A DNA stretch of 10,829 nucleotides from a virus: IMG/VR virus record IMGVR_UViG_3300045988_161343; one strand, 5' to 3'. A program made the translations under genes and the position numbers. Below the pieces are notes generated by a model. The model was not told where the DNA came from, did no database searches, and worked only from the letters and a program-made list of their open reading frames with translations. Of this stretch, positions 1 through 10,829 are shown piece by piece; positions within the stretch are counted from its first letter, which is position 1, and every line of letters begins with the position of its first letter.

Positions 1-1
1 G

Positions 2-244
2 CAAGAAGATTGGGCAAGAGAAGTTTTCAAAATGGATGTTGCCGCAATTCAAGAATGTGATATGGTATTTGTTGTATATGATGGTCTATATTCTGATTCT
101 GGAACCGCTTGGGAAATCGGATATGCTTATGCTCATGGGAAAAATATCCAAATCAGTGTAAATAATGGTGTAAAAGATATGTCAATTATGCCATTCGCAA
201 GTGCCTGCGTCATTAAAAACTATAAAAATATCAAGCTGGTATAA
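2..244 (+). CDS. Nucleoside 2'-deoxyribosyltransferase (NDT/DNPH1-like) family protein, C-terminal fragment (5' end outside window)
   Basis: The reading frame is open from the window edge. The motif DSGTAWEIGYAYAHGK matches the conserved NDT-family active-site region (DSGTafEiGyA.a.GK, carrying the catalytic Glu). The stop is at 242-244. Confidence 0.75.
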   Translation, partial: QEDWAREVFKMDVAAIQECDMVFVVYDGLYSDSGTAWEIGYAYAHGKNIQISVNNGVKDMSIMPFASACVIKNYKNIKLV

Positions 245-262
245 AGAAAGGAATGAACAATA

Positions 263-526
263 ATGAAAAAGTTAAAAACTGAAGAAGATATGAAGCGGGA
301 ATTTAAGCTTGGTGGTCTTGGTTCGGCTATGCAATGTCGTGATGAAGAACACTTATATGAAAAATATAGTGAAGCAAAGCAGGCCGCAATCAAGTTGATG
401 ACAGAAGAACCATTTTGTTATGGAGTTTGTGTAAAGCTTGATTTTGACAGTCAAAAATTTTATGTTGATTATGTCCGAAGTGTTAACAAAAGCTTGAATG
501 ACGCAATCAGAAAAGGTGAAATATAA
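263..526 (+). CDS. Hypothetical protein (87 aa)
   Basis: ATG at 263 follows an AAAGGAA Shine-Dalgarno site and lies 18 nt after the NDT stop, so the two are probably co-transcribed. I recognise no motif. Confidence 0.5.
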   Translation: MKKLKTEEDMKREFKLGGLGSAMQCRDEEHLYEKYSEAKQAAIKLMTEEPFCYGVCVKLDFDSQKFYVDYVRSVNKSLNDAIRKGEI

Positions 527-534
527 AAAAACAC

Positions 535-563
535 TTGACAAATCTGGTTGAACCTGTTATAAT
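535..563 (+). promoter_or_regulatory. Class-1 promoter: TTGACA (535-540), 17-nt spacer, TGn-TATAAT (558-563), followed by the conserved leader CCAAAAGAGAAAGGAAA
   Basis: Consensus sigma-70/sigma-A hexamers at ideal spacing. This is one of 8 near-identical cassettes in the window. Confidence 0.7.
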
Positions 564-597
564 AAAAATACTCCAAAAGAGAAAGGAAAATGATAAA

Positions 598-987
598 ATG
601 AAAAAACTGAAAACTGTACTTGTAATTGTATTTCTAGTTCTATTGGTTGCAATTTCTGTTGCAGGTTATACTCCCGCAGACAAAGTAAATAATAATTTGA
701 ATGTGACAGCTGATAACTTTGGCTGTGAACGTCGAATTACAGTTTACAATGCCCGAACTGATACAATTATTCTTTACGCCGAGGGCTATATGTCAATCAG
801 CAATAATAGTGCGTCAGAACTGGTTATCACTTGTAAAGTTGGGGCAAATGAATATAAGAAAAATTACATTTACCTAAATGATTATACTCTTTACGTTGTA
901 GAAGATATCACCGGTACACATACTGACCCTTACCACTATAAGATTGCATTCTATTCCAGCTTGCCGGATATTGACATTATGCCTTAA
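598..987 (+). CDS. Small secreted or membrane-anchored protein (N-terminal signal peptide or TM helix)
   Basis: ATG at 598 (or the in-frame ATG at 589) follows GAAAGGAAA. The N-terminus MKKLKTVLVIVFLVLLVAISVAG is a typical signal or anchor sequence. The ORF track's start at 535 is a TTG inside the promoter and is unlikely to be the real start. Confidence 0.6.
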   Translation: MKKLKTVLVIVFLVLLVAISVAGYTPADKVNNNLNVTADNFGCERRITVYNARTDTIILYAEGYMSISNNSASELVITCKVGANEYKKNYIYLNDYTLYVVEDITGTHTDPYHYKIAFYSSLPDIDIMP

Positions 988-1016
988 ATATTTGAAAGAA
1001 AATTTAATCAAGGGGA

Positions 1017-1045
1017 TTGACAAAACAATCCTCTTGTGATATAAT
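1017..1045 (+). promoter_or_regulatory. Class-1 promoter: TTGACA (1017-1022), 17-nt spacer, TATAAT (1040-1045). The -35 box is embedded in the hairpin AAGGGGATTG/CAATCCTCTT
   Basis: The hexamers and a roughly 40-nt leader are nearly identical to the 535-597 cassette. An inverted repeat flanks the -35 box. Confidence 0.7.
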
Positions 1046-1078
1046 AAAGATACTCCAAAAGAGAAAGGAAATGATAAT

Positions 1079-1552
1079 ATGATTAAGGAATTGTGTTTCG
1101 ATCTTGATGGAACTCTGGTTGACCTCTATGGTGTTGAAGATTGGCTTGATAAAATTCGAGCCTATGACCCTACACCCTATCAAATTGCCGAACCGCTGGT
1201 TGATATGGCAGAACTTGCTTGTCTGCTCCGTAGCTTGCAGAATTGCGGTATCAATGTTGCAGTTATCACTTGGCTGTCAAAAAAGCCGAACAAGCAGTAT
1301 GATGATGAAATCAGAAAAGCAAAACGAGCTTGGCTGAAAGAATATGGTTTTCCATTTGACAGTCTGCGATGTGTAGCCTATGGAACGCCGAAGCATAAGG
1401 TTGAAGCCGCAAGACTTGCTGATGATGAAGAAGCCCTGATTTTTGATGATGATGCAAGAGTCCGCAGAGATTGGGACTTGGGCGGAGCAATCGACCCCAC
1501 AACCACAAATATTCTTGATGTGCTGAAAGAAATCTTGAATGGGCTTGAATAA
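1079..1552 (+). CDS. HAD-superfamily phosphatase, 5'(3')-deoxyribonucleotidase-like
   Basis: HAD motif I FDLDGTLVD lies near the N-terminus (DxDGT). A conserved Lys (KHK) and the motif IV acidic pair LIFDDDARV are present. The roughly 157-aa size fits the small NT5C-like nucleotidases found in phages. Confidence 0.7.
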   Translation: MIKELCFDLDGTLVDLYGVEDWLDKIRAYDPTPYQIAEPLVDMAELACLLRSLQNCGINVAVITWLSKKPNKQYDDEIRKAKRAWLKEYGFPFDSLRCVAYGTPKHKVEAARLADDEEALIFDDDARVRRDWDLGGAIDPTTTNILDVLKEILNGLE

Positions 1553-1576
1553 GCCCATTCAATAGGGGAAAATAAA

Positions 1577-1780
1577 ATGATGATTCCTAAAAATATTATT
1601 GTCAAGTATTCAGGTTTTGATGAAAGAGGATTGTATTATAATAATGCGTTAGAGTTTCGCACAGAACGAGACGCTGACCTTTTTATTCTGGACATGAAGA
1701 AATTGATGTTTGGATTGCAATCCTATACAAAAATTATCACTTGGGAGAAAAAGGTAGAGACAGAAAATGATTGTAGATAA
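1577..1780 (+). CDS. Hypothetical small protein (67 aa), paralog of the next gene
   Basis: GGGGA Shine-Dalgarno before ATG 1577. It shares the pattern KN..V.Y...F.TE..AD.FI.D with ORF 1767-1967. Confidence 0.5.
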   Translation: MMIPKNIIVKYSGFDERGLYYNNALEFRTERDADLFILDMKKLMFGLQSYTKIITWEKKVETENDCR

Positions 1781-1967
1781 AAATTATTCTGTATTATATC
1801 AATATGAAAATACATTTGGTGTAGCTTGTAGTGAAAGACGACAGTTTGATACCGAAGAAGAGGCTGACAAATTTATCCAAGATTTGTTAAATGATGGTAA
1901 TAAATGTGTTTGGAAAATTGTAAAAAATGTTTGGACAAATTATTATTCCGGAGCAGAAAAGAAGTGA
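1767..1967 (+). CDS. Hypothetical small protein (66 aa), tandem paralog of 1577-1780
   Basis: Its start overlaps the end of the previous ORF by 14 nt. The pair FDTEEEADKFIQDL / FRTERDADLFILDM shows the similarity. Confidence 0.5.
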   Translation: MIVDKNYSVLYQYENTFGVACSERRQFDTEEEADKFIQDLLNDGNKCVWKIVKNVWTNYYSGAEKK

Positions 1968-2061
1968 TAAAAATGAATGACGAACAGCTTGATATTTTGC
2001 TTGAAGAAGCGACAGACATTAAAATTTTAATTGCCTTGGGCTGAAAGGATTGGTAAAAATT

Positions 2062-2089
2062 GGGAATCCAGATTTTGGATTCCCTTTTT
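2062..2089 (+). terminator. Rho-independent terminator (GGGAATCCA-loop-TGGATTCCC followed by TTTTT)
   Basis: A 9-bp GC-containing stem is followed by a T-run, downstream of the 1577-1967 gene pair. Confidence 0.7.
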
Positions 2090-2090
2090 C

Positions 2091-2235
2091 ATTTGAGCCT
2101 GCCGCGATCCAACGCCGCGGCAGGCATTTTAGATTTTTAGCATTTTCACCAATTTTTTGCCCTAAAATTTGTGCATTCTGCCAGTAGACAAAAATCCTAA
2201 AACATGATATACTTTATAATGTCAAAGGGAAATAA
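2091..2235 (+). repeat. Class-2 intergenic element, copy 1. It has a GC stem-loop (2097-2125), a U-rich trail ATTTTAGATTTTTAGC, an operator-like inverted repeat, and promoter TAGACA (2185-2190), 17-nt spacer, TGa-TATACT (2208-2213)
   Basis: About 85% identical to 6505-6650 and partially to 3896-4020. The stem GCCTGCCGCG/CGCGGCAGGC differs from the other copies but still pairs. Confidence 0.75.
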
Positions 2236-2275
2236 TAATTAAATGTTTAGATAAAATAAGAAAGAGGTAAGCCTA

Positions 2276-3340
2276 ATGACTATTGAAAAGAATAAGAACT
2301 TGTTTATCATCACTCTTGGAGATGGCAGGAAAACCTACTTCAACTTCTCTGATGGCTGTATCTATGGTATGACCGGCAAGAAGGTCAAGGATTTTTGTCC
2401 AGAAGCAAAGAAGATTTTAAAGACATACGCCGATAATGATTTTCTTGCAAGATATTTTGCGGTAAGAAATAAAAATTATGACTATTATTTTAGTAATGTT
2501 AATAAATGGTCTACTGAAATGGTAGAAACTATTTATAGCATTTTCGGCAAAGATTATAATTGGCGTATTCTTGGCGTGATTGCTTATTTCTGTAATTTTA
2601 ATAATTATGCTCTTGATAAGCAGGGCGTCAAGTATTTGAAATTGGGCCTTGCTTCATTGGAAGAACATCAATTTGAAAACCTGTGCCGGAATGAAATTGA
2701 AGTTGCTGTTCGGGCAGTACGTTATTCAAATGTTAATCCGCAGATTTTAAGACTTATGAATAATGTGAAGCCCGCAGTACATGAAACTATCCTGAAAGAC
2801 GCAGATAAAATTTTGTTCCGAATGGAACATGAATGTTGGGAACTGCTTGACGGTTTTTATAGTATGAGTAGAACCGTCGAAAGATACATCACACTCTGCA
2901 ACGAATTGGGCAAAGAAAGAACATACAAAGATATGTTTTTGGCCATTTGTCAGATGGAAATGGAAAAACGTCTTGCTCTTGAAGCAGGAAGCAAAGATTA
3001 TCAGTTAAATGCAAATCTTGCATTTGAAGATAATAATTTTATTGTACTTGTGCCGACGGTAGCAAAAGAATTTGAAGCAGAGGCCGATTATCAGTCAAAC
3101 TGTGTTTATCGTGCCTATTATCCAAAGGTATTGAAGCATGAAACACACATTGTTTTTATTCGGCACAAGACTGAACCGGAAAAACCTTACATCACCTGCG
3201 AAGTAAATAATGATGGTGAAATCGTCCAGTATCTGACACGTTTTAATAATTGTGTTGATTGGAAGACTGATGAATTGGGCTTCCAGTTCCAAGCAATATA
3301 CGCTAATTATCTTTCTGAACATTTTAATAAAAACGCTTGA
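2276..3340 (+). CDS. Hypothetical protein (354 aa), largest gene in the window
   Basis: AGAGG Shine-Dalgarno before ATG 2276 and a clean 1065-nt ORF. I have no confident family assignment. The stop codon TGA (3338-3340) lies inside the TTGACA of the next promoter. Confidence 0.7.
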   Translation: MTIEKNKNLFIITLGDGRKTYFNFSDGCIYGMTGKKVKDFCPEAKKILKTYADNDFLARYFAVRNKNYDYYFSNVNKWSTEMVETIYSIFGKDYNWRILGVIAYFCNFNNYALDKQGVKYLKLGLASLEEHQFENLCRNEIEVAVRAVRYSNVNPQILRLMNNVKPAVHETILKDADKILFRMEHECWELLDGFYSMSRTVERYITLCNELGKERTYKDMFLAICQMEMEKRLALEAGSKDYQLNANLAFEDNNFIVLVPTVAKEFEAEADYQSNCVYRAYYPKVLKHETHIVFIRHKTEPEKPYITCEVNNDGEIVQYLTRFNNCVDWKTDELGFQFQAIYANYLSEHFNKNA

Positions 3341-3365
3341 CAAAATAGCCCTATTATGATATAAT
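3337..3365 (+). promoter_or_regulatory. Class-1 promoter: TTGACA (3337-3342), 17-nt spacer, TATAAT (3360-3365). The -10 box is embedded in a 13-bp-arm palindrome ATAGCCCTATTAT-gat-ATAATAGGGCTAT
   Basis: Consensus hexamers, a perfect palindrome across the -10 box, then the conserved leader ATCAAAAGAAAGGAATTGATAAAAATG. Confidence 0.7.
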
Positions 3366-3395
3366 AGGGCTATCAAAAGAAAGGAATTGATAAAA

Positions 3396-3845
3396 ATGAA
3401 AGCAACTGGCATTATTCGCAGAATTGATGACCTTGGACGTGTAATTATTCCGAAAGACATTCGCCGTAGTTTGAAGATTCATGAGGGTGACCCACTTGAA
3501 ATCTTTATTGAAAATAACTGTGTTTGTTTTCAAAAGTATTCAACACTTGGTTCACTCGCCGAAGAACCTTTGCAGATTGCTATTAAAATGGCGTCAAATT
3601 CTGGTTTGCGTCCTATTGCAATTTATGACACTGATAAAAAATTGCGTGGGATGGAAAATTTTCCGCCCTATGTCTCGAAGACATGGGAAGATGAAGACGA
3701 GCCATTTGAATACAATGCCACTTACGGCGTTTACCCGATTGACGCAGATGGTGACCGCGTGGGGTATGTGGTTTGCGATTCACAAGACATGGGCTGTGAA
3801 GTGATGATGATTGCTCGCTATCTTGGCAGTGTAATTGAGAATTAA
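3396..3845 (+). CDS. AbrB/MazE/SpoVT-fold transcriptional regulator with an extra C-terminal domain of about 100 aa
   Basis: The N-terminus MKATGIIRRIDDLGRVIIPKDIRRSLKIHEGDPLEIFIEN aligns almost residue-for-residue with the Bacillus AbrB N-domain MKSTGIVRKVDELGRVVIPIELRRTLGIAEKDALEIYVDD. The true start is ATG 3396, not the track's TTG 3387. Confidence 0.85.
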   Translation: MKATGIIRRIDDLGRVIIPKDIRRSLKIHEGDPLEIFIENNCVCFQKYSTLGSLAEEPLQIAIKMASNSGLRPIAIYDTDKKLRGMENFPPYVSKTWEDEDEPFEYNATYGVYPIDADGDRVGYVVCDSQDMGCEVMMIARYLGSVIEN

Positions 3846-3849
3846 AAAA

Positions 3850-3895
3850 AATAACACAAGGGACTTATTTTGTCAAGTCCCTTGTGTTATTTTTT
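3850..3895 (+). terminator. Strong terminator (17-bp stem AATAACACAAGGGACTT/AAGTCCCTTGTGTTATT, then TTTTTT). An A-run precedes it, so it is potentially bidirectional
   Basis: Perfect long stem followed by a T-tract, immediately after the AbrB-like gene. Confidence 0.8.
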
Positions 3896-4020
3896 GAGCC
3901 TCGCGGCCACGGTCCAGCCGCGAGGATTTTTAGATTTTTGGCACATTGCACAATTTTTTACTCCAAATTTTGTGCAAAATGACAGTTGACATTTTTCCCG
4001 ATACCTGTTATATTATTGGT
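3896..4020 (+). repeat. Class-2 intergenic element, copy 2. GC stem-loop CCTCGCGGC-CACGGTCCA-GCCGCGAGG (3899-3925), the trail ATTTTTAGATTTTTGGC, inverted repeat TGCACAAtttttt...aaattTTGTGCA (3947-3976), and promoter TTGACA (3986-3991), 17-nt spacer, TGt-TATATT (4009-4014)
   Basis: The upstream half is homologous to copies 1 and 3. The stem sequence differs but pairing is preserved, and the promoter half is diverged. Confidence 0.7.
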
Positions 4021-4045
4021 ACAAGGTTAAGGGAGGGAATACCTA

Positions 4046-4219
4046 ATGACTTCTGACGAAAAACTTAAATACTGCATTGAGCAATGGGTTGAGACATTTG
4101 ATGATTGTGCTTGTTGTCCTCTGATGTTCAAATGCCGAGATGATGAAGATATCCAAGGAATTGACTGCATTGAATGTGGTGAAAAAATTATTGATTGGTT
4201 AAAGGAGAATGAACAATGA
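4046..4219 (+). CDS. Small Cys-rich (zinc-ribbon-like) protein, 57 aa, missing from the ORF track (below its length cutoff)
   Basis: Strong Shine-Dalgarno GGGAGGG lies 8 nt before ATG 4046. The translation is MTSDEKLKYCIEQWVETFDDCACCPLMFKCRDDEDIQGIDCIECGEKIIDWLKENEQ, with 7 Cys including a CxxC pair. The stop TGA overlaps the next start in an ATGA junction at 4216-4219. Confidence 0.55.
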   Translation: MTSDEKLKYCIEQWVETFDDCACCPLMFKCRDDEDIQGIDCIECGEKIIDWLKENEQ

Positions 4220-4629
4220 AAAATCTGTACTGGAAACGCATTTACATGAAAATGAATGATGGTCAAGAGCCTATTCTGAATTGGAACCCACAACTTGTTT
4301 ATCGCCCCGAACCGCCTGAAAATGAAGTATTGACAATTAAAAACACAACAGACCTTGCAGTAGCTATTTGCAGTAACTATATCAATGGTTCTATCAAGCG
4401 TGGAACTTTTGACAGAAGAATCAAAAAATTCCATATCGAGAATATGAGATACTGGAAAGGTGAAGAATACAAGCCCGAAAAAATCAGTTTCCCTGTTTCA
4501 CGTGAAACAATTTATAAGCCAGTTGATTATGACATGAGTTTCAAGAAGTTGTCGGGAGAATTGTCCGCAGAAGATTTTATCCGTTGGATGAAAGACAATG
4601 GCATGAACACTTGCCCGATGATTAAATAA
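4216..4629 (+). CDS. Hypothetical protein (137 aa)
   Basis: Translationally coupled to the upstream small ORF through the ATGA overlap, and preceded by AAGGAGAA. I recognise no motif. Confidence 0.6.
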   Translation: MKNLYWKRIYMKMNDGQEPILNWNPQLVYRPEPPENEVLTIKNTTDLAVAICSNYINGSIKRGTFDRRIKKFHIENMRYWKGEEYKPEKISFPVSRETIYKPVDYDMSFKKLSGELSAEDFIRWMKDNGMNTCPMIK

Positions 4630-4637
4630 ATTAGGGG

Positions 4638-4666
4638 TTGACAAACAACCCCTAATGTGATACAAT
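4638..4666 (+). promoter_or_regulatory. Class-1 promoter: TTGACA (4638-4643), 17-nt spacer, TGtGa-TACAAT (4661-4666). The -35 box sits in the perfect 11-bp hairpin ATTAGGGGTTG-acaaa-CAACCCCTAAT
   Basis: Consensus hexamers, an inverted repeat around the -35 box, and the conserved leader ATCAAAGGAAAGGAATTGATAAAAAATG. Confidence 0.7.
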
Positions 4667-4697
4667 AGATTTATCAAAGGAAAGGAATTGATAAAAA

Positions 4698-5009
4698 ATG
4701 ATTATGGACGCCGCTATTGTTAAAGCAATGAATTTGCAGGACTTTCACAATTATATAAACAACAGGAAGCCCGAAGAATTACAGACCCTAATTGCATTAG
4801 CCAAGGAAAGAATTAACCAGTTAGACCAAGAGAAAGAAGCAAAGTATATGGCCGCAATCATTAAGTCTGTTCAGGATTATCTGGATAATGTTGGAGATTT
4901 GACATTCCATGTTGAGTACGAAGACGAAGATGGTCATGACGCAGAAACTGACATCATCGTAGACAATCTGAATCCGCCTGCTGGTGGCAATGGAGTTATT
5001 TACATTTAA
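4698..5009 (+). CDS. Hypothetical acidic protein (103 aa)
   Basis: ATG 4698 directly follows the conserved leader. No family recognised. Confidence 0.6.
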   Translation: MIMDAAIVKAMNLQDFHNYINNRKPEELQTLIALAKERINQLDQEKEAKYMAAIIKSVQDYLDNVGDLTFHVEYEDEDGHDAETDIIVDNLNPPAGGNGVIYI

Positions 5010-5021
5010 GGAGTGATACAA

Positions 5022-5339
5022 ATGCTTACAAATCCGGCTTTTTGGGCAGTTTTTGGAGTTGTTCTCTTTTTCATCTGTTTGATCTTGATGTTTATCCCTG
5101 ACACTTGGCGTGGCAGATTGGCAGTTTTTGGCCTATGTTGTGTGATTGCCTTTACTTTTGCAAGTCTAATGTATTTCACTGCTACCAATAGCCAAGAACG
5201 TTGGAATGATGGTAGACATGCAGAAGATAGTGGCCGCTATTGGTTAACAAGCGTAACTGATTACAAAGGAATCAAAACATATTATTACACTTGTGAAGAT
5301 TGCGGGCATACTGAACAATTTAGTCAGATAATGAGATAA
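5022..5339 (+). CDS. Small membrane protein (two predicted TM helices) with a C-terminal CxxC motif
   Basis: AAGGAG Shine-Dalgarno lies 8 nt before ATG 5022. The track's GTG at 5013 is less likely. Hydrophobic segments AFWAVFGVVLFFICLILMFI and LAVFGLCCVIAFTFASLMYF are followed by YTCEDCGH. Confidence 0.6.
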   Translation: MLTNPAFWAVFGVVLFFICLILMFIPDTWRGRLAVFGLCCVIAFTFASLMYFTATNSQERWNDGRHAEDSGRYWLTSVTDYKGIKTYYYTCEDCGHTEQFSQIMR

Positions 5340-5343
5340 TAAA

Positions 5344-5418
5344 CAAGCCGGTTGGGAAAAAAAATTATAAAAAAAAATTCCCAACCGGCTTGACAAATTA
5401 AAAAAAATTTGATATAAT
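5344..5418 (+). promoter_or_regulatory. Hairpin (13-bp stem CAAGCCGGTTGGG/CCCAACCGGCTTG, 23-nt A-rich loop) fused to a class-1 promoter: TTGACA (5390-5395), 17-nt spacer, TGa-TATAAT (5413-5418)
   Basis: The 3' arm of the stem ends in the TTG of the -35 box. The conserved leader CCAAAAGGAAAGGAATCAATAAACATG follows. Confidence 0.65.
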
Positions 5419-5449
5419 AATAGTACCAAAAGGAAAGGAATCAATAAAC

Positions 5450-5860
5450 ATGACTGAAATTACTACCTATGAGTGCGACTTCTGCGGGCAGGTGTTTGAT
5501 GATGAAGAAGAATGTATTCATCATGAATGGAAATGCAGATATGAAGATTTATGTAAATCTGAAAATTGCGAGCCGCTGAAACTGTTCAACCTTGAAGGCA
5601 AGGAAATCAATGGTTTCGACTATCCTAAATGTGATGAAATTGGGGCGGTGGAAATTCATTCTTACCTTCAAGCACAATTCATCAATGATTATTTTGATGA
5701 AATGGGTTATGAAGTTCCCATTAAAATTGTCATGGGGCTGATTGACCACTATGGTCTGTGGTATTATGATCCTGAATACCACTATGGCAAGTGGCGGTCT
5801 TATGAAGAAGTTCTTGAAGATATTCAGGAAATTGGCAAGAAATTTAATCAAGGGGCTTGA
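5450..5860 (+). CDS. Small protein with an N-terminal C2H2-like zinc finger (136 aa)
   Basis: YECDFCGQVFDDEEECIHHEWKC shows Cx2C...HH spacing. The stop TGA (5858-5860) lies inside the TTGACA of the next promoter. Confidence 0.6.
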   Translation: MTEITTYECDFCGQVFDDEEECIHHEWKCRYEDLCKSENCEPLKLFNLEGKEINGFDYPKCDEIGAVEIHSYLQAQFINDYFDEMGYEVPIKIVMGLIDHYGLWYYDPEYHYGKWRSYEEVLEDIQEIGKKFNQGA

Positions 5861-5885
5861 CAAGCCCCTTGACCTGTGATATAAT
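5857..5885 (+). promoter_or_regulatory. Class-1 promoter: TTGACA (5857-5862), 17-nt spacer, TGtGa-TATAAT (5880-5885). The -35 box sits within the palindrome CAAGGGGCTTG-a-CAAGCCCCTTG
   Basis: The upstream context AATTTAATCAAGGGG is the same as at 1003-1017. The leader ATCAAAAGGAAAGGAAAGGAAATGATACAATG follows. Confidence 0.7.
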
Positions 5886-5920
5886 TGATTTATCAAAAGG
5901 AAAGGAAAGGAAATGATACA

Positions 5921-6196
5921 ATGAATTATCAGGTTATTTTCATGGACAATGAAGGAACTGTTCAGGCGGGCATTTGGAATCAGGACAGGGATGAAATTAT
6001 CTGCGGCTGCTGTGGTGCAACAATCGAATCGGGCGATTTTGTCCTGCTTCACATCTATGATGAATGGTTGAACATCACCGATGAAATCTGTGGGGATGAT
6101 GGAGATATTCTTCATGAGATTGAAGAAAAGGTTGACCGCCTGACAACTTCTGAAATTGAAGCAATTCTTGATGGAGAGAAGGATTTTAACGAATGA
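5921..6196 (+). CDS. Small Cys-rich protein (91 aa)
   Basis: ATG 5921 follows the conserved leader. The track's TTG at 5885 lies inside the promoter. Motifs are ICGCCGATIESGD and ICGDDGD. Confidence 0.55.
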   Translation: MNYQVIFMDNEGTVQAGIWNQDRDEIICGCCGATIESGDFVLLHIYDEWLNITDEICGDDGDILHEIEEKVDRLTTSEIEAILDGEKDFNE

Positions 6197-6501
6197 GTTT
6201 TTTCTTGTCTGTTATGTATGCTTGGCTAGCTGATAATAACATCAGCTATGCCCTCTATGGAGCAGATGGCTCTAAACTTGACAGCCGTTATGCCAGCAGA
6301 CTTCCTGACCAATTTATTCCATCAGAAACAAATGGATATTCTTATCCATTTCCCTATTGGATTTGTTATCCAATAGTCATAGATGGTGAATACTGCGGTT
6401 GCTGGTGTTTCATAGATGATGACAACTGTTCGAGACATGACAATTTTGTTCGAGTAGTTGAAATGACAGAAATTGCCTGCGGCATGGAAGCAGACTCCTA
6501 A
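6193..6501 (+). CDS. Small Cys-rich protein (102 aa)
   Basis: Joined to the previous gene by an ATGA overlap at 6193-6196. Motifs are YCGCWCF...DNCSRH...IACG. Confidence 0.55.
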   Translation: MSFFLSVMYAWLADNNISYALYGADGSKLDSRYASRLPDQFIPSETNGYSYPFPYWICYPIVIDGEYCGCWCFIDDDNCSRHDNFVRVVEMTEIACGMEADS

Positions 6502-6504
6502 AAA

Positions 6505-6650
6505 AAATGGGCGGTTCATTTGAGCCGCCCGATGTCCTGCACACCGGGCGGCATTTTAATTTTTTAGCATTTTGCACAATTTTTTCATGCAAATTTTGTG
6601 CATCTTGCCAATAGACAAAAATCCTGAAATGTGATATACTCTATAATGTC
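6505..6650 (+). repeat. Class-2 intergenic element, copy 3. Stem-loops at 6509-6530 and 6524-6552 share the CCGCCC segment. It also has the trail ATTTTAATTTTTTAGC, inverted repeat TGCACAA (6572-6578) / TTGTGCA (6596-6602), and promoter TAGACA (6612-6617), 17-nt spacer, TGa-TATACT (6635-6640)
   Basis: About 85% identical to copy 1 across roughly 110 bp, with the same promoter and a different, compensating stem sequence. Confidence 0.75.
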
Positions 6651-6739
6651 AAGAGAGGATAGCGATTAAAAGTGCTTGGTATCATTAGCCGGGCTACACA
6701 ACTTCCTAGGTTCGTGTGTAAAAAAAATAAAATTCCCTC

Positions 6740-6768
6740 TTGACAAACAACACCTGATGTGTTATAAT
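6740..6768 (+). promoter_or_regulatory. Class-1 promoter: TTGACA (6740-6745), 17-nt spacer, TGt-TATAAT (6763-6768), then the leader CCAGAAAGGAATTGATAAATATG
   Basis: Consensus hexamers and the conserved RBS leader before gene A1. It lies about 120 bp downstream of the class-2 promoter, so the two are tandem promoters. Confidence 0.65.
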
Positions 6769-6819
6769 TGAGTCAACAAGTGAAGGAAACACTTAAAAAC
6801 CAGAAAGGAATTGATAAAT

Positions 6820-7206
6820 ATGGAAAAGGTTAAAGCCCCCACCCGCAAGGAAATGTTCACTACTGTTTCTGACTTCCTCGCCCAGCATGATGCAGACACT
6901 GACCTGATTGATTTTGTCAATCACCAGATTGAGCTTCTGGACAACAAGAAGGAAAACAAGAAGCAGGCCAAGGAGCAGGAAGAAAACGCCGCCTATTCTG
7001 ATGCAATCTATGAGCAGATGGCATTCGAGCGTAAGTACAGCGTCGCAGAGCTGATGAAGGAGCTTCCGATGGTCAATGATTGGAACACCAACCATGAGAC
7101 CGAACTGTCGGTTCAGAAGCTCGCAAGTCTGTTGAAGCCGCTGGTCGATGGTGGCAAGGTCATTAAGACCACCGAGAAACGCAGAGTGTTCTACACCAAG
7201 GCGTGA
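6820..7206 (+). CDS. Hypothetical protein A1 (128 aa), paralog of 9099-9476, with a possible winged-helix-like C-terminus
   Basis: ATG 6820 follows the conserved leader. The C-terminal 75 aa are conserved with A2 (YS[VI]AEL[MI]KELP...QK[LM]A.LLK.LV..G.VIKTTEKRRV[FY]YTKA). GC is about 48% and C-ending codons are preferred, unlike upstream genes. Confidence 0.7.
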   Translation: MEKVKAPTRKEMFTTVSDFLAQHDADTDLIDFVNHQIELLDNKKENKKQAKEQEENAAYSDAIYEQMAFERKYSVAELMKELPMVNDWNTNHETELSVQKLASLLKPLVDGGKVIKTTEKRRVFYTKA

Positions 7207-7213
7207 TAAACCA

Positions 7214-7237
7214 TGGGGCGGAGAAATCCGCCCCACT
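7214..7237 (+). other. Intercistronic hairpin GGGGCGGA-gaaa-TCCGCCCC between A1 and B1
   Basis: An 8-bp GC stem with a GNRA-like loop and no following U-tract. It may be an attenuator or RNA-stability element. Confidence 0.5.
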
Positions 7238-7252
7238 AATTAAGGAGAGCCT

Positions 7253-7651
7253 ATGAGAGAGTTGACTGAAAAGGAATGGGCAAAAGTCGATAATCTTGTT
7301 GACAAGCTGGAATGTTCGATTGATGAAGCAGTTGACATTCTGGACGCCGACAAAGCTATTGACCGTAATCAAAAGGTTGATTTTGATTTAAGTCCAGAAG
7401 AACATAAGCAAGCAATGAAACTTGCTAATGTCAAAGAGCATGCGGTCAAGAAAAGCAATGTCTACCGCCCGCGTAAGCCTAATGAAATTAAAGGTGCAAT
7501 TATTGCCAGTTTGTCAAAATATTTGACAGAAACGGCAGATTTTGAAGTGATTGATGAAGAAGTCACAAACAAAGAGCGGACAATTATGTTTACAAGTGGC
7601 GGCAACCGCTACGAATTGACCCTGATACAAAAGAGAGCATCAAAAACTTAA
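7253..7651 (+). CDS. Hypothetical protein B1 (132 aa), paralog of 9569-9931
   Basis: AAGGAGAG Shine-Dalgarno 6 nt before ATG 7253. Shared blocks with B2 are SI[DE]EA..[IV]L[DE].DK.IDR and [NI][RK]Y.LTL[IM]. Confidence 0.7.
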   Translation: MRELTEKEWAKVDNLVDKLECSIDEAVDILDADKAIDRNQKVDFDLSPEEHKQAMKLANVKEHAVKKSNVYRPRKPNEIKGAIIASLSKYLTETADFEVIDEEVTNKERTIMFTSGGNRYELTLIQKRASKT

Positions 7652-7653
7652 AG

Positions 7654-7689
7654 AAAATGCTGGAAAATGAAAATTTTTCCAGCATTTTT
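7654..7689 (+). terminator. Rho-independent terminator (14-bp stem AAAATGCTGGAAAA/TTTTCCAGCATTTT, then TTTTTG)
   Basis: Perfect stem plus T-run directly after the B1 stop. Confidence 0.8.
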
Positions 7690-7735
7690 GTATAATTTAA
7701 TGAATTTTTAAGGATTTTTTGTGTATTTTTATCTA

Positions 7736-7800
7736 TTGACATTTGGGCTGCCCGGCCACGACCTAGCCGGGCAGAATTTCCAATATTTACCAGTTTTACC
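7736..7800 (+). repeat. Class-2-like element, degenerate copy 4. GC stem-loop CTGCCCGGC-CACGACCTA-GCCGGGCAG (7748-7774), then the ACCAATTTTTT segment
   Basis: The stem covaries with the other copies. Its loop CACGACCTA resembles the copy-2 loop CACGGTCCA. The downstream ACCAATTTTTT matches copy 1. Confidence 0.5.
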
Positions 7801-7920
7801 AATTTTTTTACCAAAATCTAGCTTCATTTGATTAAAGTATTAAATCCTTAAAGTGCCGCACTTTACCACATTAAAGTGTTAAAGTGTGCATAAATATTCA
7901 TTGAAAATGAATAAATATTC
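7786..7920 (+). repeat. Iteron cluster. TTTACCA repeats at 7786, 7795, 7807 and 7862. TTAAAGTG repeats at 7832, 7848, 7871 and 7879, plus an inverted copy forming the palindrome TAAAGTG-ccg-CACTTTA (7849-7865). ATAAATATTC direct repeats flank the hairpin TATTCATT-gaa-AATGAATA (7891-7920)
   Basis: Read directly from the sequence: several short direct repeats at roughly helical spacing in an AT-rich stretch. This is a candidate replication origin or complex operator. Confidence 0.55.
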
Positions 7921-7923
7921 TTC

Positions 7924-7952
7924 TTGACATTTTGGGCAAGGTGTGATAATAT
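7924..7952 (+). promoter_or_regulatory. Promoter: TTGACA (7924-7929), 17-nt spacer, TAATAT (7947-7952) with upstream TGTG. A roughly 60-nt leader follows, with the AAAGGATGG Shine-Dalgarno site
   Basis: Consensus -35 box and an A/T-rich extended -10 box directly upstream of the exonuclease gene. Confidence 0.6.
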
Positions 7953-8014
7953 ATAAGAGCAATGAGGGAGCGATGGCAAACCCTGATTGACATTATTAAA
8001 AGGATGGAAACCCT

Positions 8015-8872
8015 ATGACTAAACTTGATAAGCGTCGAAAGTATTACCTGATTCTGGATTGTGAAACTGCGACACTTCCTTATGCCGCAAAGTTTTCCGC
8101 AGATATGAAGAAGAATGTCGCAATCGCCAAGCCGCTGATTTATGATTTGGGATGGCAGATTGTGGATATTCGTGGCAAGGTCTATAAGCGTGCGTCCTAC
8201 CTCATTTCTGAAATTTTCAGTGTTCCCGCAGTTTTCAATACTGCATATTATGCAAGTAAGCGTCCGATTTATCTTGAACGTTTGAAGAATAAGGAAATCA
8301 CGCTTGCAGATTGGAACACGGCTGTTGCAGAACTGATTGAAGATTTGGACGCTGTTGAAGCCGTCGGAGCATATAACAGTATGTTCGACTTCAAAAAGGC
8401 TATTCCATTCACTGAACTTTATGTTTCCAAGCTGTATTCGCCGGATTTCTTTGAATGGGAAGTATATCAGAATAAACGATGTGAAGCAATCGCCCACGGA
8501 AGTAAGCCCCATTCGCAGACAGAATTTGAACCTGATGTTTTCCGCTTCCATGGCAAGACGTATCCGCTATTTGACTTGTGGGGTTTGTCTTGTGAACATC
8601 TGTTGAATAATCCCGACTATAAGCAGATGTGCTATGATAATGAGTGGAGAACGGCAAGTGGTAAATACTATCCGACTAATGCGGAAAAGGCATTTGCCTA
8701 TTGTTTCCAGCAGGAAGATTTTGAAGAAGCCCATACTGCAATCGAGGACGCAATTATTGAGTCTATGCTGTTCGCCCTTATTGGAGAAAAGACCAAGCAC
8801 AAGTTTGAGATGGGTATTGAATATTTTCCCTACAAAAAGTTGGGAAGATTTGACAGTGATTGGGAGCTGTAA
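8015..8872 (+). CDS. DEDDh-family (DnaQ/RNase T/DexA-like) 3'-5' exonuclease
   Basis: Exo I YLILDCETATLP carries the D-x-E pair. Exo II GAYNSMFDFKKA matches the [HY]N..FD motif. Exo III EEAHTAIEDAIIE matches the H-x-A-x-x-D-A motif, and its His makes this the DEDDh subtype. A long insert of about 120 aa lies between motifs II and III. Confidence 0.8.
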   Translation: MTKLDKRRKYYLILDCETATLPYAAKFSADMKKNVAIAKPLIYDLGWQIVDIRGKVYKRASYLISEIFSVPAVFNTAYYASKRPIYLERLKNKEITLADWNTAVAELIEDLDAVEAVGAYNSMFDFKKAIPFTELYVSKLYSPDFFEWEVYQNKRCEAIAHGSKPHSQTEFEPDVFRFHGKTYPLFDLWGLSCEHLLNNPDYKQMCYDNEWRTASGKYYPTNAEKAFAYCFQQEDFEEAHTAIEDAIIESMLFALIGEKTKHKFEMGIEYFPYKKLGRFDSDWEL

Positions 8873-8998
8873 AAGCTCCCATCGCCCTTGTAAAATTATC
8901 ACAGCTACGGTATTGAAATTGCCGTTTTGACAATTATTTCCAGCGTTTCACGATAAAATCTCAGCCGAAAAAAAATCGTGGAAAATTCAATTAAGGTA

Positions 8999-9027
8999 TT
9001 GACAAATCGAAAGGTTTGTGATACAAT
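8999..9027 (+). promoter_or_regulatory. Class-1 promoter: TTGACA (8999-9004), 17-nt spacer, TGtGa-TACAAT (9022-9027). The leader contains the palindromes TGTTCC-aagagag-GGAACA and GGTCGCGACC, then GAAAGGAATTGATAATTATG
   Basis: Consensus hexamers and the conserved RBS leader before gene A2. Confidence 0.65.
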
Positions 9028-9098
9028 ATAATTGTTCCAAGAGAGGAACACAAAATAAATAAGGGTCGCGACCTACCGCTAGAAAGGAATTGATAATT

Positions 9099-9476
9099 AT
9101 GGAAAAGAAGATTACCTATGCCCAGGCCCTGAACACCGTCCTGAACAATGAGAACATCGTCCTTGCGTCTGATGTTCGTGAGAAGCTGGAAGCTCTGCTT
9201 GTCTCTGTTTCCAAGAAGTCCGGCGAAAAGAAGGATACTGCACAGCAGGTCGAGAACGCCATGATGGTGGAGCGGATTTATCAGGAGATGGAAGCCAACC
9301 GGACTTACTCCATTGCCGAACTGATTAAGGAACTACCGGTTGTGGCTGATTTCAATGCCAACCATGAGAACGATATGTCCACGCAGAAAATGGCGAACCT
9401 GCTCAAGACCCTTGTGGAAGATGGCAGAGTGATTAAGACCACTGAAAAGCGGCGTGTCTACTACACCAAGGCATAA
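9099..9476 (+). CDS. Hypothetical protein A2 (126 aa), paralog of 6820-7206
   Basis: ATG 9099 follows the conserved leader. The track's start 9090 is a TTG inside the leader. The C-terminus ...LLKTLVEDGRVIKTTEKRRVYYTKA is nearly identical to A1. GC is high relative to the window. Confidence 0.7.
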   Translation: MEKKITYAQALNTVLNNENIVLASDVREKLEALLVSVSKKSGEKKDTAQQVENAMMVERIYQEMEANRTYSIAELIKELPVVADFNANHENDMSTQKMANLLKTLVEDGRVIKTTEKRRVYYTKA

Positions 9477-9484
9477 GCGAAAAA

Positions 9485-9514
9485 GAAGTAAGGGGAGCTT
9501 TCTCCCCTTACTTC
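9485..9514 (+). other. Intercistronic hairpin GAAGTAAGGGGAG-cttt-CTCCCCTTACTTC between A2 and B2, followed by the palindromic CAGCTAGTTCTAGCTAGCTCCCAGC segment
   Basis: A perfect 13-bp stem with no clean U-tract. It is positionally equivalent to the A1/B1 hairpin but has a different sequence. Confidence 0.5.
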
Positions 9515-9568
9515 TCCCAGCTAGTTCTAGCTAGCTCCCAGCAAACAAAATTCTAATAGGACGGTAAA

Positions 9569-9931
9569 ATGTCAATGACCGTTGAAAAGTTGGCAAATTC
9601 GCTTAAAATCTCTATTGAAGAAGCCAAACAAGTTTTGGAAATGGACAAGCGAATTGATAGGGGCGAAAAGCTGTTTGAGCTGCCGCCGGAGCTTGAAGCA
9701 GGGGCAAAAAAGGCAAGACGTGCTGATCGGAAGAAAGTGGAAAATGTAAAACGGGAACGCAAGCCTGATGAAGATAAAAGGGAGTTAATCCAGTATTTGG
9801 AAAGTTCCTTAGAAGATGCCTACCCCGATTTGGATTTGGGCAATATTACCATTACAAATCCAGAACGAGAAATGGAATTTACTTACAATGGAATTAAATA
9901 CCGGTTGACCCTGATGCGTCCAAGGAAATAG
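9569..9931 (+). CDS. Hypothetical protein B2 (120 aa), paralog of 7253-7651
   Basis: AGGACGG Shine-Dalgarno before ATG 9569. ATG 9575 is an alternative start. Conserved blocks are shared with B1. A basic central region (KKARRADRKKVENVKRERKPDEDKR) suggests nucleic-acid binding. Confidence 0.65.
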   Translation: MSMTVEKLANSLKISIEEAKQVLEMDKRIDRGEKLFELPPELEAGAKKARRADRKKVENVKRERKPDEDKRELIQYLESSLEDAYPDLDLGNITITNPEREMEFTYNGIKYRLTLMRPRK

Positions 9932-9962
9932 ATGGAAGATGGAAACATCTTCCATCCTTTTT
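9931..9962 (+). terminator. Rho-independent terminator (GATGGAAGATG-gaaa-CATCTTCCATC, then CTTTTTGG)
   Basis: An 11-bp perfect stem plus T-run overlapping the B2 stop codon. Confidence 0.8.
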
Positions 9963-10110
9963 GGAATCATAATTGGAAAATATTGGAACAGATGGTAATT
10001 TCAGCCGGTCGTCACTGGAAGTGATGACCGGAATTCTAGAAAAAACCCTCATATGGCAATTTTTTGTTCAATCTAGCAGCCTCTCATATGGCGCATGTTT
10101 TTCCCGAAAC

Positions 10111-10139
10111 TTGCAATTTTTAAAAAAATATTTTATAAT
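10111..10139 (+). promoter_or_regulatory. Promoter: TTGCAA (10111-10116), 17-nt spacer, TATAAT (10134-10139)
   Basis: Near-consensus hexamers about 50 nt upstream of the Shine-Dalgarno site of gene 10192. The upstream region carries direct repeats CTCATATGGC (10067 and 10082) and GCAATTTTT (10052 and 10113). Confidence 0.55.
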
Positions 10140-10191
10140 ATATATACAGAATAAAGAGTTCTGGAAATCTTTATAAAGAGGTAATATACAT

Positions 10192-10587
10192 ATGTATGAT
10201 TTTTATGATCGTCTGATGAAGGGTGAATCCGCAGAGGATATTGCCAAGAGCATCACTGATGAACTGAACAAGGCACAGGCCAAGAGAACAGAAGAGTTGA
10301 AGGCTCGGGCTGAAGCATCCAAGAGAGACCAGACAATGGCCGCGGATGCAGAGGCTATCTGCACTGGCCTGATGAAGTTTGCTAAGGATTATTATGGCTA
10401 TGACATTGAGGTCAAGACCGAAGACCTGATGAAGGTTTTTGATATGGCTGATAAGATTGGTCGTGCCATTGAGGACCTTGGTAAGACGGTTGAGAAGCCT
10501 GCTGAGAAAGTAAAGGCTAAGGTATACAAGGTCAATGGCTCTGCTGATGAAGTCATTGATAAGTTCCTTAACCTGATGGGGTGGTAA
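10192..10587 (+). CDS. Hypothetical protein (131 aa), predicted mostly alpha-helical and Lys/Glu-rich
   Basis: AAAGAGGTAA Shine-Dalgarno before ATG 10192. GC is relatively high, like the A/B modules. A terminator follows directly. Confidence 0.65.
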   Translation: MYDFYDRLMKGESAEDIAKSITDELNKAQAKRTEELKARAEASKRDQTMAADAEAICTGLMKFAKDYYGYDIEVKTEDLMKVFDMADKIGRAIEDLGKTVEKPAEKVKAKVYKVNGSADEVIDKFLNLMGW

Positions 10588-10619
10588 GAAAAGGGCATAT
10601 GCCCTTTTCTTATTTTTTT
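10588..10619 (+). terminator. Rho-independent terminator (GAAAAGGGCAT/ATGCCCTTTTC, then TTATTTTTTTA)
   Basis: A palindromic stem centred on CATATG, followed by a T-run. Confidence 0.8.
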
Positions 10620-10643
10620 ATTTTAGCTGGAAAATTTTGGAAA

Positions 10644-10680
10644 GTCAAATTTGACTTTTATAAAAAAATATGATATAATA
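10644..10680 (+). promoter_or_regulatory. Promoter: TTGACT (10651-10656, inside the palindrome GTCAAAtTTGAC), spacer, TGa-TATAAT (10675-10680)
   Basis: A consensus-like -35 box with an extended -10 box, followed by the Shine-Dalgarno site AGGGTGGTGA and ATG 10721. Confidence 0.55.
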
Positions 10681-10720
10681 TTAAAAAAAGATATAATTGC
10701 ATTAGGGTGGTGAATAATTG

Positions 10721-10829
10721 ATGTCGGTTGATATGGAGAATAGGGGTACCACTGATACAATAGGGGCACAGCACTACTCCACTTTAATACAATTTTTATC
10801 AATTTTACTCCACTTTAATACAATTTTTA
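10721..10829 (+). CDS. Possible 5' end of a gene running off the window. Its hydrophobic tail overlaps the tandem repeat
   Basis: Good Shine-Dalgarno site (GGGTGGTGA, 8 nt) and an open frame to the window end (MSVDMENRGTTDTIGAQHYSTLIQFLSILLHFNTIF...). The embedded 31-bp-period repeat is not a multiple of 3, which argues against coding. Confidence 0.3.
   Translation, partial: MSVDMENRGTTDTIGAQHYSTLIQFLSILLHFNTIF
10775..10829 (+). repeat. Tandem direct repeat TACTCCACTTTAATACAATTTTTA (two copies, period 31 bp), truncated by the window end
   Basis: An exact 24-nt repeat at 10775-10798 and 10806-10829. An AATAGGGG dyad lies at 10739 and 10759. Confidence 0.6.

What the first reader, a model, noticed from the sequence alone, without database searches (positions are those of the whole stretch)
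527..9100. Eight copies of a promoter-plus-leader cassette, each with a unique hairpin overlapping the -35 or -10 box. Twice the upstream gene's stop codon lies inside TTGACA
Cassettes at 535, 1017, 3337, 4638, 5390, 5857, 6740 and 8999 all read TTGACA, a 17-nt spacer, then TGn-TAYAAT. Each is followed by an almost invariant 25-nt leader, (A)TCAAAAGGAAAGGAATTGATAAAAATG, whose GAAAGGA would pair with 8 nt of a Firmicutes-type anti-Shine-Dalgarno sequence. Most copies place a different short inverted repeat around the promoter hexamers. Examples are ATTAGGGGTTG/CAACCCCTAAT and CAAGGGGCTTG/CAAGCCCCTTG around the -35 box, ATAGCCCTATTAT/ATAATAGGGCTAT across the -10 box, and a 13-bp stem ending in the TTG of TTGACA at 5344-5392. 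Hairpins could occlude the promoter in single-stranded or RNA form, or mark a terminator-promoter fusion. The conserved leader suggests a common translational operator. Phages are known to encode translational repressors that recognise shared leader sequences, and that is established biology. At 3338-3340 and 5858-5860 the TGA stop of the preceding gene is the TGA within TTGACA, an extreme packing of gene boundaries. The 535 and 1017 cassettes are nearly identical over about 40 nt, and the 1003 and 5846 cassettes share an upstream AATTTAATCAAGGGG. Both point to recent cassette duplication.
Basis: seen in the sequence. Interest (0 to 1): 0.6.

Follow-up and report, generated by a model that had tools for sequence, protein, structure and literature searches.

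The report
Phage early promoter–stem-loop cassettes (PeSL-like)
Eight near-perfect host-type promoters, most carrying a built-in RNA hairpin and all ending in a strong ribosome-binding leader, drive the small early genes of a ~185-kb gut phage; they closely resemble the "PeSL" promoter/terminator cassettes known from T4-like phages, apparently not yet described in phages with Gram-positive hosts.

Summary
All eight TTGACA-N14-TGn-TAYAAT sites, both stop codons inside TTGACA, the shared leader and the named inverted repeats are at the stated coordinates. Shuffles gave 0.00 expected promoter matches. Six of eight cassettes have a significant hairpin (z -3.3 to -7.6); c1 and c7 do not.

The units are composite early-gene cassettes: phased A-tracts, a consensus Firmicutes-type promoter, a stem-loop laid over the promoter, and a 25-32 nt purine-rich 5'UTR. 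That UTR is mostly an extended Shine-Dalgarno sequence.

In 167 related cassettes, hairpins centred on the -35 box are about 12-fold enriched. They show compensatory changes between orthologues, and their internal mismatches are G·T 12 versus A·C 1. This points to selection on the sense RNA, meaning read-through transcripts from the upstream gene. Rearrangements relative to a ~92%-identical relative break inside the cassettes, at TTGACAAA.

This matches, feature for feature, the PeSLs of T4-like phages (Arbiol 2010; Comeau 2014). The lineage here is different: the closest cultured relative found, Enterococcus phage H1, has 13 such cassettes in 7.2 kb.

The terminator-promoter fusion and duplication ideas are supported. 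The translational-operator idea is neither needed nor supported.

Verdict: new member of a known kind, moderate interest.

The parts
519..600 (+). Cassette c1. A-rich upstream region; -35 at 535-540; TGT + -10 at 555-563; predicted start A570; SD AGAAAGGAAAA at 580-590; ATG 598 (g3). No significant hairpin.
   Evidence: Fold z +1.1. 94% identical to c2 over 555-589 (D9).
1000..1081 (+). Cassette c2. Stem-loop 1009-1036 (CAAGGGGATTG / CAATCCTCTTG, one G·T) with the -35 box (1017-1022) at the top of the stem and in the loop. -10 at 1040-1045; predicted start A1052; ATG 1079 (g4).
   Evidence: Fold -14.9 kcal/mol, z -3.3. The upstream AAATTTAATCAAGGGG is a non-coding copy of the g14 C-terminal coding sequence found at c6 (D2; read from the sequence).
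3320..3398 (+). Cassette c3. The stop of g8 (TGA 3338-3340) lies inside the -35 box (3337-3342). A 13-bp stem-loop at 3345-3373 spans the spacer, the -10 box (3360-3365) and the discriminator. Predicted start ~A3372; ATG 3396 (g9, AbrB/MazE-like).
   Evidence: Fold -16.6 kcal/mol, z -5.7. It is a chimera: the left half matches the L006 g8-end cassette and the right half the L006 g9 cassette, with the crossover at CTTGACAAA.
4626..4700 (+). Cassette c4. An 11-bp stem-loop at 4630-4656 (ATTAGGGGTTG / CAACCCCTAAT) is centred on the -35 box (4638-4643). -10 TACAAT at 4661-4666; ATG 4698 (g12).
   Evidence: Fold z -4.3. The orthologue in L006 (AATAGGGCTTG / CAAGCCCTATT) differs by two compensatory pair changes.
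5344..5452 (+). Cassette c5. A 15-bp stem at 5344-5392 with a 19-nt A-rich loop ends in the TTG of the -35 box (5390-5395). -10 at 5413-5418; ATG 5450 (g14).
   Evidence: Fold -28.9 kcal/mol, z -7.6. The L006 orthologue keeps the stem with a G·T on the + strand.
5840..5923 (+). Cassette c6. The stop of g14 (TGA 5858-5860) lies inside the -35 box (5857-5862). The 11-bp stem-loop at 5848-5872 (TCAAGGGGCTT / AAGCCCCTTGA) has its 5' arm in coding sequence. -10 at 5880-5885; ATG 5921 (g15).
   Evidence: Fold -20 kcal/mol, z -4.5. L006 has TCAAAGGGCTT / AAGCCCTTTGA: a compensatory G:C to A:T change whose 5' side is a Gly-to-Arg codon change.
6723..6822 (+). Cassette c7. -35 at 6740-6745; only a weak 5-bp spacer hairpin (AACAC/GTGTT); -10 at 6763-6768. 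The 51-nt leader carries a 5'-proximal hairpin, AAGTG 6778-6782 / CACTT 6790-6794. ATG 6820 (g17).
   Evidence: Promoter-region fold z -0.3. Both the spacer hairpin and the leader hairpin covary in relatives. In L006 this cassette is split by the g8 module, which is flanked by AAATTCCCTCTTGACAAATA repeats.
8982..9101 (+). Cassette c8. A 12-bp stem at 8996-9024 has a GAAA loop and two U·G pairs, and spans the -35 box (8999-9004), the spacer and the start of the -10 box (9022-9027). The 71-nt leader carries the hairpin GTTCC 9034-9038 / GGAAC 9045-9049 and the box GGGTCGCGACCTACCGC. ATG 9099 (g20, a paralogue of g17).
   Evidence: Fold -14.5 kcal/mol, z -3.5. Leader family.
3846..3895 (.). Bidirectional intrinsic terminator after g9. 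Read on the minus strand it looks like a cassette, with TTGACAAAAT in the loop and TGTTATTTT in place of the -10 box. It may be a flipped, decayed cassette.
   Evidence: 20-bp stem. I2, 75% complementary to 999-1042; I6. Compare the L005 1251(-) cassette CACAAGGGGCTTGACAAAATAAGCCCCTTGTGCTATAAT.

Best explanation
The eight units are composite early-gene regulatory cassettes of a ~185-kb phage with a Firmicutes-type host. In function and architecture they are equivalent to the PeSLs (promoter-early stem-loops) of T4-like phages.

Each unit has four parts:
1. Phased A-tracts that look like an UP element.
2. A consensus host sigma-A promoter: TTGACAA(A), a 17-bp spacer with the TRTG '-16' motif, then TATAAT.
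3. In 6 of 8 units, a G-run/C-run stem-loop laid over the promoter in whatever positions the promoter leaves free. These are the flanks of the -35 box, the spacer, or the flanks of the -10 box.
4. A 25-32 nt unstructured purine-rich 5'UTR beginning at an A seven nt after the -10 box. This UTR is essentially an extended Shine-Dalgarno sequence plus an AU-rich spacer.

Proposed mechanism:
- Host RNA polymerase fires each cassette immediately after infection.
- The stem-loop lies upstream of the cassette's own start site, so it exists only in RNA reading through from the gene upstream. There it would act as a terminator or attenuator, and perhaps as a 3'-end protector. This would insulate neighbouring units packed so tightly that a stop codon can sit inside the -35 box.
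- The leader gives strong initiation. By loading a ribosome near the 5' end it probably also stabilises the mRNA.
- Because about 60 bp are shared between units, the cassettes also serve as homologous recombination sites that move, delete and swap the small genes they flank.

Shown here: the sequence anatomy, the enrichment, the compensatory changes, the strand asymmetry, and the breakpoints inside cassettes.
Inferred: promoter activity, start sites, termination, mRNA stabilisation, and early timing.
For: - Exact consensus promoters: 8 observed against 0 expected.
- Consensus over 167 related cassettes shows A-tracts at -5..-10, -16..-20 and -28..-31, T at -16, and A at +7 after the -10 box.
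- Hairpins are significant in 6 of 8 cassettes.
- In the 167 cassettes, -35-centred stems of 8 or more Watson-Crick pairs number 13, against 1.1 in chimera controls (maximum 4).
- Compensatory changes between orthologous cassettes of the window and L006 occur at c4 (two pairs), c6 (one pair, with one side a codon change) and the c7 spacer hairpin.
- Internal mismatches in 28 unique hairpins: G·T 12, A·C 1, other 3; binomial p = 0.003 for G·T versus A·C. About 9:1 remains after collapsing one related group.
- The + strand fold is more stable than the - strand fold in 25 cases against 6.
- 3' tails are T-enriched: 3.6 of 9 in the metagenomic set and 5.3 of 9 in phage H1, against 2.4 in the background.
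- The extended SD also occurs at promoter-less genes.
- The modal 5'UTR implied by the -10-to-ATG distance is 24-33 nt.
- Breakpoints lie in cassettes. c3 is a chimera with its crossover at CTTGACAAA. The g8 module is flanked by 20-nt cassette repeats in L006 and is absent from that site in the window. Different genes follow the orthologous g11 cassette.
- The region is rich in small genes of unknown function: of the 20 window ORFs scanned, 15 have no Pfam match above the family cut-off. Near-consensus promoters cluster in about 17 kb, and all but one divergent site at the left edge are on the + strand.
- Cultured Enterococcus phage H1 has 13 such cassettes in 7.2 kb, several with T-rich tails.
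- The published PeSL description matches point by point. It lists a sigma-70 consensus, an AT-rich upstream region, polyG/polyC stem-loops in five positions relative to the promoter, G-T pairs, SD plus ATG at the 3' end, terminator and promoter activity in lacZ assays, and crossovers in the loop (PMC2839356 section 14; PMC4122927).
Against: - No transcript data exist; promoter use, start sites and termination are all inferred.
- In the window itself the + strand tails after the stems are only weakly T-rich (3-4 T of 9). The simple terminator scan flagged the c4 and c6 hairpins only on the minus strand. Efficient intrinsic termination is therefore doubtful, and 'attenuator' is the safer word.
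- Two of the eight cassettes (c1, c7) lack a hairpin, so it is not obligatory.
- The 167 cassettes are not phylogenetically independent, and part of the set was retrieved with a leader 14-mer. This inflates the apparent conservation of the leader.
- The rearrangement evidence rests on one close relative (L006).
Confidence: 0.7

Rival explanations
1. The leader is a shared translational operator. A phage-encoded RNA-binding protein, either a RegA-like repressor or a RegB-like nuclease, would recognise the conserved 5'UTR and shut off all early genes together.
For: - The 16-mer RGAAAGGAAWTGATAA recurs 8 times against 0.15 expected.
- In c3-c6 conservation extends from +1 to the ATG. That is more than a minimal SD needs.
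Against: - The conserved bases are those that would pair with the 16S 3' tail, 12 of 15 for AGAAAGGAAUUGAUA against 3'-UCUUUCCUCCACUAG-5'. This is my reading and relies on the B. subtilis-type tail.
- Close variants occur at genes with no cassette promoter: AGAAAGGAGTGA, TAAGGAGTGATA, AGAAAGGATGATA.
- Across 137 cassettes only purine richness at -18..-9 is conserved, at 0.8 bit or less per position.
- No RNA-binding candidate was found in the window, but only 20 of the 22 ORFs were scanned against Pfam and 10 against PHROGs.
- This rival is not exclusive of the main explanation.
Confidence: 0.1
2. The hairpins work on the opposite strand. Together with the A-tracts upstream of the -35 box, which read as T-runs on the minus strand, they would be intrinsic terminators that stop antisense transcription entering the early region.
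For: - The terminator scan flags 5874..5846 and 4656..4630 on the minus strand.
- The 9 nt upstream of the GC core contain on average 5.45 A, which is more T-rich on the minus strand than the + strand tail is.
- Minus-strand genes lie about 0.4 kb beyond the right end of the window.
Against: - Internal mismatches are G·T on the + strand 12 times and A·C once. A·C on the + strand would be G·U on the minus strand.
- The + strand fold is more stable in 25 of 31 non-tied cases.
- The A-tracts are present just as much in cassettes without hairpins (4.5 of 9), so they are explained by an UP-element role.
- No minus-strand genes or consensus promoters occur inside the array.
Confidence: 0.08
3. The inverted repeats have no function of their own. 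They would be chance palindromes or by-products of recombination in AT-rich promoter DNA.
For: Two cassettes lack them. Their positions and sequences differ. Weak 5-bp stems are not above chance (stems of 6 or more around the -10 box: 8 observed against 10.9 expected).
Against: - z-scores of -3.3 to -7.6.
- About 12-fold enrichment over chimera controls.
- Compensatory double changes, one of them at the cost of an amino-acid change.
- The same design is seen in relatives with only about 25-55% protein identity, and in phage H1.
Confidence: 0.05
4. The hairpins act at the DNA level. A cruciform or single-strand hairpin would switch the promoter off, or create a hairpin promoter for a phage polymerase as in N4, or each palindrome would be an operator for a dimeric repressor.
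For: The palindromes straddle the -35 or -10 box, which is where operators usually lie. The -35 hexamer sits in the loop.
Against: - Each palindrome has a different sequence and loop length (3-9 nt, and 19 nt in c5), so no single protein could read them.
- G·T asymmetry is not expected for a cruciform or for duplex recognition.
- The promoters are perfect host sigma-A sites rather than N4-type hairpin promoters.
Confidence: 0.04

Closest known systems
PeSLs (promoter-early stem-loops) of T4-like phages RB49/phi1, PST/T4 and nt-1/KVP40 (Arbiol et al. 2010, PMC2839356; Comeau et al. 2014, PMC4122927)
   Same: - Near-perfect TTGACA-N17-TATAAT host promoter with an AT-rich region upstream.
- A stem-loop, often a G-run followed by a C-run (A3-4G3-loop-C3T3-4 in nt-1), placed variably: over the -35 box, between the boxes, over the -10 box, upstream or downstream.
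- G-T pairs drawn on the sense strand.
- The upstream stop codon at the 5' edge, and SD plus ATG at the 3' edge.
- Dense arrays between small genes of unknown function.
- Breakpoints of insertions, deletions and replacements at the cassettes, with crossovers in the loop.
- A second class based on another promoter type (PmSL), comparable to the class-2 units here.
   Different: - A different phage lineage. The closest cultured relatives found, by one protein, are ~140-kb Enterococcus phages (29% identity), not T4-like phages.
- Gram-positive promoter features: the TRTG -16 motif, an obligatory extended -10 box, and phased A-tracts.
- A long 16S-complementary leader.
- In this lineage the hairpin is most often centred on the -35 hexamer, whereas in phi1 the commonest positions are between the boxes or over the -10 box.
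- Termination, promoter strength and mini-circles were shown experimentally for PeSLs and are untested here.
- The two are analogues, not homologues.
Host-takeover module of Bacillus phage SPO1 and early regions of other large virulent Firmicutes phages (Stewart et al.; from my own knowledge, not checked here)
   Same: A cluster of many short early genes. Each gene, or each small group of genes, has its own very strong sigma-A promoter and strong ribosome-binding site, and all are transcribed by host polymerase straight after infection.
   Different: To my knowledge, hairpins embedded in the promoters and cassette-mediated shuffling have not been described there. I did not examine SPO1 sequence, and no homology to SPO1 genes was found or sought.
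5' mRNA stabilisers of Bacillus: the SP82 early-RNA polypurine leader (Hue, Cohen & Bechhofer 1995) and cryIIIA STAB-SD (Agaisse & Lereclus 1996), from my own knowledge
   Same: An SD-like polypurine sequence complementary to the 16S 3' end, a few nucleotides from the 5' end of the transcript. Here AGAAAGGAAUUGAU starts 6-11 nt after the predicted +1.
   Different: In those systems the SD-like element can be separate from the real ribosome-binding site. Here it is the ribosome-binding site. Stabilisation is untested.
T4 RegA translational repressor and RegB endoribonuclease acting on early mRNA leaders
   Same: Many early mRNAs share a short motif at the ribosome-binding site.
   Different: No RegA- or RegB-like protein was detected in the window. 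The motif is explained by complementarity to the 16S rRNA.

Membership tests
PeSL-type composite promoter/stem-loop cassette | Near-consensus host sigma-70-type (early) promoter | tested here: met
   Eight exact TTGACA-N14-TGN-TAYAAT sites against 0 expected.
PeSL-type composite promoter/stem-loop cassette | [quoted passage not shown] | tested here: met
   A-tracts at -5..-10, -16..-20 and -28..-31 in the 167-cassette profile, with A+T up to 0.9. All eight window copies show them.
PeSL-type composite promoter/stem-loop cassette | Stable stem-loop, often polyG then polyC, overlapping or next to the promoter, in variable position | tested here: met
   Six of eight copies have z <= -3.3. Observed positions: over the -35 box (c2, c4, c6), over the -10 box (c3), upstream (c5), spanning both boxes (c8). 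Enrichment 13 against 1.1. Two copies (c1, c7) lack it.
PeSL-type composite promoter/stem-loop cassette | Shine-Dalgarno sequence and start codon of the next gene at the 3' end; stop codon of the previous gene at the 5' edge | tested here: met
   Two stop codons lie inside the -35 box itself.
PeSL-type composite promoter/stem-loop cassette | Clustered in plastic regions rich in small genes of unknown function | tested here: met
   Of the 20 window ORFs scanned, 15 have no Pfam match above the family cut-off. Promoters cluster in about 17 kb of the 28 kb seen. Gene order is shuffled among relatives. Only 28 of the ~185 kb could be examined.
PeSL-type composite promoter/stem-loop cassette | Rearrangement breakpoints between close relatives lie in the cassettes | tested here: met
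   Window against L006 (~91-93% nt identity): c3 is a chimera with its crossover at CTTGACAAA; the g8 module is flanked by 20-nt cassette repeats; genes are swapped after the g11 cassette. Only one close relative was available.
PeSL-type composite promoter/stem-loop cassette | The stem-loop terminates or attenuates upstream transcription (lacZ assay in the original work) | not testable with these tools
   Indirect evidence only: sense-strand G·T bias of 12:1, and T-enriched tails at 3.6 of 9 against 2.4 in the background, 5.3 of 9 in phage H1.
PeSL-type composite promoter/stem-loop cassette | Recombination between neighbouring cassettes gives mini-circles | not testable with these tools
   Needs inverse PCR or long reads from infected cells.
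PeSL-type composite promoter/stem-loop cassette | Occurs in T4-like myoviruses (the only lineage reported so far) | tested here: inconclusive
   The closest cultured hits for g19 are Enterococcus phages H1, EF1, EF5 and VRE9, at 29% identity. H1 carries the same cassette array next to HAD-hydrolase and exonuclease genes, the same protein types as g4 and g19. The published authors treat PeSL-like elements with different promoters as analogues, so lineage is not strictly defining.
Shared translational operator (RegA/RegB-type control) | A dedicated phage RNA-binding repressor or nuclease, plus a leader motif not explained by ribosome binding | tested here: not met
   The motif would pair with the 16S 3' tail at 12 of 15 positions (my reading). 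It is present at promoter-less genes. No candidate protein was found in the window. The rest of the genome was not searched.
N4-type hairpin promoters / single-strand promoters (Frpo-like) | The promoter elements are created or recognised only in the hairpin form | tested here: not met
   The -35 and -10 boxes are perfect duplex sigma-A sites with a 17-bp spacer. The hairpin puts the -35 hexamer in the loop, which would destroy it rather than build it. Hairpin position varies.

The most novel reading that the evidence does not exclude
PeSL-like cassettes are not a T4 peculiarity. They would be a convergent, general solution in large virulent phages, here in a deep clade of gut Bacillota phages that includes cultured Enterococcus phages.

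In this reading the -35-centred stem-loop is more than an attenuator. It would be the preferred crossover or structure-specific cleavage point, making each promoter + small-gene unit a mobile gene cassette. That would amount to an integrase-free analogue of an integron array and would drive turnover of early host-takeover and anti-defence genes.
Probability: 0.2. Interest if true: 0.65.

Novelty: new member of a known kind. Interest (0 to 1): 0.4.

Why it matters
The result extends a little-known phage genome-plasticity device, the PeSL cassette, from T4-like phages of Gram-negative hosts to a separate clade of large gut phages with Gram-positive-type expression signals.

It adds comparative evidence the original work did not report:
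- compensatory changes in the stems;
- a sense-strand G·U bias;
- crossovers mapped to the TTGACAAA loop.

It also identifies a cultured system, Enterococcus phage H1 and its relatives, in which the terminator, promoter and mini-circle ideas can be tested.

In practice the cassettes mark early transcription units in uncultured phage genomes. They are also a source of compact, very strong promoter + RBS parts for Firmicutes.

Tried and rejected
- Megablast of the whole window against 50,697 phage records found nothing.
- Rfam on L001, which contains the window, gave only sub-threshold chance hits at E <= 1. No tRNAs were found in L001-L006.
- A whole-word literature search for 'PeSL' returned mostly unrelated acronyms. 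A search for the accession numbers of the Enterococcus phages found no paper describing their promoters.
- RNAalifold on nine c7-type leaders predicted no structure, because the short stems were out of register in the MAFFT alignment. The covariation I cite for those leaders is read directly from the sequences and is not a tool statistic.
- The 14-mer scan of viral contigs returned many chance loci. Only loci carrying the full promoter pattern were used, and the retrieval bias on leader conservation is acknowledged.
- Rejected: minus-strand terminators (G·T:A·C = 12:1); common operator palindromes (every sequence differs); N4-like hairpin promoters (the -35 box lies in the loop).
- Not used: the large protein-database searches, structure prediction, and the genome/metagenome scans. 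The question was answered without them.

Full report

Yes.

- The pattern TTGACA-N14-TGN-TAYAAT occurs exactly eight times, all on the + strand, at 535, 1017, 3337, 4638, 5390, 5857, 6740 and 8999. None of 200 dinucleotide-preserving shuffles gave a single match. The generic promoter scan ranks these eight as its top-scoring sites.
- The ORF table shows g8 (2276-3340) and g14 (5450-5860) ending in the TGA inside TTGACA.
- The leader 16-mer RGAAAGGAAWTGATAA, with up to 2 mismatches, occurs 8 times against 0.15 expected.
- Folded as + strand RNA, six promoter regions have significant hairpins: c2 z -3.3, c3 -5.7, c4 -4.3, c5 -7.6, c6 -4.5 and c8 -3.5. c1 (+1.1) and c7 (-0.3) do not.

- The 'invariant 25-nt leader' holds for c3-c6 only. 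c1 and c2 share a variant. c7 and c8 have 51- and 71-nt leaders with their own hairpins.
- Not every copy has a hairpin.

**2. Where the window comes from**

- The window is identical to part of a 184,981-bp metagenomic contig. A second assembly of 185,023 bp is circularly permuted relative to it, so the genome is probably complete at about 185 kb.
- The window encodes about 22 small + strand genes. Of the 20 scanned, 15 have no Pfam match above the family cut-off. The exceptions are a nucleoside deoxyribosyltransferase fragment, a Phage_VG64 family protein, a PcfJ-like domain, an AbrB/MazE-like N-terminal domain and, through PHROGs, a deoxyribonucleotidase-like HAD protein.
- In the 28 kb I could read, near-consensus promoters cluster in about 17 kb. 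All are on the + strand except one divergent site at the left edge, and they stop where a tightly packed operon begins.
- No close DNA relative exists among cultured phages.
- By protein, g19 reads by eye as a DEDDh-type exonuclease (H1 annotates its homologue as an exodeoxyribonuclease). It is 29% identical to proteins of ~140-kb Enterococcus phages H1, EF1, EF5 and VRE9.

**3. Anatomy across relatives**

Scans of IMG/VR with leader fragments brought in about 30 related loci, many from 110-196-kb contigs. Together they gave 167 non-identical cassettes.

Their profile shows:
- A-tracts at -5..-10, -16..-20 and -28..-31 relative to the -35 box. These are phased by about 10 bp and look like an UP element.
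- C at -1, then TTGACAA(A).
- T at the -16 position. Six of the eight window copies read TRTG, the Gram-positive '-16 region'.
- A variable 6-nt discriminator, then an A at the position where transcription would be expected to start.

The modal distance from the -10 box to the ATG is 30-39 nt, which implies a 5'UTR of about 24-33 nt. In the window the conserved leader therefore begins at the predicted +1, as in tataat-agggct-ATCAAAAGAAAGG.

**4. The leader**

- AGAAAGGAAUUGAUA would pair at 12 of 15 positions with the Firmicutes-type 16S 3' tail, 3'-UCUUUCCUCCACUAG-5'. The pairing is 8 contiguous pairs, a 2-nt gap at the core, then 4 more pairs. This is my reading of the sequence, and the tail sequence comes from general knowledge.
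- Genes in the same contig that have no cassette promoter carry close variants. Examples are AGAAAGGAGTGAGTTGA-ATG, TAAGGAGTGATACAA-ATG, AGAAAGGATGATACAAT-ATG, and g7 at 1955.
- Across 137 cassettes with a downstream ORF, only purine richness at -18..-9 is conserved. Thirty of them contain the 14-mer that I used for retrieval.

The leader is therefore best read as an extended Shine-Dalgarno sequence in a short, unstructured, A-rich UTR. The near-identity among c3-c6 is then due to local duplication or recombination.

In Bacillus, SD-like polypurine sequences close to a 5' end also stabilise mRNA. The SP82 leader and cryIIIA STAB-SD are examples (my own knowledge). That is a plausible second role here. 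A dedicated translational repressor is not needed, though it is not excluded.

**5. The hairpins are selected, and on the sense strand**

*Enrichment.* Each cassette's upstream half was joined to another cassette's downstream half as a control.

| Hairpin position | Stems of >= 8 Watson-Crick pairs, observed (of 167) | Chimera controls |
|---|---|---|
| Centred on the -35 box | 13 | 1.1 (max 4) |
| Upstream | 15 | 4.8 |
| Around the -10 box | 4 | 0.9 |
| In the 5'UTR | 13 | 0.9 |

*Design.* The recurrent design is A(n)G(n)-[(T)TGACAAA]-C(n)T(n), with the invariant -35 hexamer in the loop. The arms occupy the positions that a promoter leaves free. This explains why the hairpin sits around the -35 box, inside the spacer or around the -10 box.

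*Compensatory changes* between orthologous cassettes of the window and L006, which is about 92% identical in shared DNA:
- c4: ATTAGGGGTTG/CAACCCCTAAT against AATAGGGCTTG/CAAGCCCTATT. Two pairs changed on both sides.
- c6: TCAAGGGGCTT/AAGCCCCTTGA against TCAAAGGGCTT/AAGCCCTTTGA. The 5' change is a Gly-to-Arg codon change in g14.
- c7 spacer: AACAC/GTGTT against AGCAC/GTGCT.

*A hairpin kept through a different partner.* The g9 cassette pairs its spacer GCCCTATT with an upstream AATAGGGC in L006. In the window it pairs with a downstream ATAATAGGGCTAT instead.

*Strand.*
- In 28 unique GC-containing hairpins, including those of phage H1, internal single mismatches are G·T 12, A·C 1 and other 3 (binomial p = 0.003 for G·T versus A·C). 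About 9:1 remains after collapsing one related group.
- + strand folds are more stable than - strand folds in 25 cases against 6.

*Consequence.* The hairpins lie upstream of the predicted start, so the only sense RNA that contains them is read-through from the gene upstream.

*Tails.* The 3' tails are T-enriched relative to hairpin-less cassettes: 3.6 against 2.4 of 9 nt. In phage H1 the figure is 5.3 of 9, and several H1 sites look like canonical intrinsic terminators embedded in the spacer, for example GGGCTTGAcaagcTCAAGCCC-TTTTGTTAT. In the window itself the tails are weak, so 'attenuator' is the safer description.

**6. The cassettes are recombination sites**

L006 shares most window genes at 83-100% protein identity, but in a different order. 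The junctions fall in cassettes:
- Window c3 equals the L006 g8-end cassette up to CTTGACAAA, and the L006 g9 cassette from GCCCTATT onward.
- In L006 the g8 module sits inside a c7-type cassette, flanked by the 20-nt direct repeat AAATTCCCTCTTGACAAATA. The window has the uninterrupted cassette at that site and carries g8 elsewhere.
- The orthologous g11 cassette is followed by g12-g13 in the window and by a divergent g9 in L006.
- More distant relatives, at 25-55% protein identity, carry homologues of g4, g8, g9, g17/20, g18/21 and g19 in many different orders, with several copies of the g17/20 and g18/21 families.

**7. Comparison with what is known**

The description of PeSLs in T4-type phages matches point by point. 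The published features are:
- motifs identical to the sigma-70 consensus;
[quoted passage not shown] - five subclasses by stem-loop position: between the boxes, overlapping the -35 or the -10 box, upstream, or downstream of the -10 box;
- G-T pairs in the stems;
- SD and start codon at the 3' end;
- location in hyperplastic regions rich in ORFans;
- terminator and very strong promoter activity in lacZ fusions;
- recombination between PeSLs, with crossovers in the loop, giving indels and mini-circles;
- a second class built on middle promoters (PmSL).

In the papers I could search, PeSLs are reported for T4-like phages, with only passing mentions elsewhere.

Cultured Enterococcus phage H1 has 13 near-consensus cassettes in 7.2 kb (record 91.8-99.0 kb). 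They lie next to HAD-hydrolase and exonuclease genes, the same protein types as g4 and g19. At least eight carry hairpins centred on the -35 box or in the spacer. I found no paper describing this.

The finding is therefore a new member of a known kind. It is analogous to the T4 elements, not homologous. The SPO1 host-takeover module is a looser functional parallel, cited from memory and not examined.

**8. Verdict**

*Best explanation (confidence about 0.7).* These are PeSL-like composite early cassettes. Each combines a strong host promoter, an overlaid attenuator or terminator stem-loop acting on read-through RNA, and a strong RBS / 5'-stabilising leader. They double as recombination sites that shuffle small early genes.

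*What rests on data and what on inference.* The anatomy, enrichment, covariation, strand bias and breakpoints come from the analyses above. Transcription starts, termination, stabilisation and timing are inferred.

*Rivals.* A leader operator, minus-strand terminators, functionless palindromes and DNA-level switches are each at 0.1 or below, for the reasons given in the rival section.

*Scores.* Interest is moderate at 0.4. The finding is a clean extension of an under-appreciated mechanism to a new phage clade with a tractable cultured representative, but it is not a new principle.

Noticed in passing
window 2088-2246, 3893-4020, 6515-6673, 7738-7830 (degenerate copy ~10000-10140); L006 3850-4105 and 6760-6925: A second family of repeated intergenic units, about 130-160 nt long. 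The order of parts is: the conserved box TTCATTTGAGCC; a GC-rich hairpin whose arms covary between copies; a T-run; the imperfect palindrome AGCATTTTGCACAATTTTTT...CAAATTTTGTGCA, which looks like an operator; then a weaker promoter TAGACA/TTGACA-17-TGnTATACT/TATATT. It may be a regulated or later promoter class, comparable to the PmSLs of phage nt-1. The AbrB-like g9 is one conceivable regulator, but this was not tested.
   Followed up: partly
window 6647-6739 (and the orthologous stretch in L006, about 3856-3960 on the - strand): The class-2 promoter at 6612-6640 is followed by about 90 nt with no ORF, and then directly by cassette c7. The stretch is conserved in L006. It could be a leader, a small RNA, or simply a tandem-promoter arrangement. 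Rfam and tRNA scans found nothing.
   Followed up: partly
window 6775-6819 and 9034-9098; relatives listed: The long leaders of the g17/g20 gene family carry a 5'-proximal hairpin that covaries among relatives. Observed arm pairs are AAGTG/CACTT, AAGGG/CCCTT, AAGAG/CTCTT, AGGAC/GTCCT, AGGTC/GACCT, and GTTCC/GGAAC against GTCCC/GGGAC. The c8-type leaders also share a conserved box GGGTnGCGACCnACCGC just before the SD. This may be a 5' stabiliser or an autoregulatory site. RNAalifold failed on the MAFFT alignment, so the covariation is read by eye.
   Followed up: partly
window 6820-7651 and 9099-9931: The gene pairs g17-g18 and g20-g21 are paralogous two-gene modules, each behind its own cassette. 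Both families are present in several copies per genome in many related phages, and neither matches Pfam or PHROGs. They may be a diversifying early function such as anti-defence. This was not pursued.
   Followed up: no
window 3846-3895: The bidirectional terminator after g9 reads, on the minus strand, like a cassette: TTGACAAAAT in the loop, with TGTTATTTT in place of the -10 box. It is close to the L005 1251(-) cassette. This suggests that cassettes and terminators can interconvert by inversion.
   Followed up: partly
L001 2575-4440 (about 5.1 kb upstream of the window start): A ninth consensus cassette (TTGACAAGCCGGAAGTCCTATGGTACAAT) is followed by GC-richer sequence with no SD. About 1.8 kb there has no called gene. 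It could encode non-coding RNA or contain missed genes.
   Followed up: no
L005 681(+), L004 4082(-), L093 6101(+), L055 422(-), L031 9032(-): In relatives, some consensus cassettes fire directly into a GC-rich hairpin followed by a T-run or TTTGTCAATAG. They lie on the strand opposite a class-2 unit. The products would be very short transcripts or antisense RNAs against the class-2 promoter region.
   Followed up: no
L130 3722-10933 (Enterococcus phage H1, OP534061, record 91.8-99.0 kb); also L129 23018, 26263, 28090: This cultured phage has 13 PeSL-like cassettes in 7.2 kb. Elsewhere in its genome, promoters of the form TTGACTTTTTAT are preceded by the complementary AAAGTCAA, so the -35 box forms the 3' arm of a hairpin. 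This makes H1 an experimental system for the whole question.
   Followed up: partly
L001 18691-20484 (about 0.4 to 2 kb right of the window end): A short leftward block sits immediately after the rightward early array. It encodes a GIY-YIG-like protein (weak hit), a DUF6291 protein and a small RHH-like protein (weak hit). It could be a homing-endonuclease or regulatory island.
   Followed up: no
L127/L128 (contigs of 184,981 and 185,023 bp): Two independent assemblies of almost the same length are circularly permuted relative to each other. The genome is therefore probably complete and either circularly permuted or terminally redundant.
   Followed up: no

What the first reader, a model, noticed from the sequence alone, without database searches (positions are those of the whole stretch)
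2091..7800. A composite intergenic element recurs 3 to 4 times (2091-2235, 3896-4020, 6505-6650, partial 7736-7800). It combines a covarying GC stem-loop, an operator-like inverted repeat and a promoter
Each copy begins ...TTTGAGCC and carries a GC-rich stem-loop. The stem sequence differs in every copy (GCCTGCCGCG/CGCGGCAGGC; CCTCGCGGC/GCCGCGAGG; GCCGCCCG/CGGGCGGC; CTGCCCGGC/GCCGGGCAG), yet complementarity is always kept. Such compensatory change is a strong sign that the structure itself is under selection. The stem is followed by a conserved U-rich trail (ATTTTAGATTTTTAGC). Next comes an imperfect palindrome, TGCACAAtttttt-N5-aaaattTTGTGCA, about 30 bp wide and placed directly upstream of the -35 box. 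That is the size and position of a dimeric repressor or activator operator. A promoter follows, which is identical in copies 1 and 3 (TAGACA-17-TGaTATACT). These elements split the region into separately terminated and re-initiated transcription units. They are candidates for the control points of a shared regulator, for example the AbrB-like protein encoded at 3396 immediately upstream of copy 2.
Basis: seen in the sequence. Interest (0 to 1): 0.7.

Follow-up and report, generated by a model that had tools for sequence, protein, structure and literature searches.

The report
Phage hairpin–promoter boundary cassettes that shuffle genes
A large uncultivated gut phage separates some early genes with a repeated cassette (covarying 27-base GC hairpin, A/T-rich spacer with a dyad, strong promoter) that marks where gene cassettes were swapped between relatives, but the hairpin does not look like an ordinary terminator.

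Summary
The window lies in a 185-kb phage contig. It holds five copies of a 27-nt GC-rich hairpin with conserved flanks (TTTSAG / AATTT). Three copies carry the full module: a 60-nt A/T-rich spacer, the dyad TTGCACAA-N16-TTGTGCAA, and an extended -10 promoter.

Across relatives I collected 94 copies. A 72-match subset (63 distinct sequences, 56 distinct hairpins) was 98.9% Watson-Crick paired, against 33-43% in slid controls. All 72 lie on the gene strand.

- Most copies sit behind a separate canonical terminator.
- The hairpin's U-tail is poor in 88 of 94 copies.
- Its length is fixed at 26-28 nt, and G-U pairs are about 1%.
- The AbrB-like gene is mobile cargo and is absent from three close relatives that keep the module.

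Synteny shows the copies are junctions of cassette gain, loss and swapping, with hybrid elements. This resembles the PeSL cassettes of T4-type phages.

Sister phages without the hairpin carry an invariant 19-bp palindrome in the same slot. Each cis type tracks its own unknown protein family.

Verdict: a new variant of a known kind. What the hairpin itself does remains unresolved.

The parts
2062..2089 (+). T1(c1): canonical intrinsic terminator of the upstream gene (GGGAATCCA-gattt-TGGATTCCC plus TTTTT)
   Evidence: Terminator scan. RNA fold. Terminator score +16.6.
2098..2124 (+). H2 copy 1: 27-nt GC hairpin CCTGCCGCG-ATCCAACGC-CGCGGCAGG, with flanks TTTGAG (2092-2097) and CATTTTAGATTTTT
   Evidence: Covariance-model hit L001 9814-9863. 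Fold. Covariation.
2144..2176 (.). Dyad of copy 1: degenerate left half TTTCACCA (2144-2151) and right half TTGTGCAT (2169-2176), within the 60-nt A/T-rich spacer 2125-2184
2185..2213 (+). Promoter of copy 1: TAGACA-17-TATACT with an upstream TG. It drives the PcfJ-like gene at 2276-3340.
   Evidence: Distance from hairpin end to the -35 box is 60 nt.
3847..3894 (+). T1(c2): 21-bp bidirectional terminator after the AbrB-like gene
   Evidence: (I9).
3899..3925 (+). H2 copy 2: CCTCGCGGC-CACGGTCCA-GCCGCGAGG
3946..3977 (.). Dyad of copy 2: TTGCACAA (3946-3953), 16 nt, TTGTGCAA (3970-3977). The halves are perfect reverse complements.
3986..4014 (+). Promoter of copy 2: TTGACA-17-TATATT with an upstream TG. 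It drives the 57-aa and 137-aa genes.
6508..6531 (+). Upstream segment of copy 3 that pairs with the hairpin's left arm (TGGGCGGTTC-attt-GAGCCGCCCG). It is mutually exclusive with H2, and read on the minus strand it looks like a terminator.
   Evidence: The MFE fold prefers it over H2. The pairing covaries in L014:8355, and the same design is seen at L024:6995.
6525..6551 (+). H2 copy 3: CCGCCCG-ATGTCCTGCACAC-CGGGCGG. This is the only candidate terminator for the gene at 6193-6501.
6572..6603 (.). Dyad of copy 3: TTGCACAA (6572-6579), 16 nt, TTGTGCAT (6596-6603)
6612..6640 (+). Promoter of copy 3: TAGACA-17-TATACT. No cassette follows it here; the next promoter is at 6740. In relative L012 the PcfJ cassette sits at this position.
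7653..7689 (+). T1(c4): terminator after the 132-aa gene
7715..7741 (+). Half-element remnant: a degenerate right dyad half plus a TTGACA -35 box with no -10 box, butted against the next hairpin
   Evidence: Read from the sequence. Better-preserved versions occur in L005, L014 and L006. Compare the 'half PeSLs' described in PMC4122927.
7748..7774 (+). H2 copy 4: CTGCCCGGC-CACGACCTA-GCCGGGCAG, with U-poor tail AATTTCCAAT
7924..7952 (+). Promoter of the exonuclease-like gene, 149 nt after H2 copy 4. The TAAAGTG repeats and inverted repeats at 7830-7920 precede it.
9931..9956 (+). T1(c5): terminator after the 120-aa gene
10005..10031 (+). H2 copy 5: CCGGTCGTCAC-TGGAA-GTGATGACCGG (one G-T pair). 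Its tail AATTCTAGAAAAAA is not terminator-like.
   Evidence: Covariance-model hit L001 17721-17770..
10111..10139 (+). Promoter-like site TTGCAA-17-TATAAT, 79 nt after H2 copy 5 and upstream of the 131-aa gene
7253..7651 (+). g17, an unknown 132-aa protein. It is a candidate trans factor on co-occurrence alone.
   Evidence: The family is present in 12 of 12 hairpin-bearing loci and 0 of 55 hairpin-less loci, and in further hairpin-bearing loci. No Pfam or PHROG hit. No fold match.
9569..9931 (+). g20, a 120-aa paralog of g17 (39% identity)

Best explanation
The repeat is a portable boundary cassette of the early, hyperplastic region of a large uncultivated gut phage, probably infecting Clostridia.

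Read 5' to 3' on the gene strand, it consists of:
(a) the upstream gene's own intrinsic terminator;
(b) a 27-nt GC-rich hairpin with conserved flanks (TTTSAG ... AATTT), whose stem may have any sequence as long as it pairs;
(c) an A/T-rich spacer of about 60 nt holding a dyad, TTGCACAA-N16-TTGTGCAA, centred near -60;
(d) a strong extended -10 sigma-A-type promoter.

Shown:
- the architecture;
- selection for pairing in the hairpin;
- strand bias;
- confinement to one 10-15-kb zone;
- gains, losses and swaps of gene cassettes between close relatives that have these elements at their junctions. These include hybrid elements whose left half (hairpin) comes from one copy and whose right half (promoter) comes from another.

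Inferred: the hairpin half acts as a barrier at the 3' end of the upstream unit. It would stop or process RNA polymerase that escapes the first terminator, so that the next promoter starts from a clean state. The dyad would be a site for a dimeric regulator or for RNA polymerase alpha-CTD. The shared 100-150 bp would give the homology through which cassettes are exchanged without breaking their expression signals, as in the PeSL cassettes of T4-type phages.
For: Architecture and copy number.

Covariation. Of 56 distinct stems scored at 9 positions each, 495 pairs are Watson-Crick, 5 are G-T and 4 are A-C.

Strand: all 72 covariance-model hits in 1.2 Mb lie on the gene strand. In further loci, all copies within a locus share one strand.

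Placement: the hairpin sits directly behind canonical terminators. It is the only candidate terminator in copy 3.

Spacing: a strong promoter follows at 59-62 nt in 36 distinct copies and at a few other discrete distances elsewhere.

Dyad halves match at 6 or more of 8 positions in 86% (left) and 97% (right) of copies, against about 11% in shuffles.

Shuffling:
- The PcfJ cassette follows c1 in L001 and L015, follows the c3-type copy in L012, and is absent from five relatives.
- The AbrB cassette occupies two different positions or is absent.
- The 57-aa gene is present or absent.
- L009:3937 is a hybrid of the c1 left half and the c2 right half. L009:5648 is a hybrid of the c2 left half and a c3-like right half. 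Both cross over at the CAATTTTTT centre.
- A given hairpin sequence stays with the upstream gene while the downstream gene changes.

Half-elements exist (7715-7741).

The published PeSL description matches on the promoter, the stem-loop, the AT-rich crossover region, the hyperplastic location and the half-elements (PMC2839356, PMC4122927).

Confinement to one zone.
Against: As a terminator the hairpin is unconvincing. Its tail is usually (A)AATTT followed by mixed bases, with a median tail score of 1.37 against 3.42 for the neighbouring terminators. The discriminant is negative in 88 of 94 copies, and it does not improve where the first terminator is weak.

Ordinary terminators next door range from 13 to 38 nt and carry about 12% G-U. 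The hairpin is 26-28 nt (82 of 94 are exactly 27), with about 1% G-U and an equal share of A-C. That points to a stricter constraint, possibly at the DNA level or imposed by a protein.

In copy 3 the RNA minimum-energy fold prefers a competing hairpin.

No transcript data were available, so termination, start sites and regulation are all untested.

Recombination is inferred from comparative synteny and was not observed directly. Homologous and site-specific mechanisms cannot be told apart.
Confidence: 0.55

Rival explanations
1. The hairpin is not a terminator. It is a structure-specific binding site, as a DNA cruciform, a DNA hairpin or an RNA hairpin, for a dedicated phage protein. It would be the counterpart of the sequence-specific palindrome that sister phages carry in the same slot. 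The protein would mark or control each early transcription unit, for example by shutting off or activating early promoters, or by blocking read-through as a roadblock.
For: Hairpin features: fixed length of 26-28 nt regardless of the stem/loop split, about 99% Watson-Crick pairing with G-T roughly equal to A-C, near-invariant C1-G27, C6-G22 and G7-C21, and discrete distances to the -35 box.

Sister phages: relatives without the hairpin have 17-30 exact copies per locus of a clade-specific 19-bp palindrome (TTAGACTA-N3-TAGTCTAA, TTAGACGT..., TTAGATGT..., TGGGACGT...). It lies between terminator and promoter. The two cis types never occur together.

Protein tracking:
- The unknown g17/g20 family is in 12 of 12 hairpin loci and 0 of 55 others.
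- Another unknown family is in 53 of 55 palindrome loci and 0 of 12 hairpin loci, and in L017 it sits immediately upstream of the exonuclease gene, the slot that g17 occupies here.
- Hairpin-bearing loci are not monophyletic in the exonuclease tree.
Against: The co-occurrence may only reflect physical linkage within one swapped module.

The g17 model (pLDDT 80) has no significant fold match, and its only sequence hint is a weak eL38 similarity at E 0.04-0.18. No nucleic-acid-binding domain is recognised.

A 9-nt non-palindromic centre disfavours cruciform extrusion (established knowledge).

The hairpin travels with the upstream gene, as a 3'-end signal would.
Confidence: 0.27
2. Nothing special: a back-up intrinsic terminator plus an ordinary promoter with A/T-rich, UP-element-like upstream DNA. 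The element would have been duplicated along with gene cassettes. The dyad would be a by-product of T-tract and A-tract symmetry, and the fixed lengths would reflect common descent.
For: Copies 1-3 have U-rich tails, and copy 3 relies on the hairpin as its only terminator. Dyad arm complementarity is only 61%. The right half lies where a distal UP subsite would be (established knowledge of UP elements). Paralogous copies are clearly related by descent.
Against: The hairpin is maintained in 88 copies that score as non-terminators. Spacer sequence has diverged to roughly half identity between clades, yet its length stays at 59-62 nt despite homopolymer runs. G-U pairs are strongly depleted relative to adjacent real terminators. 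The hairpin is mutually exclusive with an invariant palindrome.
Confidence: 0.12
3. One reading: the dyad is the operator of the AbrB-like protein encoded at 3396-3845, which would co-regulate all copies.
For: The protein has a SpoVT/AbrB-type N-terminal domain (PF04014, E 1e-8). AbrB-like genes are enriched in hairpin-bearing loci, 12 of 23 against 7 of 53. TGGCA-like motifs flank the spacer; the resemblance to the B. subtilis AbrB TGGNA preference is recalled from memory and was not tested.
Against: The AbrB gene is a mobile cassette. It is not found in the sampled loci of L011, L013, L014, L028, L080 and L162, which carry complete elements. It also occurs in hairpin-less phages.
Confidence: 0.08
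4. The hairpins are site-specific recombination sites of an integron-attC-like system, or hairpin promoters of an N4-like virion RNA polymerase.
For: As in attC sites, the structure is conserved while the sequence is not, the flanks are conserved, and cassettes lie between the sites. As in N4 early promoters, the hairpins have conserved flanks (both comparisons are from established knowledge).
Against: The two observed hybrid crossovers lie in the A/T-rich spacer, not at the hairpin. The stems have no extrahelical bases, and there are no RYYYAAC / GTTRRRY core sites. The cassettes carry their own promoters. No integrase is present in the 21-kb locus. N4 hairpins have 5-7-bp stems and 3-nt loops, whereas these have 7-12-bp stems and 3-13-nt loops. 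Every copy is followed by a host-type promoter.
Confidence: 0.03

Closest known systems
PeSL (promoter-early stem-loop) cassettes of T4-type phages (Arbiol et al. 2010, PMC2839356; Comeau et al. 2014, PMC4122927)
   Same: - A composite of a stem-loop, an AT-rich upstream region and a strong sigma-70-type promoter.
- Many copies between small genes of a hyperplastic early region.
- Indels, replacements and displacements between close relatives, flanked by copies.
- Crossovers in the AT-rich or promoter part.
- Degraded half-elements.
   Different: - The phage lineage is unrelated: its only sequence link is distant, to Enterococcus phages of about 140 kb (29% identity in one protein).
- The element is two to three times longer.
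- The stem-loop is separate from the real terminator, and usually additional to it.
- The stem has a fixed 27-nt length and a freely covarying sequence, whereas PeSL stems have a loose GGGG...CCCC-type consensus.
- A dyad sits at about -60.
- Mini-circles and terminator activity were shown experimentally for PeSLs and are untested here.
- The window also contains compact PeSL-like junctions, where a hairpin overlaps the -35 box at 1009-1045, 4630-4666 and 5846-5885. These are the closer formal match.
Rho-independent (intrinsic) terminators, including tandem terminators
   Same: A GC-rich stem-loop on the sense strand downstream of a stop codon. Covariation without sequence conservation. Copies 1-3 have U-rich tails.
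   Different: Most copies lack a usable U-tract. Length is fixed. G-U pairs are almost absent. The 5' arm is pyrimidine-rich, opposite to the neighbouring terminators.
Dispersed operator sets of phage global regulators, such as mycobacteriophage L5 stoperators, P1 C1 operators and phi29 p4 sites (from established knowledge)
   Same: Many intergenic sites next to promoters within one genome. The dyad lies upstream of the -35 box. The invariant 19-bp palindromes of the sister phages fit this class well.
   Different: The hairpin varies in sequence within a single genome, so it cannot be a conventional sequence-specific operator. No cognate protein is known.
Integron attC sites
   Same: A structure-conserved, sequence-variable hairpin with conserved flanks that bounds gene cassettes.
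   Different: There are no core sites, no extrahelical bases and no integrase. The cassettes have their own promoters, and the crossovers lie outside the hairpin.

Membership tests
PeSL-type mobile regulatory cassette | Strong sigma-70-like promoter within the repeat | tested here: met
   10-12 of 12 consensus matches plus an upstream TG at 2185-2213, 3986-4014 and 6612-6640. The same holds in relatives. Promoter activity was not measured.
PeSL-type mobile regulatory cassette | Stem-loop just upstream of the promoter that is an effective terminator | tested here: inconclusive
   The stem-loop is present and covaries. However, it lies 60 nt upstream of the -35 box, and its terminator score is negative in 88 of 94 copies. 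A separate canonical terminator directly precedes at least half of the copies.
PeSL-type mobile regulatory cassette | Clustered in a hyperplastic region of small non-essential genes | tested here: met
   Six copies lie within 10.5 kb of small ORFs, with none in the rest of the 21-kb locus. All pattern hits in related 100-190-kb contigs fall in this same zone.
PeSL-type mobile regulatory cassette | Insertions, deletions and replacements between close relatives are flanked by copies, with hybrid junctions | tested here: met
   Hybrids L009:3937 and L009:5648.
PeSL-type mobile regulatory cassette | Excised mini-circles formed by recombination between copies | not testable with these tools
   Requires inverse PCR on infected cells or virions.
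PeSL-type mobile regulatory cassette | Descent from the T4-type phage elements (homology) | tested here: not met
   No nucleotide match to any GenBank phage. The only protein links are to Enterococcus phages and uncultured gut phages. The element is therefore an analogue, not a homologue.
Intrinsic terminator | GC-rich stem-loop on the transcribed strand after a stop codon | tested here: met
Intrinsic terminator | U-tract immediately 3' of the stem | tested here: not met
   Median tail score 1.37 against 3.42 for adjacent terminators, and 6 of 94 copies score positive. Copies 1-3 of the window are borderline (-8 to -10). The discriminant formula was recalled from memory and used with modern energy parameters, so the values are approximate.
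Operator of a dimeric regulator (the dyad) | Dyad symmetry at a fixed position relative to the promoter, conserved across copies | tested here: inconclusive
   The position is fixed: halves start 40 and 16 nt before the -35 box. The right half is well conserved. The arms are 61% complementary against 24-47% when slid. No regulator has been identified.
Integron attC | R''/R' core sites, extrahelical bases, a nearby integrase, promoterless cassettes | tested here: not met
N4-type hairpin promoter | 5-7-bp stem and 3-nt loop with conserved loop bases, with transcription starting just downstream | tested here: not met
   Stems are 7-12 bp and loops 3-13 nt with variable sequence. Start sites are not testable here.
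Any Rfam family | Match to a curated covariance model | tested here: not met
   No hit on the hairpins even at E below 1. The only hit in an element is a sub-threshold miRNA model over the palindromic spacer.

The most novel reading that the evidence does not exclude
In this phage group, the slot between a gene's terminator and the next promoter would be a docking site for a phage-encoded factor that comes in two unrelated versions. Most clades would use a sequence-specific 19-bp palindrome together with one unknown protein family. The window's clade and several others would instead use a structure-specific 27-nt hairpin of arbitrary sequence together with the unknown g17/g20 family. If so, the hairpin is the cis half of a previously undescribed structure-reading regulator, or roadblock, of early transcription units.
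Probability: 0.22. Interest if true: 0.8.

Novelty: new variant of a known kind. Interest (0 to 1): 0.6.

Why it matters
The result extends 'mobile regulatory cassette' evolution, so far described for T4-type coliphages and vibriophages, to an abundant and unrelated group of large gut and rumen phages. It gives base-level junctions showing how anti-defence-like cargo (a PcfJ-like gene, an AbrB-like gene and small ORFans) is swapped while keeping its expression signals.

It also supplies a well-sampled example of a nucleic-acid hairpin under strict structural selection that does not fit the terminator model: 94 copies collected, with 56 distinct stems among the 72 first scored. There is a natural either/or contrast with an invariant palindrome in sister phages, and two candidate partner protein families of unknown fold. 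This makes the question of what reads the hairpin directly testable with a handful of EMSA, in vitro transcription and Term-seq experiments.

For annotation, a covariance model of the hairpin marks the boundaries of early transcription units in these phages.

Tried and rejected
- tRNA or tRNA-like reading of the region after promoter c3: ARAGORN finds nothing in 8 loci.
- Rfam: no family matches.
- GenBank phage nucleotide similarity: none.
- Structure of g16: the model is too poor to use (pLDDT 54).
- Homology between g17/g20 and the family specific to palindrome-bearing phages: none (hhalign probability 0.4%).
- g16/g19 as a hairpin-specific factor: rejected, because it is homologous to a winged-helix-like family in hairpin-less phages (hhalign 97%).
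- Minus-strand small RNA (spacer promoter, reverse-complement hairpin, reverse terminator): A-runs upstream of the first terminator occur only in some copies, and I found no convincing minus-strand promoter by eye.
- CRISPR-repeat mimic, Chi-site decoy, restriction-site decoy and primosome assembly site: rejected, because the stem sequence differs in every copy.
- Two literature searches for similar hairpin-plus-promoter repeats found nothing relevant.
- The first broad pattern scan of IMG/VR was truncated at 120 rows. I repeated it with a tighter pattern, which ran to completion.
- Whole-genome walking along the 185-kb contig was not possible under the look-up restrictions.

Full report
**Source and setting.** The window is part of a 184,981-bp metagenome contig (ENA ERZ27250463 k119_68296). 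Window position 1 corresponds to L001 position 7726. Related IMG/VR contigs are 100-190 kb long. No GenBank phage matches at the nucleotide level. The 285-aa protein at 8015-8872 is 29% identical to an annotated exodeoxyribonuclease of Enterococcus phages of about 140 kb. Matching contigs binned into MAGs are mostly Clostridia, including Acutalibacteraceae and Oscillospiraceae. All genes in the window are on the + strand, small and mostly unknown. They include a PcfJ-like gene, a SpoVT/AbrB-like gene, a nucleoside deoxyribosyltransferase fragment and a HAD-like gene.

**Checking the observation.** The repeat is real. The full anatomy, read 5' to 3', is:
1. T1, the upstream gene's canonical terminator (2062-2084, 3847-3894, 7653-7689, 9931-9956).
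2. TTTSAG.
3. A 27-nt hairpin, which I call H2 (2098-2124, 3899-3925, 6525-6551, 7748-7774, 10005-10031).
4. (A)AATTT.
5. In copies 1-3, a 60-nt A/T-rich spacer with the dyad TTGCACAA-N16-TTGTGCAA, followed by an extended -10 promoter.

Copies 4 and 5 are hairpin-only. Their promoters lie 149 and 79 nt further on. Copy 4 is preceded by a remnant of another element's right half (7715-7741).

**Covariation.** An nhmmer profile found 50 distinct copies in relatives, and nearly all contained a GC-rich hairpin; a stricter anchored extraction gave 36 distinct forms. A covariance model built on 24 of them found 72 matches in 1.2 Mb of related loci, all on the gene strand.
- 98.9% of 567 cells pair, against 33-43% when the partner column is slid.
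- There are 198 double-change cells, and no shuffle of 500 reaches the observed score.
- Fifty-six distinct hairpins give 495 Watson-Crick, 5 G-T and 4 A-C pairs.
- A complete fixed-pattern scan of IMG/VR returned 29 matches with a bimodal pairing score. Nine of the 16 in newly fetched loci paired at 8-9 of 9 positions, and the rest of the 29 lay in loci already known to carry the hairpin.

More clades carry the same architecture, for example L080 with 9 copies and L162 with 8. In contigs where the exonuclease-anchored locus is known, every pattern hit falls inside that locus. The elements therefore occupy one 10-15-kb zone rather than the whole genome.

**Is the hairpin the terminator?** Mostly not, at least not a canonical one.
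- T1 hairpins next door are 13-38 nt long, carry about 12% G-U pairs, have purine-rich 5' arms and long U-runs.
- H2 is 26-28 nt (82 of 94 copies are exactly 27), whether the stem/loop split is 7/13 or 12/3. It has about 1% G-U, a pyrimidine-rich 5' arm and near-invariant C1-G27, C6-G22 and G7-C21.
- A d'Aubenton-Carafa-type discriminant is positive for 47 of 93 adjacent T1 hairpins but for only 6 of 94 H2 copies. I recalled the formula from memory, so the values are approximate. H2 does not score better where T1 is weak.
- Copy 3 is the exception. It has no separate T1, its tail is AUUUUAAUUUUUU, and an upstream segment (6508-6531) competes for the hairpin's left arm. That alternative pairing covaries in L014 and recurs at L024:6995.

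**The dyad and the promoter.** In 36 distinct copies the distance from the hairpin to the -35 box is 59-62 nt. Elsewhere it takes discrete values (81-84, 94-95, 103-106, 118, 130, 149).
- The dyad halves start 40 and 16 nt before the -35 box, which puts the centre at about -60.
- At least 6 of 8 positions match in 86% (left half) and 97% (right half) of copies, against about 11% in shuffles.
- The arms are only 61% complementary, against 24-47% when slid, with no clear covariation.
- This fits a protein site or a UP-like element but does not prove either.
- The promoter spacer carries a conserved TCCCGAAA-like motif.

**Cassette shuffling.** Comparison with seven close relatives shows:
- The PcfJ cassette follows c1 in L001 and L015, follows the c3-type copy in L012, and is absent from five relatives.
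- The AbrB cassette follows PcfJ in some relatives, follows the 137-aa gene in others, and is absent from L011, L013 and L014.
- The 57-aa gene comes and goes.
- L009:3937 joins the c1 hairpin and left spacer to the c2 right spacer and promoter. L009:5648 joins the c2 left half to a c3-like right half. Both cross over at the CAATTTTTT centre.
- A given hairpin stays with its upstream gene while the downstream gene changes.
- The same stem can also appear at another position. The c2 stem sits upstream of the exonuclease gene in L013.

This is the behaviour described for PeSL cassettes of T4-type phages, including half-elements and crossovers in the AT-rich part (PMC2839356, PMC4122927).

**An unexpected contrast.** Relatives without H2 carry, in the same slot between terminator and promoter, 17-30 exact copies per locus of a clade-specific 19-bp perfect palindrome. 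Examples are TTAGACTA-N3-TAGTCTAA, TTAGACGT-N3-ACGTCTAA, TTAGATGT-N3-ACATCTAA and TGGGACGT-N3-ACGTCCCA. Near-miss copies are almost absent. The H2-bearing loci checked (eight, including L001, L015, L016 and L028) have no comparable recurrent exact palindrome; two of them (L018, L024) repeat only a short GGAACAA-N-TTGTTCC motif.
- In the exonuclease tree, H2-bearing loci form three groups interleaved with palindrome-bearing groups.
- The unknown g17/g20 family (7253-7651 and 9569-9931) is in 12 of 12 H2 loci and 0 of 55 others. It is also in several independently found H2 loci.
- A different unknown family is in 53 of 55 palindrome loci and 0 of 12 H2 loci, and in L017 it lies immediately upstream of the exonuclease gene, where g17 lies in the window.
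- The two families are not detectably homologous.
- The winged-helix-like g16/g19 family is shared by both kinds of phage (hhalign 97%).
- None of these proteins has a Pfam, PHROG, PDB or fold match.
- Linkage within one swapped module could explain the correlation. It is a lead, not a demonstration.

**AbrB.** It is absent from the sampled loci of three close relatives that keep complete elements. It is enriched in H2 loci (12 of 23 against 7 of 53), so it is not excluded, but nothing links it to the dyad.

**Conclusion.**
- Shown: a repeated, oriented boundary cassette with a hairpin under strict structural selection, a positioned dyad and a strong promoter. It is confined to one hyperplastic early zone and sits at the junctions of cassette rearrangements.
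- Inferred: the hairpin half acts as a read-through barrier or 3'-end signal of the upstream unit, the dyad is a regulator or alpha-CTD site, and the repeats mediate PeSL-like shuffling.
- Open: the hairpin's fixed length, its near-perfect Watson-Crick pairing, its poor U-tail, and its either/or relationship with a sequence-specific palindrome and with two protein families. These fit a protein-read hairpin better than an ordinary terminator, and I give that reading about one chance in four.

Noticed in passing
L017 1900-10935; also L019, L022, L023, L025-L027, L030, L033, L043, L048, L050, L053, L058, L065, L067: Sister phages that lack the variable hairpin carry 17-30 exact copies per 20-kb locus of a clade-specific 19-bp perfect palindrome (for example TTAGACTA-N3-TAGTCTAA). 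It lies between each gene's terminator and the next promoter. The arms covary between clades but are invariant within a genome.
   Followed up: partly
window 7253-7651 and 9569-9931 (g17/g20); 6820-7206 and 9099-9476 (g16/g19): A duplicated two-gene cassette (winged-helix-like protein of about 128 aa plus an unknown protein of 120-132 aa) flanks the exonuclease-like gene. The g17/g20 family co-occurs perfectly with the hairpin (12 of 12 against 0 of 55). A different unknown family fills the same slot in phages with the invariant palindrome (53 of 55 against 0 of 12).
   Followed up: partly
window 6508-6551: Three-segment alternative pairing in copy 3. An upstream GGGCGG-containing segment pairs with the hairpin's left arm, and the RNA MFE fold prefers this pairing. 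The segment starts 7 nt after the stop codon of the 102-aa gene, an attenuator-like layout. Read on the minus strand it is a perfect terminator.
   Followed up: partly
window 1009-1045, 3337-3385, 4630-4666, 5346-5418, 5846-5885, 6740-6768, 8999-9027: A second, compact class of junction. A terminator-like hairpin overlaps or encloses the -35 or -10 box of a consensus TTGACA-17-TGnTATAAT promoter. It is followed by a conserved leader and ribosome-binding site (AAAGGAAAGGAATTGATAAAAATG). These junctions are formally closer to T4-type PeSLs than the long element is.
   Followed up: partly
window 7830-7920: An array of TAAAGTG / CACTTTA motifs (TTAAAGT four times, inverted repeat TAAAGTGCCGCACTTTA) and a second inverted repeat (ATATTCATTGAAAATGAATAAATATT) lie just upstream of the exonuclease-gene promoter. 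Similar TAAAGYG arrays appear in L150 and L162. This is probably a separate operator system.
   Followed up: no
window 10775-10829, continuing to L001 18500-18640: Three tandem 31-bp repeats (TACTCCACTTTAATACAATTTTTATCAATTT) are followed by very A/T-rich DNA, which is iteron-like. L017 has GTTAACTTATAAGTT repeats at the equivalent place (12050-12320). Many related contigs end 3.5-7 kb beyond the exonuclease gene. This may be a replication origin or a genome terminus.
   Followed up: partly
window 6641-6739: The copy-3 promoter is followed by about 100 nt with no convincing gene, only a possible 23-codon GTG ORF, before the next promoter at 6740. In L012 the PcfJ cassette occupies this site, so the window appears to hold an emptied cassette slot.
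   Followed up: partly
window 2214-2235, 6641-6662 and relatives (L016:5229, L024:6995, L028:7015, L092:6050, L143:3265): The first roughly 20 transcribed bases after many element promoters share a motif, (A/T)TTGTCAAG(A/G)GGG. It is conserved across distant clades. It may be a leader or ribosome-binding signal.
   Followed up: no
L018 and L024 (8 copies each): A recurrent 15-bp palindrome, GGAACAA-N-TTGTTCC. A related TTGTTCC...GGAACA inverted repeat lies in the 5' leader at window 9034-9051.
   Followed up: no

What the first reader, a model, noticed from the sequence alone, without database searches (positions are those of the whole stretch)
6820..9931. A two-gene module of unknown function is present as two diverged copies (A1/B1 at 6820-7651, A2/B2 at 9099-9931), with atypical composition and an intercistronic hairpin in each
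Proteins A1 and A2 share a highly conserved C-terminal 75 aa that ends ...VIKTTEKRRV[FY]YTKA. Proteins B1 and B2 share SI[DE]EA..[IV]L..DK.IDR and a C-terminal ...Y.LTL... block. Gene order, the spacing and the A-B intergenic hairpin are conserved in position (7214-7237, 9485-9514), but the hairpin sequences differ. GC content rises to roughly 45-50% in these modules, with C-ending codons preferred, against about 33-36% upstream. That pattern fits genes acquired from elsewhere, or highly expressed genes using host-optimal codons. Duplicated and diversified paired small proteins in a phage accessory region are typical of regulators or immunity proteins of altered specificity, of anti-defence loci, and of partner-switching pairs. 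The A C-terminus looks like a winged helix (a helix, then a Gly, then a beta-hairpin 'VIKTTEKRRVFY'). The DEDDh exonuclease gene sits between the two copies.
Basis: partly seen in the sequence, partly recalled or inferred. Interest (0 to 1): 0.7.

Follow-up and report, generated by a model that had tools for sequence, protein, structure and literature searches.

The report
Conserved early phage winged-helix gene pair
Two diverged copies of a small two-gene cassette turn out to be a conserved hallmark of a large group of uncultured ~190-kb gut and rumen phages, and its first gene encodes a small winged-helix protein that looks built for very high early expression, but what the pair does is still unknown.

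Summary
A1/A2 (60% identity over 82 aa, E 1e-34) and B1/B2 (38% over 118 aa, E 1e-19) are true paralogues. Each A gene is followed by a strong GC-rich hairpin, and a DEDDh-type exonuclease gene lies between the modules.

The cassette is not an accessory oddity. A followed by B occurs in about 100 fetched loci from uncultured phage contigs, mostly 100-200 kb, usually with 2-3 A copies. 113 of 115 B genes have an A gene directly upstream.

Only A is compositionally atypical (GC3 0.66). The bias is an optimal-codon pattern conserved across the clade, so it reflects expression level and not foreign origin.

A has an N-terminal helical part and a C-terminal winged helix. B is a novel two-domain protein with no known relative.

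In 59% of A-B spacers the hairpin is followed by a perfect sigma-70 promoter for B. The window's spacers have none, so B must be made by read-through.

B falls into two ancient types. A copies resemble each other within a genome more than across genomes, so the "altered-specificity pairs" reading is not supported.

Best reading: A is an abundant early DNA-binding regulatory or architectural protein and B a less abundant partner. The function is inferred, not shown.

The parts
6515..6673 (+). One copy of a repeated intergenic cassette: a GC hairpin, a T-rich tail, the palindrome TTGCACAA..TTGTGCA, and a weaker promoter (TAGACA-17-TATACT). It lies just upstream of the A1 promoter and may supply a second, differently regulated transcript into A1.
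   Evidence: the GTGCA..TGCC..TTGACA block is conserved across the clade
6740..6768 (+). Promoter of A1: TTGACA-17-TATAAT, a 12/12 match, with an extended -10 TG
6820..7206 (+). A1, 128 aa. It has an N-terminal helical part, a K/E-rich linker and a C-terminal winged helix. GC3 is 0.67.
7214..7235 (+). GC-rich hairpin 8 nt after the A1 stop codon (9 bp stem, GAAA loop). No U-tract follows it. It is read as a leaky terminator or 3' stabiliser of the A1 transcript.
   Evidence: the identical hairpin sequence follows an A gene in L029
7253..7651 (+). B1, 132 aa, of B type 2. It has a three-helix N-terminal domain, a basic linker and a C-terminal domain of one helix plus three strands.
7653..7689 (+). 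Intrinsic terminator of the A1-B1 unit: a stem flanked by an A-run and a T-run
7716..7816 (+). Degenerate copy of the repeated intergenic cassette. It includes a GC hairpin at 7748-7774 (CTGCCCGGC-CACGACCTA-GCCGGGCAG).
7924..7952 (+). Promoter of the exonuclease gene (TTGACA-17-TAATAT, with TG)
8015..8872 (+). DEDDh (DnaQ-like) 3'-5' exonuclease homologue, 285 aa. It lies in the conserved neighbourhood of the A/B genes: 55 of 64 loci of at least 8 kb carry it.
8999..9027 (+). Promoter of A2 (TTGACA-17-TACAAT, with TG)
9099..9476 (+). A2, 125 aa, paralogue of A1. GC3 is 0.65.
9484..9536 (+). Two hairpins after the A2 stop codon: a 14 bp stem at 9484-9515 and a 7 bp stem at 9519-9536. There is no U-tract and no promoter before B2.
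9569..9931 (+). B2, 120 aa, of B type 1, an ancient paralogue of B1
9931..9956 (+). Intrinsic terminator of the A2-B2 unit (hairpin followed by CTTTTT)

Best explanation
The two modules are the local copies of a conserved early-gene cassette found in a large clade of uncultured phages from gut and rumen metagenomes. These phages have genomes of about 160-200 kb and Firmicutes-type expression signals.

A is a ~125-aa protein with an N-terminal helical part and a C-terminal winged helix. Several features point to very high early synthesis:
- a consensus host sigma-70 promoter with an extended -10;
- a strong Shine-Dalgarno sequence;
- optimal codons;
- a GC-rich 3' hairpin;
- 2-3 gene copies per genome.

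I infer that A is an abundant DNA-binding regulatory or architectural protein of the takeover or early-to-middle phase.

B is a novel two-domain protein that almost never occurs without an A gene directly upstream. It is made in smaller amounts. In this window that would be by read-through of the U-tract-less hairpin. In most relatives it comes from B's own promoter placed after the hairpin. I infer that B acts together with A, and that the two ancient B types provide two different partner or adaptor functions.

Shown: the paralogy, clade-wide synteny, purifying selection, the codon pattern, the winged-helix similarity, and the hairpin/promoter anatomy.

Inferred: high protein abundance, DNA binding, an A-B functional interaction, and a role in transcription or DNA organisation.
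For: Paralogy.

Early-gene setting: the window has ten perfect or near-perfect TG-extended sigma-70 promoters, all on the + strand, and terminator-like sites well above the shuffle expectation.

Family size and distribution:
- The A profile finds 1451 representatives of 50%-identity clusters, almost all 115-140 aa and matched over their full length.
- It was recovered at 61 IMG/VR loci on contigs mostly 100-200 kb, and at 31 MAG contigs.

Synteny:
- 111 of 155 distinct A genes are followed by B.
- 113 of 115 non-edge B genes have A directly upstream.
- Most loci carry 2-3 A genes.

Composition:
- An A gene has the highest GC3 of all ORFs in 41 of 55 loci. The mean z-score is +2.07 for A and +0.30 for B.
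- The codon table shows avoidance of ATA, CTA, TTA, CAA, AGT, CCA, GGG, AGG and CGA. It shows a preference for both T- and C-ending codons in four-fold boxes, with no rise in NNG there. That is translational selection, not a GC-richer donor genome.

Hairpin and spacer anatomy:
- 127 of 145 distinct A genes have a hairpin, with median dG -20 kcal/mol, starting a median 7 nt after the stop codon. Only 12% have at least 4 T in the next 8 nt.
- 59% of 103 distinct A-B spacers hold a TTGACA-17-TATAAT promoter, but almost none of the spacers shorter than 70 nt do.

Winged helix.

Purifying selection: dN/dS is 0.12-0.20.

B structure: the AlphaFold2 model has mean pLDDT 80, with the C-terminal domain above 90.
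Against: There is no direct evidence for DNA binding, protein abundance or an A-B contact.

A and B are near-neutral in charge (A1: 20 K+R against 23 D+E), unlike classical DNA-coating proteins.

The AlphaFold2 model of A was poor (pLDDT 48), so the winged-helix assignment rests on weak profile matches (E 0.004-0.1).

Winged-helix domains can also mediate protein-protein contacts.

The conserved proximity of a DEDDh exonuclease and nucleotide-metabolism genes would fit a DNA-metabolism role equally well.
Confidence: 0.45

Rival explanations
1. Replication or recombination accessory module. A would bind phage DNA or a replication or recombination protein through a winged helix of the Hop2/Mnd1, MCM-C or STN1 kind. 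B would be a co-factor. Both would work with the neighbouring DEDDh exonuclease and the nucleotide-metabolism genes.
For: - An exonuclease homologue lies within the flanks in 55 of 64 loci of at least 8 kb, and a HAD/NT5C-like gene in 40 of 64.
- 14 solo A genes are followed directly by the exonuclease gene.
- The best PDB and Pfam hits of the A winged helix are Hop2/Mnd1 and the MCM C-terminal winged helix.
Against: - Winged-helix subfamily hits at E 1e-5 to 1e-2 do not indicate function. MarR, TrmB, BlaI and Csa3 hit equally well.
- The position of the exonuclease relative to the modules varies between lineages.
- Extreme codon optimisation and several gene copies are unusual for replication accessory factors.
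Confidence: 0.2
2. A is an abundant protein-binding titrator and not a DNA binder. Its winged helix would sequester a host factor such as RNA polymerase, a sigma factor, a nucleoid protein or a defence protein. High dosage would be needed for stoichiometric inhibition, and B would modulate or target it.
For: - Dosage features: multiple copies, optimal codons and strong promoters.
- Near-neutral charge.
- A evolves faster between genomes than B: A is 52% identical where B is 60-80% identical. That would suit an arms-race interface.
- A2 resembles the C-terminal helical-plus-winged-helix module of the defence protein SoFic (E 5.8e-6) and Csa3.
Against: - The SoFic and Csa3 hits are sporadic: 2 and 8 of 68 family members. 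They are explained by a generic winged helix.
- dN/dS of 0.14-0.17 shows no positive selection at the whole-gene level.
- The putative recognition helix and wing are the most conserved part of the family, as expected for DNA binding.
Confidence: 0.15
3. One reading: duplicated and diversified regulator/immunity, anti-defence or partner-switching pairs, in which each A is matched to its own B with altered specificity.
For: - There are two pairs per genome. B1 and B2 belong to two ancient, clearly separate types.
- In this window's lineage the A N-termini have diverged (21% identity) while the C-termini remain 61% identical.
Against: - A does not track B type. Within-genome A paralogues are 68% identical. 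A genes paired with the same B type in other genomes are 43-52% identical, and cross-type pairs are 47% identical.
- The cassette is core and syntenic across the clade rather than variable.
- 39 A genes are solo.
- There are no specific hits in PADLOC.
Confidence: 0.12
4. The modules are recently acquired foreign DNA, which would explain their higher GC content.
For: GC content is 0.49 in A1 and A2, against about 0.35-0.40 around them.
Against: - Only A is atypical. B, in the same unit, is not.
- The codon shift is selective: pyrimidine-ending codons rise in four-fold boxes and NNG does not.
- The same bias is present in A homologues across the whole clade.
- Synonymous sites between the paralogues are saturated (pS 0.67-0.79), so the duplication is old.
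Confidence: 0.03

Closest known systems
Bacillus phage phi29 p6 / p4 (abundant early histone-like DNA-binding protein plus a small transcriptional regulator); from my own knowledge, not tested here
   Same: Both are small early proteins of a Firmicutes phage, transcribed by host RNA polymerase from strong promoters. One is made in very large amounts, and the two cooperate on DNA to switch transcription. This is the functional analogy I consider most likely.
   Different: No sequence or fold relationship was found. p6 is not a winged helix. phi29 has one copy of each gene, not 2-3 A copies and two B types.
T4 MotA / AsiA (sigma appropriation at middle promoters)
   Same: - It is an early phage pair that reprograms host RNA polymerase.
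- MotA has a helical N-terminal domain, a linker and an alpha/beta DNA-binding C-terminal domain, as the B model does.
- Foldseek lists a MotA as its second viral hit (E 0.039, probability 0.54).
- The window holds a second promoter class with a conserved upstream block.
   Different: Profile-profile comparison gives no relationship. B against MotA has probability 0.2%. A against the MotA N-terminal domain has probability 3.2%. The TM-score is only 0.25. Neither A nor B matched a MotA chain in the PDB profile searches.
MarR / TrmB / BlaI-MecI / Csa3-type winged-helix DNA-binding domains
   Same: The C-terminal ~60 aa of A align to these families through helix 1, the recognition helix and the wing (..SxQKVSxL..L...G.V.KT.EKRK.YF). 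A generic protein made of repeated winged-helix-turn-helix domains, P0432, is hit by the A profile at 8e-11.
   Different: No member of the A family reaches a Pfam gathering score for these families. The domain order, helical part first and winged helix last, is the reverse of BlaI/MecI. There is no ligand-binding or CARF domain.
phrog_19455 (PHROG family of unknown function)
   Same: 18 of 68 A-family members match it, the best at 1.8e-9. It is the only catalogued phage protein family that corresponds to A.
   Different: It has no annotation. A1 and A2 themselves match it only at E 0.0045 and 0.017.

Membership tests
Winged-helix DNA-binding superfamily (A, C-terminal ~60 aa) | Sequence-profile similarity to established winged-helix families | tested here: met
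   The match is weak but consistent. PDB profile search: Hop2 winged helix 2mh2 at E 0.0044, BlaI/MecI at 0.09-0.11, Lrs14 at 0.15. Pfam on family members: Mnd1 in 7 of 68, DUF7343 in 6 of 68, plus MarR_2, MCM_C and TrmB, the best at 1.5e-5. The A profile also hits the repeated winged-helix-turn-helix protein P0432.
Winged-helix DNA-binding superfamily (A, C-terminal ~60 aa) | Three-helix core plus a beta-hairpin wing in three dimensions | tested here: inconclusive
   The AlphaFold2 model of A1, built from a shallow alignment, has pLDDT 48 and no confident wing.
Winged-helix DNA-binding superfamily (A, C-terminal ~60 aa) | Binds DNA | not testable with these tools
   This needs EMSA, ChIP or a similar experiment.
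T4 MotA-type middle-transcription activator (B, or A) | Homology to the MotA N-terminal or C-terminal domain | tested here: not met
   hhalign of the B alignment against a MotA alignment (T4, Moon, PS2) gives probability 0.2%. A against the MotA N-terminal domain gives probability 3.2%, E 0.014. The Foldseek hit has TM-score 0.25 and probability 0.54.
DEDDh (DnaQ-like) 3'-5' exonuclease (gene 8015-8872) | The three Exo motifs with invariant D, E, D, H and D residues | tested here: met
   D15, E17, N121/D125, H240 and D245 are invariant in 20 homologues that are 23-87% identical to the window protein. The profile hits the PolC exonuclease domain 2p1j at E 0.0045 and RNase T at 0.2-0.4. No Pfam or NCBIfam hit was obtained for the single sequence.
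Canonical intrinsic (Rho-independent) terminator (the A-B hairpins) | A GC-rich stem-loop immediately followed by a U-tract | tested here: not met
   The stems are strong, but the tails are ACTAATTA and TCCCAGCT in the window. Only 12% of 127 A-gene hairpins have at least 4 T in the next 8 nt, against 34% for hairpins after B genes. The hairpin could still act as a leaky terminator or a 3' stabiliser.
Known anti-phage defence or toxin-antitoxin components | A match to a PADLOC or NCBIfam model of a defence or TA protein | tested here: not met
   A1, B1, B2 and the exonuclease have no PADLOC hit. A2 hits the SoFic C-terminal module (5.8e-6) and Csa3, but only 2 and 8 of 68 family members do, which reflects a generic winged helix. 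NCBIfam hits are all far below their cut-offs.
Horizontally acquired island | Uniform compositional shift and patchy distribution | tested here: not met
   The shift is confined to A and follows an optimal-codon pattern. A with B is syntenic across the clade.

The most novel reading that the evidence does not exclude
A would be a new kind of phage-encoded, dosage-amplified chromatin-like or takeover protein. Two to three gene copies, kept alike within each genome, would flood the cell early with a small winged-helix protein that organises or marks DNA or captures the host transcription machinery. The two ancient B types would act as adaptors that direct it to different targets. One such target could be the conserved GTGCA..TGCC..TTGACA promoter class found throughout these genomes. 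This would be a two-component transcription-takeover system unrelated to MotA/AsiA or p4/p6.
Probability: 0.2. Interest if true: 0.7.

Novelty: new variant of a known kind. Interest (0 to 1): 0.45.

Why it matters
The cassette marks a very widespread and diverse clade of large uncultured gut and rumen phages. The A family alone has 1451 clusters at 50% identity and hundreds of variants more than 90% identical to the window copies in human-associated metagenomes. No cultured representative exists in the phage or plasmid collections searched.

A is probably among the most highly expressed early proteins of these phages. Even so, automatic gene callers missed or truncated it in the three 193-195-kb contigs examined, plausibly because of its codon usage.

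Identifying what A and B do would open the early takeover programme of this clade. The conserved promoters, hairpins and the second promoter class give concrete handles for experiments and for synthetic expression in Clostridia-like hosts.

Within-genome similarity of the A copies, combined with ancient divergence of the B types, is an unusual evolutionary pattern and deserves an explanation.

Tried and rejected
- Pfam, PHROGs, NCBIfam and PADLOC scans of A1, A2, B1 and B2 gave nothing above threshold.
- DNA and protein searches of INPHARED phages with the window and with A1 found nothing. A typical family member found only the unverified faecal scaffold MT835855.1. B found nothing. A typical A-family member (P0323) found nothing in the plasmid collection.
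- The AlphaFold2 model of A, from an alignment of homologues more than 90% identical plus the paralogue, failed (pLDDT 48). This used the last structure job, so the deeper alignment A3 could not be modelled.
- The weak eL38 match of the B C-terminal domain (E 0.04) is recorded only as a hint that it binds nucleic acid.
- The MotA lead was tested by profile-profile comparison and rejected.
- Recent gene conversion was tested as the explanation for the within-genome similarity of A. Synonymous differences are near saturation (pS 0.53-0.77). Only a few long identical runs occur: 89 nt in L057, 38 nt in L044 and 32 nt in L012. Conversion is therefore at most episodic.
- The long antisense ORF over A1 (6793-7236, minus strand) is absent over A2. 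It is a by-product of the GC3-rich codons.
- Rfam and tRNA scans of the window were negative.
- A literature search found nothing on this family.
- The first search for related loci attempt, with the 68-sequence alignment, failed for lack of a conserved stretch. A 10-sequence alignment worked.

Full report
**1. What is in the window**

The plus strand of 6740-9956 holds three transcription units.

- Unit 1: a perfect sigma-70 promoter with an extended -10 (6740-6768), A1 (6820-7206, 128 aa), a GC-rich hairpin (7214-7235), B1 (7253-7651, 132 aa) and a terminator (7653-7689).
- Unit 2: a promoter at 7924-7952 and a 285-aa gene (8015-8872).
- Unit 3: a promoter (8999-9027), A2 (9099-9476, 125 aa), two hairpins (9484-9515 and 9519-9536), B2 (9569-9931, 120 aa) and a terminator (9931-9956).

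The whole window looks like an early-gene region. It has ten perfect or near-perfect TG-extended promoters, all on the plus strand. The scan found 61 promoter-like sites against 32.5 ± 5.4 in shuffles, and 22 terminator-like sites against 7.9 ± 2.8. The leaders share the sequence AAAGGAATTGATAAnnATG.

**2. Check of the observation**

- A1 and A2 share 60% identity over their C-terminal 82 aa (E 1e-34). Their N-terminal ~45 aa do not align.
- B1 and B2 share 38% identity over 118 aa (E 1e-19).
- Both hairpin regions fold far better than shuffled sequence, with z-scores of -4.2 and -4.1.
- The intervening gene has the DEDDh signature. D15, E17, D125, H240 and D245 are invariant in 20 homologues, and the profile hits the PolC exonuclease domain at E 0.0045.

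One correction is needed. The compositional anomaly belongs to A only. GC3 is 0.67 for A1 and 0.65 for A2, 0.37 for B1 and 0.43 for B2, and 0.18-0.44 for the other genes, with ORF 10192-10587 at 0.52.

**3. Distribution**

- None of A1, A2, B1 or B2 reaches the threshold of any Pfam, PHROG, NCBIfam or PADLOC family.
- The big protein database holds 243 clusters at 90% identity for A1, 496 for A2 and 50 for B1. All come from metagenomes, on contigs up to 195 kb. The only source name given is 'hypothetical protein, Caudoviricetes'.
- A profile of A finds 1451 representatives of 50%-identity clusters at E ≤ 1e-3, and 146 at E ≤ 1e-10. Almost all are 115-140 aa and matched over their full length.
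- The cultured-phage and plasmid collections contain nothing except one unverified human faecal scaffold.
- Pattern scans recovered 61 IMG/VR loci, on contigs mostly 100-200 kb. They also recovered 31 MAG contigs whose bins carry mutually inconsistent taxonomy, Clostridia being the most frequent. I read these as phage contigs that were binned with bacteria.

**4. Synteny**

I scanned all six-frame ORFs of about 100 loci with HMMs of A and B.

- Of 155 distinct A genes, 111 are followed on the same strand by B, with a median spacer of 91 nt. Forty are solo and 4 lie at a contig edge.
- Of 115 non-edge B genes, 113 have A directly upstream.
- Most 10-kb loci carry two or three A genes.
- An exonuclease homologue lies in 55 of 64 loci of at least 8 kb. 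Fourteen solo A genes are followed directly by it (example).
- The 193-195-kb contigs L001-L003 have the same layout as the window: A1-B1, one extra gene, the exonuclease, then A2-B2. In those contigs the gene caller missed A1 entirely, called only the last 70 codons of A2 in two of the three and none of it in the third, and missed B2.
- Against L001, all genes show purifying selection, with dN/dS of 0.12-0.20.

The cassette is therefore a conserved core feature of a phage clade and not an accessory island.

**5. Composition**

- An A gene has the highest GC3 of all ORFs in 41 of 55 distinct loci. The mean z-score is +2.07 for A and +0.30 for B.
- Pooled codon usage over 14,770 A codons shows near-absence of ATA, CTA, TTA, CAA, AGT, CCA, GGG, AGG and CGA.
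- It shows a strong preference for TTC, GAC, AAC, ATC, AAG and CAG.
- In four-fold boxes both T- and C-ending codons are preferred (TCT/TCC, GGT/GGC, CGT/CGC, GCT), and NNG codons do not rise.

That is the signature of translational selection. It persists in A homologues about 30% identical to A1.

**6. The hairpin**

- 127 of 145 distinct A genes carry a strong hairpin, with median dG -20 kcal/mol, starting a median 7 nt after the stop codon.
- Only 12% are followed by at least 4 T in the next 8 nt, against 34% for the hairpins after B.
- Of 103 distinct A-B spacers, 59% contain a TTGACA-17-TATAAT promoter between the hairpin and B. The share is 97% for spacers of 95-130 nt and 3% for spacers under 70 nt (examples L004 and L006).

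In most relatives, then, A and B are separate transcription units. In this window neither spacer (46 and 92 nt) holds a promoter, so B1 and B2 must be made by read-through. Either arrangement would give much more A than B. The stoichiometry is my inference.

**7. What the proteins are**

Protein A:
- The family consensus is ..KKxTKxxxF..L...FIxHEIELLxKK...KPTAxQxEN...I...ME...YT..E..K..P...SxQKVSxL...L...G.V.KT.EKRK.YF.
- The last ~60 residues match winged-helix domains. These include the Hop2 winged helix at E 0.0044 and BlaI/MecI at about 0.1. Family members also hit Pfam Mnd1, DUF7343, MarR_2, MCM_C and TrmB, and Csa3 and the SoFic C-terminus in PADLOC.
- The A profile also hits a generic repeated winged-helix-turn-helix protein.
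- The AlphaFold2 model of A was poor (pLDDT 48) because the alignment was shallow.

Protein B:
- The model reaches mean pLDDT 80. It has three N-terminal helices, a basic low-confidence linker, and a C-terminal domain of one helix plus three strands with pLDDT above 90.
- There is a weak eL38 match at E 0.04.
- A weak Foldseek hit to MotA (E 0.039) was tested against real MotA sequences and rejected. hhalign gives probability 0.2% for B and 3.2% for A.

**8. Evolution of the pairs**

- B splits into two ancient types of 63 and 45 genes. B1 is type 2 and B2 is type 1.
- 32 loci carry both types, and in 30 of them type 1 comes first. The window's lineage has the reverse order.
- Within a genome the two B types are 36% identical.
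- The A copies within a genome are 68% identical on average, and up to 88%. A genes paired with the same B type in other genomes are only 43-52% identical, no better than cross-type pairs at 47%.
- Synonymous differences between within-genome A copies are near saturation (pS 0.53-0.77), with occasional long identical runs of up to 89 nt.

The similarity therefore reflects old or episodic homogenisation, or selection to keep the copies alike. It does not reflect recent duplication. A does not co-diversify with B type, which argues against matched pairs of altered specificity.

The window's lineage is unusual in that the A N-termini have diverged (21% identity) while the C-termini remain 61% identical.

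**9. Interpretation**

The anatomy points to A as a very abundant early protein. The evidence is a consensus promoter, a strong ribosome-binding site, optimal codons, a 3' hairpin and multiple gene copies. The only recognisable domain in A is a winged helix.

My best reading, at confidence 0.45, is that A is an abundant DNA-binding regulatory or architectural protein of the takeover phase. B would be a less abundant partner that comes in two forms.

The rival readings are:
- a replication or recombination accessory role linked to the neighbouring exonuclease (0.2);
- a protein-titrating role for A (0.15);
- foreign acquisition (0.03).

None of the functional steps is shown. AlphaFold-multimer, transcript mapping and DNA-binding assays would decide among them.

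**10. Noticed in passing**

The window holds four copies of a 150-170-nt intergenic cassette, at 2088-2246, 3893-4030, 6515-6673 and 7716-7900. Each consists of a GC hairpin whose stem differs between copies, a T-rich tail, the palindrome TTGCACAA..TTGTGCA and a weaker promoter.

Its core block, TTTTGTGCAWWTTGCCTATTGACA, is conserved across the clade, with 79 hits in 852 kb. It defines a second promoter class. One copy sits in tandem upstream of the A1 promoter.

In some relatives a perfect promoter carrying this block is followed at once by a GC hairpin and a T-rich tail. That could be a tiny hairpin RNA or an origin-like element.

Overall the block is not specific to A genes. Of 57 distinct blocks, 10 precede an A gene and 13 follow a B gene.

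Noticed in passing
window 2088-2246, 3893-4030, 6515-6673, 7716-7900: A 150-170-nt intergenic cassette is present four times in the window. It reads CATTTGAGCC, then a GC-rich hairpin whose stem sequence differs between copies (compensatory changes), then a T-rich tail, then the palindrome TTGCACAATTTTTT..AAATTTTGTGCA, then TGCC-TAGACA-17-TATACT. It looks like a terminator, an operator-like palindrome and a second, weaker promoter class. One copy sits in tandem upstream of the A1 promoter.
   Followed up: partly
L001 11041, L006 3530, L012 2506, L026 3620, L043 5823 and 8266, L054 2097, and about 70 further sites in the loci: The block TTTTGTGCA(W)(W)TTG(C/A)C(T/A)ATTGACA is conserved across the clade directly 5' of a -35 hexamer. 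In many cases a perfect promoter carrying it is followed immediately by a 9-10 bp GC hairpin (loop often CACG..) and an AATTT/T-rich tail. That would make a promoter feeding straight into a terminator-like hairpin, possibly a tiny hairpin RNA or an origin-like element. In L054 two such blocks flank one hairpin in inverted orientation.
   Followed up: partly
window 535-10679, + strand: There are ten perfect or near-perfect TTGACA-17-TATAAT promoters with TG-extended -10 in 10.8 kb. Most are followed by the shared leader ..CAAAAGGAAAGGAATTGATAAAnATG. In several, the -35 hexamer is embedded in the terminator hairpin of the preceding gene (4630-4656, 5846-5874, 5344-5392).
   Followed up: partly
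L001 9528-9953 and 12524-13356 (also L002, L003): The public gene calls on the 193-195-kb contigs omit A1 and B2. They call only the last 70 codons of A2 in L001 and L002, and none of A2 in L003. The likely reason is the atypical codon usage of A. The family is probably under-represented in protein catalogues.
   Followed up: no
window 10192-10587: A 131-aa ORF has the next-highest GC3 in the window (0.52). Homologues lie downstream of the A/B genes in distant relatives (L004 8842-9195, L006 9236-9688) and in 19 of 64 loci of at least 8 kb. It has no family match. It may be another highly expressed member of the conserved neighbourhood.
   Followed up: partly
window 6793-7236, - strand: A 147-aa antisense ORF spans the whole of A1, and a 155-aa one does the same in L001. 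No equivalent exists over A2, so it is most likely a by-product of the GC3-rich codons and not a gene.
   Followed up: partly
window 10775-10798 and 10806-10829: An exact 24-nt direct repeat (TACTCCACTTTAATACAATTTTTA), with copies 31 nt apart start to start, lies at the right end of the window.
   Followed up: no
window 32-244, 1079-1552, 3396-3845: The upstream neighbours include a nucleoside 2-deoxyribosyltransferase fragment, a HAD/NT5C-like nucleotidase and an AbrB/SpoVT-like protein. The first two annotations rest on Pfam hits in related loci. The third rests on the motif GRVIIPKDIRR, read by eye.
   Followed up: no
IMGVR_UViG_3300032167_000002 (L013 and L021): One 402-kb viral contig carries A-B regions at two distant places (37 kb and 244 kb). 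These match two different 170-190-kb relatives. It may be a chimeric or concatenated assembly.
   Followed up: no

What the first reader, a model, noticed from the sequence alone, without database searches (positions are those of the whole stretch)
7786..7920. Iteron-rich AT-rich block upstream of the exonuclease gene, a candidate replication origin or multi-site operator
Within about 135 bp there are four TTTACCA repeats, four direct TTAAAGTG repeats and one inverted copy forming TAAAGTG-ccg-CACTTTA. A pair of ATAAATATTC direct repeats flanks a short hairpin. Clusters of short direct repeats in AT-rich DNA are the hallmark of iteron-type origins bound by a Rep or initiator protein, and of phage operator arrays. 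The block sits between a class-2-like GC hairpin and the promoter of the DEDDh exonuclease. It also lies between the two A/B modules, whose A proteins look like winged-helix DNA binders and are plausible iteron-binding candidates.
Basis: partly seen in the sequence, partly recalled or inferred. Interest (0 to 1): 0.55.

Follow-up and report, generated by a model that had tools for sequence, protein, structure and literature searches.

The report
Host repressor sites upstream of phage promoter
The repeat-rich block is probably not a replication origin: it is one copy of the phage's standard terminator-promoter cassette that carries binding-site sequences for the host's histidine repressor (and probably its arginine repressor), which suggests that gut phages tie their early genes to, or interfere with, the host's amino-acid sensing.

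Summary
The repeats are real, denser than chance, and conserved in relatives. They fall into three parts.

1. The GC hairpin and the three TTTACCA repeats belong to a dispersed cassette: hairpin, phased T-tracts, then a sigma-A promoter. It occurs 5 times in the window and 56 times in 11 related loci, always on the transcribed strand, with strong covariation in the stem. It resembles the PeSL cassettes of T4-type phages.

2. The TAAAGTG boxes match the published operator of HisR, the TrpR-family histidine repressor of Firmicutes (cacTTTAnnnnnnTAAAgtg). Positions 7859-7878 match 14 of 14 specified bases, with extra half-sites in 8-bp register. The same composite sits on promoters of hisZ, hisG, hisR and amino-acid transporter genes in Clostridia genomes. 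It is also dispersed (up to 22 sites in 15 kb) in sister phages, and lies at the inverted terminal repeats of unrelated phi29-like phages. No phage-encoded HisR was found.

3. The ATAAATATTC pair forms two 18-bp ARG-box-like palindromes 3 bp apart, abutting the -35.

Evidence against an origin: no GC-skew inflection, no DnaA-box cluster, no outstanding DNA-unwinding element, no nearby replication genes, and the array is deleted in close relatives. Protein binding itself is inferred, not shown.

The parts
7653..7689 (+). Intrinsic terminator of the upstream gene B1 (14-15-bp stem followed by a T run)
7690..7747 (+). T-tract stretch with an orphan -35 hexamer (TTGACA, 7736-7741, with no -10 downstream) and the cATTTGGG that opens the cassette
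   Evidence: In L001/L002 this part is replaced by other sequence, and the junction lies exactly at the hairpin.
7748..7774 (+). GC hairpin CTGCCCGGC / GCCGGGCAG, followed by a conserved AATTT. It is a member of a dispersed hairpin family and is probably a transcription attenuator or insulator.
   Evidence: Covariance model R1 finds 56 copies in 11 loci, all on the + strand, 5 of them in the window. 97% of cells are paired and 9 of 9 pairs show changes on both sides, with 0 of 500 shuffles reaching this. RNA fold -21.9 kcal/mol, z = -3.6.
7775..7819 (+). Phased T-tract segment of the cassette. It contains the three TTTACCA copies at 7786, 7795 and 7807.
   Evidence: It aligns with the same segment of the other cassettes (ATTTTAGATTTTTAGCATTTTCACCAATTTTTT). 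T runs recur about every 10-11 nt.
7820..7855 (.). HisR-like unit 1: aGCTTCA-tttgat-TAAAGTA (7820-7839, 4 mismatches to the consensus), plus 8-bp-phased half-sites TTAAATCC (7840-7847) and TTAAAGTG (7848-7855)
   Evidence: The left part is retained even in the truncated variants L318 and L321.
7859..7886 (.). HisR-type operator unit 2: CACTTTA-ccacat-TAAAGTG (7859-7878) matches cacTTTAnnnnnnTAAAgtg at 14 of 14 specified positions. An overlapping site shifted by 8 bp (7867-7886) has 1 mismatch, created by the extra half-site TTAAAGTG at 7879-7886.
   Evidence: It is the only perfect match in the window and in 30 kb of the source genome, against 0.02-0.04 expected. The consensus comes from PMC9413887.
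7885..7923 (.). Tandem ARG-box-like pair: TGTGCATAAATATTCATT (7885-7902), a 3-bp spacer, then AATGAATAAATATTCTTC (7906-7923). The pair spans 39 bp and abuts the -35. It may also act as an AT-rich UP element.
   Evidence: These are the two best matches in the window to TNTGAATWWWWATTCANW, with 1 and 2 mismatches. The layout agrees with PMC4381063 and PMC5291005. The pair is kept with a 2-3-bp spacer in relatives and recurs in other phage lineages.
7924..7952 (+). Sigma-A-type promoter of the block: TTGACA, 17 nt, TGn, TAATAT. The spacer contains a conserved GGGCAA.
   Evidence: In L003, L005 and L006 it is followed by about 100 nt and a second promoter before the exonuclease gene.
7953..8014 (+). 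5' leader of the exonuclease mRNA, with a conserved stem CAATGAGGG..CCCTGATTG
   Evidence: seen by eye; covariation not counted.
8015..8872 (+). Exonuclease gene. DEDDh-type motifs (DCE, FD, H-x4-D) were read from the sequence. It matches PHROG 20187 and is annotated 'exodeoxyribonuclease' in Enterococcus phage H1.

Best explanation
The block is the regulatory region of one early transcription unit of a roughly 185-kb gut phage. Its frame is the phage's standard dispersed cassette. That cassette consists of the upstream gene's terminator, a GC hairpin with a conserved AATTT tail, about 58 nt of helically phased T-tracts, and a sigma-A promoter with an extended -10.

In this copy about 90 extra bases lie between the T-tracts and the -35. 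They hold two sets of sites that match host amino-acid repressor operators.

(i) Two HisR-type units lie 39 bp apart. One is a perfect 20-bp HisR palindrome, and each is extended by half-sites in 8-bp register. This is the register in which TrpR-family dimers bind in tandem (from my own knowledge: Lawson and Carey 1993).

(ii) A pair of 18-bp ARG-box-like palindromes, 3 bp apart, touches the -35.

Inferred mechanism: in amino-acid-replete cells, host HisR-histidine dimers occupy 7820-7886, and possibly an ArgR/AhrC-arginine hexamer occupies 7885-7923. This could set the activity of promoter 7924 according to amino-acid supply, with the ARG-like pair covering the UP-element zone next to the -35. 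It could also soak up host repressors as phage DNA multiplies.

Shown here: the sequence matches, their conservation, their distribution, and the cassette structure.

Inferred: which protein binds, and the sign of the effect on the promoter.
For: Cassette:
- 56 copies in 11 loci, all on the transcribed strand.
- The stem covaries.
- The distance from the cassette start to the -35 is a constant 95 nt in plain copies, against 185 or 218 nt here.
- Recombination junctions lie at the hairpin.
- Its properties parallel those of PeSL cassettes.

HisR:
- The published consensus is cacTTTAnnnnnnTAAAgtg, with histidine-dependent binding shown in vitro for R. gnavus HisR.
- 7859-7878 matches 14 of 14 specified positions, against 0.04 sites expected per window.
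- The composite of palindrome plus extra half-site gave more than 120 hits in genomes, mostly Clostridia.
- 51 of 120 loci carry hisZ, hisG, hisR or a family-3 solute-binding (SBP_bac_3) transporter gene. There the site starts 1-22 nt after the -10.
- TAAAG cores are more conserved than their surroundings.
- The motif is hugely enriched in sister phages: 13, 10 and 22 sites against 0.01-0.06 expected.
- It lies at the inverted terminal repeats of phi29-like phages that share no protein with the large phages.
- No HisR homologue was found in any phage locus held, and only one IMG/VR contig encodes one.

ARG-like pair.
Against: - No binding experiment exists for these sites.
- The host is unidentified. 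There is only a binning hint towards Acutalibacteraceae and other Clostridia.
- In bacteria HisR sites overlap the transcription start. In the phages they lie mostly 26-150 nt upstream of the -35, so simple repression by occlusion does not apply.
- Sister phages carry a site in nearly every intergenic region. That pattern would also fit a phage-encoded regulator with the same specificity that my searches could not see.
- Only 30 kb of the 185-kb source genome could be read.
- Unit 1 is a weak match (4 mismatches).
- The array is dispensable, being deleted in L318/L319 and L321-L323.
- The ARG-like boxes are AT-rich. Individually they are only modestly above chance: 3 matches at 2 or fewer mismatches against 1.1 expected.
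Confidence: 0.6

Rival explanations
1. The boxes are operators of a phage-encoded regulator. It could be a divergent TrpR-like protein, an A-family winged-helix protein, or another early protein. Its motif would coincide with, or derive from, the HisR motif, and it would switch early promoters globally.
For: - Sister phages carry 10-22 sites per 10-15 kb, placed 26-150 nt upstream of most early promoters and co-oriented with transcription.
- A-family genes co-occur with the array in the window clade, L217, L341 and L346.
- The C-terminal part of the A proteins shows weak winged-helix similarity.
Against: - The phi29-like phages with the same composite share no detectable protein with the large phages.
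- No Trp_repressor-like protein was found in the window or in any phage locus held.
- A-family genes are also found in loci without the array.
- The motif is identical, including the extra half-site, to that at bacterial his promoters.
Confidence: 0.17
2. The block is an iteron-type replication origin. An initiator would bind the short repeats and open the neighbouring AT-rich DNA, helped by transcription from promoter 7924.
For: - Clustered short repeats lie in AT-rich non-coding DNA next to a strong promoter.
- The strict composite is single-copy in each of five or six complete-size relatives.
- In phi29-like phages the motif lies at the genome ends, where replication starts.
Against: - The TTTACCA repeats belong to a cassette present 5 times per window.
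- The boxes are 8 bp long and match a known repressor operator.
- There is no GC-skew inflection.
- There is no DnaA-box cluster and no outstanding unwinding element.
- There are no replication genes within 10 kb on either side.
- The array is truncated or absent in close relatives.
- There are dozens of copies per genome in sister phages.
Confidence: 0.07
3. The extra 90 bases are a non-functional scar. They would be slipped duplications of promoter-spacer sequence (AAATGTG-like) and recombination debris between cassettes.
For: - Unit 1 lies in register with the -35 and spacer of TAGACA-type cassette promoters. AAATCCT lies at offset 102-103 in three cassettes.
- Deletions between boxes occur, as in L318.
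- Cassettes are recombination hot spots.
Against: - TAAAG cores are significantly more conserved than their flanks.
- The arrangement is kept in the distant L217, L363 and L433.
- An exact match to an independent published consensus is very unlikely in debris.
Confidence: 0.08
4. The inverted repeats act as RNA or single-stranded-DNA hairpins, such as a small RNA, a processing signal or a cruciform, rather than as duplex protein sites.
For: - The fold of 7826-7925 is more stable than shuffles (z = -4.3).
- One G-C to A-T change in the TAAAGTG/CACTTTA pair is compensated in L324.
Against: - No promoter reads into the array, and two terminator-type hairpins precede it.
- T-to-C changes in the direct boxes are not compensated.
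- L004 and L217 break the pairing, and the spacer between the arms varies from 3 to 5 nt.
- There is no Rfam match.
Confidence: 0.04

Closest known systems
HisR operators of Firmicutes (TrpR-family histidine repressor, YerC; Ashniev et al. 2022, PMC9413887)
   Same: The same 20-bp palindrome, cacTTTA-N6-TAAAgtg. The same frequent extra half-site in 8-bp register as at Clostridia hisZ, hisG, hisR and transporter promoters.
   Different: - The sites are in a virulent-type phage genome, in front of an exonuclease gene, not a his gene.
- They lie about 37-100 nt upstream of the -35 instead of on the transcription start.
- They are arranged as two units 39 bp apart.
- Sister phages carry up to 1.5 sites per kb, against about three sites in a bacterial genome (R. 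gnavus).
PeSL (promoter-early stem-loop) cassettes of T4-type phages RB49 and phi1 (Arbiol et al. 2010, PMC2839356)
   Same: Both are dispersed intergenic cassettes. Each has a strong sigma-70-type promoter, an AT-rich upstream region and a stem-loop that can attenuate upstream transcription. Both sit in front of small genes of unknown function and at recombination junctions.
   Different: - The phage group is unrelated and has Firmicutes-type promoters.
- The stem-loop sits at a fixed position about 58 nt upstream of the -35.
- The loop-closing C-G pair and the AATTT tail are conserved.
- Mini-circles were not tested.
ARG operators of ArgR/AhrC
   Same: Two 18-bp imperfect palindromes matching TNTGAATWWWWATTCANW, joined by a 3-bp spacer, 39 bp in all, next to a promoter.
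   Different: They are not at an arginine gene. The third position of TGnAT varies among relatives. Binding is untested, and the segment could equally be a plain UP element.
Host-regulator sites in phage genomes, such as the Spo0A boxes at phi29 early promoters and LexA boxes in temperate phages (from my own knowledge)
   Same: A phage borrows the operator of a host global regulator to couple its early promoters to the host's physiological state.
   Different: The regulator here would be a biosynthetic amino-acid repressor. I found no report of HisR sites in phages in the library searched.
Iteron origins (lambda ori, plasmid Rep iterons, lactococcal phage ori regions)
   Same: Clustered short repeats in AT-rich non-coding DNA near early genes.
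   Different: Unit length, copy number per genome, lack of an adjacent initiator gene, lack of skew or DnaA signals, and dispensability (see the membership test).

Membership tests
HisR (TrpR-family) operator | 20-bp palindrome cacTTTA-N6-TAAAgtg | tested here: met
   7859-7878 matches 14 of 14 specified positions. 7867-7886 has 1 mismatch and 7820-7839 has 4. Consensus from PMC9413887.
HisR (TrpR-family) operator | Lies in the promoter region of histidine biosynthesis or transport genes, or of hisR | tested here: not met
   The downstream gene is a phage exonuclease. The site is upstream of the -35, not on the transcription start as in the bacterial loci.
HisR (TrpR-family) operator | Bound by HisR in the presence of L-histidine | not testable with these tools
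   Needs fluorescence polarisation, EMSA or ChIP.
HisR (TrpR-family) operator | The host encodes hisR | tested here: inconclusive
   The host is unknown. Relatives are binned with Acutalibacteraceae and other Clostridia MAGs. 16 of the Clostridia-rich loci hold hisR next to such a site. HisR is present in 395 of 626 Firmicutes genomes.
PeSL-like promoter/stem-loop cassette | Repeated intergenic motif with a consensus sigma-70-type promoter and an AT-rich upstream region | tested here: met
PeSL-like promoter/stem-loop cassette | Stable stem-loop within the cassette | tested here: met
   97% of cells paired, 9 of 9 pairs with compensatory changes. Folds. Terminator activity itself was not tested; on average only 3.6 T occur in the first 8 nt after the stem.
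PeSL-like promoter/stem-loop cassette | Homology to the T4-type PeSL sequences, or a T4-type phage | tested here: not met
   The phage group is different (Herelleviridae-like HAD-exonuclease synteny). The likeness is functional only.
ARG operator (ArgR/AhrC) | Pair of 18-bp imperfect palindromes matching the ARG box, with a 2-3-bp spacer | tested here: met
   7885-7902 has 1 mismatch and 7906-7923 has 2-3, with a 3-bp spacer. Definition.
ARG operator (ArgR/AhrC) | Controls arginine metabolism genes and is bound by ArgR-arginine | not tested
Binding needs experiment.
Iteron-type replication origin | Several 17-22-bp iterons in helical phase, bound by a cognate initiator encoded nearby | tested here: not met
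   The units are 7-8 bp. No initiator or replication gene lies within 10 kb on either side.
Iteron-type replication origin | Adjacent DNA-unwinding element, DnaA boxes, or a skew inflection | tested here: not met
   The block ranks about 13th for low duplex stability. There is one isolated 1-mismatch DnaA box that is not conserved. Cumulative GC skew rises straight through the block.
Iteron-type replication origin | Kept in all close relatives as a unique essential site | tested here: not met
   The array is truncated in L318/L319 and L321-L323, and absent in L330-L333. The motif is multi-copy in sister phages.

The most novel reading that the evidence does not exclude
Virulent-type gut and rumen phages of two unrelated kinds carry arrays of operators for host amino-acid repressors: HisR and perhaps ArgR. 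One kind is large phages with a Herelleviridae-like HAD-exonuclease gene pair. The other is small phi29-like phages, which have the sites in their terminal repeats. Site density reaches about 1.5 per kb.

The arrays would either make early transcription depend on the host's histidine and arginine status, or work as a repressor sponge. In the sponge model, replicating phage DNA titrates HisR and ArgR and so derepresses host amino-acid synthesis and uptake for the phage's benefit.
Probability: 0.35. Interest if true: 0.78.

Novelty: new variant of a known kind. Interest (0 to 1): 0.6.

Why it matters
If host HisR, and perhaps ArgR, really binds these sites, this is a simple and widespread way for lytic gut phages to read or rewire the amino-acid economy of their Clostridia hosts.

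- It would give a sequence-based handle for predicting hosts, since lineage-specific HisR motifs could be matched to phages.
- It would give a ready experimental system: a known repressor, a known co-repressor and a 70-bp DNA.
- It would help explain the highly repetitive intergenic regions of a large group of uncultured phages.

The work also shows that 'iteron-like' repeat clusters in phage early regions can be borrowed host operators rather than origins.

Tried and rejected
- Rfam scans of the window and of 13 loci gave nothing relevant.
- Megablast and blastn of the window or block against the phage and plasmid collections gave no match.
- An exact search for the window-end repeat in IMG/VR gave no match.
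- The 14-mer and 15-mer scans TTAAAGTGTTAAAG and TAAATCCYTAAAGTG returned mostly unrelated hits. They only later proved partly meaningful.
- The first genome scan, with the strict 28-nt block pattern, found nothing.
- The DnaA-box, duplex-stability and GC-skew tests for an origin were negative.
- The AlphaFold model of protein A1 was too poor (pLDDT 50) for a fold search. PDB sequence searches with single proteins were empty.
- Co-occurrence of window genes with the array was uninformative, because the whole clade shares them.
- The resemblance of RCTTYA to the T4 MotA box, readings as an alternative-sigma promoter, and CodY, CIRCE, parS, NrdR and PlcR boxes were considered from memory and dropped. 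Spacing or sequence did not fit.
- The idea that the window-end 31-bp repeats carry the same boxes was dropped, because they are not conserved in L001 or L007.
- Literature searches on the raw motif returned only primer matches.
Full report
**Setting.** The window is 100% identical to positions 140,300-151,128 of a 184,981-bp metagenome contig (ENA ERZ27250463, k119_68296). All its genes are on the + strand. About eleven near-consensus TTGACA-17-TGnTATAAT promoters and many terminators divide it into small units. The gene content is a PcfJ-like protein, an AbrB/MazE-like protein, a HAD-type nucleotidase, a nucleoside deoxyribosyltransferase, an exonuclease, and two paralogous A/B gene pairs. 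The HAD-exonuclease synteny is shared with 138-kb Enterococcus phages. This marks the window as the early region of a large virulent-type phage. Sixty-six related loci were fetched from IMG/VR, and more from metagenomes.

**Observation.** The one correction is that the fourth 'TTAAAGTG' is TTAAAGTA at 7832. The block holds 16 excess repeated 7-mers against 2.4 in dinucleotide shuffles, and none of 5000 shuffles reached 16. TAAAGTG and TTTACCA each occur 6 times in the window against about 2 expected. The block is conserved in the close relatives L001-L007.

**Part 1: a dispersed cassette.**
- Printing the sequence upstream of every promoter showed that the GC hairpin and the T-rich stretch with the TTTACCA copies are not unique. 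The window holds the same module at about 2090, 3891, 6517, 7740 and 9997.
- The module reads cATTTGAG, a 9-10-bp GC stem, AATTT, then T runs recurring about every 10-11 nt (ATTTTAGATTTTTAGCATTTTCACCAATTTTTT...TTTGTGCA), then the -35.
- A covariance model finds 56 copies in 11 loci, all on the transcribed strand.
- The stem is 97% paired, and all nine pairs show changes on both sides. None of 500 shuffles reached this, and slid controls gave 32-39% pairing.
- In plain copies the -35 lies exactly 95 nt from the cassette start. In the finding's copy it lies at 185 nt (window, L005) or 218 nt (L003, L006).
- In L001 and L002 the sequence left of the hairpin is replaced, with the junction exactly at the stem. 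Promoters and leaders are also shuffled between units.
- The closest described analogue is the PeSL cassette of T4-type phages: a strong early promoter, an AT-rich upstream region, and a stem-loop attenuator that drives modular shuffling.
- So three of the four TTTACCA copies are this clade's version of the phased T-tracts. The fourth overlaps the CACTTTA box by chance and is not conserved.

**Part 2: the TAAAGTG boxes.**
- The extra roughly 90 nt contain 8-bp boxes nTAAAGyr. The TAAAG cores are invariant at 23 of 25 positions across relatives, against 70 of 124 for the rest of the block (p = 4e-4).
- A scan for the R3-R4 pair showed the same composite in unrelated viral contigs: one inverted box, 5 nt, then two or three direct boxes.
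- Read this way, the block holds two such units 39 bp apart, starting at 7820 and 7859.
There the composite starts 1-22 nt after the -10 of TTGACA-17-TATAAT promoters.
- The genes behind those promoters, by Pfam match, are hisZ (tRNA-synt_His), hisG, family-3 solute-binding (SBP_bac_3) transporter genes and Trp_repressor-family genes.
- 51 of the 120 loci hold such a gene, and 16 hold the repressor gene itself.
- This is the regulon of HisR (YerC). Its published Firmicutes consensus is cacTTTAnnnnnnTAAAgtg. Its binding to a 20-bp site was shown in vitro to need L-histidine (PMC9413887).
- Window 7859-7878 (CACTTTAccacatTAAAGTG) matches all 14 specified positions. It is the only such site in the window and in 30 kb of the source genome, against 0.02-0.04 expected.
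- 7867-7886 is an overlapping site shifted by 8 bp with one mismatch. This is the register of tandem TrpR-family binding (my own knowledge).

**Distribution of the HisR motif in phages.**
- Sister large phages with HAD, exonuclease and A-family genes carry 13 sites in 9.6 kb (L346), 10 in 14.4 kb (L341) and 22 in 14.8 kb (L335). The expected counts are 0.01-0.06.
- These sites often come in pairs 41-44 bp apart. They are co-oriented with transcription and lie mostly 26-150 nt upstream of the next -35.
- Three small phages (L348, L343, L122/L133) encode a protein-primed-type DNA polymerase B. They carry the composite within the first 10-150 or 60-390 nt of both inverted terminal repeats, upstream of inward-facing early promoters. 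They share no detectable protein with the large phages.
- No HisR homologue is encoded in any phage locus held. A profile-guided scan found only one in all of IMG/VR. None of the 20 window proteins matches the Trp_repressor family.
- The most economical reading is therefore a host factor, HisR. A phage-encoded regulator with the same specificity is not excluded, because only 30 kb of the 185-kb genome could be read.

**Part 3: the ATAAATATTC pair.**
- Read as 18-mers, 7885-7902 (TGTGCATAAATATTCATT) and 7906-7923 (AATGAATAAATATTCTTC) are the two best matches in the window to the ARG box TNTGAATWWWWATTCANW, with 1 and 2 mismatches. All other hits have 3 (consensus).
- They are 3 bp apart and span 39 bp, which is the canonical layout of ArgR operators. 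They end at the -35.
- Relatives keep the pair with a 2-3-bp spacer, although the third base of TGnAT varies.
- Similar pairs follow HisR-type boxes in L363 and L433. They also occur in L019, L217, L394 and L401, and after the exonuclease gene of Enterococcus phage H1.
- This assignment is weaker than the HisR one. The boxes are AT-rich, single-box enrichment is modest, and the segment could simply be an UP element.

**Tests of the origin idea.**
- Cumulative GC skew rises through the block with no inflection, both in the window and in 30 kb of the source genome. It turns only where gene orientation turns.
- There is no perfect DnaA box. The one 1-mismatch box at 7885 is not conserved.
- The block is about the 13th least stable 50- or 100-nt stretch. 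The least stable DNA lies at 10,604-10,703.
- No replication gene lies within 10 kb on either side.
- The array is dispensable. L318 and L319 (exonuclease 87% identical) have lost everything from R2 to R4 but keep the cassette, the ARG-like pair and the promoter. L321-L323 (82%) keep only the first box and TTAAATCCCTAAA. L330-L333 (77-69%) have no cassette at all between the B gene and the exonuclease gene.
- More distant relatives (L008, L010) have a plain cassette at this position.

**Hairpin or small-RNA reading.** T-to-C changes in the direct boxes are not compensated. L004 and L217 break the pairing, and one compensated change occurs in L324. No promoter reads into the array, and Rfam has no match. 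The functional palindrome is the other one, CACTTTA-N6-TAAAGTG.

**A proteins.** A1 and A2 are paralogues (58% identity over the C-terminal 86 residues). They belong to a multi-copy family spread over many of these phages. A family profile gives only sub-threshold hits to winged-helix domains: the Hop2 winged-helix domain at E = 0.018, and the Pfam families HTH_20, TrpB-like TrmB and MarR_2. The structure model was unusable. Nothing ties the family to the boxes.

**Mechanism: what is shown and what is inferred.**
- Shown: the cassette anatomy with its covarying hairpin; the exact HisR-consensus site with phased half-sites; the conserved ARG-like pair; the distribution of these motifs in phages and at bacterial his promoters; and the absence of origin signatures.
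- Inferred: that host HisR-histidine, and possibly ArgR-arginine, occupies 7820-7923. Also inferred is the consequence of that occupancy. It could tune promoter 7924 to amino-acid supply, with the ARG-like pair covering the zone just upstream of the -35. It could instead titrate the host repressors as phage DNA accumulates.
- The upstream position of the phage sites, in contrast to their position on the transcription start in bacteria, argues against simple occlusion. The sign of the effect remains open.

**Verdict.** The origin interpretation is not supported. The operator interpretation is supported at the sequence level, but for host amino-acid repressors rather than the A proteins. HisR operators and promoter/stem-loop cassettes are known kinds. 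Their combination in phage genomes, and the massive enrichment of HisR-type sites in two unrelated phage groups, has not been described in the literature searched.

Noticed in passing
window 10775-10829, continuing in L313 10584-10680: A 31-bp tandem repeat of 3.1 copies (TACTCCACTTTAATACAATTTTTATCAATTT) lies beside the least stable, most AT-rich DNA of the window (10647-10696). It sits at the switch from + strand early genes to - strand genes. One 185,023-bp assembly ends exactly here. The repeat is not conserved in L001 or L007. On sequence features alone it looks more like iterons plus an unwinding element than the block studied.
   Followed up: partly
window 7953-8014 and 6779-6795; 5' leaders in L003-L066: The mRNA leaders just after the early promoters carry conserved purine-rich hairpins. 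One type is CAATGAGGGAGCGATGGCAAACCCTGATTG, in front of the exonuclease gene. The other is AAGTGAAGGAAACACTT, in front of A1 and of the exonuclease genes of rumen relatives. By eye, the stems change on both sides among relatives. They may be 5' stabiliser or regulatory elements. There is no Rfam match.
   Followed up: partly
window 6612-6768; L003, L005 and L006 upstream of the exonuclease gene: Tandem promoters are separated by about 100 nt of non-coding sequence that starts with ATAATGTCAAGAGAGG. The same layout recurs in many cassettes of relatives. It could be a short RNA or a long leader.
   Followed up: no
L315 4191-6453 (source genome, about 5 kb upstream of the window); composite at L315:4363: A 2.2-kb stretch has no called genes and no tRNAs. 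It contains a degenerate second copy of the block (CGCTTCA-cttga-CTAAAGTG-TTAAAGTC) upstream of a promoter paralogous to the one at 7924.
   Followed up: partly
L348 (11.5 kb), L343 (14.2 kb), L122 and L133 (two ends of a 15.6-kb contig): These are small phi29-like phages (protein-primed-type polymerase B) with long inverted terminal repeats. The repeats carry HisR-type composites and, in L343 and L340, seven tandem TTAAAGTG copies. The L343 contig ends still carry Nextera adaptor sequence.
   Followed up: partly
L001 about 9150-9300 and L007 about 9900-10050 (- strand), downstream of the window's end: A GIY-YIG-type homing-endonuclease-like reading frame has an in-frame TAG inside the GIY...YIG motif region. 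It is either a pseudogene or a sign of stop-codon reassignment in part of these genomes.
   Followed up: no
L191 8028-8060 (Enterococcus phage H1, OP534061.1); L019 9199; L217 10852; L394 and L401: Tandem ARG-box-like pairs (TGAAT-WWWW-ATTCA twice, 20-22 bp apart) recur in the early regions of several other phage lineages. One lies just after the exonuclease gene of a cultured Enterococcus phage.
   Followed up: partly
L363, L428, L469, L383, L394, L401 (contigs filed under bacterial MAGs): These contigs are recorded as parts of Acutalibacteraceae, Clostridia or Christensenellales MAGs. They encode homologues of the window's HAD, exonuclease, A, B, AbrB-like and deoxyribosyltransferase proteins. 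They are therefore relatives of this phage binned with bacteria, which gives a weak hint at the host.
   Followed up: partly
window 6811-7206 and 9090-9476; L009, L010, L014, L016, L017, L020, L057, L062, L217, L341, L346: The A proteins belong to a large multi-copy family of 113-151-residue proteins, with up to three copies per locus. They have a variable helical N-terminal part and a conserved C-terminal S-x-QK...LV..G.V.K...KGR..Y module that weakly resembles winged-helix domains.
   Followed up: partly
L332 6297-6876: In a relative with a 71% identical exonuclease, a DnaD_N/HTH_36 (replication-initiator-like) gene lies 2.4 kb downstream of the exonuclease gene. No such gene lies within 10 kb of the block in the source genome.
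   Followed up: no
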